This document shows positions 1 through 64,000 of a DNA stretch of 64,000 nucleotides, one piece after another. Position numbers and translations under genes: made by a program. Every line of letters begins with the position of its first letter. Position 1 is the first letter of the stretch. Under the pieces are notes generated by a model. It saw only the letters and a program-made list of their open reading frames with translations. It was not told where the DNA came from and did no database searches. Where the stretch lies: the NCBI GenBank assembly GCA_024137785.1, contig JAHRHZ010000013.1, positions 10,973,577 to 11,037,576 of the forward strand, in the 5' to 3' direction. Source of the stretch: Ginglymostoma cirratum (lineage: Eukaryota).

Positions 1-299
1 GCATAATGACTGGAAAATTGCAAATAATGAGGATGAAGGAAAAGTAATACATTTTAGTACAAAAAAGATTGATTTTGATTGCAAGATGAATAGTCTTTGC
101 TTGATTGAAGGTGGAGGAGGAAAGAGATTTAAAAATAGTTGCAGACCAAGCTTTAGTACAGTCTAAGATGCTGATTAATAATGAAGACTGAATGTTAGAG
201 CATATTACCATAAGTAAGGAGTACGTCCAAGAAAGTTACGTGTACTATTTTGAATGATATTAGAGAAACCAGGCTTAGGTATCCCATTAAATGTTGTTA

Positions 300-640
300 A
301 TTACTTTTTCAAAAGGGCAAAATTGCAAAACAAACCATAGAATTGTTTCCAGCCATGAAAACCTGAAAACTATGAAGATAGAGTAGAGAAGTCAATATTA
401 GTTTCAGAAAACAAGAGAACATTTTCTCCTGTTGCATTACGCATGGATAGTTCAGGCTCTGGAGGACAAGTGTGATGATTAGTTACAGTATTGTAGATCT
501 TTGTGATCCAAGCACTGAGGGTGAAAGGAATAGAAGGGTATCCTGATAGGGTTGTATGAAGAGGGATGGACAGAGATATAACATGGAAGCAGACCAATTG
601 AGCTAAGTAATCTGTTTCTGTGCTATATAATTCAATTAGT
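300..640 (+). mobile_element. Old, degenerate CR1-type LINE 3' end
   Basis: Ends with ...AGACCAATTGAGCTAAGTAATCTGTTTCTGTGCTATATAATTC, a decayed form of the CR1/HER1 3' terminal motif seen intact at 34400-34449 and 56933-56990. Boundaries approximate. Confidence 0.4.
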
Positions 641-1019
641 CTCTGTACTGGATTAAGATGATTCAGTACATCTTGATATCAAGTAGAGAAACCCTGTTCT
701 TGCAGGCTTTCTTTCAGATTGTTAGCTGTTTTGCTCTGGTACTTGAGGAGAGGCCAAGAATTGAAAGATCAGAGAAACCGTCCGGAAATAATTGATGCTG
801 TTTCATTTTATGTAAAGAAATCTGCTCTTCTGGCTTGTAGGCATTTTAAATGTAGCATAGACCTGAAATGTAACATGTGATACCATTAAATATACTCAGA
901 ACAAAACTTCTAACAGATAGCCTATACATTCTTGTGTTAACGAGGAAGTCATAAAAGCAATGTCATGGTATCTATAAAAGTCAACTATTAAGCAGCACGT
1001 GCAAGATTACGTACTAGGG

Positions 1020-1236
1020 AAAGTGTGGGTTAGGACTGACGGTTTGCAATGCTAAGTGATACCAACAGCGTGAGCTCAATTTCTGCACTGACTGAGGTTG
1101 CCATGAAGAACCCTTCTTCTCAACCTCTCCCATCACGTGAGGCATGGAGACTCTCAGGTTAAACCACCAGCAGTTGTCTCTCTCCAAGGCAAAAGCAAGC
1201 CAATTTAGGACTATGGCAACTTGACCTTACCTTTAT
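1020..1236 (+). mobile_element. tRNA-derived SINE (degenerate)
   Basis: tRNA-like head with decayed B-box (GAGCTCAATTTC), body with CTCAGGTTAAACCACC, tail GGACTATGGCAACTTGACCTTACCTTTA. Resembles a recalled shark SINE; family not named. Confidence 0.5.
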
Positions 1237-1867
1237 TAGGGAAAGAGCAAAAAATGAATCATGAACTCTAGGGCAAACCTGGGTTTGTCAGCTAAATGAA
1301 AGGCAATAGCAATGGCTGACAGAAGTGCATATCTTAGAGGTATTTTCTGTTGCATGACATCTGTGTGGCAATTGCCAGTCATGACTTGCAGCAGGGGGTT
1401 AAGAGAAGTCTAGAAATATGGAGGGCATAAAAAGCATACAATTTGAAATACAGTTTACCCCAGGCAGAATGCCTACTGCAGCATAGTCAGTTATCTGACA
1501 TAGAAGTGCAAATAATCTTGGCATTAAAACTGTGATTAAGATGTGTCAGCTGGTCCATGGAAATCTATAGAGATAGCAAACATCCACACTGAGCTGCCAG
1601 TAAATGTCACCAATACTTCAACTTCATGTCACAGTATCCTTCACTTAAAACGGACTCAAAGGAATTGGATGCTTTTCTATGTACGAGCTAGTACGCACTT
1701 ACATACACAGAGCAACAACCAGAAAAGATGGAAAAAGTTTTTCTTAGATTGCTGATATTCCAAAGTCACCATTAGTTTGGCTCTATATGCATATCCTATA
1801 GTATGTCAAGTCAAGAAAAGATGGTGATATGACTTTCACACAGAACAGATATGAAGAGCATGTATGC

Positions 1868-2447
1868 GTTGAATTTTTGTTTCAGGATCCTGATCCTAAT
1901 ACTGGATGAATTGCAGATTAGGAGCCTTGAAGTAGCTGTGCTGGGACCCTGGAATATAGTTTCAAAGAGGTGGACAGTTAAGAGGCTGCGTCTAGATGCC
2001 CCCTCCATTTAAGAACAGTGATGAGCATTACTTCTGGAAAAGGTACACCCTGCTGTTATAGGTTGTGGTCCACAAGTCAGAAGACTTGGTAAACCATCTG
2101 AAATTTACTGTGACCTTAGCTGCCTGGCTATAATTATAGTGGATAAGCCCTGTAGAGGATGGCCTGCAGCAATATTAATGACCCTCGCAGTCCAGTGCTT
2201 CCTTGCTGGGCTGCATTATAGGATGTGCCTCTACTCTTCCTGGCCTGACACCATGAGTCCACCACTCTTCAATTGATAGACCCCAGCCACATTGGCTCTT
2301 AATTGGCCATTCTCACAGCCAGAATTTGTGTCCTGATAATAGGGCAGAGGTAGGATCAGGAAAGTGGATCACCAAGTCGCCTGGTGACGAGAAATTGCCA
2401 ACATGCCTGCCTCTAAAACACCCTCTGTCTTGGGATTAAATTCTGCT
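1868..2447. mobile_element. Putative non-autonomous PIF/Harbinger-derived element
   Basis: GC-richer block bounded by GTTGAATTTT... and ...AAATTCTGC, similar to the GG(C)AGAATTTT ends at 18148, 36180 and 52604. Inference. Confidence 0.3.
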
Positions 2448-2999
2448 ACCTCACTGTAGAAACATCTGTCCTGAATGGTGAATGTAAAATATGCTGAGCA
2501 AGTAGCACATGTTGTATTCGTTAAGGCAGCCTGTAGTTGCCGTGGACATTTGTCTGAAACTAGATTTTGGCCAATTGCTTATGCAAACAATGTCTGAGCA
2601 CCTAGTTAATCTACCTTTAGGAAATGTATTGTGTTTGTTACACTGGTGGAACTGTAGTCACAGCAGCAGTTATTAAAGGGGCAAATGCAAGCTTGTCAGC
2701 TAAATGGTGAGCCTCGGCTGCTCACATTTCCAATCACTTTCCTCACCTCCCGGACTCACCATGAACTCAATGTCACAATTCAACTTTTATCCTCATAGTC
2801 AGCACACTGCCTCTTGAGGCATGACGAGAACCACCCTGTAGTCCGGTCATATTCTGATGAGATAGAATCAGGTTTACAGGATACATACTCAATGATCACT
2901 GTTGACACTGTACTTGAAGTTGAGGCCACGCCAATTTCTAGGACTTTGTATTTGACTGCAATCATTGTAGCTCAGAACACTGGCGGAAATAGCTGATAT

Positions 3000-3445
3000 T
3001 TGTTTTATTATTTGTTCATGAGATGGGAGTGTCAATGGCAAGGTCAACATGTGTTACCCATCTTAAATGCCCTTGAGAAGGTGGTGGTGAGAAACTGTCC
3101 TGAACAGCTGCAGCCCATGATCTGTAAGTACATACACCAAACTACTAGGGAAAGAATTCCCGGATTTTGATCCGAAGACATTGGTTTGATGGTGATAGAT
3201 TTCGAAATCAGATTTCAATGGCTTGGAGTGGGGCTTGTCGCAAGAGGTGTCCCCATGCTTCTGCTTCTCTTGTTCATGTACGGGCCAAGAACATGGGACT
3301 AGAGTGTTCTGTCTAAGGAGCTTTGGTGAGCTGCTGTCCACTAGGTGTTTTTGTGTCCATTACTGGATGGTGTGATGGTTTAAGGTGTTGGATGCAACAC
3401 TGAGTGAGCAGGCAGCTTTGTCCTAGTGGGTGTTGAGCTTCTTGA
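3000..3445 (-). mobile_element. 3' end of a CR1/L2-group LINE (same family as 39065-39603)
   Basis: Reverse complement of the 39065-39603 tail: GCCCTTGAGAAGGTGGTGGTGAG ... GCAGCTTTGTCCTAGTGGGTGTTGAGCTTCTTGA (antisense of KKLD.IQDKAA). Confidence 0.65.
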
Positions 3446-3659
3446 CAGAGGAAGATGGCATTCACTTTTGAGCTTTATCCTTAGTTAAAGTATCTTAACT
3501 GATCACCATACTGGTAATTACAATGAAGGCATAAATGATTGTCTTTAATCTATAGAATTTTATTAAAGTTACTCATAAATACCCTTCTTTAAAACTACAA
3601 TACATGGAATAAGTGAGTGCAGCAGTTAAGACAACAAAGGCAATTGTTAAACAACAAGG

Positions 3660-3800
3660 GCTGTTGAAAGTTCTGATTGAAGGTCACTGTCTTAACTTCA
3701 GTACTGTTTTCTCTCTGCAGATGTTGCCTGACCTACTGAGTATTTCCAACATTTCCATTTTTAGTCAGACATCCAGTATCCACAATATTTTGCTTCTATA
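3660..3800 (+). mobile_element. Degenerate Penelope-like pseudo-LTR fragment
   Basis: GTTCTGATTGAAGGTCA ... CAGATGTTGCCTGACCTACTGAGTATTTCCAACATT...CCAGTATCC matches the PLE terminal unit seen at 30031-30164; ribozyme core is mutated. Confidence 0.5.
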
Positions 3801-6800
3801 CTTTGAAAAATTATAAGACTCATTAATCTTCAAAGAAGGATTTGGAAGTGGAATCCTCTCACAGGTCTATCAGAAAGCATCTCCATATGATTATTTCCAA
3901 TATTTGCTGATATACTATACACATACATTAAAAAAAAACCTGACAAAATTCACAAGGAACTAATTTAGGAATGTAAGACTTTTTTTTAAACTTGGCTTTG
4001 GAGAGAATACTTTCTTGTATCAGAAGTATCATCCCCTGTGCTTTCTTCAGTTTCTCAGCTTAACTTTGCCAGAAGATTGACAGAAATTCCAGGGAAACAA
4101 ATATGTTTACCTAAACTGAAAAAAATAAGAAATTAAGTGCTGGTAACAATCAGCAAGTCAGGTAAAATTATAGGGAAGAGATATCGGGCTGTTGAGCTGA
4201 ATAAGTAGAGCTGGGAATATCAGGACTTTCCTCCTGCGATCTTATGCTGATGCTGTGGGTAGGCCTTGCAGCTTTACCAAACGCAGCCACAACTTCTGGT
4301 GGCGCTGCAGGCAATGGTAAGCTGCAAATCTCTGATTGTAAGGCAGCTCTTGTGGTTAGGATCCAGGATGAGAGAGGGGTATAGAGGGGAGACACTGGGA
4401 GATAGAAGGATATAGAGAAGAGACACTAGGGAACTAGGGAGCAATGTGTTTTAGAGAGGATGTCTTTAGGAATGGGTTCTCTGGTAAGTATTGAACTTTT
4501 GAACGTGGCATTGTGATAGTAATATGTGACAGACCAATTATCAGAAGTCAACCCGAGTGTACATTTCCAGTTTATTTTGTACTTATTTAGTGTAACTTCT
4601 GCTCAGAAAGACGAATGTACTAACACTGGAACTTTCTCTTCTGATGGAGTTTTGTAGTTGAAATCAGGTTATTTAGAAAGCAGGAGGTGGATATGGGTAG
4701 CAATTCTATAGTGTGTAGATAAAGGGTAGGATATTCCCCATGTGGCATCTGACCAGAGATAAAAGAAAGGGAAGTCAACCAATATATGTCTAAGCAGTGG
4801 GAAGGTTAACTATTCCAAACACACTGACACTTCAGAACCACATGAAAAATGAACACTTGGTAACAATAATGCTTTAATTAACAAGTTAAATCACTGCTCT
4901 TGCTAAGAGCTATGTTCATAGAATCCCACTGTTGCACTGCTAGACATCGTCATGCACTGCAGCTTGGCTGCACACAATTAATTGCAAAATGTATTGTCAC
5001 TTGATGACTTGGTGATGTCAACAGATGCCAACAGACTGCTTTAAATTGATGTGAAGAATTCACCCTGCTCTTCTGGGGCCAGATGACAACCACACAAATA
5101 AATGAGGCCCATTAATGTCACCGAGTGATTAGAGACTGTCCACATTAGTTTTATGTGTAAATGTCCACCATGTGGCTCGAGTCAAGTTGTGCAAAGCCTT
5201 ACAGTTCTCACAGAATATCTATTCTGCATGTGCCAACATTCTACATAATCCCGAACTACTTTATCATGAACGTAGGACAGTCCAAATATGAACTGACAGA
5301 AGGAAGATATTTACAAAGGCAGCCTTTAAAACATGCCATATAGCAATGTTGTATCAGATTTTATAATTCTCAATGAGTAAGGTAGCGACAGAAATAAGGA
5401 TTCTACTTTTACAATGTTTAGTGACAAAATTGCATCATAAAACAATTGAAACTAATTTCATAAAGTATGTGAGCCACAAAACACTCATTAAAATTAATGG
5501 ACTCTGAGTTGCACAATATTCCAAAACATCATTTTGGAAGATCACCAGTGATGAGACATCCACAACAGTTCAGTAACATGCAGGATTAAGCACCAGAAGG
5601 AGCTGCCACTGAAGCTGGTGAACACCCGCTGCCCACCTCTCACCAAGTACAGGTCACTGTTAAGTTACTGAGCTGTGATCCAGATGACAATGCTTTCCTG
5701 AAAGTGGAAGGAAAGGATATCACTGAACAAATGATAAGATTTATGATGGAAGTGGTAATGGTCATAAGGTAGATAAATGTGGACGTTGGAGAAAACATAA
5801 CAGAGCATGGAACAGGAGAATATCTGAGCTCTATCAAGCCTATCCCCTGCATAGACTATGCACCATCTATCAAATCATCAACTCTTTTCCAGTTGTTTAT
5901 GAACTTAAAGGATGATTCTGGGTTATTTCTAAGTCACCATGAAAGGTATTCAAGCAATATTTGGGAATGCCAATCTATCCTCATGTCTATACTATTCACC
6001 CCTGGCTGACTAATCTTTCAGAATACATCCCATTTTAGCCACACCAGAAACAGAATGAAACAAGAAGTACATTGTCAGTTTAGTCCCTGCTACGTTATCG
6101 TATCATTCAATCAAATCAGTTACTGATCTATCACAACTCAGAAGATGTTTATTAAAATATCAGTATTGTTCCACATATCCACTATTATGTGGGAGGGGAA
6201 AGTTTCTTAATCCCAGAATCACTCACTTTGAATTCAATATAAAGGAAAATCAGGCAAGGGTCCGTTATGAGATGCCCACTTGTTTTTCACTCCTTGAGAT
6301 GACCACTTCAGACGTTAATTGCTGGTGAGTCAAGAAAGTCACCCGCGGGCATTTTCACTCAGCATTTAATTGCAGAGAAGCAGGTGAAATCTCCAGGACC
6401 AACTTGTTGATTATTATCCCATTTGACCATCTCGCTCACCTCCAGAGAGTAGAAAACTCCACCCATTTTTTTTTGCTTTTTCTGTTACTACTATCATAAC
6501 AGTAATTGTAACAAGTTATTCTTCCCTTACAGGAGAAAACTTCCAAATATTTATTTCTAATGAGGGCCATTCCTGCTCTTTAAGTCATTTCAATGCAACC
6601 CTAAGAACTGTTTATCATTTCCAGTATTTTACGGGTTCAATCCTCTGCATTTAATTATTTCCAGCAAGCTCTGTGACGGAATATTTATTTGTTTATACAA
6701 ATGTACAACCCCTCATCTGTTTCCCACTGACCCATTGCAAATGCTATATCTTCTTCTTTCTTCTGCTACAATTCTTCTTACTTACTTTCCTATTATTTTC

Positions 6801-8562
6801 AAGATTCTTACATTATCAGGTTACTCCAGTAATTAGCTAATTAACAATCTATTAATTTAAATCTATTAGCAATATCACACAAACTTCTCCATTACAAGTC
6901 TTACATTCAACTGCATATAAACCCCACATTTAATTAATCTACATTTCAACGTTTGTCTACTTTTCACATTAGATCTGCTTGTAATACAGGCCTATCATGC
7001 TTAAAAAATACTTACCTCCTACTGAGCTGGCGAAGGATCCACCTAATTCTAATGACTACTTGATTCTGTGTCCTCCACAGCATTCACGAACTCAAAGCTT
7101 CTCTCTTACTGCCTCCTCATGTTGTCTATTCCCCCAAATTGCTGCTTCTCTTCTCCTCTTTGAGATGGCATAATCCTTTAGCTGATCTTTTTTTCCACTA
7201 AACCCTTTGCTCTATTATTTGCAAAACAGAATTCACATCTTGACTAGGGCATAAAAAGCAACCAATTTGTTTTCATGTTTTCTGTGATTTACGTTCACAA
7301 CAGAAGATGCTTAAACAACTCAAATAAGTTCCCAGGTACTGCCAGGAATGCAACTTGTGAAGTAGATTGTGGATCTAATTTTCTGAGGAACATTCCTCAG
7401 GTGAAACTCTTGATTCTGAAGCTGTTTTAAATAAAGAAATGTTGCTCACCTCACTGTTGGGAAAGTTCTTTTCCTCTAATTTTTCAGCAGGATAAAACCA
7501 ACATTATTTATCTTTTATATTCTGTAAGTGCTCACGTGTGTGTGGTGCAATGTGTCGATGATATTTTAGGAAAACATTTATCAGGTTCAATTATGACAAC
7601 ACTTTAGTGACACTAACTTCTCCAAGTTTTCAAAACCCCATCTTCTTCTAAATGTTAATAGCTCCCTTCCTTCCTGGGATCCTTTTCAGGCCACTCTCAA
7701 TGCTTGCTGGCTGCACATAAATCTAATTGAGTATTTCCTTTTAATGTTGTACAGGCTGGGATCTAATGCTGCAATCCTCTGTCTTTGTAAATATATGCAG
7801 AAAGTTTAGCATGAAAAATCCTTTTTTTAAATTTTAAAATCTGATTTTAATCAAAATGTGAAAGTTGGCACAGAGCTCTGCCTTGATACTATCACCTACT
7901 GGCATGAAACAATAAAAACTACCATCATTTGCAACTCAGGAAATCATTCATTATTGGGCATTGAATATATTCCAAAAATTGATATGAATTCCCAGTGATA
8001 TTAGAAAGGAAACTTTAATCAATGATAAAATTAAGGATTCTTTAAGAACATTTGACATTGCAACATGTATTTCATTATTGGTTTGAAATCTTGATTTCAT
8101 TATAATAAAGTGAGGCAAGATTAATGAAATCACATGAAATATTTATATAATCTGCGTCCAGTGTAGAATAACATCTTTTAATGAGAGCTCAACTCACATG
8201 AACTATAAGGATTCAAACATTAATGCAGAAATGCGCACTTAAAGCACAGAAATGACTAGAGAAACATGTATAGAAAACAAAACAAATAAAACTGCTATCC
8301 AAAAACTGGTCTATAATTATAACACCTCCTTTGATGTGTTTTAAATTTAGTCCATTATTTACTTAATGCTGCTCAACCTACTGGCCGTTTTAAATTCAGA
8401 ACTTTCCTCCACTCTTATGGCTATATTGCACACAGGTTTGGAATGCAACTGTGTAAATAGTGCCTAGCACTGATGAAGTCTTAATAAAAGAAAACGTAGG
8501 ACATTTATTTCCTTTGTTATCATGTCAACCACATTCGCCACTGCAGGAGCATTTAGCATCTA

Positions 8563-9285
8563 GGGCCATAAGACAGGCCAAAAGTAGGCCACTAAGCCCA
8601 TTGGGTCTGCTTCATCATTCAACGATATCTTGGCTGATTTGAAAACCCTCAAATCCACTTTCCTGCCTTTTTTCCATAACCCTTGATTCCCTTACTGATA
8701 GAGTGCCTGTCTAACTCACGTTGAATGTACTTAATGATCTAGTCTTGACAGCCCTCCACGATAAAGAATTCCACAGACTCGCTACCCTCTGAAAAAATAA
8801 ATTCCTGCTCATCTCTGTTTTAAATTTATGAAACCACTATTCAAGATTACGTCCTCTGGTCATACACTCTCCCACATGGAGAAACAAGCTTTCTGCATCT
8901 GTCCTATCAAGTCCTGTAAAGATCTTATATGTTTCAATAAGGTTGCCTCTAATCCTTCTAATGTCCGAGTACAGGCCCAATGTACTCAACCTCTCCTTGT
9001 AAAACAGTCCATCCATACCCAGTACCAGCCTAGTGAACTTTCAATGTACTACCTCCAATGCCAGTATATCTTTCCTTAGATGAGAGGCCCAAAACTTTCA
9101 CAGTATTCCAGCTATGGTCTGACTAGTGCCCCGAATTGTTTTGGCAAAACCTCCCTACGTTTATACTGTATTCCCTCTGAAGTAAAGAAAAACTTACAAC
9201 TTGCCCACACTGCTCATCACTGTGCTTAGATGTTGGCTTTTTGTGATTCATGAACGAGTACTCCCAAATCCCTCTGTTCTTTAGA
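8563..9285 (-). mobile_element. CR1 (HER1-like) LINE, 5'-truncated 3' portion
   Basis: Antisense of the RT C-terminus (L.RA.V.P.LEYC.KFWA...L.RLGLY...RLRGNLIETYKIF.GLDR.DA) plus 3' UTR; frameshifts and stops. Confidence 0.85.
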
Positions 9286-11842
9286 CTTCTACTCAGTTCC
9301 TTTGTGGGAAAAAAGATCCTCAGGAACAGATGTGGAGCTTACAAACAGTTCCACAAATGTTATTCCTTACTTGCATGTTCCAATATCGCTCCACACTTCT
9401 GAGATTATAACGCTTGCAATTCCAAAAGTGAGTTTCTTTCCTAAATTCTTGATGGAGTCATGCACTCAAAAGACACTTATAAGAACACTGCAAGTGCATT
9501 GCTCACAATTTCCCCTCTATTAACATTAATGGATAGAAATCATGGGCAGAGTGTGTGATTTTCTGAACTATATTCCGCTGTATGCAAAGTCCCACCAATG
9601 ACCCAAGGTCTCAGAGACCATCTACCGATATTGAATAAAACCTATGGAAGTGTGATTGAGGGACAGGGTTGGGGTGAAGGGTATTTGGCTCATAGCATTT
9701 TCACCTTCCAAACATACCCTACCAAGGCTCTGGGACGTGCTCATTTAAGAAATCTGGGCAGCTACCCATGCCTAGTGAAAGAATGGGTCTACATTGACCA
9801 AGGACAGAGCTGAAGTTAGAGCAGCACTGACTGTGCTGCTGTAATAACGGGAGACAGAGTCTCACATTTTGCTAAAGAGAAAGGTTTGCTTGAATTTGTT
9901 CAAATTTCTAAACTGAATTCCCCAGCCACTCTTTACCAGGCAGTAACTGATCTTTCCGAGTGCGGGTATAAGTTCCTTTGAGCCTTCTGGGAATCCTTCA
10001 GGGTAAGTCCCCACGGTAACCTCCAGTGCCACCTCTAGGCTGCCTGTTCCGTGTAACAAGGCTGAGCAAAAGGACTGACCAGACTCCAACCCCTGGAGTT
10101 TAATTTGTTGGAACACAAATAGAAACCTAATATATTCAGATTCTGTCACAAATTCTGCAACTTTTGTAGGAATTAGCTTGTAATTGTGCAAAATTGATCA
10201 TGAAATTTTCAGGCTAATCTGTTTAATTGGAATTTATTGTAAATTAATGTTTAGGAATATAAGATTTATTTTCTTCAATTGTGAAGTGAAGAGATTGTGT
10301 CAGATAATTACTATTGTTGGATCCAAGATCTTGTTCTATTAAGGCATTTTTTGATGTTTTGTCTTGCATCCCGGAGTCAATTGTATAATTTCCATTGTCT
10401 GTTTTCCTGAGGGAAATGCAGGCTTTCTTATTTTTCACATAAAGATTCCTAAGTGATAACAAAGAATTGAAAGACAGAAAGCAGCAGCACAATAGCAGTC
10501 TATTCTTTTAAAGATAAATGAGCAATTATTCATGTACTTTTAAACAATGTCCATCATCCCAATGAAGTACTTGACAAATGAGTAAAGCTCTACAATTAGG
10601 GCCCAAGAAAAATGTGTAGTTAAGACTTAAAGTGCACAGCATTGAGTGGACTGTCTTAGACTGTCAATCAACCTACATTTAAGATCTAAACAAGAGGGAA
10701 ATTCTTATCACTGCACGCAGTATTATGTGATGTCTCCGGTAACTCTTACCAAGAGAATATGATGTTCAAGTAAACATGAGGAATGTATTGAGAATCTTCT
10801 CTCATTTCTGTGAGAACTACATCCAATAACAGAACTGAACTGTGAGTACCAATCGTTAAACATTCGCAGCGTCTTTGCTCCAGGCCTTTAAATATTCCCT
10901 TAATTCTGAACTCAACACAGAAAAGAAGCTTGTTCTTTACTGTGACATGTCTGCAGACAATTCTTCTGTGATAGATTGATGCACTGACACAAAATCTTTC
11001 AACCTTAATGTGGAAAGCAGCCATCGAGCAGTTGGTGGGGACACAGAGTGCTGTCAGATTTATGGCTTATTTCCCACCTTCTTATGTGACCGAGGTTAAA
11101 ATACATCATACTCTATCCTAATTGTATTTATACAGTATCACATCAAAATGTTTCAAGGCACGTCACACGGATACTGAATCACTTTAAATTGCAACAATGA
11201 TTAGATAGGAAAACATGCATCCTATGTATCTTTAGGCAAATACTTCTATGGGCAACTTCGGTACAGAAGAGAAGTTAAATTTAGGTAGTCTAGTCCAACA
11301 AACCATATTGGCAGACAGTTTAATGCAAGTTTGATTACCCAATTTCTCTGTCATGAATTCTAATTGCTAACAAAACACTGGGAACGGTGAATCCTGGAGA
11401 AGGTGGAGAGTAACCTATACAATCTTTAATGCAAAAGGCAAAGGGCAGTTTTACCAATGCAGTGGAGATAGCTTGTCAGCATTACATTAGCTCTTATGGA
11501 AACAGATATTTATATGGGAGAAGTTAAAAGTTGGTAGAGTTTTTCCTCTGTTCATTAAATGCCGATGTTAGGAGGTCCAAACCACACAACTGGCATCTTG
11601 AACTTGAAAACAGAAATAGTTGATACCAGTGGAGATCAGGAGGATGGCAGCTGGCGTGGTGGACAGGGAGTGGTCGGTGAGTGCATAGAATGTCAATGGG
11701 TCTTTTTTTTATTTGTGGGCACAGGAACAGCATTCCTGCTTCTAAAATTTTTATTCCTAAAATCTTCTTCAAAATCAATCTTGCATTACTTTTACAGGAG
11801 CCCCTAGCTGTTTTTTTTTTACAGACTGTTGCTTAAGTTAAT

Positions 11843-12140
11843 ATTTATTCCTAATGGGGTGAGGGCATCGCAGGCTAGGCCAGCATTTATTGCCTATCCC
11901 TAATTGCCCAGAGTCAACCACATTGTTGTGAGTCTGGAGTCACATAGATCAGGCCAGGTAAGGATAGTAGTTTCCTTCCCTAAAGGACAATGGTGAACAG
12001 GATGGGTTTTTCCACCAATAATTGATTCAATTTGTAGTTCCAGATTGTTGTTATGTTCCCCACAGCCTGGGTCCCCAGGACATTACCCAAGTATGTGGAT
12101 AAACAGTCCAGCAATAATACACCTAGGCCATCACCTCCCC
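11843..12140 (-). mobile_element. tRNA-derived SINE with LINE-shared 3' tail
   Basis: On the minus strand: head GGGAGGTGATGGCCTAGG (A-box), tail GGGCAATTAGGGATAGGCAATAAATGCTGGCCTAGCC. Near-identical copy at 22745-23053. Confidence 0.8.
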
Positions 12141-12479
12141 TAAGTACAGAATGCCTGGTATAAAGCAATGGATCATGTGTAGCATGAACTGTGCCCATTT
12201 CTATCTGAAAATTTCAGGTACAATCCAACAACTGATGAAAGGTTCCAATTTTCACATTTAAGCAATCTTCTGTCTCCATCAGTGGGACAGGCTGCTCATT
12301 GAAATTGCATGAAGTGGATCTTATGGAGGATGAAGTCAGTTTTGACAATTTTTAACTACCAGCCACCCATTTTCACCTCATATGTGCCACAAATACATTG
12401 AAACATGGAGACATCACTTCTCAACCCTGTCTCATTTCTAGGAGAAACATGTATAATAACACCAGTTGTATGCAGTAGC

Positions 12480-13270
12480 ATTGACACAATGTGATATTTG
12501 AGCTTCATAAAAAGGTGTTAGGACAAGTGACAAATAGCTTAGTTGAAAAGGCAGTTTAAAGGAGCATCTTAAAAAAAAGTGAAAGGGGTGCACAGGTTCT
12601 TTAGGCTATGGCAGAGATCAGAACCTAGGCAGCTGAAGGCAAGGCCTTCAATGGTGGAGTAAATGAAATTGGGGATGCTCAAAGGGCAAGACTTGATGGA
12701 TTGCAGAATTTCAGGAGAGATATAAAGCCAAAAGAAATGACGGTGGGATAAGCTATTGAGGGTTTTAAATGCCAAGGTGAGAACTTTCATCTTGTGGCAT
12801 TGCCACACCAGGAATCAATCTAAGTGAGCAAGACAGTAACAATGGTGAATGGGACTTCAGACAGCATTAGGATATAAGCCACAGCATTTTCATAGAATCA
12901 TAGAGTCCCTACAGTATGGAAGCAGGCCATTCAGTCCATACCAACCCTCTGAAGAGCATCCCACCCAGATCCATCACCTCCACCCTATCCCTGTAACCCT
13001 CCTTTTCCTATGGCCAATCTACCTAACCTGCTCGTGTTTGGACTGTGGGAGGAAACCGGAGCACCCGGAGGAAACCCACGCAGCGACAGGGAGAATGTGC
13101 AAAATCCAGACAGACAGTCACCTGAGGGTGGAAACTAAACTGAGTCCTGGGCACAGTGAGGCAGCAGTACTGAGCCGCTGAGCCACCATGTCACCCCTAA
13201 ATTTTGAATGAGTTCCGGTTTCCAGAGGCTGGAAGACAGGTGCAGCCTAAAGAACAATGGAATAATGAAA
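12480..13270 (-). mobile_element. L2 LINE 3' fragment, interrupted by an HE1 SINE
   Basis: ORF 12569-12808 KVLTLAFKTLNSLS...IEGLAFSCLGSDLCHSL matches the L2 C-terminus (KILILVFKSLHGL...GGRAFS.LGP.LWNSL). Sequence resumes after 13198. Confidence 0.6.
12891..13198 (-). mobile_element. HE1 SINE (V-SINE superfamily)
   Basis: tRNA head (GGTGGCTCAGCGG...CACTG), V-domain GGGTTTCCTCCGGGTGCTCCGGTTTCCTCCCACAGTCCAAA, CR1-type tail TAGGGACTCTATGATTCTATG. Confidence 0.9.
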
Positions 13271-14744
13271 GTAAGACTTTCTGGTATTTACTAGCTATCA
13301 GCAAATAGGAACGCTGACAAAATCTTCTTAACCCTGAGTGCTAGGAGTATCTATATCACTCTTGCTGCCTTCCTAGCTGCTACTTTACTTTCATATTAAA
13401 TATAAGTGTGAGTTGTTCAAAAACAGGAATCTAAGAACTGCTGAAGAAACAATTTACAGCAATTCTATGTAAGCTAAGACTGTTCATTTGAATGTTGCAA
13501 ATTGATACGTTAGAGTTCATTTCTCTTAATCCCCACACAGCATCCAAAATCTTTCAAAAATCAGCTTACGGATATCCTTTGATGTGTATTTTATGAAACA
13601 AATGCCTTAGAAGCTGCAAAAGAAAATCAATATTTAAAATATGAACCTCACGGTAAATCTGTTTCCAGTTGCAGAAAGGATAGACTACATCAAAGCATTC
13701 AGGTACATGTTATATTACCATCTTGAAAACATCTGCGTTCAGGTATCAAATGCATCTTGAATCTTTTGCATTGAAGTTCAGAGATCCAAGGTCAATATCA
13801 CGACCAATGTTTTTATGCCCCTGTAATATTAATTGCATCAATAGCACTGAAAATGTTTTACACAAAAGTAGTCAAAATGAGCTAAAGTTTCATTATGTAT
13901 TCCAGTTTTTTTCTCATCATATAGTGCAATGCATGGTATGATAAATGTGCATCATTAAAGAAAATAAGTTGGATTTTTCCAGTGGAGTTTCTAGGAACTC
14001 AATGGTTGGCACAAGATGTTTACAGGAAAGATTTCTACTAGTTGTTAAATAGAATGAAATCATTAACAGCTTTCCTCCATTCACAGTTATGATTTCATAG
14101 CAAACAGCACGCAGAGGAAACTTTACCCATTAAAGTAATTTGGTGTAACACATCGCTCATTTCATTCCAAATTAGTAACAATAGGATAACTATATTCAGC
14201 AGTTTGTTTGTCTCTGTGGCTCATGCTTACCAGAGCTACGTAACTAATCATGGGACATATTTTTCTATCTCCATTCTTTTGATCCTGTTGTTAATCACTT
14301 AAAATAAATAGGTTAATATTGGCATTAAATATTACCAAAGCACCCAAATATTTCTCCTCGATAGCTTAGCAGAATGAAACATTTTCTCTTTGATTCACCA
14401 GGATTAGAAAACAGGGGACTGTAGTGATTCTTGTATCTTTGTACTTTTTCTTTGAACTTATTATTCCTACATTACTCTTCAGAAGTATGTAATTAGCTAG
14501 AAAGTACTTTGGATGACATCCTTATGTTGTAAAAGTTACTAAATAAATTCAAGCTCTTTCCTTCAATAAACACAAAAATAAAAATGAACATATATACCCT
14601 TGGTGCTAACTTAATATCTTTCTTCCACCTTTTTTCATTGGGTTGATCATATTAAATAACATATTATTTTGCTTGTAACACAAAGTTCTGCTATTCAATT
14701 CATTTGCTGCTCAGTCTTAAAACCAAAATACCATGCATTTTTAA

Positions 14745-15215
14745 AAAAAATGAAAGAAATGTGGATGCTGGAAATCTGCAACCAAAGTCAGAAATTGCTA
14801 GAAAATCGCAGCAGGTCTGGCAGTGTTTGTAGAGAGAAATCAGAGTTATCATATTGGATCCAGTGATCCTTCATCAGAATTGCTGGTAGATAGGAAAAGG
14901 ATGGTTTTTAATACAGAAGATGGAGTGGGGGGAAGAGGGAGAGTAAACAATAGGTGGAGATGGAGCCCAAAGAGAGAGAAACACAGCTGGACAAACACAG
15001 GAGTGGTTAAAGTTCAGTCTGGGGAAAGGAATAGTTGCTAATGGGGAATGTTAGTGATTGACAATGGATTGTGTATGGTAGCAGCCCATGTGATGTCAAG
15101 GCCTGGTGTATGGGAGTGTGGGAAAGCATGGGGGAAGGTGCTTCAGTCCTAAAATTGTTGAACTCAATATTAATTTTAGATGGCTGCAGGGTTCCCAAGC
15201 AGAAAACAAGGAAAA
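14745..15215 (-). mobile_element. Penelope-like element 3' fragment
   Basis: ORF end LGTLQPSKINIEFNNFR (GIY-YIG ORF C-terminus, compare 47510-47550), followed by pLTR with decayed hammerhead CTGATGAAGGATCACTGGATCC. Confidence 0.75.
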
Positions 15216-15331
15216 GAGTGTTTAATTTCTGTTTCCGTACCTCTTCTTTATTTGTTCTCAGGATATAGGTGAATCTTTAATAGCCTCAAATTTCTCCCGT
15301 GCTTTACCCTTTCCTTACTGGAACCTTTGAT

Positions 15332-16090
15332 AGAACAAAGAACAAAGAAAACTTACAGCCCAGGAACAGGCCCTTCGGCCCTCCAAGCCTGTGCCGGTCC
15401 AAATCCACTGTCTAAACCTATCGCCTAATTCCTAAGGATTTGTATCCCTCTGCTCCCCACCTACTCATGCATCTGTCCAGACGCACCTTAAATGAATCTA
15501 CTGTGCCTGCCTCTACTACCTCTGCTGGCAACGCGTTCCAGGCACCTACCACCCTCTGTGTAAAGTACTTTCCGCGTGTATCCCCCTTAAACTTTTCTCC
15601 TCTCATCTTGAACACGTGACCCCTCGTTATTGAATCCCTCACCCTGGGAAAAAGCTTATCTCCATCAGCCCTGTCTATACCCTTCATGATTTTGAAGACC
15701 TCAATCAGGTCCCCCCTCAATCTCCTTTTTTCTAATGAAAACAATCCTAACCTACTCAACCTCTCTTCATAGCTAGCACCTTCCATACCAGGCAACATCC
15801 TCGTAAACTTTCTCTGTACCCTCTCCAAAGCTTCCACATCCTTTTGGTAATGTGGCGACCAGAACTGTACACAGTATTCTAAATGCGGCCGAACCAAAGT
15901 CTTGTACAATTTTAACATGACCTGCCAGCTCTTATACTCAATACCCCATCCGATGAAGGCAAGCATACCATATGCCTTCTTGACCATTCTATCCACCTGT
16001 GCAGCCACCTTCAGGGTACAATGGACCTGAACTCCCAGATCTCTCTGCTCATCAACTTTTCCCAAGGCTCTTCCGTTTACAGTATAGTTC
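15332..16090 (-). mobile_element. CR1/HER1 LINE 3' end with uninterrupted RT C-terminal ORF (15418-16065)
   Basis: 215-aa open frame RDLGVQVH...LYKTLVRPHLEYCVQFWSP...RRLRGDLIEVFKIM...TRGH...YFTQRVVGAWNALP; 3' UTR ends in TTCTTTG repeats. Confidence 0.95.
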
Positions 16091-16174
16091 GCAATCTATT
16101 GATGGTGGAGACATTTTAGTAAGTCAAGATTTCCGACAGTGGTAGCAGAGTAACCATCTTCTACCTTACTGCAA

Positions 16175-16987
16175 CACTACGAGGTGGTGGTGAGACCACA
16201 TCTGAAGTACTATGAGCAGGTTTGGCCCCTTTATTTAAGGAAAGATATCATTTTGTCGGTGGCAGTTCAGAGAAGGTTCACTAGGATGGTCCCTGGTATA
16301 GTAGGATTGACTTATGAGCAAAGTTTAAACAAGTTGGTATTCTACTCGCCAGAGTTTAGAAGACGTCACACGACACCAGGTTATAGTTCAACAGGTTTAT
16401 TTGAAATCACAAGCTTTCAGAGTACTTCTCCTTCGTCAGATGGCAAGCACCTAATGAAGGAGCTGTGCTTCGAAAGCTTGCGATTTGAGATAAATCTGTT
16501 GGACTATAACCTGGTGTCATGTGACAGCTGACTTTGTCCATCCCAGTCCAAAACCAGCTCCTCTGCATCTCGCTTTTAGAAGAATGAGAGGTGATCTCAT
16601 TGAAATATTTAGGATTCATAAGGAGCTTGACAGGGCAAGTGCTGAGAGGATGATTCCCCTCATGGGGGAGTCTAGGACCAGAGGGCACAGTCTCAGAATA
16701 AAAAGGCATCAAATTAGGACTGAGATGAGGAGGAATTCCTTCTTTCAGAGGTTTGTGCTTCTTTGGAACTCTTGGCCATTGGGAAGCAGAGGGAGCAGAG
16801 TTCTTGTGTATATTTAAGTTAGGTTCGTAATCAGTAAGGGAATCAAGGGTTTCAGGGAAGGGGCAGGAAAATGGACATGAGGAATATCAGATCAGCCATG
16901 ATCCTATTAAACAGCAGAGAAGGCTTGAGAGATTGAATGGCCTACACCTGTTCCTATTTCTTATGGTCTTGTTATGGTCTTATGGTC
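16175..16987 (+). mobile_element. CR1 LINE 3' end (second subfamily), interrupted by a PLE palindrome
   Basis: VVRPHLKYYEQVW...FYSPEFRR | MRGDLIEIFRI...SRTRGHSLRI; tail TTATGGTC repeats. Confidence 0.9.
16364..16574. mobile_element. Palindromic non-coding PLE-derived mini-element with hammerhead cores
   Basis: Arms 16365-16442 and 16448-16525 are imperfect inverted repeats. TSD TTTAGAAGA at 16355-16363 and 16575-16583. Minus-strand core CTGACGA-A-GGAG..CTCT-GAAA-GCTT. Confidence 0.85.
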
Positions 16988-17029
16988 CAACCTGATTTTT
17001 TTGCCATCCTGTTAATATGGCTGACATAA

Positions 17030-17280
17030 ATTAAGCTTCTGGTCAATGGTATTCCCAAGAATATTGATAGTGGAAGTCAGGCTGAGCAATGGTTGTGCTG
17101 TTGATGATTAAGGGACAAGGTGAAGGATTATCAGCTGGCTGTGGTCTTGGAAATAGGATGCTGAGTTATTTATTGGCAACTGTCTTACATTTCTTATGAT
17201 TTGAGGGTTTGTGGCATATATAAATGATTGGCAATCTTGCATCTTACTGGGTGAAATTCCAATCAGAATAAGACATTGAA
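17030..17280 (-). mobile_element. Internal fragment of CR1/L2-group LINE
   Basis: AGCTTCTGGTCAATGGTATTCCCAAGAATATTGATAGTGG is antisense of TINILG.TIDQKL, a LINE RT motif. Confidence 0.45.
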
Positions 17281-18147
17281 CTAATGCAAGTGAAGAAAAC
17301 ACAACAGGTGAACACAACATGACAAACAGATCCAAAGGTTATTGCAGATACATTTTTTGTATTGTACATATGTATGAATGTATTTAATATTTTTTCTATA
17401 ACTCAACCCTGAATAAAACACAAGTTTAAAAGTCGGTGTAAGGAAAGGTGGCTTAATGTATTGTAATTTCATAATTAAATCATAATTGCATTCAGATTAG
17501 AAATAAATGGAGCTTCTCAAATTAACATCTTAATTGGAAGTTAAATACATAAAAATAACTATTAGTGCAGAATGCGTTAAATAATTAGCTTGAGCACTGT
17601 CACTGGACTAATGCCTTAAAATAGCCCTATTCCATATCTGGCACCAGTATCTGATAACTGTGCTCAGTCTGTAACTCAATCAGCAATGTTATTACAAACA
17701 CCAGTGCCAGTTGCTATAGTTTTTCACATTTGTCCCTGAAATTGACAGAAAGCTTCAGTAATGATATTCACCAAGGCTACTTAGTGAAGAGTGAAAGCTG
17801 GTGGTATCCCATTTAATGGTACAAAGTACCAGTGCAAGACAACTGGAATTACACCAATGACAAGCATGAAAAATGGTAACTACTTTGAACAACATTTCTT
17901 TTACGTTTTCTCCTTAAACCTTAAAAGCTTATGGAAAACTAAGACTTTCTTCTGGATTTCATCCTCAACAAATTAAATTCACTTTCTGGAATAAATACAG
18001 ACAGATCAGACCTGGCTGTGATAGTCTCAATTTCATTGCACCTTTGACTTAGTTGTATAGAGCAAAATTGCCACTGGTTTCAGCTTACATGGGTCTGCGA
18101 GATAAATCTCACTTGAGTTGAAATGTTGTTACGTTAGTGACATGAAT

Positions 18148-18960
18148 AGGCAGAACTTTCCCATTTTCACTTAAAGCATTTTGTCAAGTGAGATTCATGG
18201 TGGCCAGCCCACCATATCTTAGAATGGCTTTCTCATGCAGTTGTTGGCTCTGCCCCTCTTCAATTATGCAACCGGGTTTTTGGGTGCCTTTCCCTGGGAA
18301 TTGTGTGGTTGAAGAGGTGGAAGTGCTCATCACTGCCAGAGTCATACAGCATACATACCTCTGACATCATATTTAAACCAAGGTGCATGCCACTTTAGAG
18401 CCTGCCAGACAGGAGTGTTTGGGCCACTACTTTCAGTACATGGCCCAGAGGAAACAAAAGCTTGCTTCCCGCTTCGCAGAAAAAGAGCTGGAAGTCTTAT
18501 TGGATGGGGTGATGGAGAGAAGGTCAGGTCTTCTGGGGCTGCAGGATGCGATATCACCAGGCCATGTCAACCTGGACACAGATTGTACTGAAAGTATTGA
18601 GCGTGTGCTGAGAAAGCAATGTGAAATATTGGCATCTTCCAAATAAGTGCAGAGTGAGTGAACTTTTACAAAGCGATCTAAGAGCTACAATATGCATCCT
18701 GTGCAGGTACAAGAGATGTGTGTGTGTGCCCCTGCCTGGGTAGAAGGTTGCAAGTCATAACTGCCCTGAGCTCTGAAATAAAGTGTTAGAGGGTTAAAGC
18801 TGATCTGAAAACAGCCATGATGACATGATGAGGCTGGTGGTTTTCTGATGCTGACTTCCACTAAGGGTTGAGGAGGATGGTGGCCGTGGGGCATGCAGTG
18901 ATGTTGTTGTGAAGACAGCCAGAACAAGTATTTGGTGAGCTTCAGCTGCCAGGTTCTGCA
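18148..18960 (+). mobile_element. PIF/Harbinger derivative with Myb/SANT-like ORF remnant
   Basis: Starts GGCAGAACTTTCC. ORF 18383-18646 contains ASRFAEKELEVLLDGVMERRSGL, like the Harbinger accessory Myb/SANT motif APRFS..ELEVLL..V..RR.VL. Confidence 0.55.
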
Positions 18961-18984
18961 TTGATTTACACGTCGGGAATTGTC

Positions 18985-19065
18985 AGGTCTGGGTGAGATG
19001 CTCTTTGGAGGGTTGGTGCAAAGTTGATGGCCTATTTCCACACTGTAGGGATTCTATGATTCTAT
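18985..19065 (+). mobile_element. HE1 SINE 3' fragment
   Basis: GGTCTGGGTGAGATGCTCTTTGGAGGG...TTTCCACACTGTAGGGATTCTATGATTCTA, same tail as 22022-22335. Confidence 0.75.
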
Positions 19066-19892
19066 AAATTTGCACCGTCTAGCTTTTTGGTCAAAAAGAA
19101 GAGAATTATAAGTGGCAAGGAACTAAGGTGTGTTGGGGCTTTATGAGAAGCATATGCAAGTAAATATGACATAAAAGCACCACGTGCTAAGTGAGCTTTC
19201 ATTTTAAACTTCAATGAAAATGGATGCAGCATCAAGTATTACCAGAAGCAAAGGAAGCTCCAGAAACCAGTGTGAGTCCAGGAAAATAATACAAGTGACC
19301 TATAAGTGACGCTGGTGTGCATATCCCTAGCAAATAACTGAGCTCAGTGTCTGTAATACCATTGCTGACTGATTTATTCTGACTTCTACAAGAAGTGCTA
19401 TCAAGCATCACTGTCAGACATTCACAATTGGGCTTAAGCAGTTGGAACTAAGAATAGCCCAGCACTGTGCTTCAAGATCAGCGCAGTTGAAAATTGGGAT
19501 GTAAAGACATGGGAAATCATTTTCATCCTTCGGTGTAAAGCATTCTATGCCTGTTTTATAATCTCCCAGAAACCCACTGATACCAGCCAATTTCACATCT
19601 AGCATTATTTGTCCAGCAATTGCAATTCCAAATGCAAGCTCCACTGGCTTTAGAGATATAGGAAATGGGAATCGAGCAGTCAACTTTAAAGGTAGAAAGA
19701 AAATTAAAGTTAAGTATCAGAAGGAGGCCAGAAAATGCAAAAATTATGGTGATTATGAAAAACATATCATTCCATCTGTGATATGTACTTCAGCTGTGAA
19801 GGTATGGGAATTAAAACTGTTAAACCAAGCTGAAGTGAAGCAGGGTCACGAGGTACAAGTATGAACCTGTAAACAACAGAGAGATCAAACCA

Positions 19893-20002
19893 CAACAAAA
19901 ACAGAAATTGCTGGAAAAGCTCAGCAGGTCTGGCAGCATCTCTGGACATAAAACAAGAGTTAATGTTTGGGGTTGAGTGACCCTTCCACAGAACTGGGAT
20001 CT
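19893..20002 (-). mobile_element. Penelope-like pLTR mini-insertion
   Basis: GAAATTGCTGGAAAAGCTCAGCAGGTCTGGCAGCATC...GTGACCCTTCCACAGAAC, flanked by GAGAGATCAAACCA (19879-19892) and GAGAGATTAATCCA (20003-20016). Confidence 0.7.
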
Positions 20003-22021
20003 GAGAGATTAATCCAATTAATGGAAGCTGAGATCAACCAAATGTTGAATCAGATATCACGAGCAGGATATCGCTCTGTACTACTTTATTGCATCTTGCC
20101 ATAATCAGCCCTGCAAGATGGGTATAAGAAAGTGTGTTACAGTTTCAACCCATAGCTGACCATTACTATACCTTTCATTTTCAACCTCTATCCCCTCATG
20201 GTATCTCCAGGTCTCCTTGCAATGGATTACAATACTTGGTGCAAATCTCTCTACCAAGCCAGTTGCTGCGAAAGCAAGTTCATTTGCAGATGCTGTTTTA
20301 GGTCATAAATAAATAATTGGTGAAATCTTAACCAGGACAGCCCAACCAGCAATGACAGTATCTGTCAATGCCATGTAAAGCATGATACTCTGCGATAGAG
20401 GGTTCTGAATAATCTCTCACTGCGATAATTAGACACTTACATTGCATTGCAAAAGTATTGTCGGAGAGCGACGTTAATAGCTACAAGTTTGCCTAGCTCT
20501 TTCTGCAAATGTTGGGATGTGGATGTGGGCAAGAAGCTCGAAGTGCCTCCTGAGCAACTTTGCATAACTGGCATCCATCTGCCTGTTCTGGGGAGTAAAA
20601 TAAAGTAACTGTTCTGTGGTGGGACAAAATTTCATGTAAGCCTGATAGGGCCAAAACAAAACTACAAGAGAATTCTTTAAGAGGCTGAAAGCAGTTGAAT
20701 TTAAGGTGCTTGTCTCACTGACTGTAGTGCCCCCACCCCAGCAAAATATCAGGAGAGTGGGAGCCAGAACCACAGTGGATGGGGCTAATTGAGAATATTG
20801 CAGAGGTGGAAGGTTCGCTTCTGCTTCACCTGGCTCCACTGCAAAGAGATTTAAAGAAAAGCTTACCTTTTAATGGTGGATCATGATTCCGATGATTGCT
20901 GAATGGCTTCTAAAGTAGTAAGGCAGTTAATGTTTTTGAAAGAAAAAACTACAGTATCGGGTCAGACATCTTTTAGACTTTCTTGGCACTCAGGGTGTTA
21001 GTCCCTGGAACTTGATTTATTACACTTGCGATTGTGTGGCAAGATCGAATTAACAACAATTTTTAGCCTATTCACTTCTGTTTTTTCCTGTATTAACCAA
21101 TGCATCTCTATCCAACCATTATACCAGCCCACTCCATATGCACTCTGATGTTTGAGTACAGGTTCTCCATCTCAGCATCAGTCCTGTCTGCTGTTGTTAG
21201 TTTTACACTTTTTAGCTCAGTGCCCGAGTTCTCTCTTATTTTAAAATTAGTGGCAGGAACTGGGAGTGGAATTAGGAGTGAGATCTGCCATAAACCTATC
21301 ACAGCATTCAGTGGAGTGGAACAACTGCTGACAGCAACAGCTGAGAGGAATGCAAGAACATAAGCATCTTGCTGGCCTGTCTCCAATTTTAAATCAGCAA
21401 CAGAAATCTTGGTTGAAATGAATGGTTTTAGGAGAGAGTTGTCAGTTAATTATTGCAGCATTAGTAGGAAGACACTCCTATCAGTTGTTGACTGCTGTGA
21501 TTTTTAATGGTGATTCTATCCTAACCCCTGACTCTAGCTTAACTCCCACCACTGAATTAAAACAGAGGGCAGCAAATTGAATACATATTAGCCACATCTA
21601 AAACGGTTCTCTACATTTGGTCCCAATTAATTGAAGCTTCCATTTTTGTTATAAGTATGTACCACGCCTGATGTAGTCAGTTGCTGTCAGCCTGATGTGC
21701 TCCATCTGATTTTCTATACAATAACCCACGTACCGTATATCACAAAAATTGTTTTGCGTCAGATATCTGAAAATTTATTAACAATAAACTATGTAAATTA
21801 ATATGACATCTGAGACATACATATGCAATCAGGGTGCTATGGTTATTTAGTTTACAGTTACGTTCCATACAGTGTTGTCTGGCTGAATAACTGACTAGCT
21901 AGCTGCCTGTTCACTAACAGACCAACTGCCAACTAATGGAATGTAGAGAGAAAAAGGTGGAAACCTCAGATACAGCAAACTTTGTTTTAACTGCCATCTT
22001 ATGAGCCAGTACTCTCGAAAT

Positions 22022-22335
22022 GGATGGCACGGTGGTTAGCACTGCTGCCTCACAGCGCCAGGGACTGGGTTTGATTCCACCCTCGGGCGACAGTCTGTGT
22101 GGAGTTTGTGCGTTCTCCCTGTGTCTGCATGGGTTTCCTCCGGGTGGTCCATTTTTCTCCCATAGGCCAAAGATGTGCAGGCTAAGTGGATTGGCCACGC
22201 TAAATTGCCTGTAGTGTTCAGGGATGTGTAGTTTTGGTGGGTTATATAGGGAGTTCGGTCTGGGTGGGATGCTCTGAGGTTTGATGTGGACTTGTTGGGT
22301 CAAAGGGCCTGTTTCCACACTGTGGGGATTCTATG
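22022..22335 (+). mobile_element. HE1 SINE (V-SINE)
   Basis: GGCACGGTGGTTAGCACTGCTGCCTCACAGCGCCAGGGAC head, V-domain, tail GGGCCTGTTTCCACACTGTGGGGATTCTATG. Confidence 0.92.
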
Positions 22336-22744
22336 AAACAGGCAAAAGTTATATACCTCAAATACTGCAAAATTTATTGCATCATTCTGTCCAGTTATCA
22401 TAGTTTTTTATTTGTTTTAATGTAAATATTACTTGTTGTTCAATTGAATGGCCACACAAAATATCAACAGTTGGTTCAATTTTGAGTCAATTTCTCCTCA
22501 ATAACCACAGTCTACCATGGCCCCTGAATAGTTAGTTGTGGGTGCGAGTGAGAAGGCTCTCTGCTGGTTTGATTTAAGGCAAAGTTGCATTATTATTTAT
22601 TTAAGTGATTTATGTTGTGAATAAGGTAGAACAGTGATGTGTATACCCCCTGCATTATATTTCTTTTACTTAGTGTATGTTTTTATATTGATTATGTGGA
22701 CCTCTTGATTATCCAAAATATTTGATCAATTGGCGCACTCTAGT

Positions 22745-23053
22745 TTTTTTTCTTTATTCATTCACAGGATGAGGGCATCGCTGGCTATTTGCATTTATTG
22801 CCGATCCCTAATTGCCTAGAGGGCAGTTAAGAGTCAACCACGTTGCTGTGGGTCTGGAGTCTCATGTAGGCCAGGCCAGGTAAGGATGGCAGTTTCCTTC
22901 CCTAAAGGGCAGTAGTGAACTAGACGGGCTTTTCCAACAATTGACAATGGATTCATGGTCATCATTAGACTGTTAATTTCAGATATTTATTGAATTCCAG
23001 TTTCACCATCTACCATGGTCCAGCGATAATACCACCAGGCCATCGCCTCCCCG
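22745..23053 (-). mobile_element. tRNA-derived SINE with LINE-shared 3' tail
   Basis: Paralog of 11843-12140; head GGGGAGGCGATGGCCTGGTGG, B-box region deleted. Confidence 0.85.
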
Positions 23054-23159
23054 CAGGTGCTGGTTAATTACGTTCACTATATTACAATGTCTCACAACAT
23101 AATGGCATCCAACTCTCTTAAAGGTATCATGTCTTTCTGAGTTTTGTGCAATAATACAA

Positions 23160-25500
23160 TATTCCCTTATTTTTCCTTTGAAGAATAGGAAAGCTGTTGT
23201 GGTAGATATATGCAAGGTTTCACATCAGTACATTTTCTCTATACATTAGCAAGACACTTTGATTGAGATGCAACATGGCCAGATTTAGTCTTTATGCAAT
23301 TATGGCTATGCAGGTTCACTCTATGGTGTGCTATCTGACATTGTGGATGGATATGTATCATGTGTTATGGATTATCTGATTGTTATGAAGTATGATACTT
23401 TCAGAGTCCCATTTAATTTCAGGGATGGTTAGTCATGTACAACTCAACGGCATAACTGCTTCATTATAGGACTTGATCATTTTTTCATGACAACATTGTG
23501 TGACCTGGTCTGCGCACAATATCATGTTATCTTTCCAAGAATCCATCTATTTCTATTACGATCTTGAACTCTGATGCTTTGCCTTGGTTCAAGTTGGGAT
23601 CATTGTTTGTTTGCTCATCAATTATGCACTTGTACTATCTTCTTCTTTCTTTCTAACAATGAATCATGTACATGTGGTTAGAAAGTAAGAGTATGTGATG
23701 GAACAACTATGTGGATCTGTTACCCAAATGTAAAAGGTGCTGGTGAAGGTAAACCATTGGCTTGAGCAACAGCTCATAGATTTAGCGTGATTATCTCAAA
23801 ATCTTGGCAAGAAGCTTTGTATTTAGTGGTCATGGGCTGCACTGTATGTGTAGTGTGTTCTGTGAGAGCAGTAGATTGTGGACAATGAGGAGAGAAGGTA
23901 ATATGTCGAATGGTCCCTTTCTAAATGTCTTGGAAAGGGTGCTGTTGCACACAATATGCTGAGGAAAACCAAATATAATGAATATGATAGATACTGTGTC
24001 AATAACTGCTGCACTTCTCTCTGCACTTCACAAGAATATTGACTTCAATTTAGCACGGTGGCTCAAAAAGAATTTCACATGAAGCGAGAGGCTCTCTTGA
24101 TTATTGAGGTTGATGGAGCTGACCTGGCTTGATCAGTTGATTGATGTTCTTACTGATGCTGAGCCAATAGGCAATTCCATTTGCAATCCCTTGTTTTGTT
24201 TCCCATATCTTTGTTACTTATGTGTATAGCATAAAGTAGTTTGCCTAAGCTATCATAAGGATTTCAGGATTAAAGATGATATGTTGATCTGTGCATGATG
24301 GTAGACCAATGATACAAGGTCCTGTTGTACCCCAGTGTAAAAGGTTTCAGGCACCCATCCTGAAAAGCCATATTAACAGTTAAGGTGGGTGATGCCAATG
24401 CACGGGATAGCACACATGTTGTAAGCAGTTACCTTATCATATGTGGACTGCACGATATTGTTCCAGTTTCCAGAGTACATCTTGTGGAAGACGTGTAAAG
24501 GGATATTTGAGCTTACAACAGTATCAATCTTGGCATATTGCGCTTGTTGTTTCCTCTTAATGTATGTCACTTGAATGGAGGTGAAGGCTTCAGATTTTGT
24601 AACAGCATTTCTGTGGTGTGTCAAACTGACTATGCGTACTGCAGCACTGCAGTTACCTCTTGGTCTTCACAAACTTGTTTGCCTTCCATGGATCAAAGTA
24701 TGGAAAAGTCTTTTGGCATTGTTCTAAGATTGAGCCTTCTTTACATACTGCTGTGAAGCATTGTATTGCACTCTGTGTTCCTCCAAGCACTTTGACACTT
24801 CTGGCAGGGGTTGCTCCACCGTCCTCTTCTAGAACATATCTTTCTTGTGTCACAAAATGCTGATCTATTTTGGTGGATGAGACAATTCCATCTCATACGA
24901 GACTTGCAAGTTTGGTTGTTCATGTTGGTGGCTACAATGATAATTGTGGAATCAGGCACTTGCAGATGTTGTTCTCCTGCAACAATTGCTCTGAACTTGC
25001 ATTCTTCTTCGAGCAGAACATCAACATAACAATCTTTAGGTTTGTCCAGAATGACTTTTCAGAATGGTTTGATTGAAGTAGAATCAATAACTAGTTCCAT
25101 CTGCCTTCCAGCTTAGTTAGCTTCAGTGAAATCACATGCCACACATTTGCTCTGCCATTTGCCTACAAATTAGTCAAGATGTTCACCTGCCTTTTGGCTA
25201 TTTGACATGAACTCAAAACTATGATTTCTGAAGTGGACTCTGATCTAATGTTGATCCTCTAGGACTTGGAAAATTTTGACTGGATTTTTGCCGTCATCAT
25301 TTGAAATTCTGGAGGACTTAATTAGTTGCAACCCTTCATAACGTGTTTGACAACCTGTCTTTCTTTAACAGTATATGTTGGTCTATGAAGTGAAAATTCG
25401 TCGTCTCTTGGAATAAGTGAAGTTCAGACTGAATGTCAGTGGAGTCCCAGTCCATGTACAGATATTTGCTCTCCATCCTTACTGTGCTGCTTTGTACTCT
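23160..25500 (-). mobile_element. Decayed Gypsy LTR retrotransposon internal region (gag-PR-IN; RT/RH absent)
   Basis: Minus-strand frames give: gag N-terminus MDWDSTDIQSELHLF; zinc-knuckle remnant CSR.GR..PCQKC...EC; protease KIDT..SSNIPL...VTAYN..IPCIG; integrase AYWLSISKNI, IFGFPQHIVCNS, HITFSPHCPQS, GLPSPA, LEPRQSIRVQD...W, KTKSGHV; purine tract near 23165-23180. Confidence 0.85.
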
Positions 25501-26346
25501 TTTAAATTGTGCAGTGAAAGTCTGTGTTGAAGTGTACTGTTCTTTTCTGTTTATGAGATTTTTTGGCTTCTCCTTTCTCTTTTCATTTATTGTTGCTACT
25601 TTAAAAGTTGCAGGTTTCTGCCTGTAGGTGGCATTTGTGCCAAGAAAGTGAGGGGTCAACTTCAAGGAGACAAAGTGGCTGAATCAACTGATCTCTGGCC
25701 ACAGGTAAGACCTTTTTTTTAATGTTTAAAATGTTTTCTCAGTGTTCTTACTCAGTATTTTGTTATATTGCATTCTAGAAGTGTTTATTGGTTTCTTGCA
25801 ATAAATTTCCACTTACCTGGATTGTCCACTTTGCGAACCCTTCATCCTGTTTAAATTGTGCTACAACTGTAATATTTAAATACAAACTCTAAGTTTAAAC
25901 GTCAGGGATTCCTGCTTGTCAGTGATTAATGCCTAGATTATTGTTAATTCACTACGTAATTCAAAATATACTTAAATATATTTACTTTCTATATAAAATG
26001 TATCTTTCTGTTAATTCTTTCTTGTGTTTTCCATTTAAATGTAGTGAATAATTAATTGAAATTCTGCAAAACAATTTGTTAATTCCTCATTTTACCTTGC
26101 TATACACAATTAACTTGATTCATAAAGAAGTTTTATCAACAAACTAATTCTATCATTATTTGAATTTGAACTGTTCACCCATTACAATCAGGTTTGGCAA
26201 ACATTTGACAAGAGGTAATTTGTTAATACCATCAGGCTTGTTTGTGTTTTCTCATCAGCCATCCTATTTGTGAAATACCGTGAAGTCCATTTAATAGAAA
26301 ACTGTACCACACTTTTCCCAGAGCTTCGTGAGTTTTTAATGACTCC

Positions 26347-26880
26347 TGTTGTATACAGTTCTTGCCACTAGATGGGGTATTGCATGAAATCAAGTTCTGC
26401 AGGAGGATGAAAAGAGAGGATTAAGGACAACGGTTGAAGTTTCCAGTCAACTACTGAAGACAGTATCTAAAGTTGTATGTCTCACATTTGTTACTCAAAT
26501 TAGAAACTCAAGTCTGGAAGCTAACAGCAGGCAGACGGAGGCTTATTCCAGCAAGGAAAGAGTTAAAAGAAACACTCGAAGACAAAACTGTACGGATTTG
26601 AATGTATGTTAGCCTTCTGTTGAATTTCATTTCAGCGGCTCTTCAGAAAGCTCTGAAATATCTCAGATTTGAATTGTACTTTACAAACCGATGAGCTTGT
26701 GTGAAAGTAGTTTTGTGTGAAGTAGTCTTGGAATTAACGATGTGATGATTATTAAGTCAACCGATGCTCATATACTGCACAAGTCAGTTGGGAATGAATA
26801 AAACAGAGAAACACCAGCCAAAATATTTTTCAGCATCGTAAAGTGCGCAAAATGTGAAGGAGGTCATTGGGGTATGTGGA
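26347..26880 (+). mobile_element. Possible solo LTR
   Basis: Begins TGTTGTA and has AATAAA at 26797-26802. No TSD or 3' CA end identified. Confidence 0.3.
26364..26378 (+). promoter_or_regulatory. CTCF-like motif
   Basis: GCCACTAGATGGGGT versus the core CCASYAGRKGGCRS; motif match only. Confidence 0.35.
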
Positions 26881-28639
26881 TGTAAGGTATGATTGACAAG
26901 CATACAGAAACACAGCTAAGTAATATAAATGCAATGATTTTGAATCCCAGTACGAGTATTTGCAAAGTAAAAGAGTAGATTTATGTGTAAAGTTGTGCTA
27001 CAATATGTATGTGAAGTGCAGAACTTCAACTCCCCAAAGTGACCTCCTCTAAGGTTAAAAAATGATTTATACATGATTTCACAGAAATATGTCCCTGGGC
27101 CTCTTATTAAGACTTGAAACCAGTCAGTCTGTGCCATTCCCCAGCTCTTTTTATTTCCACATGAAAGTGATTAGAGATGTTTATCTGGGCCAGAAAGCTG
27201 GGGGCTGGAGTTGCTTTCATCACTGAAACCATGGAGATGTCAAATACATCAGAAACTACCAAAGACTCAAGCCATTAACCTGCCTCCTTTTCCTCCAACC
27301 ATGTCACTCTGTACAGCCGCATGTATTTGTGAGACATGAAATAACATTTCCAGATTAAAACATTATAAAAAGCAGGAAACTCATTTGCTCATAATTTGTA
27401 GCTACAGGCCAATATATGAGTAAATGCCACTGACGTAAGGCATGTTCTCACACTTTTATCCTGTTAGTTGTTACAAATGATCTTGGTCATATAATGAGAC
27501 CTTTTTGTGATGGTTCACAGTCACTGATTCCATAGGCAAGAATGGCTTTCAAAGAACTTGTGAAAGAGTTCCCTTGGGTAATCAAATCATATGCCTGACC
27601 TTCAGGACTTCCTTCAACTGTCAAAACCACTGAAATCCCAGTAGAACATTTTATCTTTTAATTCATAAAGAACAAAAGAATATATATAGGCTTGCGACTA
27701 TTTTGCAAAGTATTTTATAAGTAGTATAAAGAAATCAGTAACCAATCAGTGATAAATATCCTCAGGTTAAATCCAGTGCCTCTGACAAACCATTCCTTTC
27801 GCCCTTTTCGTTTAAATCACCATTTTGAAGCACTCACTCAATAAAGCTGCTACCATGTTGAGCTGCAGATGTTTCATATGGTGCTCATTACAGCTACTAC
27901 TGCCATCTTGAGGGAAAACCGAAAACCCAAAGGCCTCAAGTTTTCAGCAGGGATCTATGAATAATCAATTATATTCTTGAAGATGTCATTAATCTCTCAA
28001 GTGGCTCTGCAGCCATGATATTGAATGTAGTTTGTTCCCCATCCCCCACCATTTTAGTATCTTGAGTATATAAACCTTGAATTTAAAAAGATGGAGCATC
28101 CATTCAAAGTAAAATATGAATTCCTATTAAATTTTATAAATGAATCAGCAGCGTAGCATAGTCTAATAGTGTCATATAATAGATTATTAAATTTCATTGC
28201 AATTAACCAAACTTGACAAATTAAGCTTCATGATGAATTATGATTTGATAAACCCTTCTCATTTAAATGTATGAAAAATCATTATTATCTAAATAGATGT
28301 TTTAAATGTACAGTATTATATGAAGCATGCACGCATACACAGCTTCACTTTCCAATTAAGGAAGCTGATGTGATGAGAATTAAAAATGAACCTTTCATTT
28401 GCTACCTCTTGATATCATTACAGTGGCATAAGGAAAAATATAATCAAAAATACGAATCAGACAAAAATCACAATACTGGAGAGAAAGGAACATGTGTTTA
28501 GCTGCAGGCTTCCTTAAAGCTTGGGGCTGAATAACAGTAAGACACACTTGTTACCAAAGCAATAAAATATGGTCCTACAGTGTGGTTAGCACCCTTTAGA
28601 AGAGCGAGGCAAAATATCACAACTACTGCTTCGTAGTTT

Positions 28640-28900
28640 AGGTACTATCTGTACACTTTGATTTCTGGCTCTGTGACCCTTCCTAATTATAAATGCTTCA
28701 TTGTTAGTGATCATGCCTTCAGCTACTAATGTTCTAAGCTCTGGAATTTCCTTTCCTAAAACACTTTGGCTTTCTTCCCTATTCCGTATTTAAAATCTAA
28801 CCTAATATCTCTTTAGGCTTAATGTCAAATTTTGTTTGATAACATTTAAAATTTGCTTTTGAACATTTTACTATGTCAATGTTCTGTATTCGTGAAAGCT
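28640..28900 (+). mobile_element. L2 LINE 3' fragment
   Basis: CATGCCTTCAGCTAC...CTAAGCTCTGGAATTTCCT (AFS...KLWN.L), complementary in type to 12600-12660. Confidence 0.55.
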
Positions 28901-30024
28901 GCTCTTGATGCATATGTGGTGACTTCCACTGCTCACAGATCCATGGAACTGAATTTGCTGAAGATTGTGCCATAGTGCATCTACTATGTCTGCCATTATT
29001 ACATGCAGAAATTCTCAGTGATTGTAGTGTCAGTGACTTATGCCATTTTGTGCACAATATAACAATTTGCTGGGACTTTGGCCCTACTCCTGAGAGATCT
29101 TTGCCCAAAACACTAAACAATTGACTGTCGTAGCTTTGCTAACTGTTAAGATTGTTAGAGAGATTGAGTATGCTAGATTAACACCACTGTGATTACCTTA
29201 GCCACTTATACCATAACAGAATAGCACTGGAAGACTCAGGATCATTATAGTATTCAGTCATTCAGCAAGTTGCCACAGGGTAACATTTTTACTTACTTGT
29301 ACTGCAAACTTCACTGAGAACTTAAAACTTAATTAACTAATAAATTAGTATTTTGACAGCTAGGCATGTTCTGACTTTTCCTGACTGATATTTTTATATT
29401 AATATTTATTGAGCTCAAGCATCAAGCATGAATTGCAACCATAATGAATTATGGATAGCCATCCTGCAGAGCGTAGGAGACAAGCCTCTGCATAAGGGTC
29501 ACATCTTAAAGTCGATTTATATATTAATACAATGGTTTCAGTACAATCTCATCATTCAAATAAAATCTGACCTCGGCTTTCTGTTCGTACATGCTGTGAC
29601 TCATTCCAGCTATAAAAGATAAGAGCCATTGTTCCTAATACATCCCTATTTCCTATTTAACTTGTTTAGCTACGATCAGGAACATCCTAGTTGGAAACTG
29701 GAGGACTTCTGCATCAGTTACAACATTGAATGAACGAATAAATTAGATTTATTGTCATATGTACTCAAATGTACTCAATATACTCAAATGAGTTCAGTGA
29801 AAAGTTTACAAATTGCCACTTACGGCATCATCCGCGGTCCAAGACACTTAGGTACAGATTCTTCAGTACAAGTTCTTAGGGTAAAAAAATAAAAATCCCA
29901 GTGAGGTATCAAGGTCAGGGATGACATAGGGACAATAAAATTAAATGGAAATTCTTCGAGTGGTGGAGATATGAAATTGGAACAAAAACCACGGAATGCC
30001 TAAAACTGACTATATTTTTCTTGC

Positions 30025-30164
30025 GCAAAGCATTTCTGATGAAGGGTCTAGGCCCGAAACGTCAAGTTTTCCTGCTCCTATGATGCTGCTTGACCTGCTG
30101 TGTTCATCCAGCCCCACGCTTGTTATCTCGGATTCTCCAGCATCTGCAGTACCTTTTATCTCTA
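30025..30164 (+). mobile_element. Solo Penelope pLTR mini-element with 14-bp TSD
   Basis: TSD TATATTTTTCTTGC at 30011-30024 and 30165-30178. About 3 substitutions in 99 nt versus 47878-47976. Confidence 0.9.
30031..30068 (+). ncRNA. Minimal type-I hammerhead ribozyme motif
   Basis: CUGAUGA (30036-42), extra A, stem II GGGU-CUAG-GCCC, GAAA (30056-59), palindromic ACGU helix III, GUC cleavage triplet (30061-63), short stem I AUUU/AAGU. Confidence 0.75.
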
Positions 30165-31546
30165 TATATTTTTCTTGCTGACTGAATTGCTGTTTATTCC
30201 TATATTACATGGCTTGAGACAGGTGTGATGCGAAGTTCCTCTAACTTTATTATGACAGTGATAACCCTATCATCTCAGCGCAATATACCAGATGATTTTT
30301 GTCATTCAGCATTGTGTATAATTATTGCTGCGTGAAGTAGACGAATCAGTGCTGTGACATTGTGCTAAAGGCTCTCATGATTTGGGAACAGAACTAAGCT
30401 GAGCTTACTTAGAATATTTAATAACTGCAGGAGGGGAGTCTATCATGTGATCCACTTACATTGGATTTTAACCTAGGGTGGAACATTCTGAGAAAAGTCC
30501 CAGTCTCCCACACACAGTTATAAAGACTCTTTCATCGATGTATCGTATTCAATTATTTAGAACTGTATTGCTATATCTTTCAAGACTGCTACTGCTTCTT
30601 GAAGTCCCTCTTGCGCTCCCCCCTCACCTATTTGAATCAATCATTAATAGCGTGCACATCGTTATACAATTGAGAGTTCCCCTGAGCAGATTCCTTAAAA
30701 AAGCAGGAGCATTTTTAAATAGATATTTACATTGACCGTTAAGTCATTCATAGATATAGTGAGCAACAAGATTTTAAGTAGTCTTTCTAATTGCAGTTAA
30801 AGTTTGTGGGAGTTGAAATAGATTAATTGTTGGCTTACATTTCTAATAAAAACTAATGGCCTCAAAATTGTATTTTGCCAAATGGATACTGTTGAAAAGG
30901 TTACTGCACATGTTTTCCTTCATTTCAAAAGTTTTGTTTGCCTTTGCTCATGAAACTAGCTTAAATAACTGCTGACAAGCAGAAGGCTTTCAGACTGTGA
31001 ACAGAAAAGACTCTGAATTCATGAACTCCACCTATAATCTCTCATGGCACTATTCATATTCTCTTAAATGGTCTTAATGCCCATTCCTCCTTCAACCAGC
31101 AAAAATAAGGCAAATAGGTCAAACACTTTATTTTTATCCATGGGATGTTGCAGTGCTTAAAGTGTTTGTTTTGCTTTCGTACAAAATAACAGGACTGTAC
31201 TACACAAAGAATTGTTTGGGAAGAAATTAACAGAAGTGCTTAATAAATACAGGCCTTTTTCTCTTTCTCTATACATAATATTTCAGCAAATCTGAATAGA
31301 CTAAAGATATAGGCTTTGAATTTTCATTGACCTAGTGGCGCATGTCGAATTAGACAAGAGTGAAGCAAATGTGGGAGCAAACTCCAATAGCTATCCTAGT
31401 CCAGGCAATGTACTTTAGATGCAGCTTGTTTTGGTGAAATATCTGTCCATTGCAAACGTTGCCCATGATCTTACAGGTACCATGGTGAAGAAATTTCCAT
31501 AACATGAGTTTCCTTGACCCCATCATCGTCAAAACTAAGTGAGAAA

Positions 31547-31920
31547 GGGTGGCACGGTGGCTGAGTTGTTAGCACTGCTGCATCATGGCAGATTCAATTT
31601 AATCCCAGGCGTCTGTCTGTGTGGAATTTGCACATTCTCCCAGCTTCTGCATGGGTTTCCTCTGGGTGTTTTGGTTTCCCTCCACAATCCAAAGACGAGC
31701 AAGTTAAGTGGACTGGCCATGCTAAATTGCCTGTAGTGCCAAGGGATGTGCAGGCCAGGTGGATTAGCCATGGGAAATGCTGAGTTATAGGGATAAGGTG
31801 GGGTGGAGTGATGTGGGGTTTGGGGGGATTGGGTCTGGGTGGGATACTCTTTGGAGGGTGGATGTGGACTCGATGGGCCAAATGGCCTGATTCCACACTG
31901 TCTCTATGATTCTATGATTC
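31547..31920 (+). mobile_element. HE1 SINE (V-SINE)
   Basis: GGGTGGCACGGTGGCTGAGTTGTTAGCACTGCTG head, V-domain, duplicated GGA(C/T)TGGCCATG block, TCTATGATTC tail. Confidence 0.9.
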
Positions 31921-33912
31921 AGCAGTAGGTAGATCCATAGTACAAATTCCTTCAATTGTAGAGTTGATCTGAAAATATGAATTTAACTCCTGCGTGGATC
32001 TGCATCAACATTATAAATGAGGCCAAGTGAGGCAGCCAAACAGTAGCTAAAGGTGCTATAGTTATCTTTCCTATTGTTTTCCAATCTTCCCTGCAACTCA
32101 AGATATACTTCTCATGGTATGGCCTGTCAATACCATTTAAATTAAGTGACTTCTCCCTGAATGCAAATATGCCATCAGGGTTAGAATTCCACCAGCTCTG
32201 CTGCTGGTGAAGCAAGGGTAAGAACTTCTGGAGCCAGCATTGAAATCTTCGATCAATTTAAGTAAGCGCTTCATCTTAAATTGGATAATTGCTCATGTCT
32301 AAGTACATACAATGCAGAGAGAATGAAAAGTTGAAAATTTCAGATTGGATACAGTGGGATCCACAGAAACTGTAAACAGATTATTGAATGTAAAAATAAT
32401 ACTGAAGACTGCCTGGACAGCAGATATAAAAGAGACATATTTGTGTCAACAGGCAATATTCAGCTGGGTCCTTCTAGTAACTCTCAATGTATCAGTAGAT
32501 TCGGTTCCTTATTTGCATCTGACCCACCTTCCCATTTATGCAACAATTGAAGTAATTTGATCAAGAATAAGGTTTTGATTCCTCCCACTGTGAGTATTAA
32601 GCATCATTCCAGATGTTTGAGTCCCCCTACTTTAACAACATCTAAAAGTTTCAAGGGAACAAAGTTCCTGTTAAGCATTTGGCATTTATTGTGACTCTTA
32701 CCATGCACAATTCACTTCTGGAAAACATTTTTTGTTTGACAGTTACAACAACAGGACATTTACAGGACAATATAGATTGTACAACCAGAAAATCCTGGAT
32801 GGACAGCGTAAACAGTGAGGTTGGGGAGGAGTGGGGAGGTATGGGAAGTTGAATTCCTATTGGATTCTCCTTCTTGTCCACTGTAGCTTTGGTGAAAGAT
32901 CTTGAGGAACCATGGCTAAGTGATGTTCGCAGTTTTTCCAGTGTATCTATGACATTTCAATAAAAGTTACATCAGATCAAGTGGAAAGAATCCCAGTGGA
33001 ACTGTCCCACTGGATTTGGATATTTGGACAGATGTGGTTTCTGGAGATTGAAAAATCCAAGCACTGCATTTTTCTAAATCAAAATGAGCCAATGAAGGAA
33101 ACAAGAAAAGAGGAAGGGAGAAAGTATTCATCCAATCAGGCCTACTTCATCCACAGATTATTTACAATCTAATTATTTTTCTCTCTCAACATTTAAAATA
33201 TCTGTGTCTTCAGTCAATCCAGTATTTATTAAAGCAAACATCAGTTCTTCAAATCTCTCCTGATAATACAAGACCACCAATTGAACATAGTTTCTCTTCG
33301 TGTATGCTTATGCTGCATATTTTTTTGAAAAGGCAGGCAGAGCCAACAAAACGCCACAACAGGAACATAAATTTTAAAAATTTGCTCTCATTTAAAAGGA
33401 AGTCATTAAAATGAAAATGATACAGGTTTAAATTTTGGAAGCTAAATCTACACGTGGAATGCGAAGCAGTTCCGGTCAGATCGCAAATTAACTTTTTCTC
33501 ATAAGAAAATCTGTTCATCATTGTGGTATTGTCACATTTTGAGGTTTTGACCATTTTTCCACGGATTAGAAACTAGAAAAGGGAGTTACTTTTAATGTTG
33601 TGTTTTCAAAAATCATGACTAACAAGTATATAAAAAAGGTGGGGATGATAACTAGTTAAGATGATAATGATCTAGTTTTAATGAATAAACCTTCTTCATG
33701 CCATTTGACAGAAAAATCACAGGATCCATTCTTGGCCATGATCTGAAAATGAAAGCTTCTTGAAGTTGTTCAATGTGCACTTTTTGTGGCTGAGTCTTTG
33801 CTTTTGAGAGAAATAATTCTAGTTGATCACCTTGGTAAAAAAGTGACCTATTAGACCAAATTTTCACTTGAGGAAGGTGAATGTGAGATGGAGTTGGGTC
33901 CATTGCTGCTTA

Positions 33913-34128
33913 ATCATAGAATCCCTACAGTGTTGAAGCAGGCAATTCGGCCCATCAGGTCCATACCATCCCTCCGAAGAGCGTCCCACCCAGACCCATC
34001 CCTATCCTATCCATGCATTTGCCACCCTAGACACTATGGGCAATTTAGTATGGCCAATCCACCTAACTTGCACATCTTTGGACTGTGGGAGGAAACTGGA
34101 ACACACGGAGGAAACCCACGCAGACATA
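33913..34128 (-). mobile_element. HE1 SINE, 5'-truncated
   Basis: CATAGAATCCCTACAGTG...GGACTGTGGGAGGAAAC...GGAAACCCACGCAGACA (antisense tail and V-domain). Confidence 0.85.
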
Positions 34129-34276
34129 ATCATAATTCTTTGAAAACAAAACTGGCATTTCAACAACCCAATAGAAGATTCAATTAAACAGTCAATTCAA
34201 GCATCAATGACAGTTCATTTATTTACACTTAATCTTGCGCAAATAAATATTGAGCCACTGGCAAGGCAGATGAATT

Positions 34277-34449
34277 ACAACACTTAAAAGACATTTGGAT
34301 AAGTACATGAATAAGAAAGGCTTGGAGAGATATAGGCCAAGAGCAGGCAGGTGGGACTAGTTTAGAATAGGATTATATTTGGTATGGACTGGTTGGAATG
34401 AAGGGTCTGTTTCCATGCTGAATGTCTCCGTGACTCTATGACTCTATGA
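34277..34449 (+). mobile_element. CR1/HER1 LINE extreme 3' end
   Basis: TLKRHLDKYMNKKGLERY frame, then GGGTCTGTTTCCATGCTG and an (ATGACTCT)n tail. Confidence 0.85.
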
Positions 34450-34953
34450 ACAGTAAAGTAACTTACAGCCCTTATTATATCCATGTAAAGATTCAAATCA
34501 AGCAAAATAAAAATTTCTGTCCGGCTGCCCAAAAAAAAACCTCCCAAGCTCACAATCCCTTTACAAGTAAGGCTCTCAGCCAAATCTCATTGTACATGCT
34601 AGGGGTGGTATTAGGGGCAGAGGTAGGGACACAGTTGTCATGAATTCCAATAAGGGGACATGGATAAGGTCTTTTAAACATAACTTCTGAAAGGTTCCAG
34701 AATCCAGATTACGGCGTTCATTGACTGCTCTGAAATCTGTGAACCATGAGCCAAAGAGAAGTTGGCAAAACTCCACAAAAATGGCAGAAGGCTAGGAGAT
34801 GCCAGCCTAAGCAGCAGAGCCAGTCTCAGATTCAGAGTGCATGCTACATTTTGTGCCAGCAAAAGCTGGGAATGTTGTCAGAATTCCAAAAATCCAAAAA
34901 TCAGGTTACACCCATCCTTTTTTAATGGCACTGGAGTAATTCCAACTCAACAA

Positions 34954-34954
<1 letters not shown>

Positions 34955-34995
<41 letters not shown>
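34955..34995. repeat. (TG)n microsatellite, about 20 units
   Basis: Perfect TG run. Confidence 0.98.
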
Positions 34996-34996
<1 letters not shown>

Positions 34997-35193
34997 AGAG
35001 AGTGCAACCCTTTCCCAGCTCTGTTTCTTCGGATGTAGATGCTGTACCTTGGGCACCATCAGCAAACAGGAAACTTCTTGAGTGCCAGCAGACAATGTCT
35101 GATTTATTGACTGGTTTTACAGAGACATTGTTGAGGATTGCAATGAAATTGGAGGAATCTGCCTAATGCATGCCACATACATTTAGGGATGAT

Positions 35194-35420
35194 CAGAGAT
35201 AGCAAGAACTGCAGATGCTGGAGTCTGAGATAACACGGTGTGGAGCTGGAGGAACACAGCAGGCCAGGCAGCATCAGAGGAGCTGGAAAGCTGACATTTC
35301 AGGTTGGGAACCTGATTCAGAAATGAGGAGGGGGAAAGGAGGTCAGAAGTAAATAGAGAGAGGAGGGATGGGGCTGGGGAAGGTAGTTGGGATGGTGGTA
35401 GGTGAGTGCAGATAGGGAAT
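35194..35420 (-). mobile_element. Penelope-like 3' UTR/pLTR fragment
   Basis: Antisense of the unit at 47780-47970; hammerhead core decayed. Confidence 0.8.
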
Positions 35421-36524
35421 GTCTGCTTCCATGGAATGATTCGTCATCTGAATGGAACATCAAACATGGCTACCACATTGTGAATGAAGATCTTTACAAA
35501 TGATTTGCAGATTCAGAATGTCATTTTAAACCAAATCCTAGGCCTCACTTTCTAGTTGACCCACATCAAAATATCCACAAGCTCATAGCTAGCAGTGAAT
35601 TGTAAGTAGGTCAATAAAGTGTTTCATTTCTCATTCATTTATCCACAGCTCCTTCAGAGCCCTGTACCCTGCCTAGTGTTCCGATGGACAGATCTTCCCC
35701 TGCACTGGTGCCAGTCTTTGTCAGTTCCTCATGGTGTCAATAACCCAGGGATCATTAGCCATAGGGGTTCCAACAGTCAAAACAGGTATCCTGCCTTGAG
35801 TTATCCTGAAACCACTGGGGTTGTACTACATACAAGTGCTAGGAAAGAAAGATTAAAGATTTGAACCTGAACAATGATATATGTATACGTGGTTGTGTTA
35901 TGCAGCGCTATCCAAAAGGATTCTGGTGCTTGCCGAATCTGAGGCAACCAGAACCCATATTTGCTACATGATACAAAACATATGCAACATTCATAAAATA
36001 CATATGCAATCTTTTGAAAATAAGTTTGAGATTTTAAACTGTCATGACCAATAGACCTGTTTCTGATCATGTGCTGCACTCTATTAAAAATAAACAAATT
36101 TCTTAAAGATAAACTGTCCATTTAATCAGAATTAAGATATTAGGGAACTTGGGAATGAAAAAGAATCAAAAATCTCTAAGGGCAGAATTTTCCATTCCCT
36201 TGAGTGGCATGGGCAATGGTGAAAACATGCGAGAAATACAATGAACATTAAAACAAAGTCAGAATCTTGCCATCAAGAAAACGATCTCCAATTATCCCCT
36301 GAAGATTTAAACAGTGAGTTCAGAATCTCACAGGAGAGTAGCGACTGCCTTATTTTCATGCTTTTGCATCTCATTACTAGTCCAAATTGCCTCATTTCCA
36401 TGCAGGTTCCAATTCACCCCTCCTTCCCCAAGAAACTGGACAGTGGCAATTCTCAATGTGGAAGTTACCTCAGAGGGTTGATGCAGCCAAAAATGGCCAT
36501 TGATGTAAATTAAGTGGCTGTCTG

Positions 36525-36568
36525 GAGAGAAGGAGAGAGAGAGAGTGAGAGAGAGAGAGAGAGAGAGA
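36525..36568. repeat. (GA)n microsatellite, imperfect
   Basis: GA run with two interruptions. Confidence 0.95.
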
Positions 36569-37229
36569 CCAACAGACAGAGACCCAAGAATATCACATCT
36601 ACGGATTCGAAGGAAACTGCAAACAGTCCTGCCAAAGGGGGAAAGGAAAATCACAACAGACTTCACGGCACTTCTCTTGTGACTACAACAGTAATGAGGG
36701 GCTGACAACCCCATGCTCCACAGCAAGGCACATGGGGTCACAGCTTGGACTGGAGAGAATTATTAAGGACAAATGCAGTTTTTTAGCCTGTGCTTGTTCT
36801 TTGGGTATCCTGAAGGGACTCAAGTGAACCTCACATTATTGAGGACATTTCAGATGGTAATTTGCAAAACTGGTGTTAGAGTGTCCTCAACTTCACATCA
36901 CCTCACTTGGAATAGTTCAAAAATACTCACAGCCCTGTGAAGCTTTGCTACAGTACCATGTCATGCCACTTCCCAGGGAGACCTGGGCTGGTCTATATCT
37001 TTAGTACATGTCTCATATATCTGATCAGGTCTGTGATCACATGTGTTTCCTATGTTTGATGAACAGGATTGTGTCTGCCAATTCCTGTAATTCCAATAGG
37101 CCGGGGTGTTAATGGTGAATGATACTGAAAGGGTTAGGAGAAAGGCTAGTATTATTTCTGCTTTAAAAGCCCCGAGATTGTATGATTATAGGACTATGTT
37201 TTCAAATTCTATAATGAACACATTCTACC

Positions 37230-37460
37230 TTAATTTAATCAAAGCATTTAAAATAATGAAGGAGGTTGACAGTGAATGGACAAGTTGAACTTAATTATTC
37301 AAGGGAAACAAATGATCATATGTATAAGCTGTGAAAGCATAGGCCTAGATTAGATGCAAAGAGATTTTTAGTTTTACCATAGTTCGTGAATTGATAACCC
37401 CAAGTTTCAATCAATGTGGTGACTGCAGATATTCTGCAATACCTCAAAAAGGAATTCCAT
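37230..37460 (+). mobile_element. Old CR1 LINE 3' fragment
   Basis: NLIKAFKIMKEVD (compare GDLIEVFKIMKGID) followed by decayed RLD.R..F...VVTA frames. Confidence 0.5.
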
Positions 37461-37974
37461 GAGGTATTTGTATAGCTAATTACTACCGCCACTGAAGTGA
37501 CAGAGGTAATGTGTTTCACTGCTGTTTGCCTGTGGATTGGCTTGGCTATAAACAATATAGTTAAAAAAAAAGACGGATTTCAATGAACGCAGAAAGGGTG
37601 TGGTCCAAAGAAGAATTGATTAGTTTTTTGTGAAAATGAGGAGTTGGATCCAGATGGTATAATATTTTTTACAGGATCAGTTTCCATTGGGAAATTGGGT
37701 GAATTTTTTTAAAAGGAATGTTAACAGTTGTTTTATTTAGAATGTTGTGGATTGGCTCAGCTGCAGTGATGCAATTTGTCACATTGTCAAAATGTGAGCA
37801 GAGGTTTCAGAGCAGGTTGTTGGACATGGATTGGGCTGAAGCCTCCGTAATGAGATGGAAGGCCATAATAATTTCTTTTTTTTTCATCTTTGTAGTTATA
37901 CAGCACCCATTATGCAAGGAAAATATTCGAGGAAGAACAGCATAATTATGATAATGTAATAATATAATCAAAGT

Positions 37975-38268
37975 GCGGAAGCAGACCATTCAGCCCACTG
38001 AGACCCTACTGACCCTCCTAACAGCATCCTTTCTGGATCCACTCCATCCCTGCAACCCTGCATTTCCCACAGCTAATCCGCCTAGCCTGCTTATCGTACA
38101 GGGCAATTTAGCATGGCCAATCCACATCTTTGGTCTGTGCGAGGAAACTCATGCAGACAAAGGAGGAACATTCAAACTCCATGCAGACAGACAGCCAAGG
38201 CTAGAATAAAACTTGGGTCCATGATGCTGTGAGGCAGCAGTGCTACCCATTGAGCCACCGTGCTGCCC
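37975..38268 (-). mobile_element. HE1 SINE, degenerate
   Basis: GGGCAATTTAGCATGGCCAATCCAC...GCTGTGAGGCAGCAGTGCTACCCATTGAGCCACCGTGCTGCCC. Confidence 0.85.
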
Positions 38269-39064
38269 TTAACACAGTTAACACAACATGGCAGAGGCCT
38301 GCACTCCCTGGAGTGTTCTCTTTGCTTTTATTTTATTTTTTCCACCAGAAGATTGCATAAGTGCTGGTGGGTGGTAACATTAAGCACAATGATGTTTAGT
38401 TGTATTATGACTAGTAGCAACTTTGAAGGACTAGTTTCTCTATTGTTAAGTATGTTTAAATATTTTTTTCTTCAGGCCTTCCTAGGCCTCAGCCTGCTAT
38501 TATATTAGTAGGACAAAGTTTTGATTTTCATGGCAGCAGAATAGCATGAACATCTCTGAAAAACCTGCCCTAATTAAAGTAATGACTCCTTACCTGTAAA
38601 TTTAAAGCAGGATGAGAGACTGGGAGAACTACTGTGTCAAATATTGCACTCTGGATGAACAGGGACCGTGAAATTCCAGGCCAACAGCACAATCACTTGA
38701 TGTTTTATTTTGTTTATTAGCCGTAAAAAATGAGTGCTGAGGGTGACAGGAGACAGTAAAATGTTGACACAATTCCAACTTTTATTGTAGCATTGCACTA
38801 TATACAAACCTGAATCATAGCCTTGCAAAGAAAGCTTTCATCCAAAACTTGCCTGCATATTTCCAGCATTTCTGGTGTTTTCAATATTTTGCAAAAGGCT
38901 TAAAAGGAAAACATGTCCCTAATTGTGTTTCTCTCTGAATGTCATGGTGACACCAAGTGACTTTATTATGCTAGTTACCCTCCTTATACAAGGTTGCCTT
39001 TGATTCACAACCTACCTCTGATTTTGTTGCGCAGTTCAGAGGTTAGGAAGCTGCAGCAAGTAAC

Positions 39065-39603
39065 CTAGCTCCTGACTCCCTGAAGCCTGTCACTAGCTAC
39101 AAGTGAGGAGTGTGATGGAATACTCCTCACTTACCTAGATAAGTGCAGCTCCAATAATACTCAAGAAGCTTGATGCCATTCAGGACAAAGCAGCCCATTG
39201 ATTGGCACAGCATCCACTCCCTCCATTATTCAATAGCAGCAGTGTGTACTATCTACAAGATGAACAGCAGAAATTCACCAAGGCTTCTTAGATAGCCCTT
39301 GCAAACCAATGGCCATTATCATCTGGAAGGACAAGGGCAGCAGATACATAGGAATACCACCTGCAAGTTCCCTTTCAAGTTACTTACCATCACCCAGACT
39401 TGGAAATATAACACCATTCCTTCAGTGTCACTGGGTAAAAATCCTGGAACTCCTTTCCTAATGGCATTGTGGGTCCACCCACAGAAGTTCAAGAAGACAG
39501 CTCAACACCACGTTATCAAGGATGACTAGGAATTGGCAATAAATGCTCGCCTGGCCAATAATGCCCATATCCCACGAATGTATAAGAATTAAATAAATAA
39601 AAC
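39065..39603 (+). mobile_element. CR1/L2-group LINE 3' end (partner of the 11843/22745 SINE family)
   Basis: VRSVMEYSSLT*ISAAPIILKKLDAIQDKAAH*LA frame; tail GGCAATAAATGCTCGCCTGGCCAATAATGCCCATATCCCACGAATG plus A-rich end. Confidence 0.8.
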
Positions 39604-39918
39604 AATGACCCGTTGAGACATTATTCTGAAACCCTGCAGCATATGCCATGGTCCAAATAAAAGGATGGTGGTTTGAGTTATCTCAAACTCTGTCTCTGGG
39701 GGCTAGTACCTGGACAGTGTCAGCTCATGTAGCCAGAGCATGCCATGCCCATTACTCAAGTGAAGGACCTTTCGACCAGCACTTACAGATTGTTATGATT
39801 AATTATTGTTGCATCACAATCATTTTGTTTGAATTGAACAGTATTCAAAATAGGTTCCAGCTGTTCTCCTTGGCCATTGTTGTGATGGAAATGATTAATT
39901 GTGGTGTGATTTAGGCCA

Positions 39919-39940
39919 TGTGTGTGTGTGTGTGTGTGTG
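39919..39940. repeat. (TG)11 microsatellite
   Basis: Perfect TG run. Confidence 0.97.
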
Positions 39941-42900
39941 ATTTTAAATGTTATACAAAAAAATACAGATTTCAGGTCAGGATATAATTGAGGCATTTTG
40001 ACCAAACATGGCGAAGGAATTGTGCAACTAACATTTAGCAAACCCAAGTGTGATTAATTCTCATCTGGGAATGGGATTAGTTTCTGCTCTATGTGCAGGG
40101 TCACATTGCTTGATGTCTTTCAGTGTTCAGTTTACATACAGTCCACTCCAAATAAATGTATTCAGGAGCTGAGCACAATCGTGCCTTTCTGTGCTAAAAT
40201 GCGCACTTGTCATTAATTATTTCTGTCTGTGCTTAACAGCCAATAGATATTAATACAGCTAGCTTCATAATGAATAACTAAGAAGTTGTTTGAGTCTCTA
40301 ATTTGTTTTAATATGATATAGCCTATATGTATATCTACAGTTGTATATGCATGCAATTTATATATAAATAAAATTTTAACCAATTATATATAAACAACAA
40401 AAATGTTAAAAAAGTATTTTATAGGCGTTTGTACCATGCATCTAATGACATATAACTATTAATTTTACTTGTTGTAACTATGGATATATTAATTTCTAAT
40501 GGATGTTACAGATGGACAAATTCAATTATGCATGTTTTAGCAGGGAAAGGTTGATTCTGAATAGAGCACAGAACATTAATGTGTAAAATCAAGATGCCAT
40601 TTTTACTTCAGGGCTGTAAAACAGAGTTATTGATCCCTAATATAATGTGACAGCAGCACATACCGCAACTGATCTTGTACATATGGACATTTTACTTAAA
40701 GAATTTGTGCTAAAATTGTTTGGGCCCGAACTATTAGGACTATTTTTTTGTGGTAAATTCAGGGTAATCCCTCTATTTACAAACCAAATGTTACCATAGC
40801 ATTTAGCACTTTCTCGTGTATTAATTTGAGGCCAGTGCTTAGTTAAGCCTTCTGATGCAATATTTGATGTAATTATGCAAATTGTAAAGCATATCACCCG
40901 GAAATTAATTACTTGACCTTCGCTAAAAGCCAGATTTCGTTCCTGTCAGTAATATGTGGAGCAGATTGCACACAAGGCTTTCCTGATGTACAAGCTCTGT
41001 TGCAGAGAATGAGCTTTACATTTTAGCGAAAAGAGGGTATTAAAAGGAGCTGAAAAGGAATACGTTTCTGGAGTAAATGAGTAACTAAAATCTAAAAGAA
41101 ATAGAGCATTGAAAGTAAGTAACACTTCAAAAGCAACAAAGAATGTAGAGGACTGCTGCTTTGGTTTCATAACTTCAAAGGATGACAGAGATTGAGATGA
41201 CCTATTTGAAAGGGCTATGGAGGGAGAGCAAAACTGGAGCTATGCCACTGAGGAAATAGTCCCTAAGTAAGCAAAGAAAAGGGTGGGAATGTGTCCTGAC
41301 CGTTAAGCCAAAACGGACAGCATTACATGGATCACCTGCTGTTTATCTAACTGTCGGGTAGGTTGTATAATCGGTGGCCAAGGTGATACCACCCAGTTTG
41401 CATTATCACTTTTGGTGAATCTTTACCCCATGATGTTCTGAAACTTCTTCTGAAAGTGGAAAACAGACTCCTTTGATGCAGATAAGGCAAGCTTTAGTTT
41501 GTGCCTTTCATCATGTAATCCAAGTATAACAATGTGTTCCACCAATGCTAATATGATATGTGTCAATATAGATAACATGCTATGTCACAGCATATGCAGC
41601 ACAACAGAATAAAAGAATAAAATCATTTTTCACTTGACCTGCGAAACCTGACGTGAATATCAGCTAATTGGTAGAGGAGTTAAATCCTCAACTTATCAAT
41701 ATCTAATGCAATCATAACAGAAGTGCACTGAAAGCTTAGAGCAATAAGAATGGACTTGTTATGTTGGTTACCGTCATCCAGCTGTATTGAGACATTGCAT
41801 CCTTACATAACTGCAGGTCAGGGCACATTTAGCTGAGTGAGTTGGCTCTGCTGTCAATGTGCTGCCTTTGCTTTTGATGCCTAGCCCCATGGTATTATCT
41901 GTGTGCACTAGTAAATTGAATCCATGTTTTATTACTTATGACAAATCAAAAAAACAAACCTCCCTCCAGATATGGCTCTCATCACTATCATTGCTACTGC
42001 ATTGGTGACTGATTAAAAACAAGTTTCACATTTTGTGGTTTTCGAGATTGCAGATTACAACTTATAGGCAAGATTGAAAAAACTGTGCAATGTATGCATT
42101 GCAGACTATTCAGTGCACACAATTACATATCATGCAATACTGAAATTTCCTTCTTAATACTTTATCATTTGATAGAACACTTATAATAACTTTTCTTAAA
42201 TTTTACACTTTTGTTTAAATTGTATTTTCTAATTTTTTCCTAGCCCAAGTATGGCACAAATAACTAATCCCATTAATTAATTCATTTAATATTTCTTTCC
42301 AGAATTATCCACTTTTATCCCAGAAACTCTTCACATTGTCCCTTTAAATTGCATTACCCTGCTGGCTGATCTGATTATTGAGCATGTGAAATTGATCTTC
42401 AAGAGCAGTTACGCATGTATGATGGCTGCAAGTGTTTCCCAATTCACAGTCTCATAGGACTATTTATTTTTCAATCATTTTTCATTGTATACAATATCCT
42501 TTGTGGCCAAAATATATTTCTGAATTTGCTCTTTTCTCCGGGTACCTCCTTTCTTTTGTTCAATCCTTTACTTTCACACAAACTCGTTAGCGTTAATTTT
42601 GATTTACACTGTCTGGTCACAAATTATTGTCTGGCTGGATGTCAGAAAGCAAAAGTGAGTGAACAGAATTTCACATTGTCTTTTACAGTCTCTGAGCCTG
42701 AGTTCCCATTCCAAGCACTCCCTAAGAGATGGTAGAAATGCAGGGTTATAGATGAAAATTTACTCCTTTGTGGTGGGTTTTATTTAATCCCGATCTGCTT
42801 GGATGGAGTAAAAAAGCATTTAAAATGAGTGGCTCAATTTTTCGCTCTTTTCCTGCCAATTTCTAATTTTAACACCATTGGTTTTGGCAGAGGATGAGGA

Positions 42901-43459
42901 GGCTGTTGTATTTAGGGACGTGATTCATGGCCAGGAGCTAGTCCAAGTTCTATAATGTTAAAATACCCTAATAGCATTTCAACTGCCACTTAAACAGGTC
43001 AACAACTGTTGGAAAGGATGAAGAGGCCCTTGAGATAAGTCATTTTGTTTCCTTCATTCGATGTCAAGGTCAGGAGTGTTCCTCAGTTTCTCCACAGGGA
43101 CAACTGCTGCCTCGTTCCTCCAGATCTCCCTAAACCTCCTTCTCTTCCATGTATCCTGCCAATAAAACATTTAGTCTCTGTTATGCCTCAAAAACTGGGG
43201 CAAAAGTTTCTCCTCTGAGGAGACTGAATGGCACACTGAGCTAGTGCACCAAGATTTACAACTGAAACAAGCTCAGTCTATCAGAAAGGAAGTTTTCTCT
43301 CATGGTTAACTGTATGGATCCAATGTAAAATAAGCCTGATCAATCTCCTCCCATCTCCTGTTGGTGATGGGCCTAAGAATAATTTCTAATTTGAAAATCT
43401 CACTGAGTAAGGCCAGAGGATAGTTGGAATGAACAGTAAAAAAAAGTTACGATAATAGA

Positions 43460-43670
43460 TATAGTAAGAACTGCCGATGCTGGAGTCAGATATAACACAG
43501 TGAGCTGGAGGAACACAGCGGGCCAGACAGCATCAGAGAAGCAGGAAAGTTGACGTTTTGGATCAGGACCCTTCTTCAGAAATTCTGAAGAAGGGTCCCG
43601 ACCTGAAACGTCAACTTTCCTGCTCCTCTGATGCTGCCAGGCCTGCTGTGTTCCTCCAGCTCCACACTGT
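43460..43670. mobile_element. Head-to-head palindromic PLE pLTR dimer with hammerhead cores
   Basis: Inverted repeat centred on TTCAGAA-A-TTCTGAA (about 43582). Flanked by GTTACGATAATAGA (43446-59) and GTTACAATAATAGA (43671-84). Confidence 0.9.
43582..43616 (+). ncRNA. Minimal type-I hammerhead ribozyme motif
   Basis: CUGAAGA (43585-91), A, GGGU-CCCG-ACCU stem II, GAAA (43605-08), C-GUC. Confidence 0.6.
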
Positions 43671-43911
43671 GTTACAATAATAGATGTTCTTTCATGATTG
43701 TGCTCACGGTTGTCATAAAATGGAAAGTGATTTACAATACGTCCAACCATTTGAGTTTCCCTGGAGGCTTTTGATCATGAAATTAAATACTTGAACTGGA
43801 GAAGTGCAACACAGAGACCACAATGTTAGCATGCAGTTACTGCAAACAATTAGGAATACAAATAGTAAAGGGACTTAATCACAGGGGAACTATAATTTAA
43901 GTGTAAGGGTG

Positions 43912-44018
43912 GGCTTCTTTGGCACAGTGGTGGTGTGCCTATCTTGGCCTAGGTTCACGTGGCAGCTTTTCCAGAGGTAAACCATAGCATGTCTGAACAG
44001 ATTGATTAAAAATATCTG
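43912..44018 (+). mobile_element. Short tRNA-derived SINE
   Basis: TGGCACAGTGGTGGTGTGCCTA A-box head, AGGTTCAC B-box remnant, tail TCTGAACAGATTGATTAAAAATATCT; related to 44325-44626. Confidence 0.55.
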
Positions 44019-44324
44019 CAAGCATATGGAATTTTTGCTTATAAGTTATAAAAGGCTTTGTTGAGACCACACCAGGAGAACTGTTGCAGTTTTGATCTAA
44101 GAAAGACTCTTTTCTGATCATTCAGAGAATCAAACTGGCAGATATGAAAGTGGTATTGAGGCAAAAGATCGGCCAGGATCATATTGAATGTCAAAGTAGA
44201 AAGGAGAGGATAGGTATTCTGTCCTATTTCTTTTGTACGCATGTTCTTAGCTGGTGGAGGCTGGATAAAAGACATTTTCCCTCTTCTGGCCCATAAGCAG
44301 TTCTGCAAGGGCTGTTTTTTCTTC

Positions 44325-44626
44325 CCCTCAGAGATGTTATTACACACCTTTGGATAAAGTCAGAAGTCACATGACACCAGGTTACAGTCTAACAGGTTTA
44401 GTTGCGTTCACAAGCTTTCAGAGTGCTGCCCCTTCTTCACCTGACAAGAGAGCAGTGCTCTAAAAGCTTGTGATTTCAAATAAACCTGTTGGACTACATG
44501 ATTTTTTCCACCCCAGTCCAACACCAGCACCCTCATGTCATACACACCTTTGGTGCCAAATGGACTTGAACCCAGGCCTCCTGGTTCAGAGGTGGGGATA
44601 CTAGTATTGCACCGCAAGAGGGCCCC
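44325..44626 (-). mobile_element. Short tRNA-derived SINE split by a PLE palindrome
   Basis: Minus strand GGGCCCTCTTGCGGTGCAAT...CTCTGAACCAGGAGGCCTGGGTTCAAGTCC...CCAAAGGTGTGTA | ATAACATCTCTGA. Confidence 0.7.
44354..44540. mobile_element. Palindromic PLE-derived mini-element (same family as 16364-16574)
   Basis: GTCACATGACACCAGGTTA...CACAAGCTTTCAGAG / CTCTAAAAGCTTGTG...AAACCTGTTGGACTA; perfect 13-bp TSD TACACACCTTTGG at 44341-53 and 44541-53. Confidence 0.85.
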
Positions 44627-47298
44627 AATGCAAAGGCTTTTAACTTTTGTATTGAACTCTTCTCACCTGATTTTGCATGTCGGGTTTCCTGAGGCATGAA
44701 CATATAGTAGTTAAAAATGAGACCTTGTAAAATTGGAGTGCCAAAAGATTTCAGTCACTGATCTACATCCTGAGTGTAGATTGGACATCTGGCCTTCCTC
44801 TACTTCTGTTAAAGTCAGACATGGCTGGATTCAAGACAGATGTTGCGCCTGTTTCAGATTTTTAACATTTTAATCTCCCAAAAAAAAAACATTTTGAGGG
44901 TTAAAGAAAGAAGCAAAGATTGGGACAGCAAAGAAAGAGACAAAAAACAAAATAATAAAAAAGGCATATCTTAAATTTAAAAAGCCCTTATCAAATTTGT
45001 CTGTCAGAAGGAAGTTCAATTGTTTCCTTTCCAGGCTGCAGAGGTTGAGTGGCATGGTAGAAGCATAAATCTTGTCATTAAGAACTCTGAAATACCAGCC
45101 TTAATTTTTCACAATGAGTTTAATTGGCAATTAAAGCTCAAAAAATGCACTTTCTTGAAACTCATGAGGAGATTAAAAGCAAGCTCCTACTCCTAAAATG
45201 TTAACAGTGGAGAATTGTAGGTCATCGAGAAACTTGTAATTCATGACTCAGAGGATATTTCTTCCTTGTCACAGGTTCCTCATTGATCTGAAAACTAACA
45301 ACAGCTTTTGTATTAAAGTTACTAATATCTTGCCAGCAAAATCTGGCCTGTCATATTTTTAGGCTTGCATATTAAAGGGTAATTTCTGTACTTGCATACA
45401 CTGCAGTATGTTACATCAAAAAAAACAGGGCTACAATGACAGCCAATACTATCAGAAGGAACAATATACAGCAGAACATCAGTGTCCTCATGTAACACTC
45501 TATTACAAACTTCCTACAGACAGCAACATAAAACAATGGCCACCGTTAAATGAATAACTGCATGCAAAATAGGGAACATCTCCATAGTTTTAGAATTAAT
45601 CTATTCTTTGTCATTTTTTAGAGTGAATGCAAAGAAAACAAAATCCAAAATTCTACAACGAGAAGTGCAACTCACCATTACTAAGATGCTCCTCCGCCAC
45701 TGACCTCTTCAGACTATGGAAATTGCAGGGGTCCTCTGTAAGTGCTGGGATATAACGGTTGCAATTTCATTGGCCAAAGAACTAAGGAAAGTACATATCT
45801 ATCCAATTACTCAATCATTAGGGTTCTCCAAGCTCTGAAAACCACAGATTGCTCTGGGGCTGACTTCCATTTGGGATCTGCTCATTCTACCCCACAGAGT
45901 TGAAGAAGAACCCCAAAGCTGCCAACATCTACATTCCCCCACTCCTGATTACCACCACCTCACAATCATAATTGGCCGCTGCAGCTCTGAAGAGGAAAGA
46001 ATGTCAAAAGTGGTTACACCCATTTCAAGATGGAACAGAAACTGTAGACTCTTATATTCCAGTAAAATTACGGAGTATGCTTCAAACATTAATAAATATC
46101 ATTGTCTCGTTCACAGTGAGGCAACGGCTATGTTGTTGCCATAATGGGTTGCTGGAATGTGAAAGTAGGCAAAGACTGACTTTACCAAATAACTTTGAAG
46201 CAGTAATATTGCAAACAAAATACTTTTGTATACATGTTTAAATCAGGGCTTTTCTTCACAATCTGCCTCAAAAGCAAACTAAGAATACAATGTTTCTAAA
46301 ACTCATTATTATTTGTATGGATTTGGATTTATGTTACAATTGTAATATTTATAAACGGTAGGGGAAGAGCTGAAGCTAATATAAGCATGTAGACCATGTT
46401 CATTATATATCAAAGATCAGCTTTTCCTGTTATCGTGTGTGAATATGTTTTCTGCCTAGATGCAAATAATGGAGAAAAATTGGACAAGGAGCAACACATT
46501 GCAGTAATGGTCCCTATCCATGTTTAAATTTATAGGTAAAAAATTGGGCATGTGCTTTTCACCATCCAATTTTGTTTTAACTATAACACATGAAAGATGC
46601 AATGCTTTTATCACATGTGTAATTTCTGTACCATGATTAGTATATACCCCATTTCTGTCAAACCCATGGTTGGGTGCAATACCTTGCTATGATGTGTGTC
46701 TGTAGATTTTCATATCTGCCTTTCAGTCCTTTCAATCCACTGCTGATAGTTCAAGGTCAGTCTCCAAATCCATTCCGTTCACTCCATAAACCAAAATAGG
46801 TTTATTTTTAAAATCGATGTCTAATTTCTTGCTCCCTGCAAAGCGTGTCAACTTTAAAATTAAATTTAATCTTTAAAGAGGCCTATAAGAAAACAACAAA
46901 GAGATTTCTTGTGGTTTACTAACACACGCACACTTACACAGAGCAAAAATAGACAAAGCTAAGAATCCAACGTGTATTTACTAGAACCTTATGCATGACA
47001 AATTTTCACAACTGGTCTCAGCTCTGAATGTTACATTCTCTAGTCTATCTAGTGTCATGTTCCATCATTAGACTGTTCCTGCAGTTTCAGTCAGAAAATT
47101 AAAACTTGCTCTTTACATACTTGTCAAATACTTTTTAACAGTATTCACTGATTCTTTTTCTCTTACAAATAAATTTAAGTTTCTTCTATAAATATTAATA
47201 ATGAAATAAAACTCTATTCGTTTTGTTAGAAAACTCTATTCGTTTTCTAACTTTGATCTTGCCAACGTTGTAAAGAACACAGGTGAAGGAATTATTTC

Positions 47299-47969
47299 TT
47301 CTACATCGGGGAAACCAAGTGGAGGCTTGGGGACCGCTTTGCAGAACACCTGCGCTCAGTTCGCAACAAACAACTGCACCTCCCAGTCGCGAACCATTTC
47401 AACTCCCCCTCCCATTCCTCAGACGACATGTCCATCCTGGGCCTCCTGCAATGCCACAGTGATGCCACCCGAAGGCTGCAGGAACAGCAAATCATATTCA
47501 GCCTGGGAACCCTGCAGCCCAATGGCATCAATGTGGATTTCACAAGCTTCAAAATCTCCCCTCCCCCAACCGCATCCCAAAACCAGCCCAGCTCATCTCC
47601 ACCTCCCTAACCTGTTTTTCCTCTCACCTATCCCCTCCTCCCACCTCAAGTCATACCCCCATCTCCTATCAACTAACATCATCCCGCCCCCTTGACCTGT
47701 CCGTCCTCCCTGGACTGACCTATCTCCTCCCTACCCCACTACCTACACTCACCTTTACTGGCTCCATCCCCGCCTCTTTGACTTGTCTGCCTCCTCTCCA
47801 CCTATCCTCTCCTCTATCCATCCTCTATCCGCCTCCCCCTCTCTCCCTATTTATTTCAGAACCCTCTTCCCCTCCCCCATTTCTGATGAAGGGTTTAGGC
47901 CCGAAACGTCAAGTTTTCCTGCTCCTATGATGCTGCTTGACCTGCTGTGTTCATCCAGCCCCATGCTTG
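47299..47969 (+). mobile_element. Penelope-like retroelement, 5'-truncated (GIY-YIG C-terminus, 3' UTR, pLTR)
   Basis: Open frame YIGETKWRLGDRFAEHLRSVRNKQLHLPVANHFNSPSHSSDDMSILGL...RRLQEQQIIFSLGTLQPNGINVDF; TTATTTC duplicated at 47292-98 and 47970-76. Confidence 0.93.
47878..47915 (+). ncRNA. Minimal type-I hammerhead ribozyme motif in PLE pLTR
   Basis: CUGAUGA (47883-89), A, GGGU-UUAG-GCCC, GAAA (47903-06), C-GUC (47908-10). Confidence 0.75.
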
Positions 47970-50900
47970 TTATTTCAGCTACAGCCTGGTTCATTCCAGC
48001 CTGGTCCATGCCTGTAAGAAATGAAACCTTTCTGCTTGAGTTTATTTTGAGCTTTGGCTTTAGTATGGTTGACGATTATCGACTGTAGTCTCTACTTTCT
48101 GACACTTCAAACGAAGAAGTCAGCATAATAGAGGATCTGTTTCCAGCCGCAGGCTCTAATCTGAACAACACTCCTTCTTACTGTTACTCACCTACTTGGT
48201 GACAGATCGAATTTAATCAGCTCCTGAACAGAAGAGAAAAACTGTTGTATGTTGCACTGGTTGATGTGGCATAAATTGGGTAAACTTAAAATTGTGCCGT
48301 TCGTAGGGAAGGTCTGTTTATTTGAAAGCACCAAGATTAACACTGGCTCAAAGTTGAGGCGGAGAGCATATCTTCCACGATGTTGAGCGACTTACATAAC
48401 ACAATGCTGTGCTTTCATTGCTGAATACCTTTTAGTTTTGTTTCGCTCATAGCAAAATAAAATCTTATCTTTTTATTTGTTTAGATGTATGTTGCCTGCG
48501 AACCAAAATTTTAGGTGGTTGAGTTAATGCACGTTGTTTTTAAATATGAGACATTTTTAACTTAACTTACACTCTGTTTTTAGTAAAAATGGTTTTACTA
48601 TAATCTTCTCATACTTATTGATGTCAACCCCAGTCCATTAGGTGTTTGCCTCTGCCTACCTAAAGGTCATCTCTAAAGACTGAGTCAGATAAGCTAAGAA
48701 TGATTCTTCTTTCTATTTCTCACCTTTGCTCTTAATGACACTTCAATACCATGGGCAAGGCAGGGAACTTGCAATGTGGGGAATCCCAATATAAACATGT
48801 AACCTGTGGTACAACACAGACCTTAAACAAATCATGTTTTCAACTGGCATATTGATAGCAGTGGATTGATGGTAGTAAAGTAAAAAGGTTAGAGATTTCA
48901 ATAACAATGACAGTTCTGGCATATCCTGCCTTTAAACTAGAGCACTGTATGTTTCAATTTTTTATGATTATACCGCCCAGTAGGTTATTTGCAGAAGATT
49001 AATTTCAGCATTATATTTACGTTCACTCCTCAAATTGTGCAATTCATCATGTCACATGCATATTGTATAAGATAACCCTCCCTAATTTTGAGTCTAAATT
49101 CACTGCAAAATCTATGAATTGGGGGTGAAACACCTCATTGTCCAATACAGTAGGAAGATTGATTTTAATGTAGACTGGCTGTTACTTGTGCTGCTACCAT
49201 TATGTGTAGAGAGAGAAGAAACCAGAGGCCTGAGGAGGAGGAGTGGAAGACTGCAAGCTGGAGAAAGTGAACAAGATAGTCAGGGACCATGCAAGAAAGG
49301 AGAAAAATTAGTCTATGTTCCCTACGGTGAACTATAGTATAAGACACTGAAGAGACTCAAGTACAAGACAACCTCCAAAGCATAAGGTCACTTTCTCATC
49401 CACTACAGAGGTAGCCATTTTTCGAGTGAATGTAAGTAAACAACTCTTTTAAAATTGACCCTTAATTTTTAAACAATGTGCAGTAGTATTGGACAAAGAT
49501 TTTGCTGGTAATTTCTCTCTGAATTTATAATTGACTTTTCTGCTATTTTCCAGATGTTGTGCATGGTGGTCAATCCAACTCTCATAAAGTTGACAATTAT
49601 GGTCTGATCCAAACAATTTGCATGCAGCTCTTCTGCACTACTAAGTACTATCAAAAAAAACTTCTCTAGTTTTCTTAGTTTTCTTGCAAAAACTTAAACA
49701 AACGCCTCTCATTTGCAAGACCCTATGCATTTTTGCCATCCCCGACTCATTAATATTAGAACGGAACAGAACCTGTTACCCTAAGTCATTTTTTATCATT
49801 CCTTATTGCTCAACAAGGGCACTCATTTCTTCGTTTAAAACTTAAAGCCTGACACAAATGTCTAGATATTATTATTGCTTTTCCATGAGTCTCTCCTATT
49901 TTCAATATTGGTGGTGTCTTGTACTCTGGTTTGGCCTTTCACCTAAGTATGTTAATTTGAAGGAAAATTCAAATTCACTGGGAGAATTGTTGAAAATATA
50001 GCATAAATAAAACACACACGCGGGTTTACAGTAAAACCTGCACAACTTACACCAGAGGTGCATTCCTGACATGGTTTGCCAATTTAATTTTTCGGCATAC
50101 ATTACATAAAAAATTGGCATGTTTAATAGCTAATGCAAAACAAAAAAAATCATTAGAAATAAGAGAGAAAAAAGTAATGTGCACATGTTTATAAAATGTA
50201 TAGGGAGGGCTGTGCTATTTTTGACCTTTTACATAGTGAAGTCATAGAAAGTTGAGCTGTATGTTATACATTAAAAGATTATCAGTAAATCCCCAGAAAA
50301 ATAGTAGTTTCTAGTTATGGAAAGTTCTTTCACTACCTTGAGAAAGCAAAGGCCTGCATTGCCCCAGGTAATGCAGCATATGTCAACCAGTTGTTGCACA
50401 AATCCTTCTTACTATTACCAAAGGAAATGAGAGCCAGTGAAAGTATGTGTAATCCATTCCAACATAATTTTTGCAGCTGCTATGTCAGGTCAAAGGCCAG
50501 GATTGAACTTGGAGGCATAACAGGGACAAGGCTGAAACTGTACCCTTTACAACTAAATTATCTTGTTTACATTAACTGTCTGTGTGCCAATCTAAAATTA
50601 AATTATTCTCTAAATATTTGGACACCACTTTCGAGATGATGTGTTATTATCGGCAATACTTGTGTCAAACCAGAAAATGTATTGTTAAGAGTTCTGACTG
50701 ACAGGCAACATTACTGAATATAACATTTGAAACAGTTGTTCACCTGGCGTATGTTAGATGTCAAACTGAGCAAGATGTTTACTGCGACTGACTAAATGAA
50801 CTCTATTTTTCAATTTATTTTTGAGTGAGATTGTACAGATCTTGTGCAAGGCCAGCTGCTACCAGGTCAGGTTACACGGCAGTAACCATTCCCTTGAATG

Positions 50901-51199
50901 GGAATGTGAAATGAAATCCATGAGTGCATTGTTTATTGTTGATGGGACACATCAGGTCCAATCTATTGACATTGTGCATATCCACATTGAAGTTTCCAGC
51001 TATTGTGGATACAGAAATTCAAGGTGCTCTGTAGGTTGTCGTGAAAATTACCTCAGGGCTTTTCCTCATCAAGTGCTGTAAATTAGGCAGGTGCTCTAGA
51101 TTCACTGCGGGAAAGGGGTTTCCACTTTTTCTGCTCATGTTACAGCAGCGATCAGGATGAACTGAGACCAGGCAGCAGAACCCATGACAGTGATCGAGA

Positions 51200-51595
51200 A
51201 GGGGACATGTGGCACAGGGATTATGCTACTGGACTAATATGTAAAAGGCATGGAGGTAGGAGCTTTATACCCAAATGGCAAATGGAGAACTTATATTCAG
51301 TTAGTTAAATAAATCTGCAGCGGAAACCTGTCCAACAGTAGTGACCATGAAACTACAGAATTATTGGAAAAACTCACATAGTACACTAATGTCCTCAACC
51401 AAAAGAAGTCTTGCTGTCATTAACCTGGGGTCTGGCCTACATGAGACTCCAGACCAAAACAGGCTCCTTATAAAATGGCTTTGACACACAGTTATATTCA
51501 AGAGGTTTGTTCACCACCACCTTCTCAAAAGCCATTAGGGATGGGTAATAAATGCTGTTCTTCCCAGCAATGTCCACGTCCAATGCATTAATAAG
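51200..51595 (+). mobile_element. tRNA-derived SINE with LINE-shared tail (older subfamily)
   Basis: GTGGCACAGGGATTATGCTACTGGACTA head; GTCTGGCCTACATGAGACTCCAGACC body; TTAGGGATGGGTAATAAATGCTG tail. Confidence 0.7.
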
Positions 51596-51639
51596 GTAAT
51601 TGTCAAAATCAATCAGGGGAACCCACGAGTTGTGAGATC

Positions 51640-51945
51640 ATAGAGGATTTTAGCAGTGAACTAGATGAGAAATCAAAAGGCCTGAAACTAATACTGCAAG
51701 GGCCAGGGGAGTAAATATCACCTCAGCTGAAAATATAATTAATTAATAAATCTCAAATAAAATACAACACTCATTAATGATAATCATGATACGACAAATT
51801 TATCATAAAACCCTACCTGGTTCACAAATGTCTTAAAGATGGAGAAGTTTGACATACTTACCTAACCTGGCCTGTACATGGCTCCAGACCCATGGCAACA
51901 TGGTTAATTCTTAACTGAACTTTGAAGGGGCCCAGCAAGCCAGTG
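51640..51945 (+). mobile_element. Second degenerate copy of the same SINE
   Basis: CTGGTTCACAAATGTC...CCTGGCCTGTACATGGCTCCAGACCCATGGCAACATGGTTAATTCTTAACTG. Confidence 0.6.
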
Positions 51946-53379
51946 AGTTGGATCCAATTCCAACAAATCTAACCTTAACTAAGTTCTTGGAACAAACAGA
52001 AAACCCATAGACAGTGATTTTTAGTGCAATAAATTAGCCAAATTTATTAAGTAAATGATTTAAACAGTAATACTAAACAATTGGTAGTTACGAAAAAGCT
52101 GCTTTCCATTCTTTTTCTTTGAATTTGCCTGATGAAGGTGATGTCTGTGATATTTTCCCAGATGACCACACCCGGTACCTTCTGGAACTTGCTATTCCTA
52201 CCAATGCGGGGTAGTAGACAGGGGTTATTTGAGGTAATTTGCTGCCGTCATTCCACCTTTGTCTTTCCAGAGGGAAAAATCTGTAAAAGAAAAGTTATAC
52301 TCGGAAATGAACATATTGGGAGTACCGGAATTCCACCTTGTAGTACACATGAGGGATCAGGCTGATTTGTGTCATTTGCAAGTTTTACTGCTGTTTCCTT
52401 CATGGTTGGGCCTGTCTAGTAATTAATGGGAGAGGCTATATCACTGTAGAGCATCCATAGAAGAGGTATTGTTCTTAGATAGTAAGAAAATTCATTGCCT
52501 GTTAACAATAAGTACAAATTTGTTGGGTGAGGTATAATTACTTGAATCATAGGGAGCTTCTGCAAATCCACATGTACCCTTTGAAAGATGGAGTAGAACT
52601 CCTTGGGCTAAATTTTACCAGAAATCAGCTAAATCTCAATCTTGGTGAGCTTCTTAGAGAGTCTCTCTTCCGGAGCCTGAATGAGATTTCTCACATTAGT
52701 CTCCGAGACCTATCTCATTTCCTATGCACCACACTTCTGTGGCGCCCTGCTCAACCTGTCTTCCATCTCACCAGAGCTGGAAGTATTCATCCCTGCTGGG
52801 ATTTCTGGTGCCAGTGCCATTTTTAAAGCCCAGGAACGTTCCATGTTCCAGTAACTTGCTGCCGATCACAGTGCACGTAATGGGAGAGAAACCAATAACT
52901 AATGGTCCTCAGGGGACATAGGTGGCCTGGTTGATGCTTCATTAGAAATATAACGCCACCTTTGTAAATGTATTGCTATTTAAGAACCAAGCAACACAGA
53001 TTACCCACCATTAGCCTCATTCCATTTTAGAAACCTACCTAAAGGAGTGCTGCTCTTATACCAGTACCCGCTGCATCTGAATGTCTTCTCATTGTACAAT
53101 GTGGGATGATCACATACTGAATAGCCTTCAAATGGTTATAAATGTTCACTTTGAATCAGTAACAGCAAACATGAAGGAAAAACAAAGTATGAATTTGTCT
53201 CTGAGAACAGAAAGGGACTGCTTGCCTTTTAAGCAACAACAAATTTGCAGTCAATGAGTGCTCATTGCACCAAGCTCTCCTTTACTGGATCTAGATGTCA
53301 ATTTCTCCTGCTTGGCTTGTTGAGTCTGACTCATGTGACTCTATCATGTGAAAAGTGATGGTTCCCCTGCTCAATCTTC

Positions 53380-54300
53380 TTATCTTCCTCCTCAGAAGAC
53401 TGCTGCTGCTCTCCCAGCCCTTTTACCTGCTTCAGTTGTGTGGATCACAGCATGCGAGGATTGTGTGGCACACCCCCTCTAGAGCGTACTGCAACACCAC
53501 CCCCCAGATATGGAATTCTTTTTTCAGCAGCTCTGTTATCTACTCCACCTTGACCCTGTCAAAAAATGGGCCATATTATACCTACGCTCCAACGGTGTCA
53601 GGAGCTAGCATTATGGAGTAGCCATCAGCCATGGTCACAGGGAGTAGCCCTTGTTTCCTAGTAACAATCCTCATAATGCATCTGACTCTTGAAGCATGGC
53701 AGGAACATAGGAGCTGTCAAGGACAGATGCATCATGGAAAATCCCAGGGTCTTGGGCAAACTTCTAGGATGCAGTAACAATGCTCATAGATGACTTGCAC
53801 ATTGATGGAATGGGAACTTATTTTGTTCATGAAGTCTGCTACGCTCTGAGAGGGCACTCTCAATGCAATGTGTCTATATTGCATTGCACCTGGTAGATGC
53901 CAGTTACATTGGTAAAGATACTGGTCAGCTGTAGATCTGACTTCCACACACAGAGAAACTAGATGAACCGGTGTGATTTGTCACATACTGCATTGGTAAC
54001 AGTCTTAATAAATTTGTGGATAAGTTGTGAGATTGCACACAGATCCTCCATGGATCCTTTGAAGCAGTCAGTTATCACCTTGCTATCACCTTGACAGCCA
54101 CTGGGAAGGGAAGCCACCTTCAGCTCCCAGGACCAGGAGTTGGCGTTGTTCTACGACAGTGTCCCAGGACATGAGCAGTTTGCAGTAACACTGCACCTTG
54201 CTCATCTGCAGGAAATGGTATTGAGGACAATTGACGCTGGGCCTCTTGCACATCCTAGCGGGGAGAGGATCTTCACATGCTATCTCTTCACATGGAGGCC
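53380..54300 (-). pseudogene. PIF/Harbinger (HARBI1-like DDE) transposase pseudogene
   Basis: Across frameshifts: PGAMQYRHIALRVP...FMNKISSHSINVQVIYEH..ILEVC..PG.FHDASVL...LLLGNKGYSL*PWLM.TP...VE*ITELLK...VLQYALE.VCHTILACC.PHN. This matches the family motifs GAIDCTH / NRKGFHSINVQ / PGS.HD / LLGDKGYPL.PWLMTP / CCALHN. Confidence 0.88.
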
Positions 54301-54529
54301 ATTCAGAGATTGCTGCTACGCCTGGGCTTTCTGCAGCATCTGTTCATCCTCACTCTTTCTGTATCTCTGTTGCATCACAGCAGCAAAGACAATAACCCTG
54401 CTGTGATTGTACTTCCAATGATCCCATCTGGGCAATATAAGAAGCAGAACAACTCCTATTAAATGTGAGCAGTCACATCATTCACAAATGGCAGTTTAAT
54501 ATCATCTCTCACACAGTGAGACATTGTGG

Positions 54530-54785
54530 TTGGGGTAAGGTCATGGCAGAAGGTGCCACAAGCTCTAAAATTGTTGAACTCAATATTGTGTCCAGATGGC
54601 TGTAGAGTTCTTTATCTTCTGCATAAAAACCAATATTTTCCTATCTACCATCAGTTGTGAAGAAGGTTACCACGATCTGAAACATTAATTGATTTGTCTC
54701 CACAGTTGCTGACAGAACTGCTGACTTTTTCCAACAATTTCTGTCCCTGCTTCTGGCTTCCAGCATCTGCAGTTCTTTTGGTTTA
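54530..54785. mobile_element. Penelope-like fragment with inverted pLTR
   Basis: Antisense ORF end (CTAAAATTGTTGAACTCAATATT, as at 15150) joined to a sense pLTR (GTTGTGAAGAAGG...TGAAACATTAA...TTCCAGCATCTGCAGTTCTT). Confidence 0.6.
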
Positions 54786-55239
54786 ATATTTAGACAGACG
54801 GTCCTGTCTGATGTACGACCCGATCACTGATTGATCTCTGTGCAGCTCCCTGGCTTACCATGACTCCCTGGGAATGACTGGACCAGGACAGACCATGGCC
54901 CACCCTCCGCACTGTAGTGAGACAGACCCCTGACTCTTGAAGTCTCAAGTGGCTGGCTGACTGTGCCAGTTTGAAATTCCTCGTCATGTCAATAATCACA
55001 TTTCTGCTAATCTCATCCTATTTTCCCAACTGACGTGCCAATGCCTACATTGTTCACAGTCTGGGAAGATTCCCTTTTTGTCTCCATTCACTAACTCTGT
55101 GTGTCATCAGTAGAATGGGACATATGAAAGAAACATGAACATTAACATTATCTGAACTATTATCTTATGCAACATCATTCCCCAAGAATTTTTTTTCTCA
55201 ATGTTTAACATGTTAAACAATCATGTATATAACGTTATT

Positions 55240-58200
55240 GCACTTACAATACACCAAATCACTTACCTCCAAATTTCTGACTTTCCAAATGCAGGCTGTC
55301 TGGACATCGTACTATTTTCTCTTTATTCACTTTCTTCAGACTTGTAAGAATGATCGATCCCTTGCTTTAGTACTATTGACCCTTGTTATGATTTATGGAT
55401 CATTCTTCCATAGATTACCTTTTTTCTCTCAAATATCCTTTGTGGAGAGTATTGTTCTTCATAGATGGTGTTTTTGGTCTAATACCTAACCCGGAGGACC
55501 GTTAATCTCCTGACTTCCTGGAAGAACAATTGCTTTATTGAATGAATCATTTCTACCTTGTGGCATTCTGGATTTCTGGATCAAACAGTTTCTTATCCTT
55601 GACCACGTCTATGTTCTGTGGATGTTTGTCTGGCAGAAGTGACATTATATGCAGCTTCTCACCCTTGAGTTGTTGGCAGGATAGACGACCTCAGTCATTC
55701 ATGTTTAAGCTTTTCAGACTCACAGTCATGTTACTGGAAGATTGCTCAGAGCTATCTCAGTCCCTGGCATTGACTGTTCTGTTTTAGAAGACAGAGAGTT
55801 GAGTGTTTCCACCAGTTCTATGAAGTGTGTGACTTCCTCTGTGTTGACAATGTTAAACAGCTCTGTGCCAACATATAGGGTATGGCTTGATTCTTTGCTT
55901 TCTTTGAGTTCCACCTTAAGTCTGGGAAGCCCAGTGAAGACTTCCACTGGCTATCTTTTGACTGGTTGGTCAATAGTGATTTGATCATGAGCAAGTGCTT
56001 GGACAGCTGTTTGCTTCCGGACCAGTTGTAATCTGGGAGGTTGTCAACTTTTCCCAACTCTTCTGATGAACATGATACCGAGACATGCATCCAGGCTGAA
56101 ATGTAAAGTTGGTTGACTGTGAACAACAAACATATTTTCAACTCTTTTATGTGCATCCCAGTGTAATATAATTCGCAGATTCCTGTGCTTCTGATAGTTA
56201 TTCCATCTGTGCCATCTCATCTTACCTCTTTTATTCTTTAGCCTTGGAAATTGGCTGGATAGGACAAGAACACTTGCTCCTGTATCAGGCACAAAATCAA
56301 CAAGATGCCCATTGGCAAAGATAAGTTCTGCTTTTCTGTCTCCTCAGTGTCATTAGTACCTCCAGGAATGCCTCAGGTATCTCCTTCAGGGGAGATAATA
56401 TATGAAAATGCAGGCATCTTTTCCATTGATAGCGGGTGTTCTACTGTGTGGGCTGCTTAGCATATGTAACAACTAATACTTCTGCTTTCATGAGACTGTG
56501 TCTTACATCTGAACATCTTCTCAAAGTGACCTACAGTTCTATAAATGTAGCAAACCTTAGTGATGGCTGAACATTGCCTTTCCCTTTGGTGTCACTTAGG
56601 GCTGACACTGATTTTTTTTATGTCATTGGGTTTTTGGCTTGTTCTCTTTATAAGCTTGTCACATATCACTTTATAGTGTCCATACCATATAGAGTAAATA
56701 GAATCTGTTTCCACCTTGAAGGTGTGTGATCTTGTCCTCTCAAAAGGTCTGTGAGTCTTTCTGATTTCTATTTCTAACACGATTCAAATAACTTCCTCTA
56801 ACATTAGGTCTTCCTTGTACCAGAAGAAATCTGACAAAGTTTCATCAAGAAATCTAACAACAAACATCTCTTATGGATTCTGATTTCAAAACTCCACATT
56901 CACAGATTTCCACTGATCTGAAGAAGCAATTAGAGTCGTAGAGTCATTGAGTTGTACAGCGTGGAAACAGACCTTTTAGTCCAACTCCATGCCAACCAGA
57001 TATCCTAAATTAATCTAGTCCTATTTTCTGGCATTTAGTCCATATCCCTCTAAACCCTTCCTATTCATATACCCATCCAGATGCCTTTTAAATGTTGTAA
57101 TTGCGCTAGCCTCCACCACTTCCTCTGGCAGCTCATTCCATACACGCACTACATTCTGTGTGAAAAAGTTGTCCCTTAGGTCCCTTTTAAATCTTTCCCC
57201 TCTCACCTTAAATGGATGCCCTCTAGTTTTGGACACCCTGCATTAGATAAATATGAGGTGCAGCATTTTGGAAGGGCAAATCAGGGCAGAATTTATACAC
57301 TCAACGGTAAGGTGCTGACAAGTGTTGCTGAACACAAAGACCTTGGAATGCAGGTTCATAGTTCCTTGAAAGTGGAGTCACAGGGAGACAGGGTAGTGAA
57401 GAAGGCATTTAGTACACTCGCCTTTATTCATCAGTGCAATGAGTATATTAGTTGGGGGATCATGTTGAGGCTGTACAGGATATTGGTTCGGCCACTTTTG
57501 GAATACTGTGCGCAATTCCGGTCCCCTGCTATAGGAAGGATGTTGTGAAACTTGAAAGGGTTCAGAAAAGATTTACAAGGATGTCACCAGGTTTGGACGG
57601 TTTCATCTATAGGGAGAGGCTGCATAGGCTGGGGTTATTTTCCCTGAAGCTTCAGAGGCTGAGGGGTGACCTTATAGAGATTTATAAAATTAATGAAGTT
57701 ATTTATGGATTAACCTAGAAGTTGAACTTTTTGTTAAATCTTACTCATTTAAGAATTGTATTTGTTCTTAAACTGAAATAATTTTCAAAAGCTTTTATGG
57801 CATTTTTAAAAGTGCATGTATTCTCTGCGATGCTGTGTCTGTTAATAACATTATCTGCAATCAGACCCACTGAACATAAACATGTATTTTTATGATTGGC
57901 TTCAGTCTTACTGTTTCACATTGAGGCAATGACTTATCTTAATAATTGCAGCCTCCATAACATCCAAACATGTTCTGTGATCTTGAATCTACCAAGAAAT
58001 TTTAACTCTTTTTACATTTCTTTTCAATGTATTTATTAATTGTGTTGCTGTAAATGTATTTTAAATCTGTATCATTTCAAGATTGCTTTAAATTTAGTGT
58101 TCTTTAAGCTTGTATTCTCGTATTCATCGACTCTGTTTTAAACTGAATGAGTGTAGAACTTACTAGACTCTGTACAACATTTTCTTTGTCCGCCAGTTTT
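55240..58200 (-). mobile_element. Decayed Gypsy LTR retrotransposon (gag-PR-partial IN), split by a CR1 insertion
   Basis: Gag W.LW..Q..R..IAS...CSVG.IADNV...AFENYF.LR.NTI...RFN | FIN.FFR.VE.CECG.LK.E.IRD.FVV...EDLMLEEVI; knuckle AITKVCYIYRTVGHF; protease PDTGASVLVLS; EVFTGL; VRSCI*C. PBS-like TGGCGGACAAAG at 58184-58195 (minus). Confidence 0.82.
56933..57687 (-). mobile_element. CR1/HER1 LINE insertion with inverted 5' segment
   Basis: 56933-57240 (minus) = SKTRGHPFKV...end and tail; 57241-57687 (plus) = DKYEVQHFG...LRGDLIEIYK; AATTA on both flanks. Confidence 0.92.
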
Positions 58201-58261
58201 TTAAAGTCGGAATTGCTGTTCTATTGTTTCAAGTTCTTCAATAAAGTTTTCAATGTGTTAC

Positions 58262-58333
58262 AGACAGAAAAACGCAACAGGTCTGGCAGCATCTGTAGAG
58301 AGAGGGAGACATGTATGACTCTTCTTCAGAACT
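58262..58333 (-). mobile_element. Penelope-like pLTR fragment
   Basis: CAGGTCTGGCAGCATCTGTAGAGAGA...GACTCTTCTTCAGAAC. Confidence 0.6.
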
Positions 58334-58786
58334 TCGGTAGGTTGTGGTATTTATTGCCTCTGTCAGGGTGTGATGCTGAGAATGGGTTCTTTGAAGCAAT
58401 TCACTGTCACCAATCCTCTTTTGTCTTTGCTTTGTCTTGGGCACATCCATTGTTTAGTGGCAGAGGATATACCAGTGTAGAAAGGGAACCATTCTTAGAT
58501 AACAAGAAGGCTTCTAGTATGTCAGTAAGAAGTATGTCTACATGTAGTCATGCATTGTACTGGGATCTTAGTGAGTTGGTACAGGTGTCTCAGGGTGGGC
58601 TCGATGTAACGTGGTCATTAACACATTCAGGACCTTTCACAACATGAATGCATCTCAAGTCTGCAGAAAGTAGGAATTCTTTAGCAATATTTGGTCAACT
58701 GTGCATGGCGGTGAAGTCCACCTGCAAATCCTATATTGTTTTGTTCACAATTAGTTAGCCTGCTGACAAGTGGTCACGTGGGAAAA

Positions 58787-58885
58787 CACTTTCCTGCTCC
58801 TCTGATGCTGCCTGGCCCGTTGTGTTCCTCCAACTCCACACTGTGTTATCTCTGACTCCAGCATTGGCAGTTCTGACTATCTCTG
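58787..58885 (+). mobile_element. Penelope-like pLTR fragment (no ribozyme core)
   Basis: ACTTTCCTGCTCCTCTGATGCTGCCTGGCC...CTCCAGCATTGGCAGTTC..ACTATCTC, same as 43615-43670. Confidence 0.8.
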
Positions 58886-60206
58886 AGTGAGAGATGTGAG
58901 TAACGCCTGAAAAGATGCAGTCACCTTTTAACCTACTGGTACTTCACCGAAGTGGCTATTTTAAAAATATTATTATCAGGCTATTTAGCTAAGAGGAATG
59001 TTAAATAGTATACATGGACTGTCCCAGACCCAACTTTATACCCACTCAGTATGCATTAATAGTGCCTAATGTAGGAAGATGGAAACAGGAACAAAACTGG
59101 AGGAAAAAGTGCTACACCTGGGAAAATTGATAAATGTGTGCAATAAACAACAAGAGATTATTTTCCTGCTGCAATGATACATTTAATCTCTCCATATCCT
59201 AACTAAATGATTAAAAGATGTAGTTAAAGGTTTTATTTCATTGCACAATGTGAAAAATCAGAATCAAATAACAAGATGAAACATGTAAACAGTGTGCAAC
59301 TTCAATTTTACATCAACATCAATTATTAGATTCTTTGGACTACATTCAATAGCTTTTTGGAGCACAATTGATGATAAAATCAATTATATCTCTTGTGAGA
59401 GCTGAACTTATAAACCTGCAGACAATGCACTTAAAACACAATTCTGGTCATGGCAGTGACCAAAATCTTCACCTCTATCAATGTAGAAAATTAATATCAC
59501 CTTTATTTTGCATTTGTTCTTCCCTATTTAAATGTCTTATTTATTTCTTTTTATTAATTTATTAATAATTTATTCTATTAATTTATTTTCCCTATATCCA
59601 TAATGGCTTTCTTTTCTTTACATAAATCACACTACATCACATCTCTTTTCTCACCATTGATTTTTCGGAATTACTTTAATTGATTTTCTTTACTCAGTCA
59701 TTCTCGCTTGTTTTCATTCTTCAATCTCTCAAATTCCTCATACAATAACTTGCACAGCAGCGAGAAGTAGATGTGTCTATATCTGCACCAGAGAGACAAC
59801 ATATTTCGATCTTTGCTATCTAATCCTTGCCACTTTTTGATTGATCGTTACTATTTTCAGTGGATATTGGAATAATTTGTCATGATTGCAAATCACTTAA
59901 GTGACGCATATTTGACAATGATCAGTAAAATGATCTGCACTTAGGGAGATATGACAAGCATTCCTAAGTTTCTTACCAATTTCATTGTCCAGTCTGGTAC
60001 CCATTGATACAAGTTCAGTCCTTGATCTATGTTAACAAATTTCAGGATGAACAGCATTATGGGTGCTACACTTGGTTCTCGAGTTAGTAGAAGTGGAGGG
60101 TGGAGGAGGCAAAATCATCTAAGGTTCCAACATTGAACAACAATCTGTTGAGTCATGCTGGAATGTGTATGTTTCCAATTGTGAATGTGCCTGTGTAAAG
60201 GTGTTG

Positions 60207-60418
60207 CAGCCATTCTACCATATCTGTGAGAGTTCTGTTCCTGAGAACCCCTGCGAATGTTGAAATTCATGGGTGCGGAGTTCATTAAAAGTAGGTTAAA
60301 AAATTCGGATATGGCGTTTTTGCTGGCGGTTGTTGATTTTTTTTTGTTGTTAGTTTTGTTTAAGTGTGAACAAGCAAATTTACAATTCGGGATTTTGCGG
60401 ATATAAAGGATTTGTGGT
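60207..60418. mobile_element. Possible Tigger/pogo-type MITE
   Basis: Ends CAGCCATTCTACCATATCTGTGA and GCGGATATAAAGGATTTGTGG resemble decayed CAG..CCTC.TATCCGCG terminal inverted repeats; locally CpG-rich. Confidence 0.4.
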
Positions 60419-61469
60419 AAGGCAATTTTCCTCTATCCACAAATGCTACAGTGTTTTTCCAGATTTTTCTTTCTTATCTTGTACAAGTATTCATCTTCCA
60501 CTGGTTAGCTTCATTCCTTGCTCCCACGTCCGTACAATAAAAGGACTGTATAACAAATCAATTGGTCAGGCTTTGGAGAACAAGATTCTTAAAGCCACAT
60601 TACCACTAGTATAAAACAGTATTGTGCATTTCTGTTTCTAAATTCACATTTTAATACATCTGGGTGATAAAACTGAGAGAGGCTTACAATGCAACTACAG
60701 CATTTTGTAGCTGGAAAAGGGGTCATATTGTCTGCTGAGGTTTGATTGTCGGTACCAAAAAAATGCTGCCCTCTTGTATTCTGGATCAACCCATATAATG
60801 CAACCAGTTGTAACTTCAGATAGAACTAGTTGATTGTTCCCATGATTAATTCCTATAATTCCAATGATATTTCTTATTCGTTCCTGTGATGTAGTTATGT
60901 CAGTGCCAGCATTTATTGTCCCTAACTGCATTTGTAAAGTTAGTGCTGAGCCATGTTTTTAGGAATTATAATAATATGGATAATTCCCAAATGAGATGTT
61001 ATGATTAATATATTGTCTGTATTGTTTATGGAAACATTCTGAATTGTATAATGATCAATTATGCTGTTTACAGCTACAAAGGATACAAAGGGTTAAGTTC
61101 AAAAAAGGAACTGCTCTTCCCATAGAGAACCACTGCTGGTTGGTTCGGGGCCAAAACCTGATCTTGGTGTAAGTGAGTCTGGGAGTAGGTGGCCAGGCTA
61201 CATGTAGGCAGGTTTTGATGTGCAAAGCATAGGCAGCCCTTGAGAAGGTATGAAAGCAAGGACCCCAAGGAATGCAGACTCCAGCTTCACAGGAGGACAA
61301 GCCAGACAAGAGAAGACAAGGAACAGAACCATAAGATGGAATGAAAATATTTTTGCCTTCAATGAACTCCCTCCTGAGGATGAGTTCATGAGGGTGACAA
61401 TCTCTGATCCATATAGGACAGGACGTTTCCAGACAAGTTTCTGCGCAGATGCTTGCCCTCTTTTGCTGA

Positions 61470-61538
61470 TACAACTAAGGATGGGCAATAAATGTTGGCC
61501 CAGCCAGCAAGGCCCACATCCCAGGAGTGAAAAAAAAA
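61470..61538 (+). mobile_element. Very short 5'-truncated SINE/LINE tail
   Basis: CAACTAAGGATGGGCAATAAATGTTGGCCCAGCCAGCAAGGCCCACATCCCAGGAGTG followed by A8. Confidence 0.75.
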
Positions 61539-63579
61539 GTCTATCTTTTTTCCCTAACACAGTTAGTTATTTGTACTTCACTCAGCCCTCCTGAAACAGG
61601 TTATATAATCTGTGATGAAGTAAATGGTGCATGGTGCAGTGAAATGTTTAGCCCAGGATCTGAACAGCACATACTGTCCTCATTTTTGGAAGCATCTATT
61701 TGAAGGGAAGACTGTTACTTTGATTTCAGGATTGAACCCCATTGTAATGAATTGAGATATTAATGTTTAGTGATTTTACAATTTATATATCTCCATGTTA
61801 CTAAAATCGAAAGAGTGATCACAAAATTAATGAAGTGAGAATCTCCATTCGGTGGTAGAATCTTGCCTCCAAGTTTTCTGCGTCAAACTAAAATTCCATA
61901 AATAAATGCCGACAAAGGTGGCCATTCCACATCACTGTATGTGACTGTACATTTTAGTACATTATCAATGAACGTTTTGATTGTGGGGGTTACTCAGTCA
62001 CAGAGAGTGAGCCATGCTAGACCCTGCTGGTGGGTGTAGAGGCATTTACCTCCTTGACCAAGCAGCCATCATCTGGAGATGGAGCTAATGGCTTATCCGA
62101 AGATTTGATGAACTGCTTGAGCACAGGTGATGCTGAGGTTCTCAGTGTTAGTATCAGATTTAAAGTGTCAACATACCACCTTGAAGAGATGAGTCATCTG
62201 CTCACCCTCCAGCCTCAGGTAAAGCCAGAAATGGGCAGATTGCAGGTAGGCTTGGGTTAAGAATCTGCTTCTTAAAAACTTAACCTTCCATATAACCTTT
62301 TACTTGTTCATGGAATGTGGTGCTCACTCCTTGTGCCAGCATTCGATGGTCATCCTTAATTGCCCTTGACACAGTAAGCTGCTCCATTTTCAGCTATGAA
62401 ATGCTGTGCTCACATCAGTAGCTGGCCTTAACTTATTACCCCAGAAATGCATTTTTTTAAACTTACCTCACACAGTTAGTTGGTGCGCGGGATCAAGAGG
62501 ACAAACCTGTTGGTGTTGTGAAGAAGTTATTTGCAGAGTGAAGTACGTGTTCATCGCTGAGGCCAGTGCCATTTAAATTAGATATCCTGGTGCCACTTCA
62601 GCTGGTTAGATTGTGTGGACTCAGGATCGAGCTACTTCCCAGGCTTCTCATGCACCCCAGTGATGCCCAAATGAGTGCCATTTTGAAGTGGTCAAATCAC
62701 GTCAGAAGTAACTGGCAGTGCCATATGCCCCACTGAAACAATATGAAGGATATGAATTACATGGCCAGTGCTTTGCAGCAAGTTGTTTCTTTTTAAATAG
62801 TGAGGAATGTCTGCAAGGACACAGAATATTTAAGTAAGCAACACATCTTTCAGACTGCTATGCAATATTTATGATATGATCTGAATCATTCAAATGCAAT
62901 ATGTTTGTAATCAACACATCATTTGTTTTGAGTCTGCAGATAGTTTATTTAAACACAAGGCCCCTTTTAGATACTTTTGTGGGGTCACACACATATGGTA
63001 AGTTAAAGGAATGGACTTGTGCATGGCCTACACAGTGATTTTACAGTTGCTAAGCAGCCATGCAGTTTAGAAGGAACCTTATTTGTCCCATTCTGTCAGT
63101 TTTCTGTTATTTTACGCAGGGTATAGGTTCTGCTTTGGGTGTGACTGAGAAACTGCACACATAATCCACTTCAAATTGTTCTGCTTAGGTTATACTTTGA
63201 GTTCCTGCAAACAGTAATTTGCACAATCACAAGAAGAGGACAGGAAATTTACATCCTCATGTTTTTGCACAGGTTGGTGATCTGTTGGTGTCCCATCCCA
63301 TTGAGACAGATGGCATCCAATTTTGGACTAGATTTTTAATCTGGGGTCAGGTACCTGATCCAGAATCATTTTATGGCCCCACCCTACATCAACATCAGTG
63401 ATGTTAGCGTGATTTTTAAATCCAACAAGACTGATTAATCTAGGATGAGTTTAGCTCTCCATTAGCAATATGAGGAGTGACCTGGAAAAGGGGCATTGTT
63501 ACTGAGTGAAAAGGCAAACAGAAGCCCATGACTGGCATTCACAGATACAACAGGGAACTCAAAGGGTTCATCAGAGCTC

Positions 63580-63900
63580 ATCAGCTCTGGAGCCAGGGTT
63601 CTCAGATGCCTCACTGGAAACTTCACTTTACAGTAACAAACAGGAAAGTCAGTTGTCTTTGTGTGTGGGAGTGTGTGTGGCCATGTGTGTCCATGTGGGA
63701 GTGTGCGCGTGTGTGTGTGTGTGTGTGTGTGGGCACGCTCCACAAACTGACCCTGACGGTGCATTAAGACTTGAAATGCGATGGTGCTATCACATCAGAC
63801 ACCGGCCAATGAAAAGATGGTAGAAGAGCAGGGTCATCTAAGAGCTCTATCATTGCCTGAAGGACATGGACATCACTCCTGCACAATACAGCTCATAGTC
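63580..63900 (+). mobile_element. PIF/Harbinger remnant (Myb/SANT fragment, possible transposase fragment)
   Basis: EPGFSDASLETSL resembles APRFSDASLEVLL; LEMRWC..LLHN is a weak match to LKMRFRC...LHN. Confidence 0.4.
63660..63731. repeat. Imperfect (TG)n microsatellite
   Basis: TG-rich run ending in a perfect (GT)11. Confidence 0.9.
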
Positions 63901-64000
63901 CTACACACTCTGCCATCCGAGCACCTCCTGGGCATGGGGGTTCTCGCCACCTCCTTCTTGTGTTTCCCACATGGCTGGCTTTGGAGATGGAAGAGACTGT

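Follow-up and report, generated by a model that had tools for sequence, protein, structure and literature searches.

Short hammerhead-bearing insertions in Ginglymostoma cirratum as likely run-off products of a Penelope-like reverse transcriptase

Penelope-like elements (PLEs) are the sister group of telomerase. EN+ PLEs carry a single ORF in which a reverse transcriptase (RT) is joined to a C-terminal GIY-YIG endonuclease, with a CX4CxxC linker, and are known for terminal repeats (pLTRs), an optional tail of 30-40 bp, inverted 5' copies, target-site duplications (TSDs) and heavy 5' truncation (PMC8557442; PMC3846280). The enzyme of Poseidon from Anolis carolinensis (PAc) primes internally at two sites in vitro, nicks and extends both strands and can dispense with ribozyme cleavage; that account reports no RNA-seq reads ending at the cut, and leaves the steps after internal priming to be validated (PMC11167929). 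For the regeneration of pLTRs, another study sees no obvious mechanism besides tandem formation (PMC2377424). Metazoan PLEs also bear minimal hammerheads, for which cleavage followed by the use of circular RNA templates has been proposed as a source of tandems (PMC4209133). Non-LTR retrozymes, finally, have been described as head-to-tail units, each with its ribozyme, and dispersed 'monomers' are mentioned as well (bioRxiv 10.64898/2026.07.22.740005).

In the 64,000 bases of Ginglymostoma cirratum DNA analysed here (the window), BLAST with window-derived queries placed pLTRs at 12 loci, in 16 matches belonging to four repeat groups, A to D (Table 1). An earlier note on this DNA had counted at least 11 PLE pieces from at least three subfamilies, and every place that it listed does contain PLE pLTR sequence. 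No enrichment of the window was found in comparison with the sampled genome (16 pieces in 64,000 bases against 195 in 743,880 readable bases sampled elsewhere, or about one per 3.8 kb).

Table 1. Penelope-like pieces in the window (positions count from its first base; starts are offsets relative to the hammerhead core region)
Feature	Position	Strand	Remarks
Group-D pLTR and tail, old	3669..3801	+	Starts 4 nt before decayed hammerhead core; no TSD found
Group-D pLTR, tail, 3'UTR, last codons of GIY-YIG ORF	14745..15231 (5' limit approximate)	-	Ordinary 5'-truncated copy
Group-C head-to-head fold-back, 211 bp	16364..16574	.	Left arm retains hammerhead core
Group-D solo pLTR	19893..19996	-	Start -5; ends at first 3' site, without tail; weak 7-bp TSD
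Young group-A solo, 140 bp	30025..30164	+	Intact minimal hammerhead, tail, 14-bp TSD
Group-B pLTR, tail, about 90 bp of 3'UTR	35193..35418 (5' limit approximate)	-	Templated junction; ordinary 5' truncation
Group-B head-to-head fold-back, 210 bp	43461..43670	.	Common start point ends both arms; 15-bp TSD, 1 mismatch
Group-C head-to-head fold-back	44354..44539	.	Tail on one arm; 13-bp exact TSD, 44341-44353 / 44541-44553
Young group-A 5'-truncated coding copy	47299..47976	+	Last 103 GIY-YIG codons, 3'UTR, templated junction
Group-D 3'UTR remnant, pLTR, tail	54503..54780	+	Inverted ORF-end piece (about 54530-54610) in front; 9-bp exact TSD
Group-D remnant	58262..58333	-	Start -4; internal deletion
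Group-B pLTR and tail	58789..58886	+	Start +30, 2 nt past predicted cut; no TSD

Five tiny copies had been credited with TSDs of their own of 9-14 bp, and for four of them the duplication is firm; at 19893 only a 7-bp match remains, a length that also turned up in 29 of 300 random intervals (at least 9 bp in 5 of 300). The 30025 solo lies between exact copies at 30011-30024 and 30165-30178 and opens with a short A-containing addition and a non-templated G (30030) ahead of its start at 30031, its hammerhead occupying 30036-30059 with a cut predicted after 30063. The 16364 fold-back sits within a CR1-like LINE fragment, between exact 9-bp duplications (16355-16363 / 16575-16583). Comparison of the flanks found no TSD at 3660, 14745, 35194, 47299, 58262 or 58787. 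Because of the TSDs and the tail, we attribute the insertion of the pieces to PLE machinery.

Three of the pieces are head-to-head fold-backs. An intact CUGANGA..GAAA core is kept in only four arms (16415, 30036, 43585 and 47883). The 3'UTR is present at 14745 and 35194, and the end of the GIY-YIG ORF at 14745 and 54530, so these three are ordinary 5'-truncated or 5'-inverted copies. The 47299 copy, which has an intact hammerhead (47883-47906) and ends at the first 3' site, had been proposed as the GIY-YIG/RT source of mobility; as it holds the end of the endonuclease only, and no RT, it cannot itself mobilise anything. The 58789 copy is the sole one in the window near a predicted cut site, and no match to the group-A protein was found in 58340-58786. 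An Rfam scan of the window matched no ribozyme model, its two miRNA matches being merely the 43460 hairpin.

Over the aligned stretch, the coding piece at 47299 is 91% identical to the protein of a 1049-codon open frame (locus L219) in which Pfam RVT_1 and GIY-YIG both score above cut-off, and which by eye also has C-x4-C-x2-C, and C-x2-C ahead of YIG, the motifs described in PMC8557442. With their pLTRs, optional tails of 30-40 bp, inverted 5' copies, TSDs and 5' truncation, the copies resemble EN+ Neptune elements (PMC8557442; PMC3846280). The tiny insertions, rightly called Penelope-derived, are pLTR pieces of PLEs whose ORF layout and described motifs would place them in the Neptune type. 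What sets them apart from the accessible Neptune descriptions (PMC8557442; PMC3846280) is a genome-wide pile-up of 5' ends at one point, a non-templated G there and jumps from mid-ORF to the pLTR front with A-runs. Judged by sequence against the description in PMC4209133, Rfam holding no matching model, the group-A motif is a putative minimal hammerhead like those of metazoan PLEs, mostly single and dispersed, with the conserved core, a bulged base before helix II, a short helix I of 4-5 bp and a palindromic, loopless helix III. Cofolding of two copies paired helix II between them and did not give the active dimer.

End positions were taken from 744 kb of sampled DNA, with a peak window of -6 to +1 that was set after the first loci had been seen and with a simple uniform null. 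Sixty-one of 136 5' ends fall into this window, just before the hammerhead core, where 9.4 were expected, and 33 of 78 against 5.4 when inverted arms are excluded. The earlier note was thus right that these are not random truncations, and the 5' ends do cluster rather than scatter; the cluster, however, is not at the cut. It lies about 32 nt upstream of the predicted cleavage site, and the 4-nt window at that site holds 4 of 125 ends against 4.3 expected, which speaks against ribozyme-delimited units and differs from what the cleavage-based proposal for PLE hammerheads would lead one to expect (PMC4209133). The 3' ends are bimodal, at about +94 and +128 in groups A and B and at about +95 and +131 in group D, and the tail sequence continues into the ORF start in full copies. 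This is similar to PAc, in which two internal RT start sites bound the tail (PMC11167929).

In the youngest family, group A, exact whole-genome counts gave 28,675 junctions that are templated and 11,569, 4,414 and 3,240 that break at -4, -5 and -6, so that, of 47,898 exact copies, 40% depart from the template inside a stretch of three positions. The majority of about 60% that is templated through the junction is just as compatible with ordinary tandem templates. Where a base is non-templated, it is G in 2,392 of the 4,414 copies at -5 (54%) and in 1,236 of the 3,240 at -6, against a background of 24.5%; at the cut site only 1,707 exact copies have a non-templated base, mutations included, and it is G in 21 of 100 among the matches listed. 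Only at -5 does G account for more than half of the copies. In the -4 class, the largest, T was found in 79 and G in only 9 of 100 among the matches listed, and many ends therefore carry T-run growth or no mark. Some apparent breaks turned out to be templated copies with a point change (3 of 30 and 1 of 60 in two samples).

Among 37 loci selected by their ORF start and nothing else, 23 pass from a variable mid-ORF point to the front of the pLTR. An unambiguous G stands at the junction in 13 of these (p=0.001) and an A-run of at least four in 5, compared with none of 23 G-start solos (p=0.049); 30 loci chosen with an A-run and G in the query were left out of both statistics. Thirteen of the 23 lie within one TSD of 9-16 bp, seven directly and six when an inverted arm is allowed, with a wider search window. 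Without such selection, few copies have the jump shape (1 of 30 and 3 of 60). Unselected blocks contained no ORF-start pieces and many ORF-end pieces, and the DNA-search candidates, 2515 for the ORF start and 338 for the ORF end, are not copy numbers.

The fixed 3' ends, the common 5' start before the hammerhead, the G and A-runs at junctions, the jump-shaped copies and the absence of a separate lineage in group A are all observed. The tiny insertions are likely dead ends, left where the RT of the autonomous element ran off its template, and we regard this explanation as a whole as probable. We infer a capped RNA whose first base lies 4-5 nt ahead of CUGAUGA. If its RT works like that of Poseidon in Anolis, synthesis would be primed internally, at either of two sites some 100 and 135 nt away from the RNA start, and would proceed to the cap, where an extra G may often be added. 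Run-off cDNA joined to the target would give a solo of 100-140 bp, whereas a second cDNA, primed on the other nicked strand and meeting the first, would give a head-to-head fold-back in which one arm has the tail. Alternatively, the RT may jump onto an RNA 3' end and continue copying there, in some cases on an RNA that stops short within the ORF and bears an oligo(A) tail; the RNA's front would then form the 3' end of the resulting copy. LTR retroelements likewise make minus-strand strong-stop DNA before their first strand transfer, and R2 jumps between templates end to end. Together with full-length L1 insertions, in which an extra G marks the cap (PMC11702581), these systems resemble ours in working and not in membership, through a start of synthesis close to the RNA 5' end, cap run-off, transfer to the 3' end and the G. 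In contrast to LTR strong-stop synthesis, nicked target DNA and not a tRNA would be the primer here, and the run-off product would often be integrated as it is. PAc (PMC11167929) differs in belonging to another clade, and run-off, cap mark and jump are read here from genomic junctions.

More tentatively, and with rather less than even confidence, we suggest that PLEs rebuild their pLTRs by a retrovirus-like first strand transfer, in which target priming near the capped 5' end yields a strong-stop cDNA that jumps onto the RNA at its 3' end. The seamless majority would then be homologous jumps, and the solos, fold-backs and A-run-plus-G copies failures, so that failed strand transfers might survive in genomic copies numbering hundreds of thousands. 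A hammerhead cut in the downstream pLTR could leave a 32-nt overlap, similar to the retroviral R region.

The earlier idea that the short copies are ribozyme-delimited, self-propagating mini-elements akin to retrozymes draws on the tens of thousands of short copies that are nearly identical and keep the minimal hammerhead intact, on one pLTR haplotype made up mostly of short-start copies (28 against 3) and on the report of vertebrate tandem retrozymes related to pLTRs, which are likewise non-coding, hammerhead-bearing and dependent on a PLE enzyme (bioRxiv 10.64898/2026.07.22.740005). Yet the window copies are solos or head-to-head pairs and not head-to-tail arrays, with the core lost in most; head-to-tail pairs elsewhere are only rare and short, and unit ends are not set by the ribozyme, as the counts at the cut indicate. 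Nor do the window copies have the ORF-start sequence on which priming by PAc depends (PMC11167929). In group A, to which the in-depth tests for a separate lineage apply, a weakly resolved tree built on 92 columns intermixes short copies with 3'UTR-linked ones (29 label changes; shuffles gave 30.5), and the 72 junctions include 69 different ones, the three repeats resembling neighbouring arms of single loci. Fold-back seams differ by locus: 33 head-to-head pairs at 32 loci, among the matches listed, yielded one clearly shared odd seam, in copies 0.6 kb apart. Divergence from the reference showed no difference between classes (p=0.26 and 0.07), and the own lineage and shared junctions of an MRC1-like non-autonomous PLE family were not seen in group A. 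Self-propagation is thus largely refuted for the young family, and we consider such mini-elements very improbable.

Two other explanations are somewhat less remote. The boundary might be made in DNA, with the GIY-YIG endonuclease cutting longer intermediates at an ATT motif at the ORF-pLTR junction and repair adding bases. PAc cleaves both strands most often at 5'-ATT-3' just downstream of that junction (PMC11167929), and a cut in DNA might thus produce an identical boundary; endonuclease-mediated resolution has been invoked for the tails (PMC8557442), and most ends of the -4 class are without G. We nevertheless find this unlikely, as it leaves unexplained the G at 54% at -5, the confinement of A-runs to mid-ORF jump junctions and the fragments of the 5' end that several solos have copied a second time, and as groups C and D share a similar start offset despite their different sequence. 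Slightly less likely still is ordinary 5' truncation of copies from tandem templates, with a hot spot where the RT stalls or finds microhomology, at the T-run or the base of the hammerhead helix. Half of the unselected young copies (15 of 30) do have a templated junction and scattered 5' ends, some ends are scattered inside the pLTR too, and single minimal hammerheads have already been attributed to truncated PLEs (PMC4209133). However, an AT-richer stretch 20-60 nt upstream has only 6 of 176 ends, and stalling predicts neither the excess of G nor the repeated return from mid-ORF to the same point. A splice-acceptor origin, suggested by a D. virilis intron that ends at helix I, was rejected, the template having no AG there.

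Run-off at a cap would account for genomes of this kind having many single hammerhead motifs but no retrozyme family, and cautions against annotating these stubs as mini-elements; their footprint may reveal how a PLE family rebuilds its terminal repeats. Searching by title and the start of abstracts, we found no published run-off or jump model for PLEs, although subscription papers or supplements may hold one. The junctions predict the RNA start to the base, cap-dependent run-off and jumping to the 3' end. Poly(A) RNA-seq gave no pile-up of starts or ends, with unstranded reads that tracked genomic copy abundance and are blind to small circular RNA. Run X19 contained hardly any reads; in contigs of another run there are jumps back to the start that have an intervening G.

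BLAST confirmed the population of Penelope-like element (PLE) terminal-repeat pieces reported in the earlier note for the window (G000:C13:10973577-11037576 of the 4.36-Gb assembly): pseudo-LTR (pLTR) sequence occurs at 12 loci, in 16 hits falling into four groups (A-D), and firm TSDs are present at five. In 300 random intervals the TSD search found 7-bp duplications in 29/300 and duplications of ≥9 bp in 5/300; the flanking duplication at 19893 is just a 7-mer. Three window copies are head-to-head fold-backs, an intact CUGANGA..GAAA core survives in only four arms, and the 47299 piece codes only for the C-terminal 103 residues of the endonuclease. The window is typical in its density of pLTR pieces, with 195 in 743,880 readable bases (seven 100-kb blocks plus the window, five further blocks having been excluded as unreadable); scaled up from these non-random blocks, the genome-wide total would be very roughly a million. 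A decayed stretch of ~450 bp at 58340-58786, flanked by a group-D remnant and a group-B pLTR, has one weak match at locus L263 (74% over 98 bp) and none to the group-A protein. The lone CUGAUGA..GAAA-like motif at 8470-8500, followed by ACGU, did not match any of the query groups A-D; it may have arisen by chance or belong to a fifth, old family. The LINE- and SINE-like repeats of the window, taken with the genome size, suggest a cartilaginous fish.

pLTR loci found by BLAST, firm TSDs, and other repeats of the window (we take the latter to belong to the families named)
Feature	Window positions	Firm TSD
Group A pLTR	30025, 47299	30025, 14 bp
Group B pLTR	35194, 43460, 58787	43460, 15 bp, one mismatch
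Group C pLTR	16364, 44354	16364, 9 bp; 44354, 13 bp
Group D pLTR	3660, 14745, 19893, 54530, 58262	54503-54780, 9 bp
CR1-like LINE fragments	15418-16095, 16154-16886, 57180-57548	
Recurring SINE-like repeat	12884-13138, 22070-22336, 31606-31901, 33914-34126	

In the parent element a C-x4-C-x2-C linker precedes the endonuclease, and by the criterion of PMC8557442, where this linker is a Neptune-type mark, the predicted protein would mark the PLE as Neptune type. Full copies run in the order 3'UTR, C-rich run, ATTT, hammerhead, first 3' site, 34-nt tail and ORF start; because the tail leads into the ORF start, the unit also begins with pLTR plus tail. The hammerhead agrees with the minimal type described in PMC4209133, and its predicted cut falls after position +27 (the C of CUGA is position 0). 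Two genomic copies (L217 and L219) both keep a 1049-codon frame without interruption, so the youngest family was recently active.

The ends of the pieces support the view, already raised as a possibility in the earlier note, that these are not random truncations. After alignment of 192 of the 195 pieces to longer copies of their own group, 176 were kept (15 adjoined unreadable sequence and one scored low). Their 3' ends form two clusters, near +94 and +128 for groups A and B and near +95 and +131 for group D. Their 5' ends pile up in -6..+1, with 61/136 against 9.4 expected if uniform over -60 to +55, or 33/78 against 5.4 when inverted arms are left out; seven inverted arms, placed far upstream by aligner error, lie outside this range. 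The endpoint histogram proposed in that note did not single out the predicted cleavage site: a window of 4 nt there contains 4/125 ends against 4.3 expected. With the common start lying 4-5 nt ahead of the core, the pieces look as if they began, or folded back, at the core itself, as that note described. The pile-up is borne out by exact counts of young group A across the whole genome: the junction is templated, running on upstream as in the full unit, in 28,675 copies, a base other than A stands at -4 in 11,569, and breaks at -5 and -6 number 2,392 G plus 2,022 A/T and 1,236 G plus 2,004 A/T, respectively. Together these breaks make up 40% of 47,898 exact copies, a figure that does not include breaks beyond -6 or within the pLTR; point changes within templated copies accounted for 3/30 breaks in one sample and 1/60 in another. 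A broader pattern at the cut site gave 1,707 copies genome-wide with a non-templated base, mutations included. The first 30 unselected young copies split evenly, 15 having the templated junction and 15 a start at -6..-2.

G makes up 54% of the non-templated bases at -5 and 38% at -6, against an expectation of 24.5% and 21/100 at the cut-site control among the matches listed. The start-point sequence fits the initiator consensus, YYANWYY. In full-length L1 insertions, an extra G is a trace of the mRNA cap (PMC11702581). A universal cap mark is nonetheless counted against by the -4 class, which is mostly T (79/100, with G in 9/100, among the matches listed) and shows lengthened T-runs. The 60 loci starting with such a G, a few of which are two arms of one insertion, comprise 23 solos, 21 inverted pairs, three ORF jumps and one pLTR jump, besides one mutated templated copy and 11 that are unreadable upstream. 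The T-run at the start point is often lengthened, up to ~20 T, as at L349, L223 and block 76987 of contig C53; this suggests slippage either when transcription begins or as reverse transcription finishes. Five other loci (L296, L298, L302, L310 and L316) repeat a short piece of the element's own 5' end once or twice right before the start, as if the enzyme had re-copied the template end in a manner reminiscent of telomerase-like realignment.

Of 40 loci picked solely by their match to the first 330 bp of the ORF, 37 were followed (the query's own locus and two loci not retrieved were excluded). In 23/37, pLTR and ORF start continue to a variable mid-ORF point (unit positions 463-2166) and then pass directly to the pLTR front; 6/37 reach the pLTR through the 3'UTR and 8/37 could not be classed. 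The joint has an unambiguous G in 13 of the 23 (p=0.001), and an A-run of 4-16 precedes the G joint in 5/23 vs 0/23 G-start solos (p=0.049). The left end lies at unit positions 1-3 in 14 of these jump-shaped copies, in one of the 14 behind 3'UTR, and a single TSD encloses 13/23, six of these only if an inverted arm is allowed. In contigs of sequencing run X14, too, copies return to the start point with an intervening G, and one return joint with G occurs in 42 RNA reads, most simply from a transcribed genomic copy. Such copies are rare among unselected ones (1/30). L229, L195 and L192 have large internal deletions that rejoin in the 3'UTR instead of at the start point; a jump to homologous sequence, or a deletion after insertion, may account for them.

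The Anolis Poseidon protein reverse transcribes from two internal sites bounding the tail, starts on both nicked strands, and requires ORF-start RNA, ribozyme cleavage being dispensable (PMC11167929). Applied here, that result would place priming ~100 or ~135 nt from the RNA front, so near that the enzyme would inevitably meet the cap very soon after starting. Joining at the cap could then give a solo such as 30025, two run-off products a fold-back such as 43460, and a jump to an RNA 3' end a pLTR-ORF-pLTR copy with A-run and G scars. The cap and RNA start of this run-off model are what we infer; RNA-seq gave no start pile-up, the reads being unstranded and mirroring genomic copies. In the main rival explanation, the endonuclease makes the boundary by cutting at the ATT of the ORF-pLTR junction. 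The 60% of copies that are seamless fit either a homology-guided version of this jump or tandem templates, the long-assumed source (PMC2377424). The element, hammerhead, tails and inverted repeats are of known kinds: single minimal hammerheads have already been put down to truncated PLEs (PMC4209133), and capture of unrelated DNA between pLTRs is described in rotifers (PMC3846280). We found no published statement of the run-off and jump model, subscription papers and supplements being outside the scope of the search. The elements are ordinary, but their quantified footprint allows a direct test of how pLTRs are regenerated, which is an open question.

The self-propagating, retrozyme-like system envisaged in the earlier note finds no support. 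In the phylogeny it had called for, a poorly resolved tree of 122 group-A pLTRs (72 short-start, breaking off just before the hammerhead, and 50 templated; 92 columns), the classes are interspersed, with 29 label changes vs 30.5 for shuffles (167/500 shuffles as low). Both classes occur in nine sets of identical rows, and short-start and templated copies do not differ significantly in divergence; one pLTR haplotype leans short-start, 28 to 3, in samples drawn differently for the two classes. Junctions are distinct in 69/72 short-start copies. Retrozymes are by definition head-to-tail units with a ribozyme in each (bioRxiv 10.64898/2026.07.22.740005); the group-A short copies differ from non-LTR retrozymes in this arrangement and fall outside the definition, which together with the lack of a separate lineage counts against the retrozyme reading. 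No fold-back propagating as a unit showed up in the sample, although the older groups may hold rare cases. Across the 33 head-to-head pairs listed the seams differ, apart from pairs joined bluntly where the common start lies and a pair of neighbouring copies. These neighbouring fold-backs with one odd seam lie 0.6 kb apart on C13 downstream of the window (L129 area, block positions 85531 and 86104) and are most simply a local duplication.
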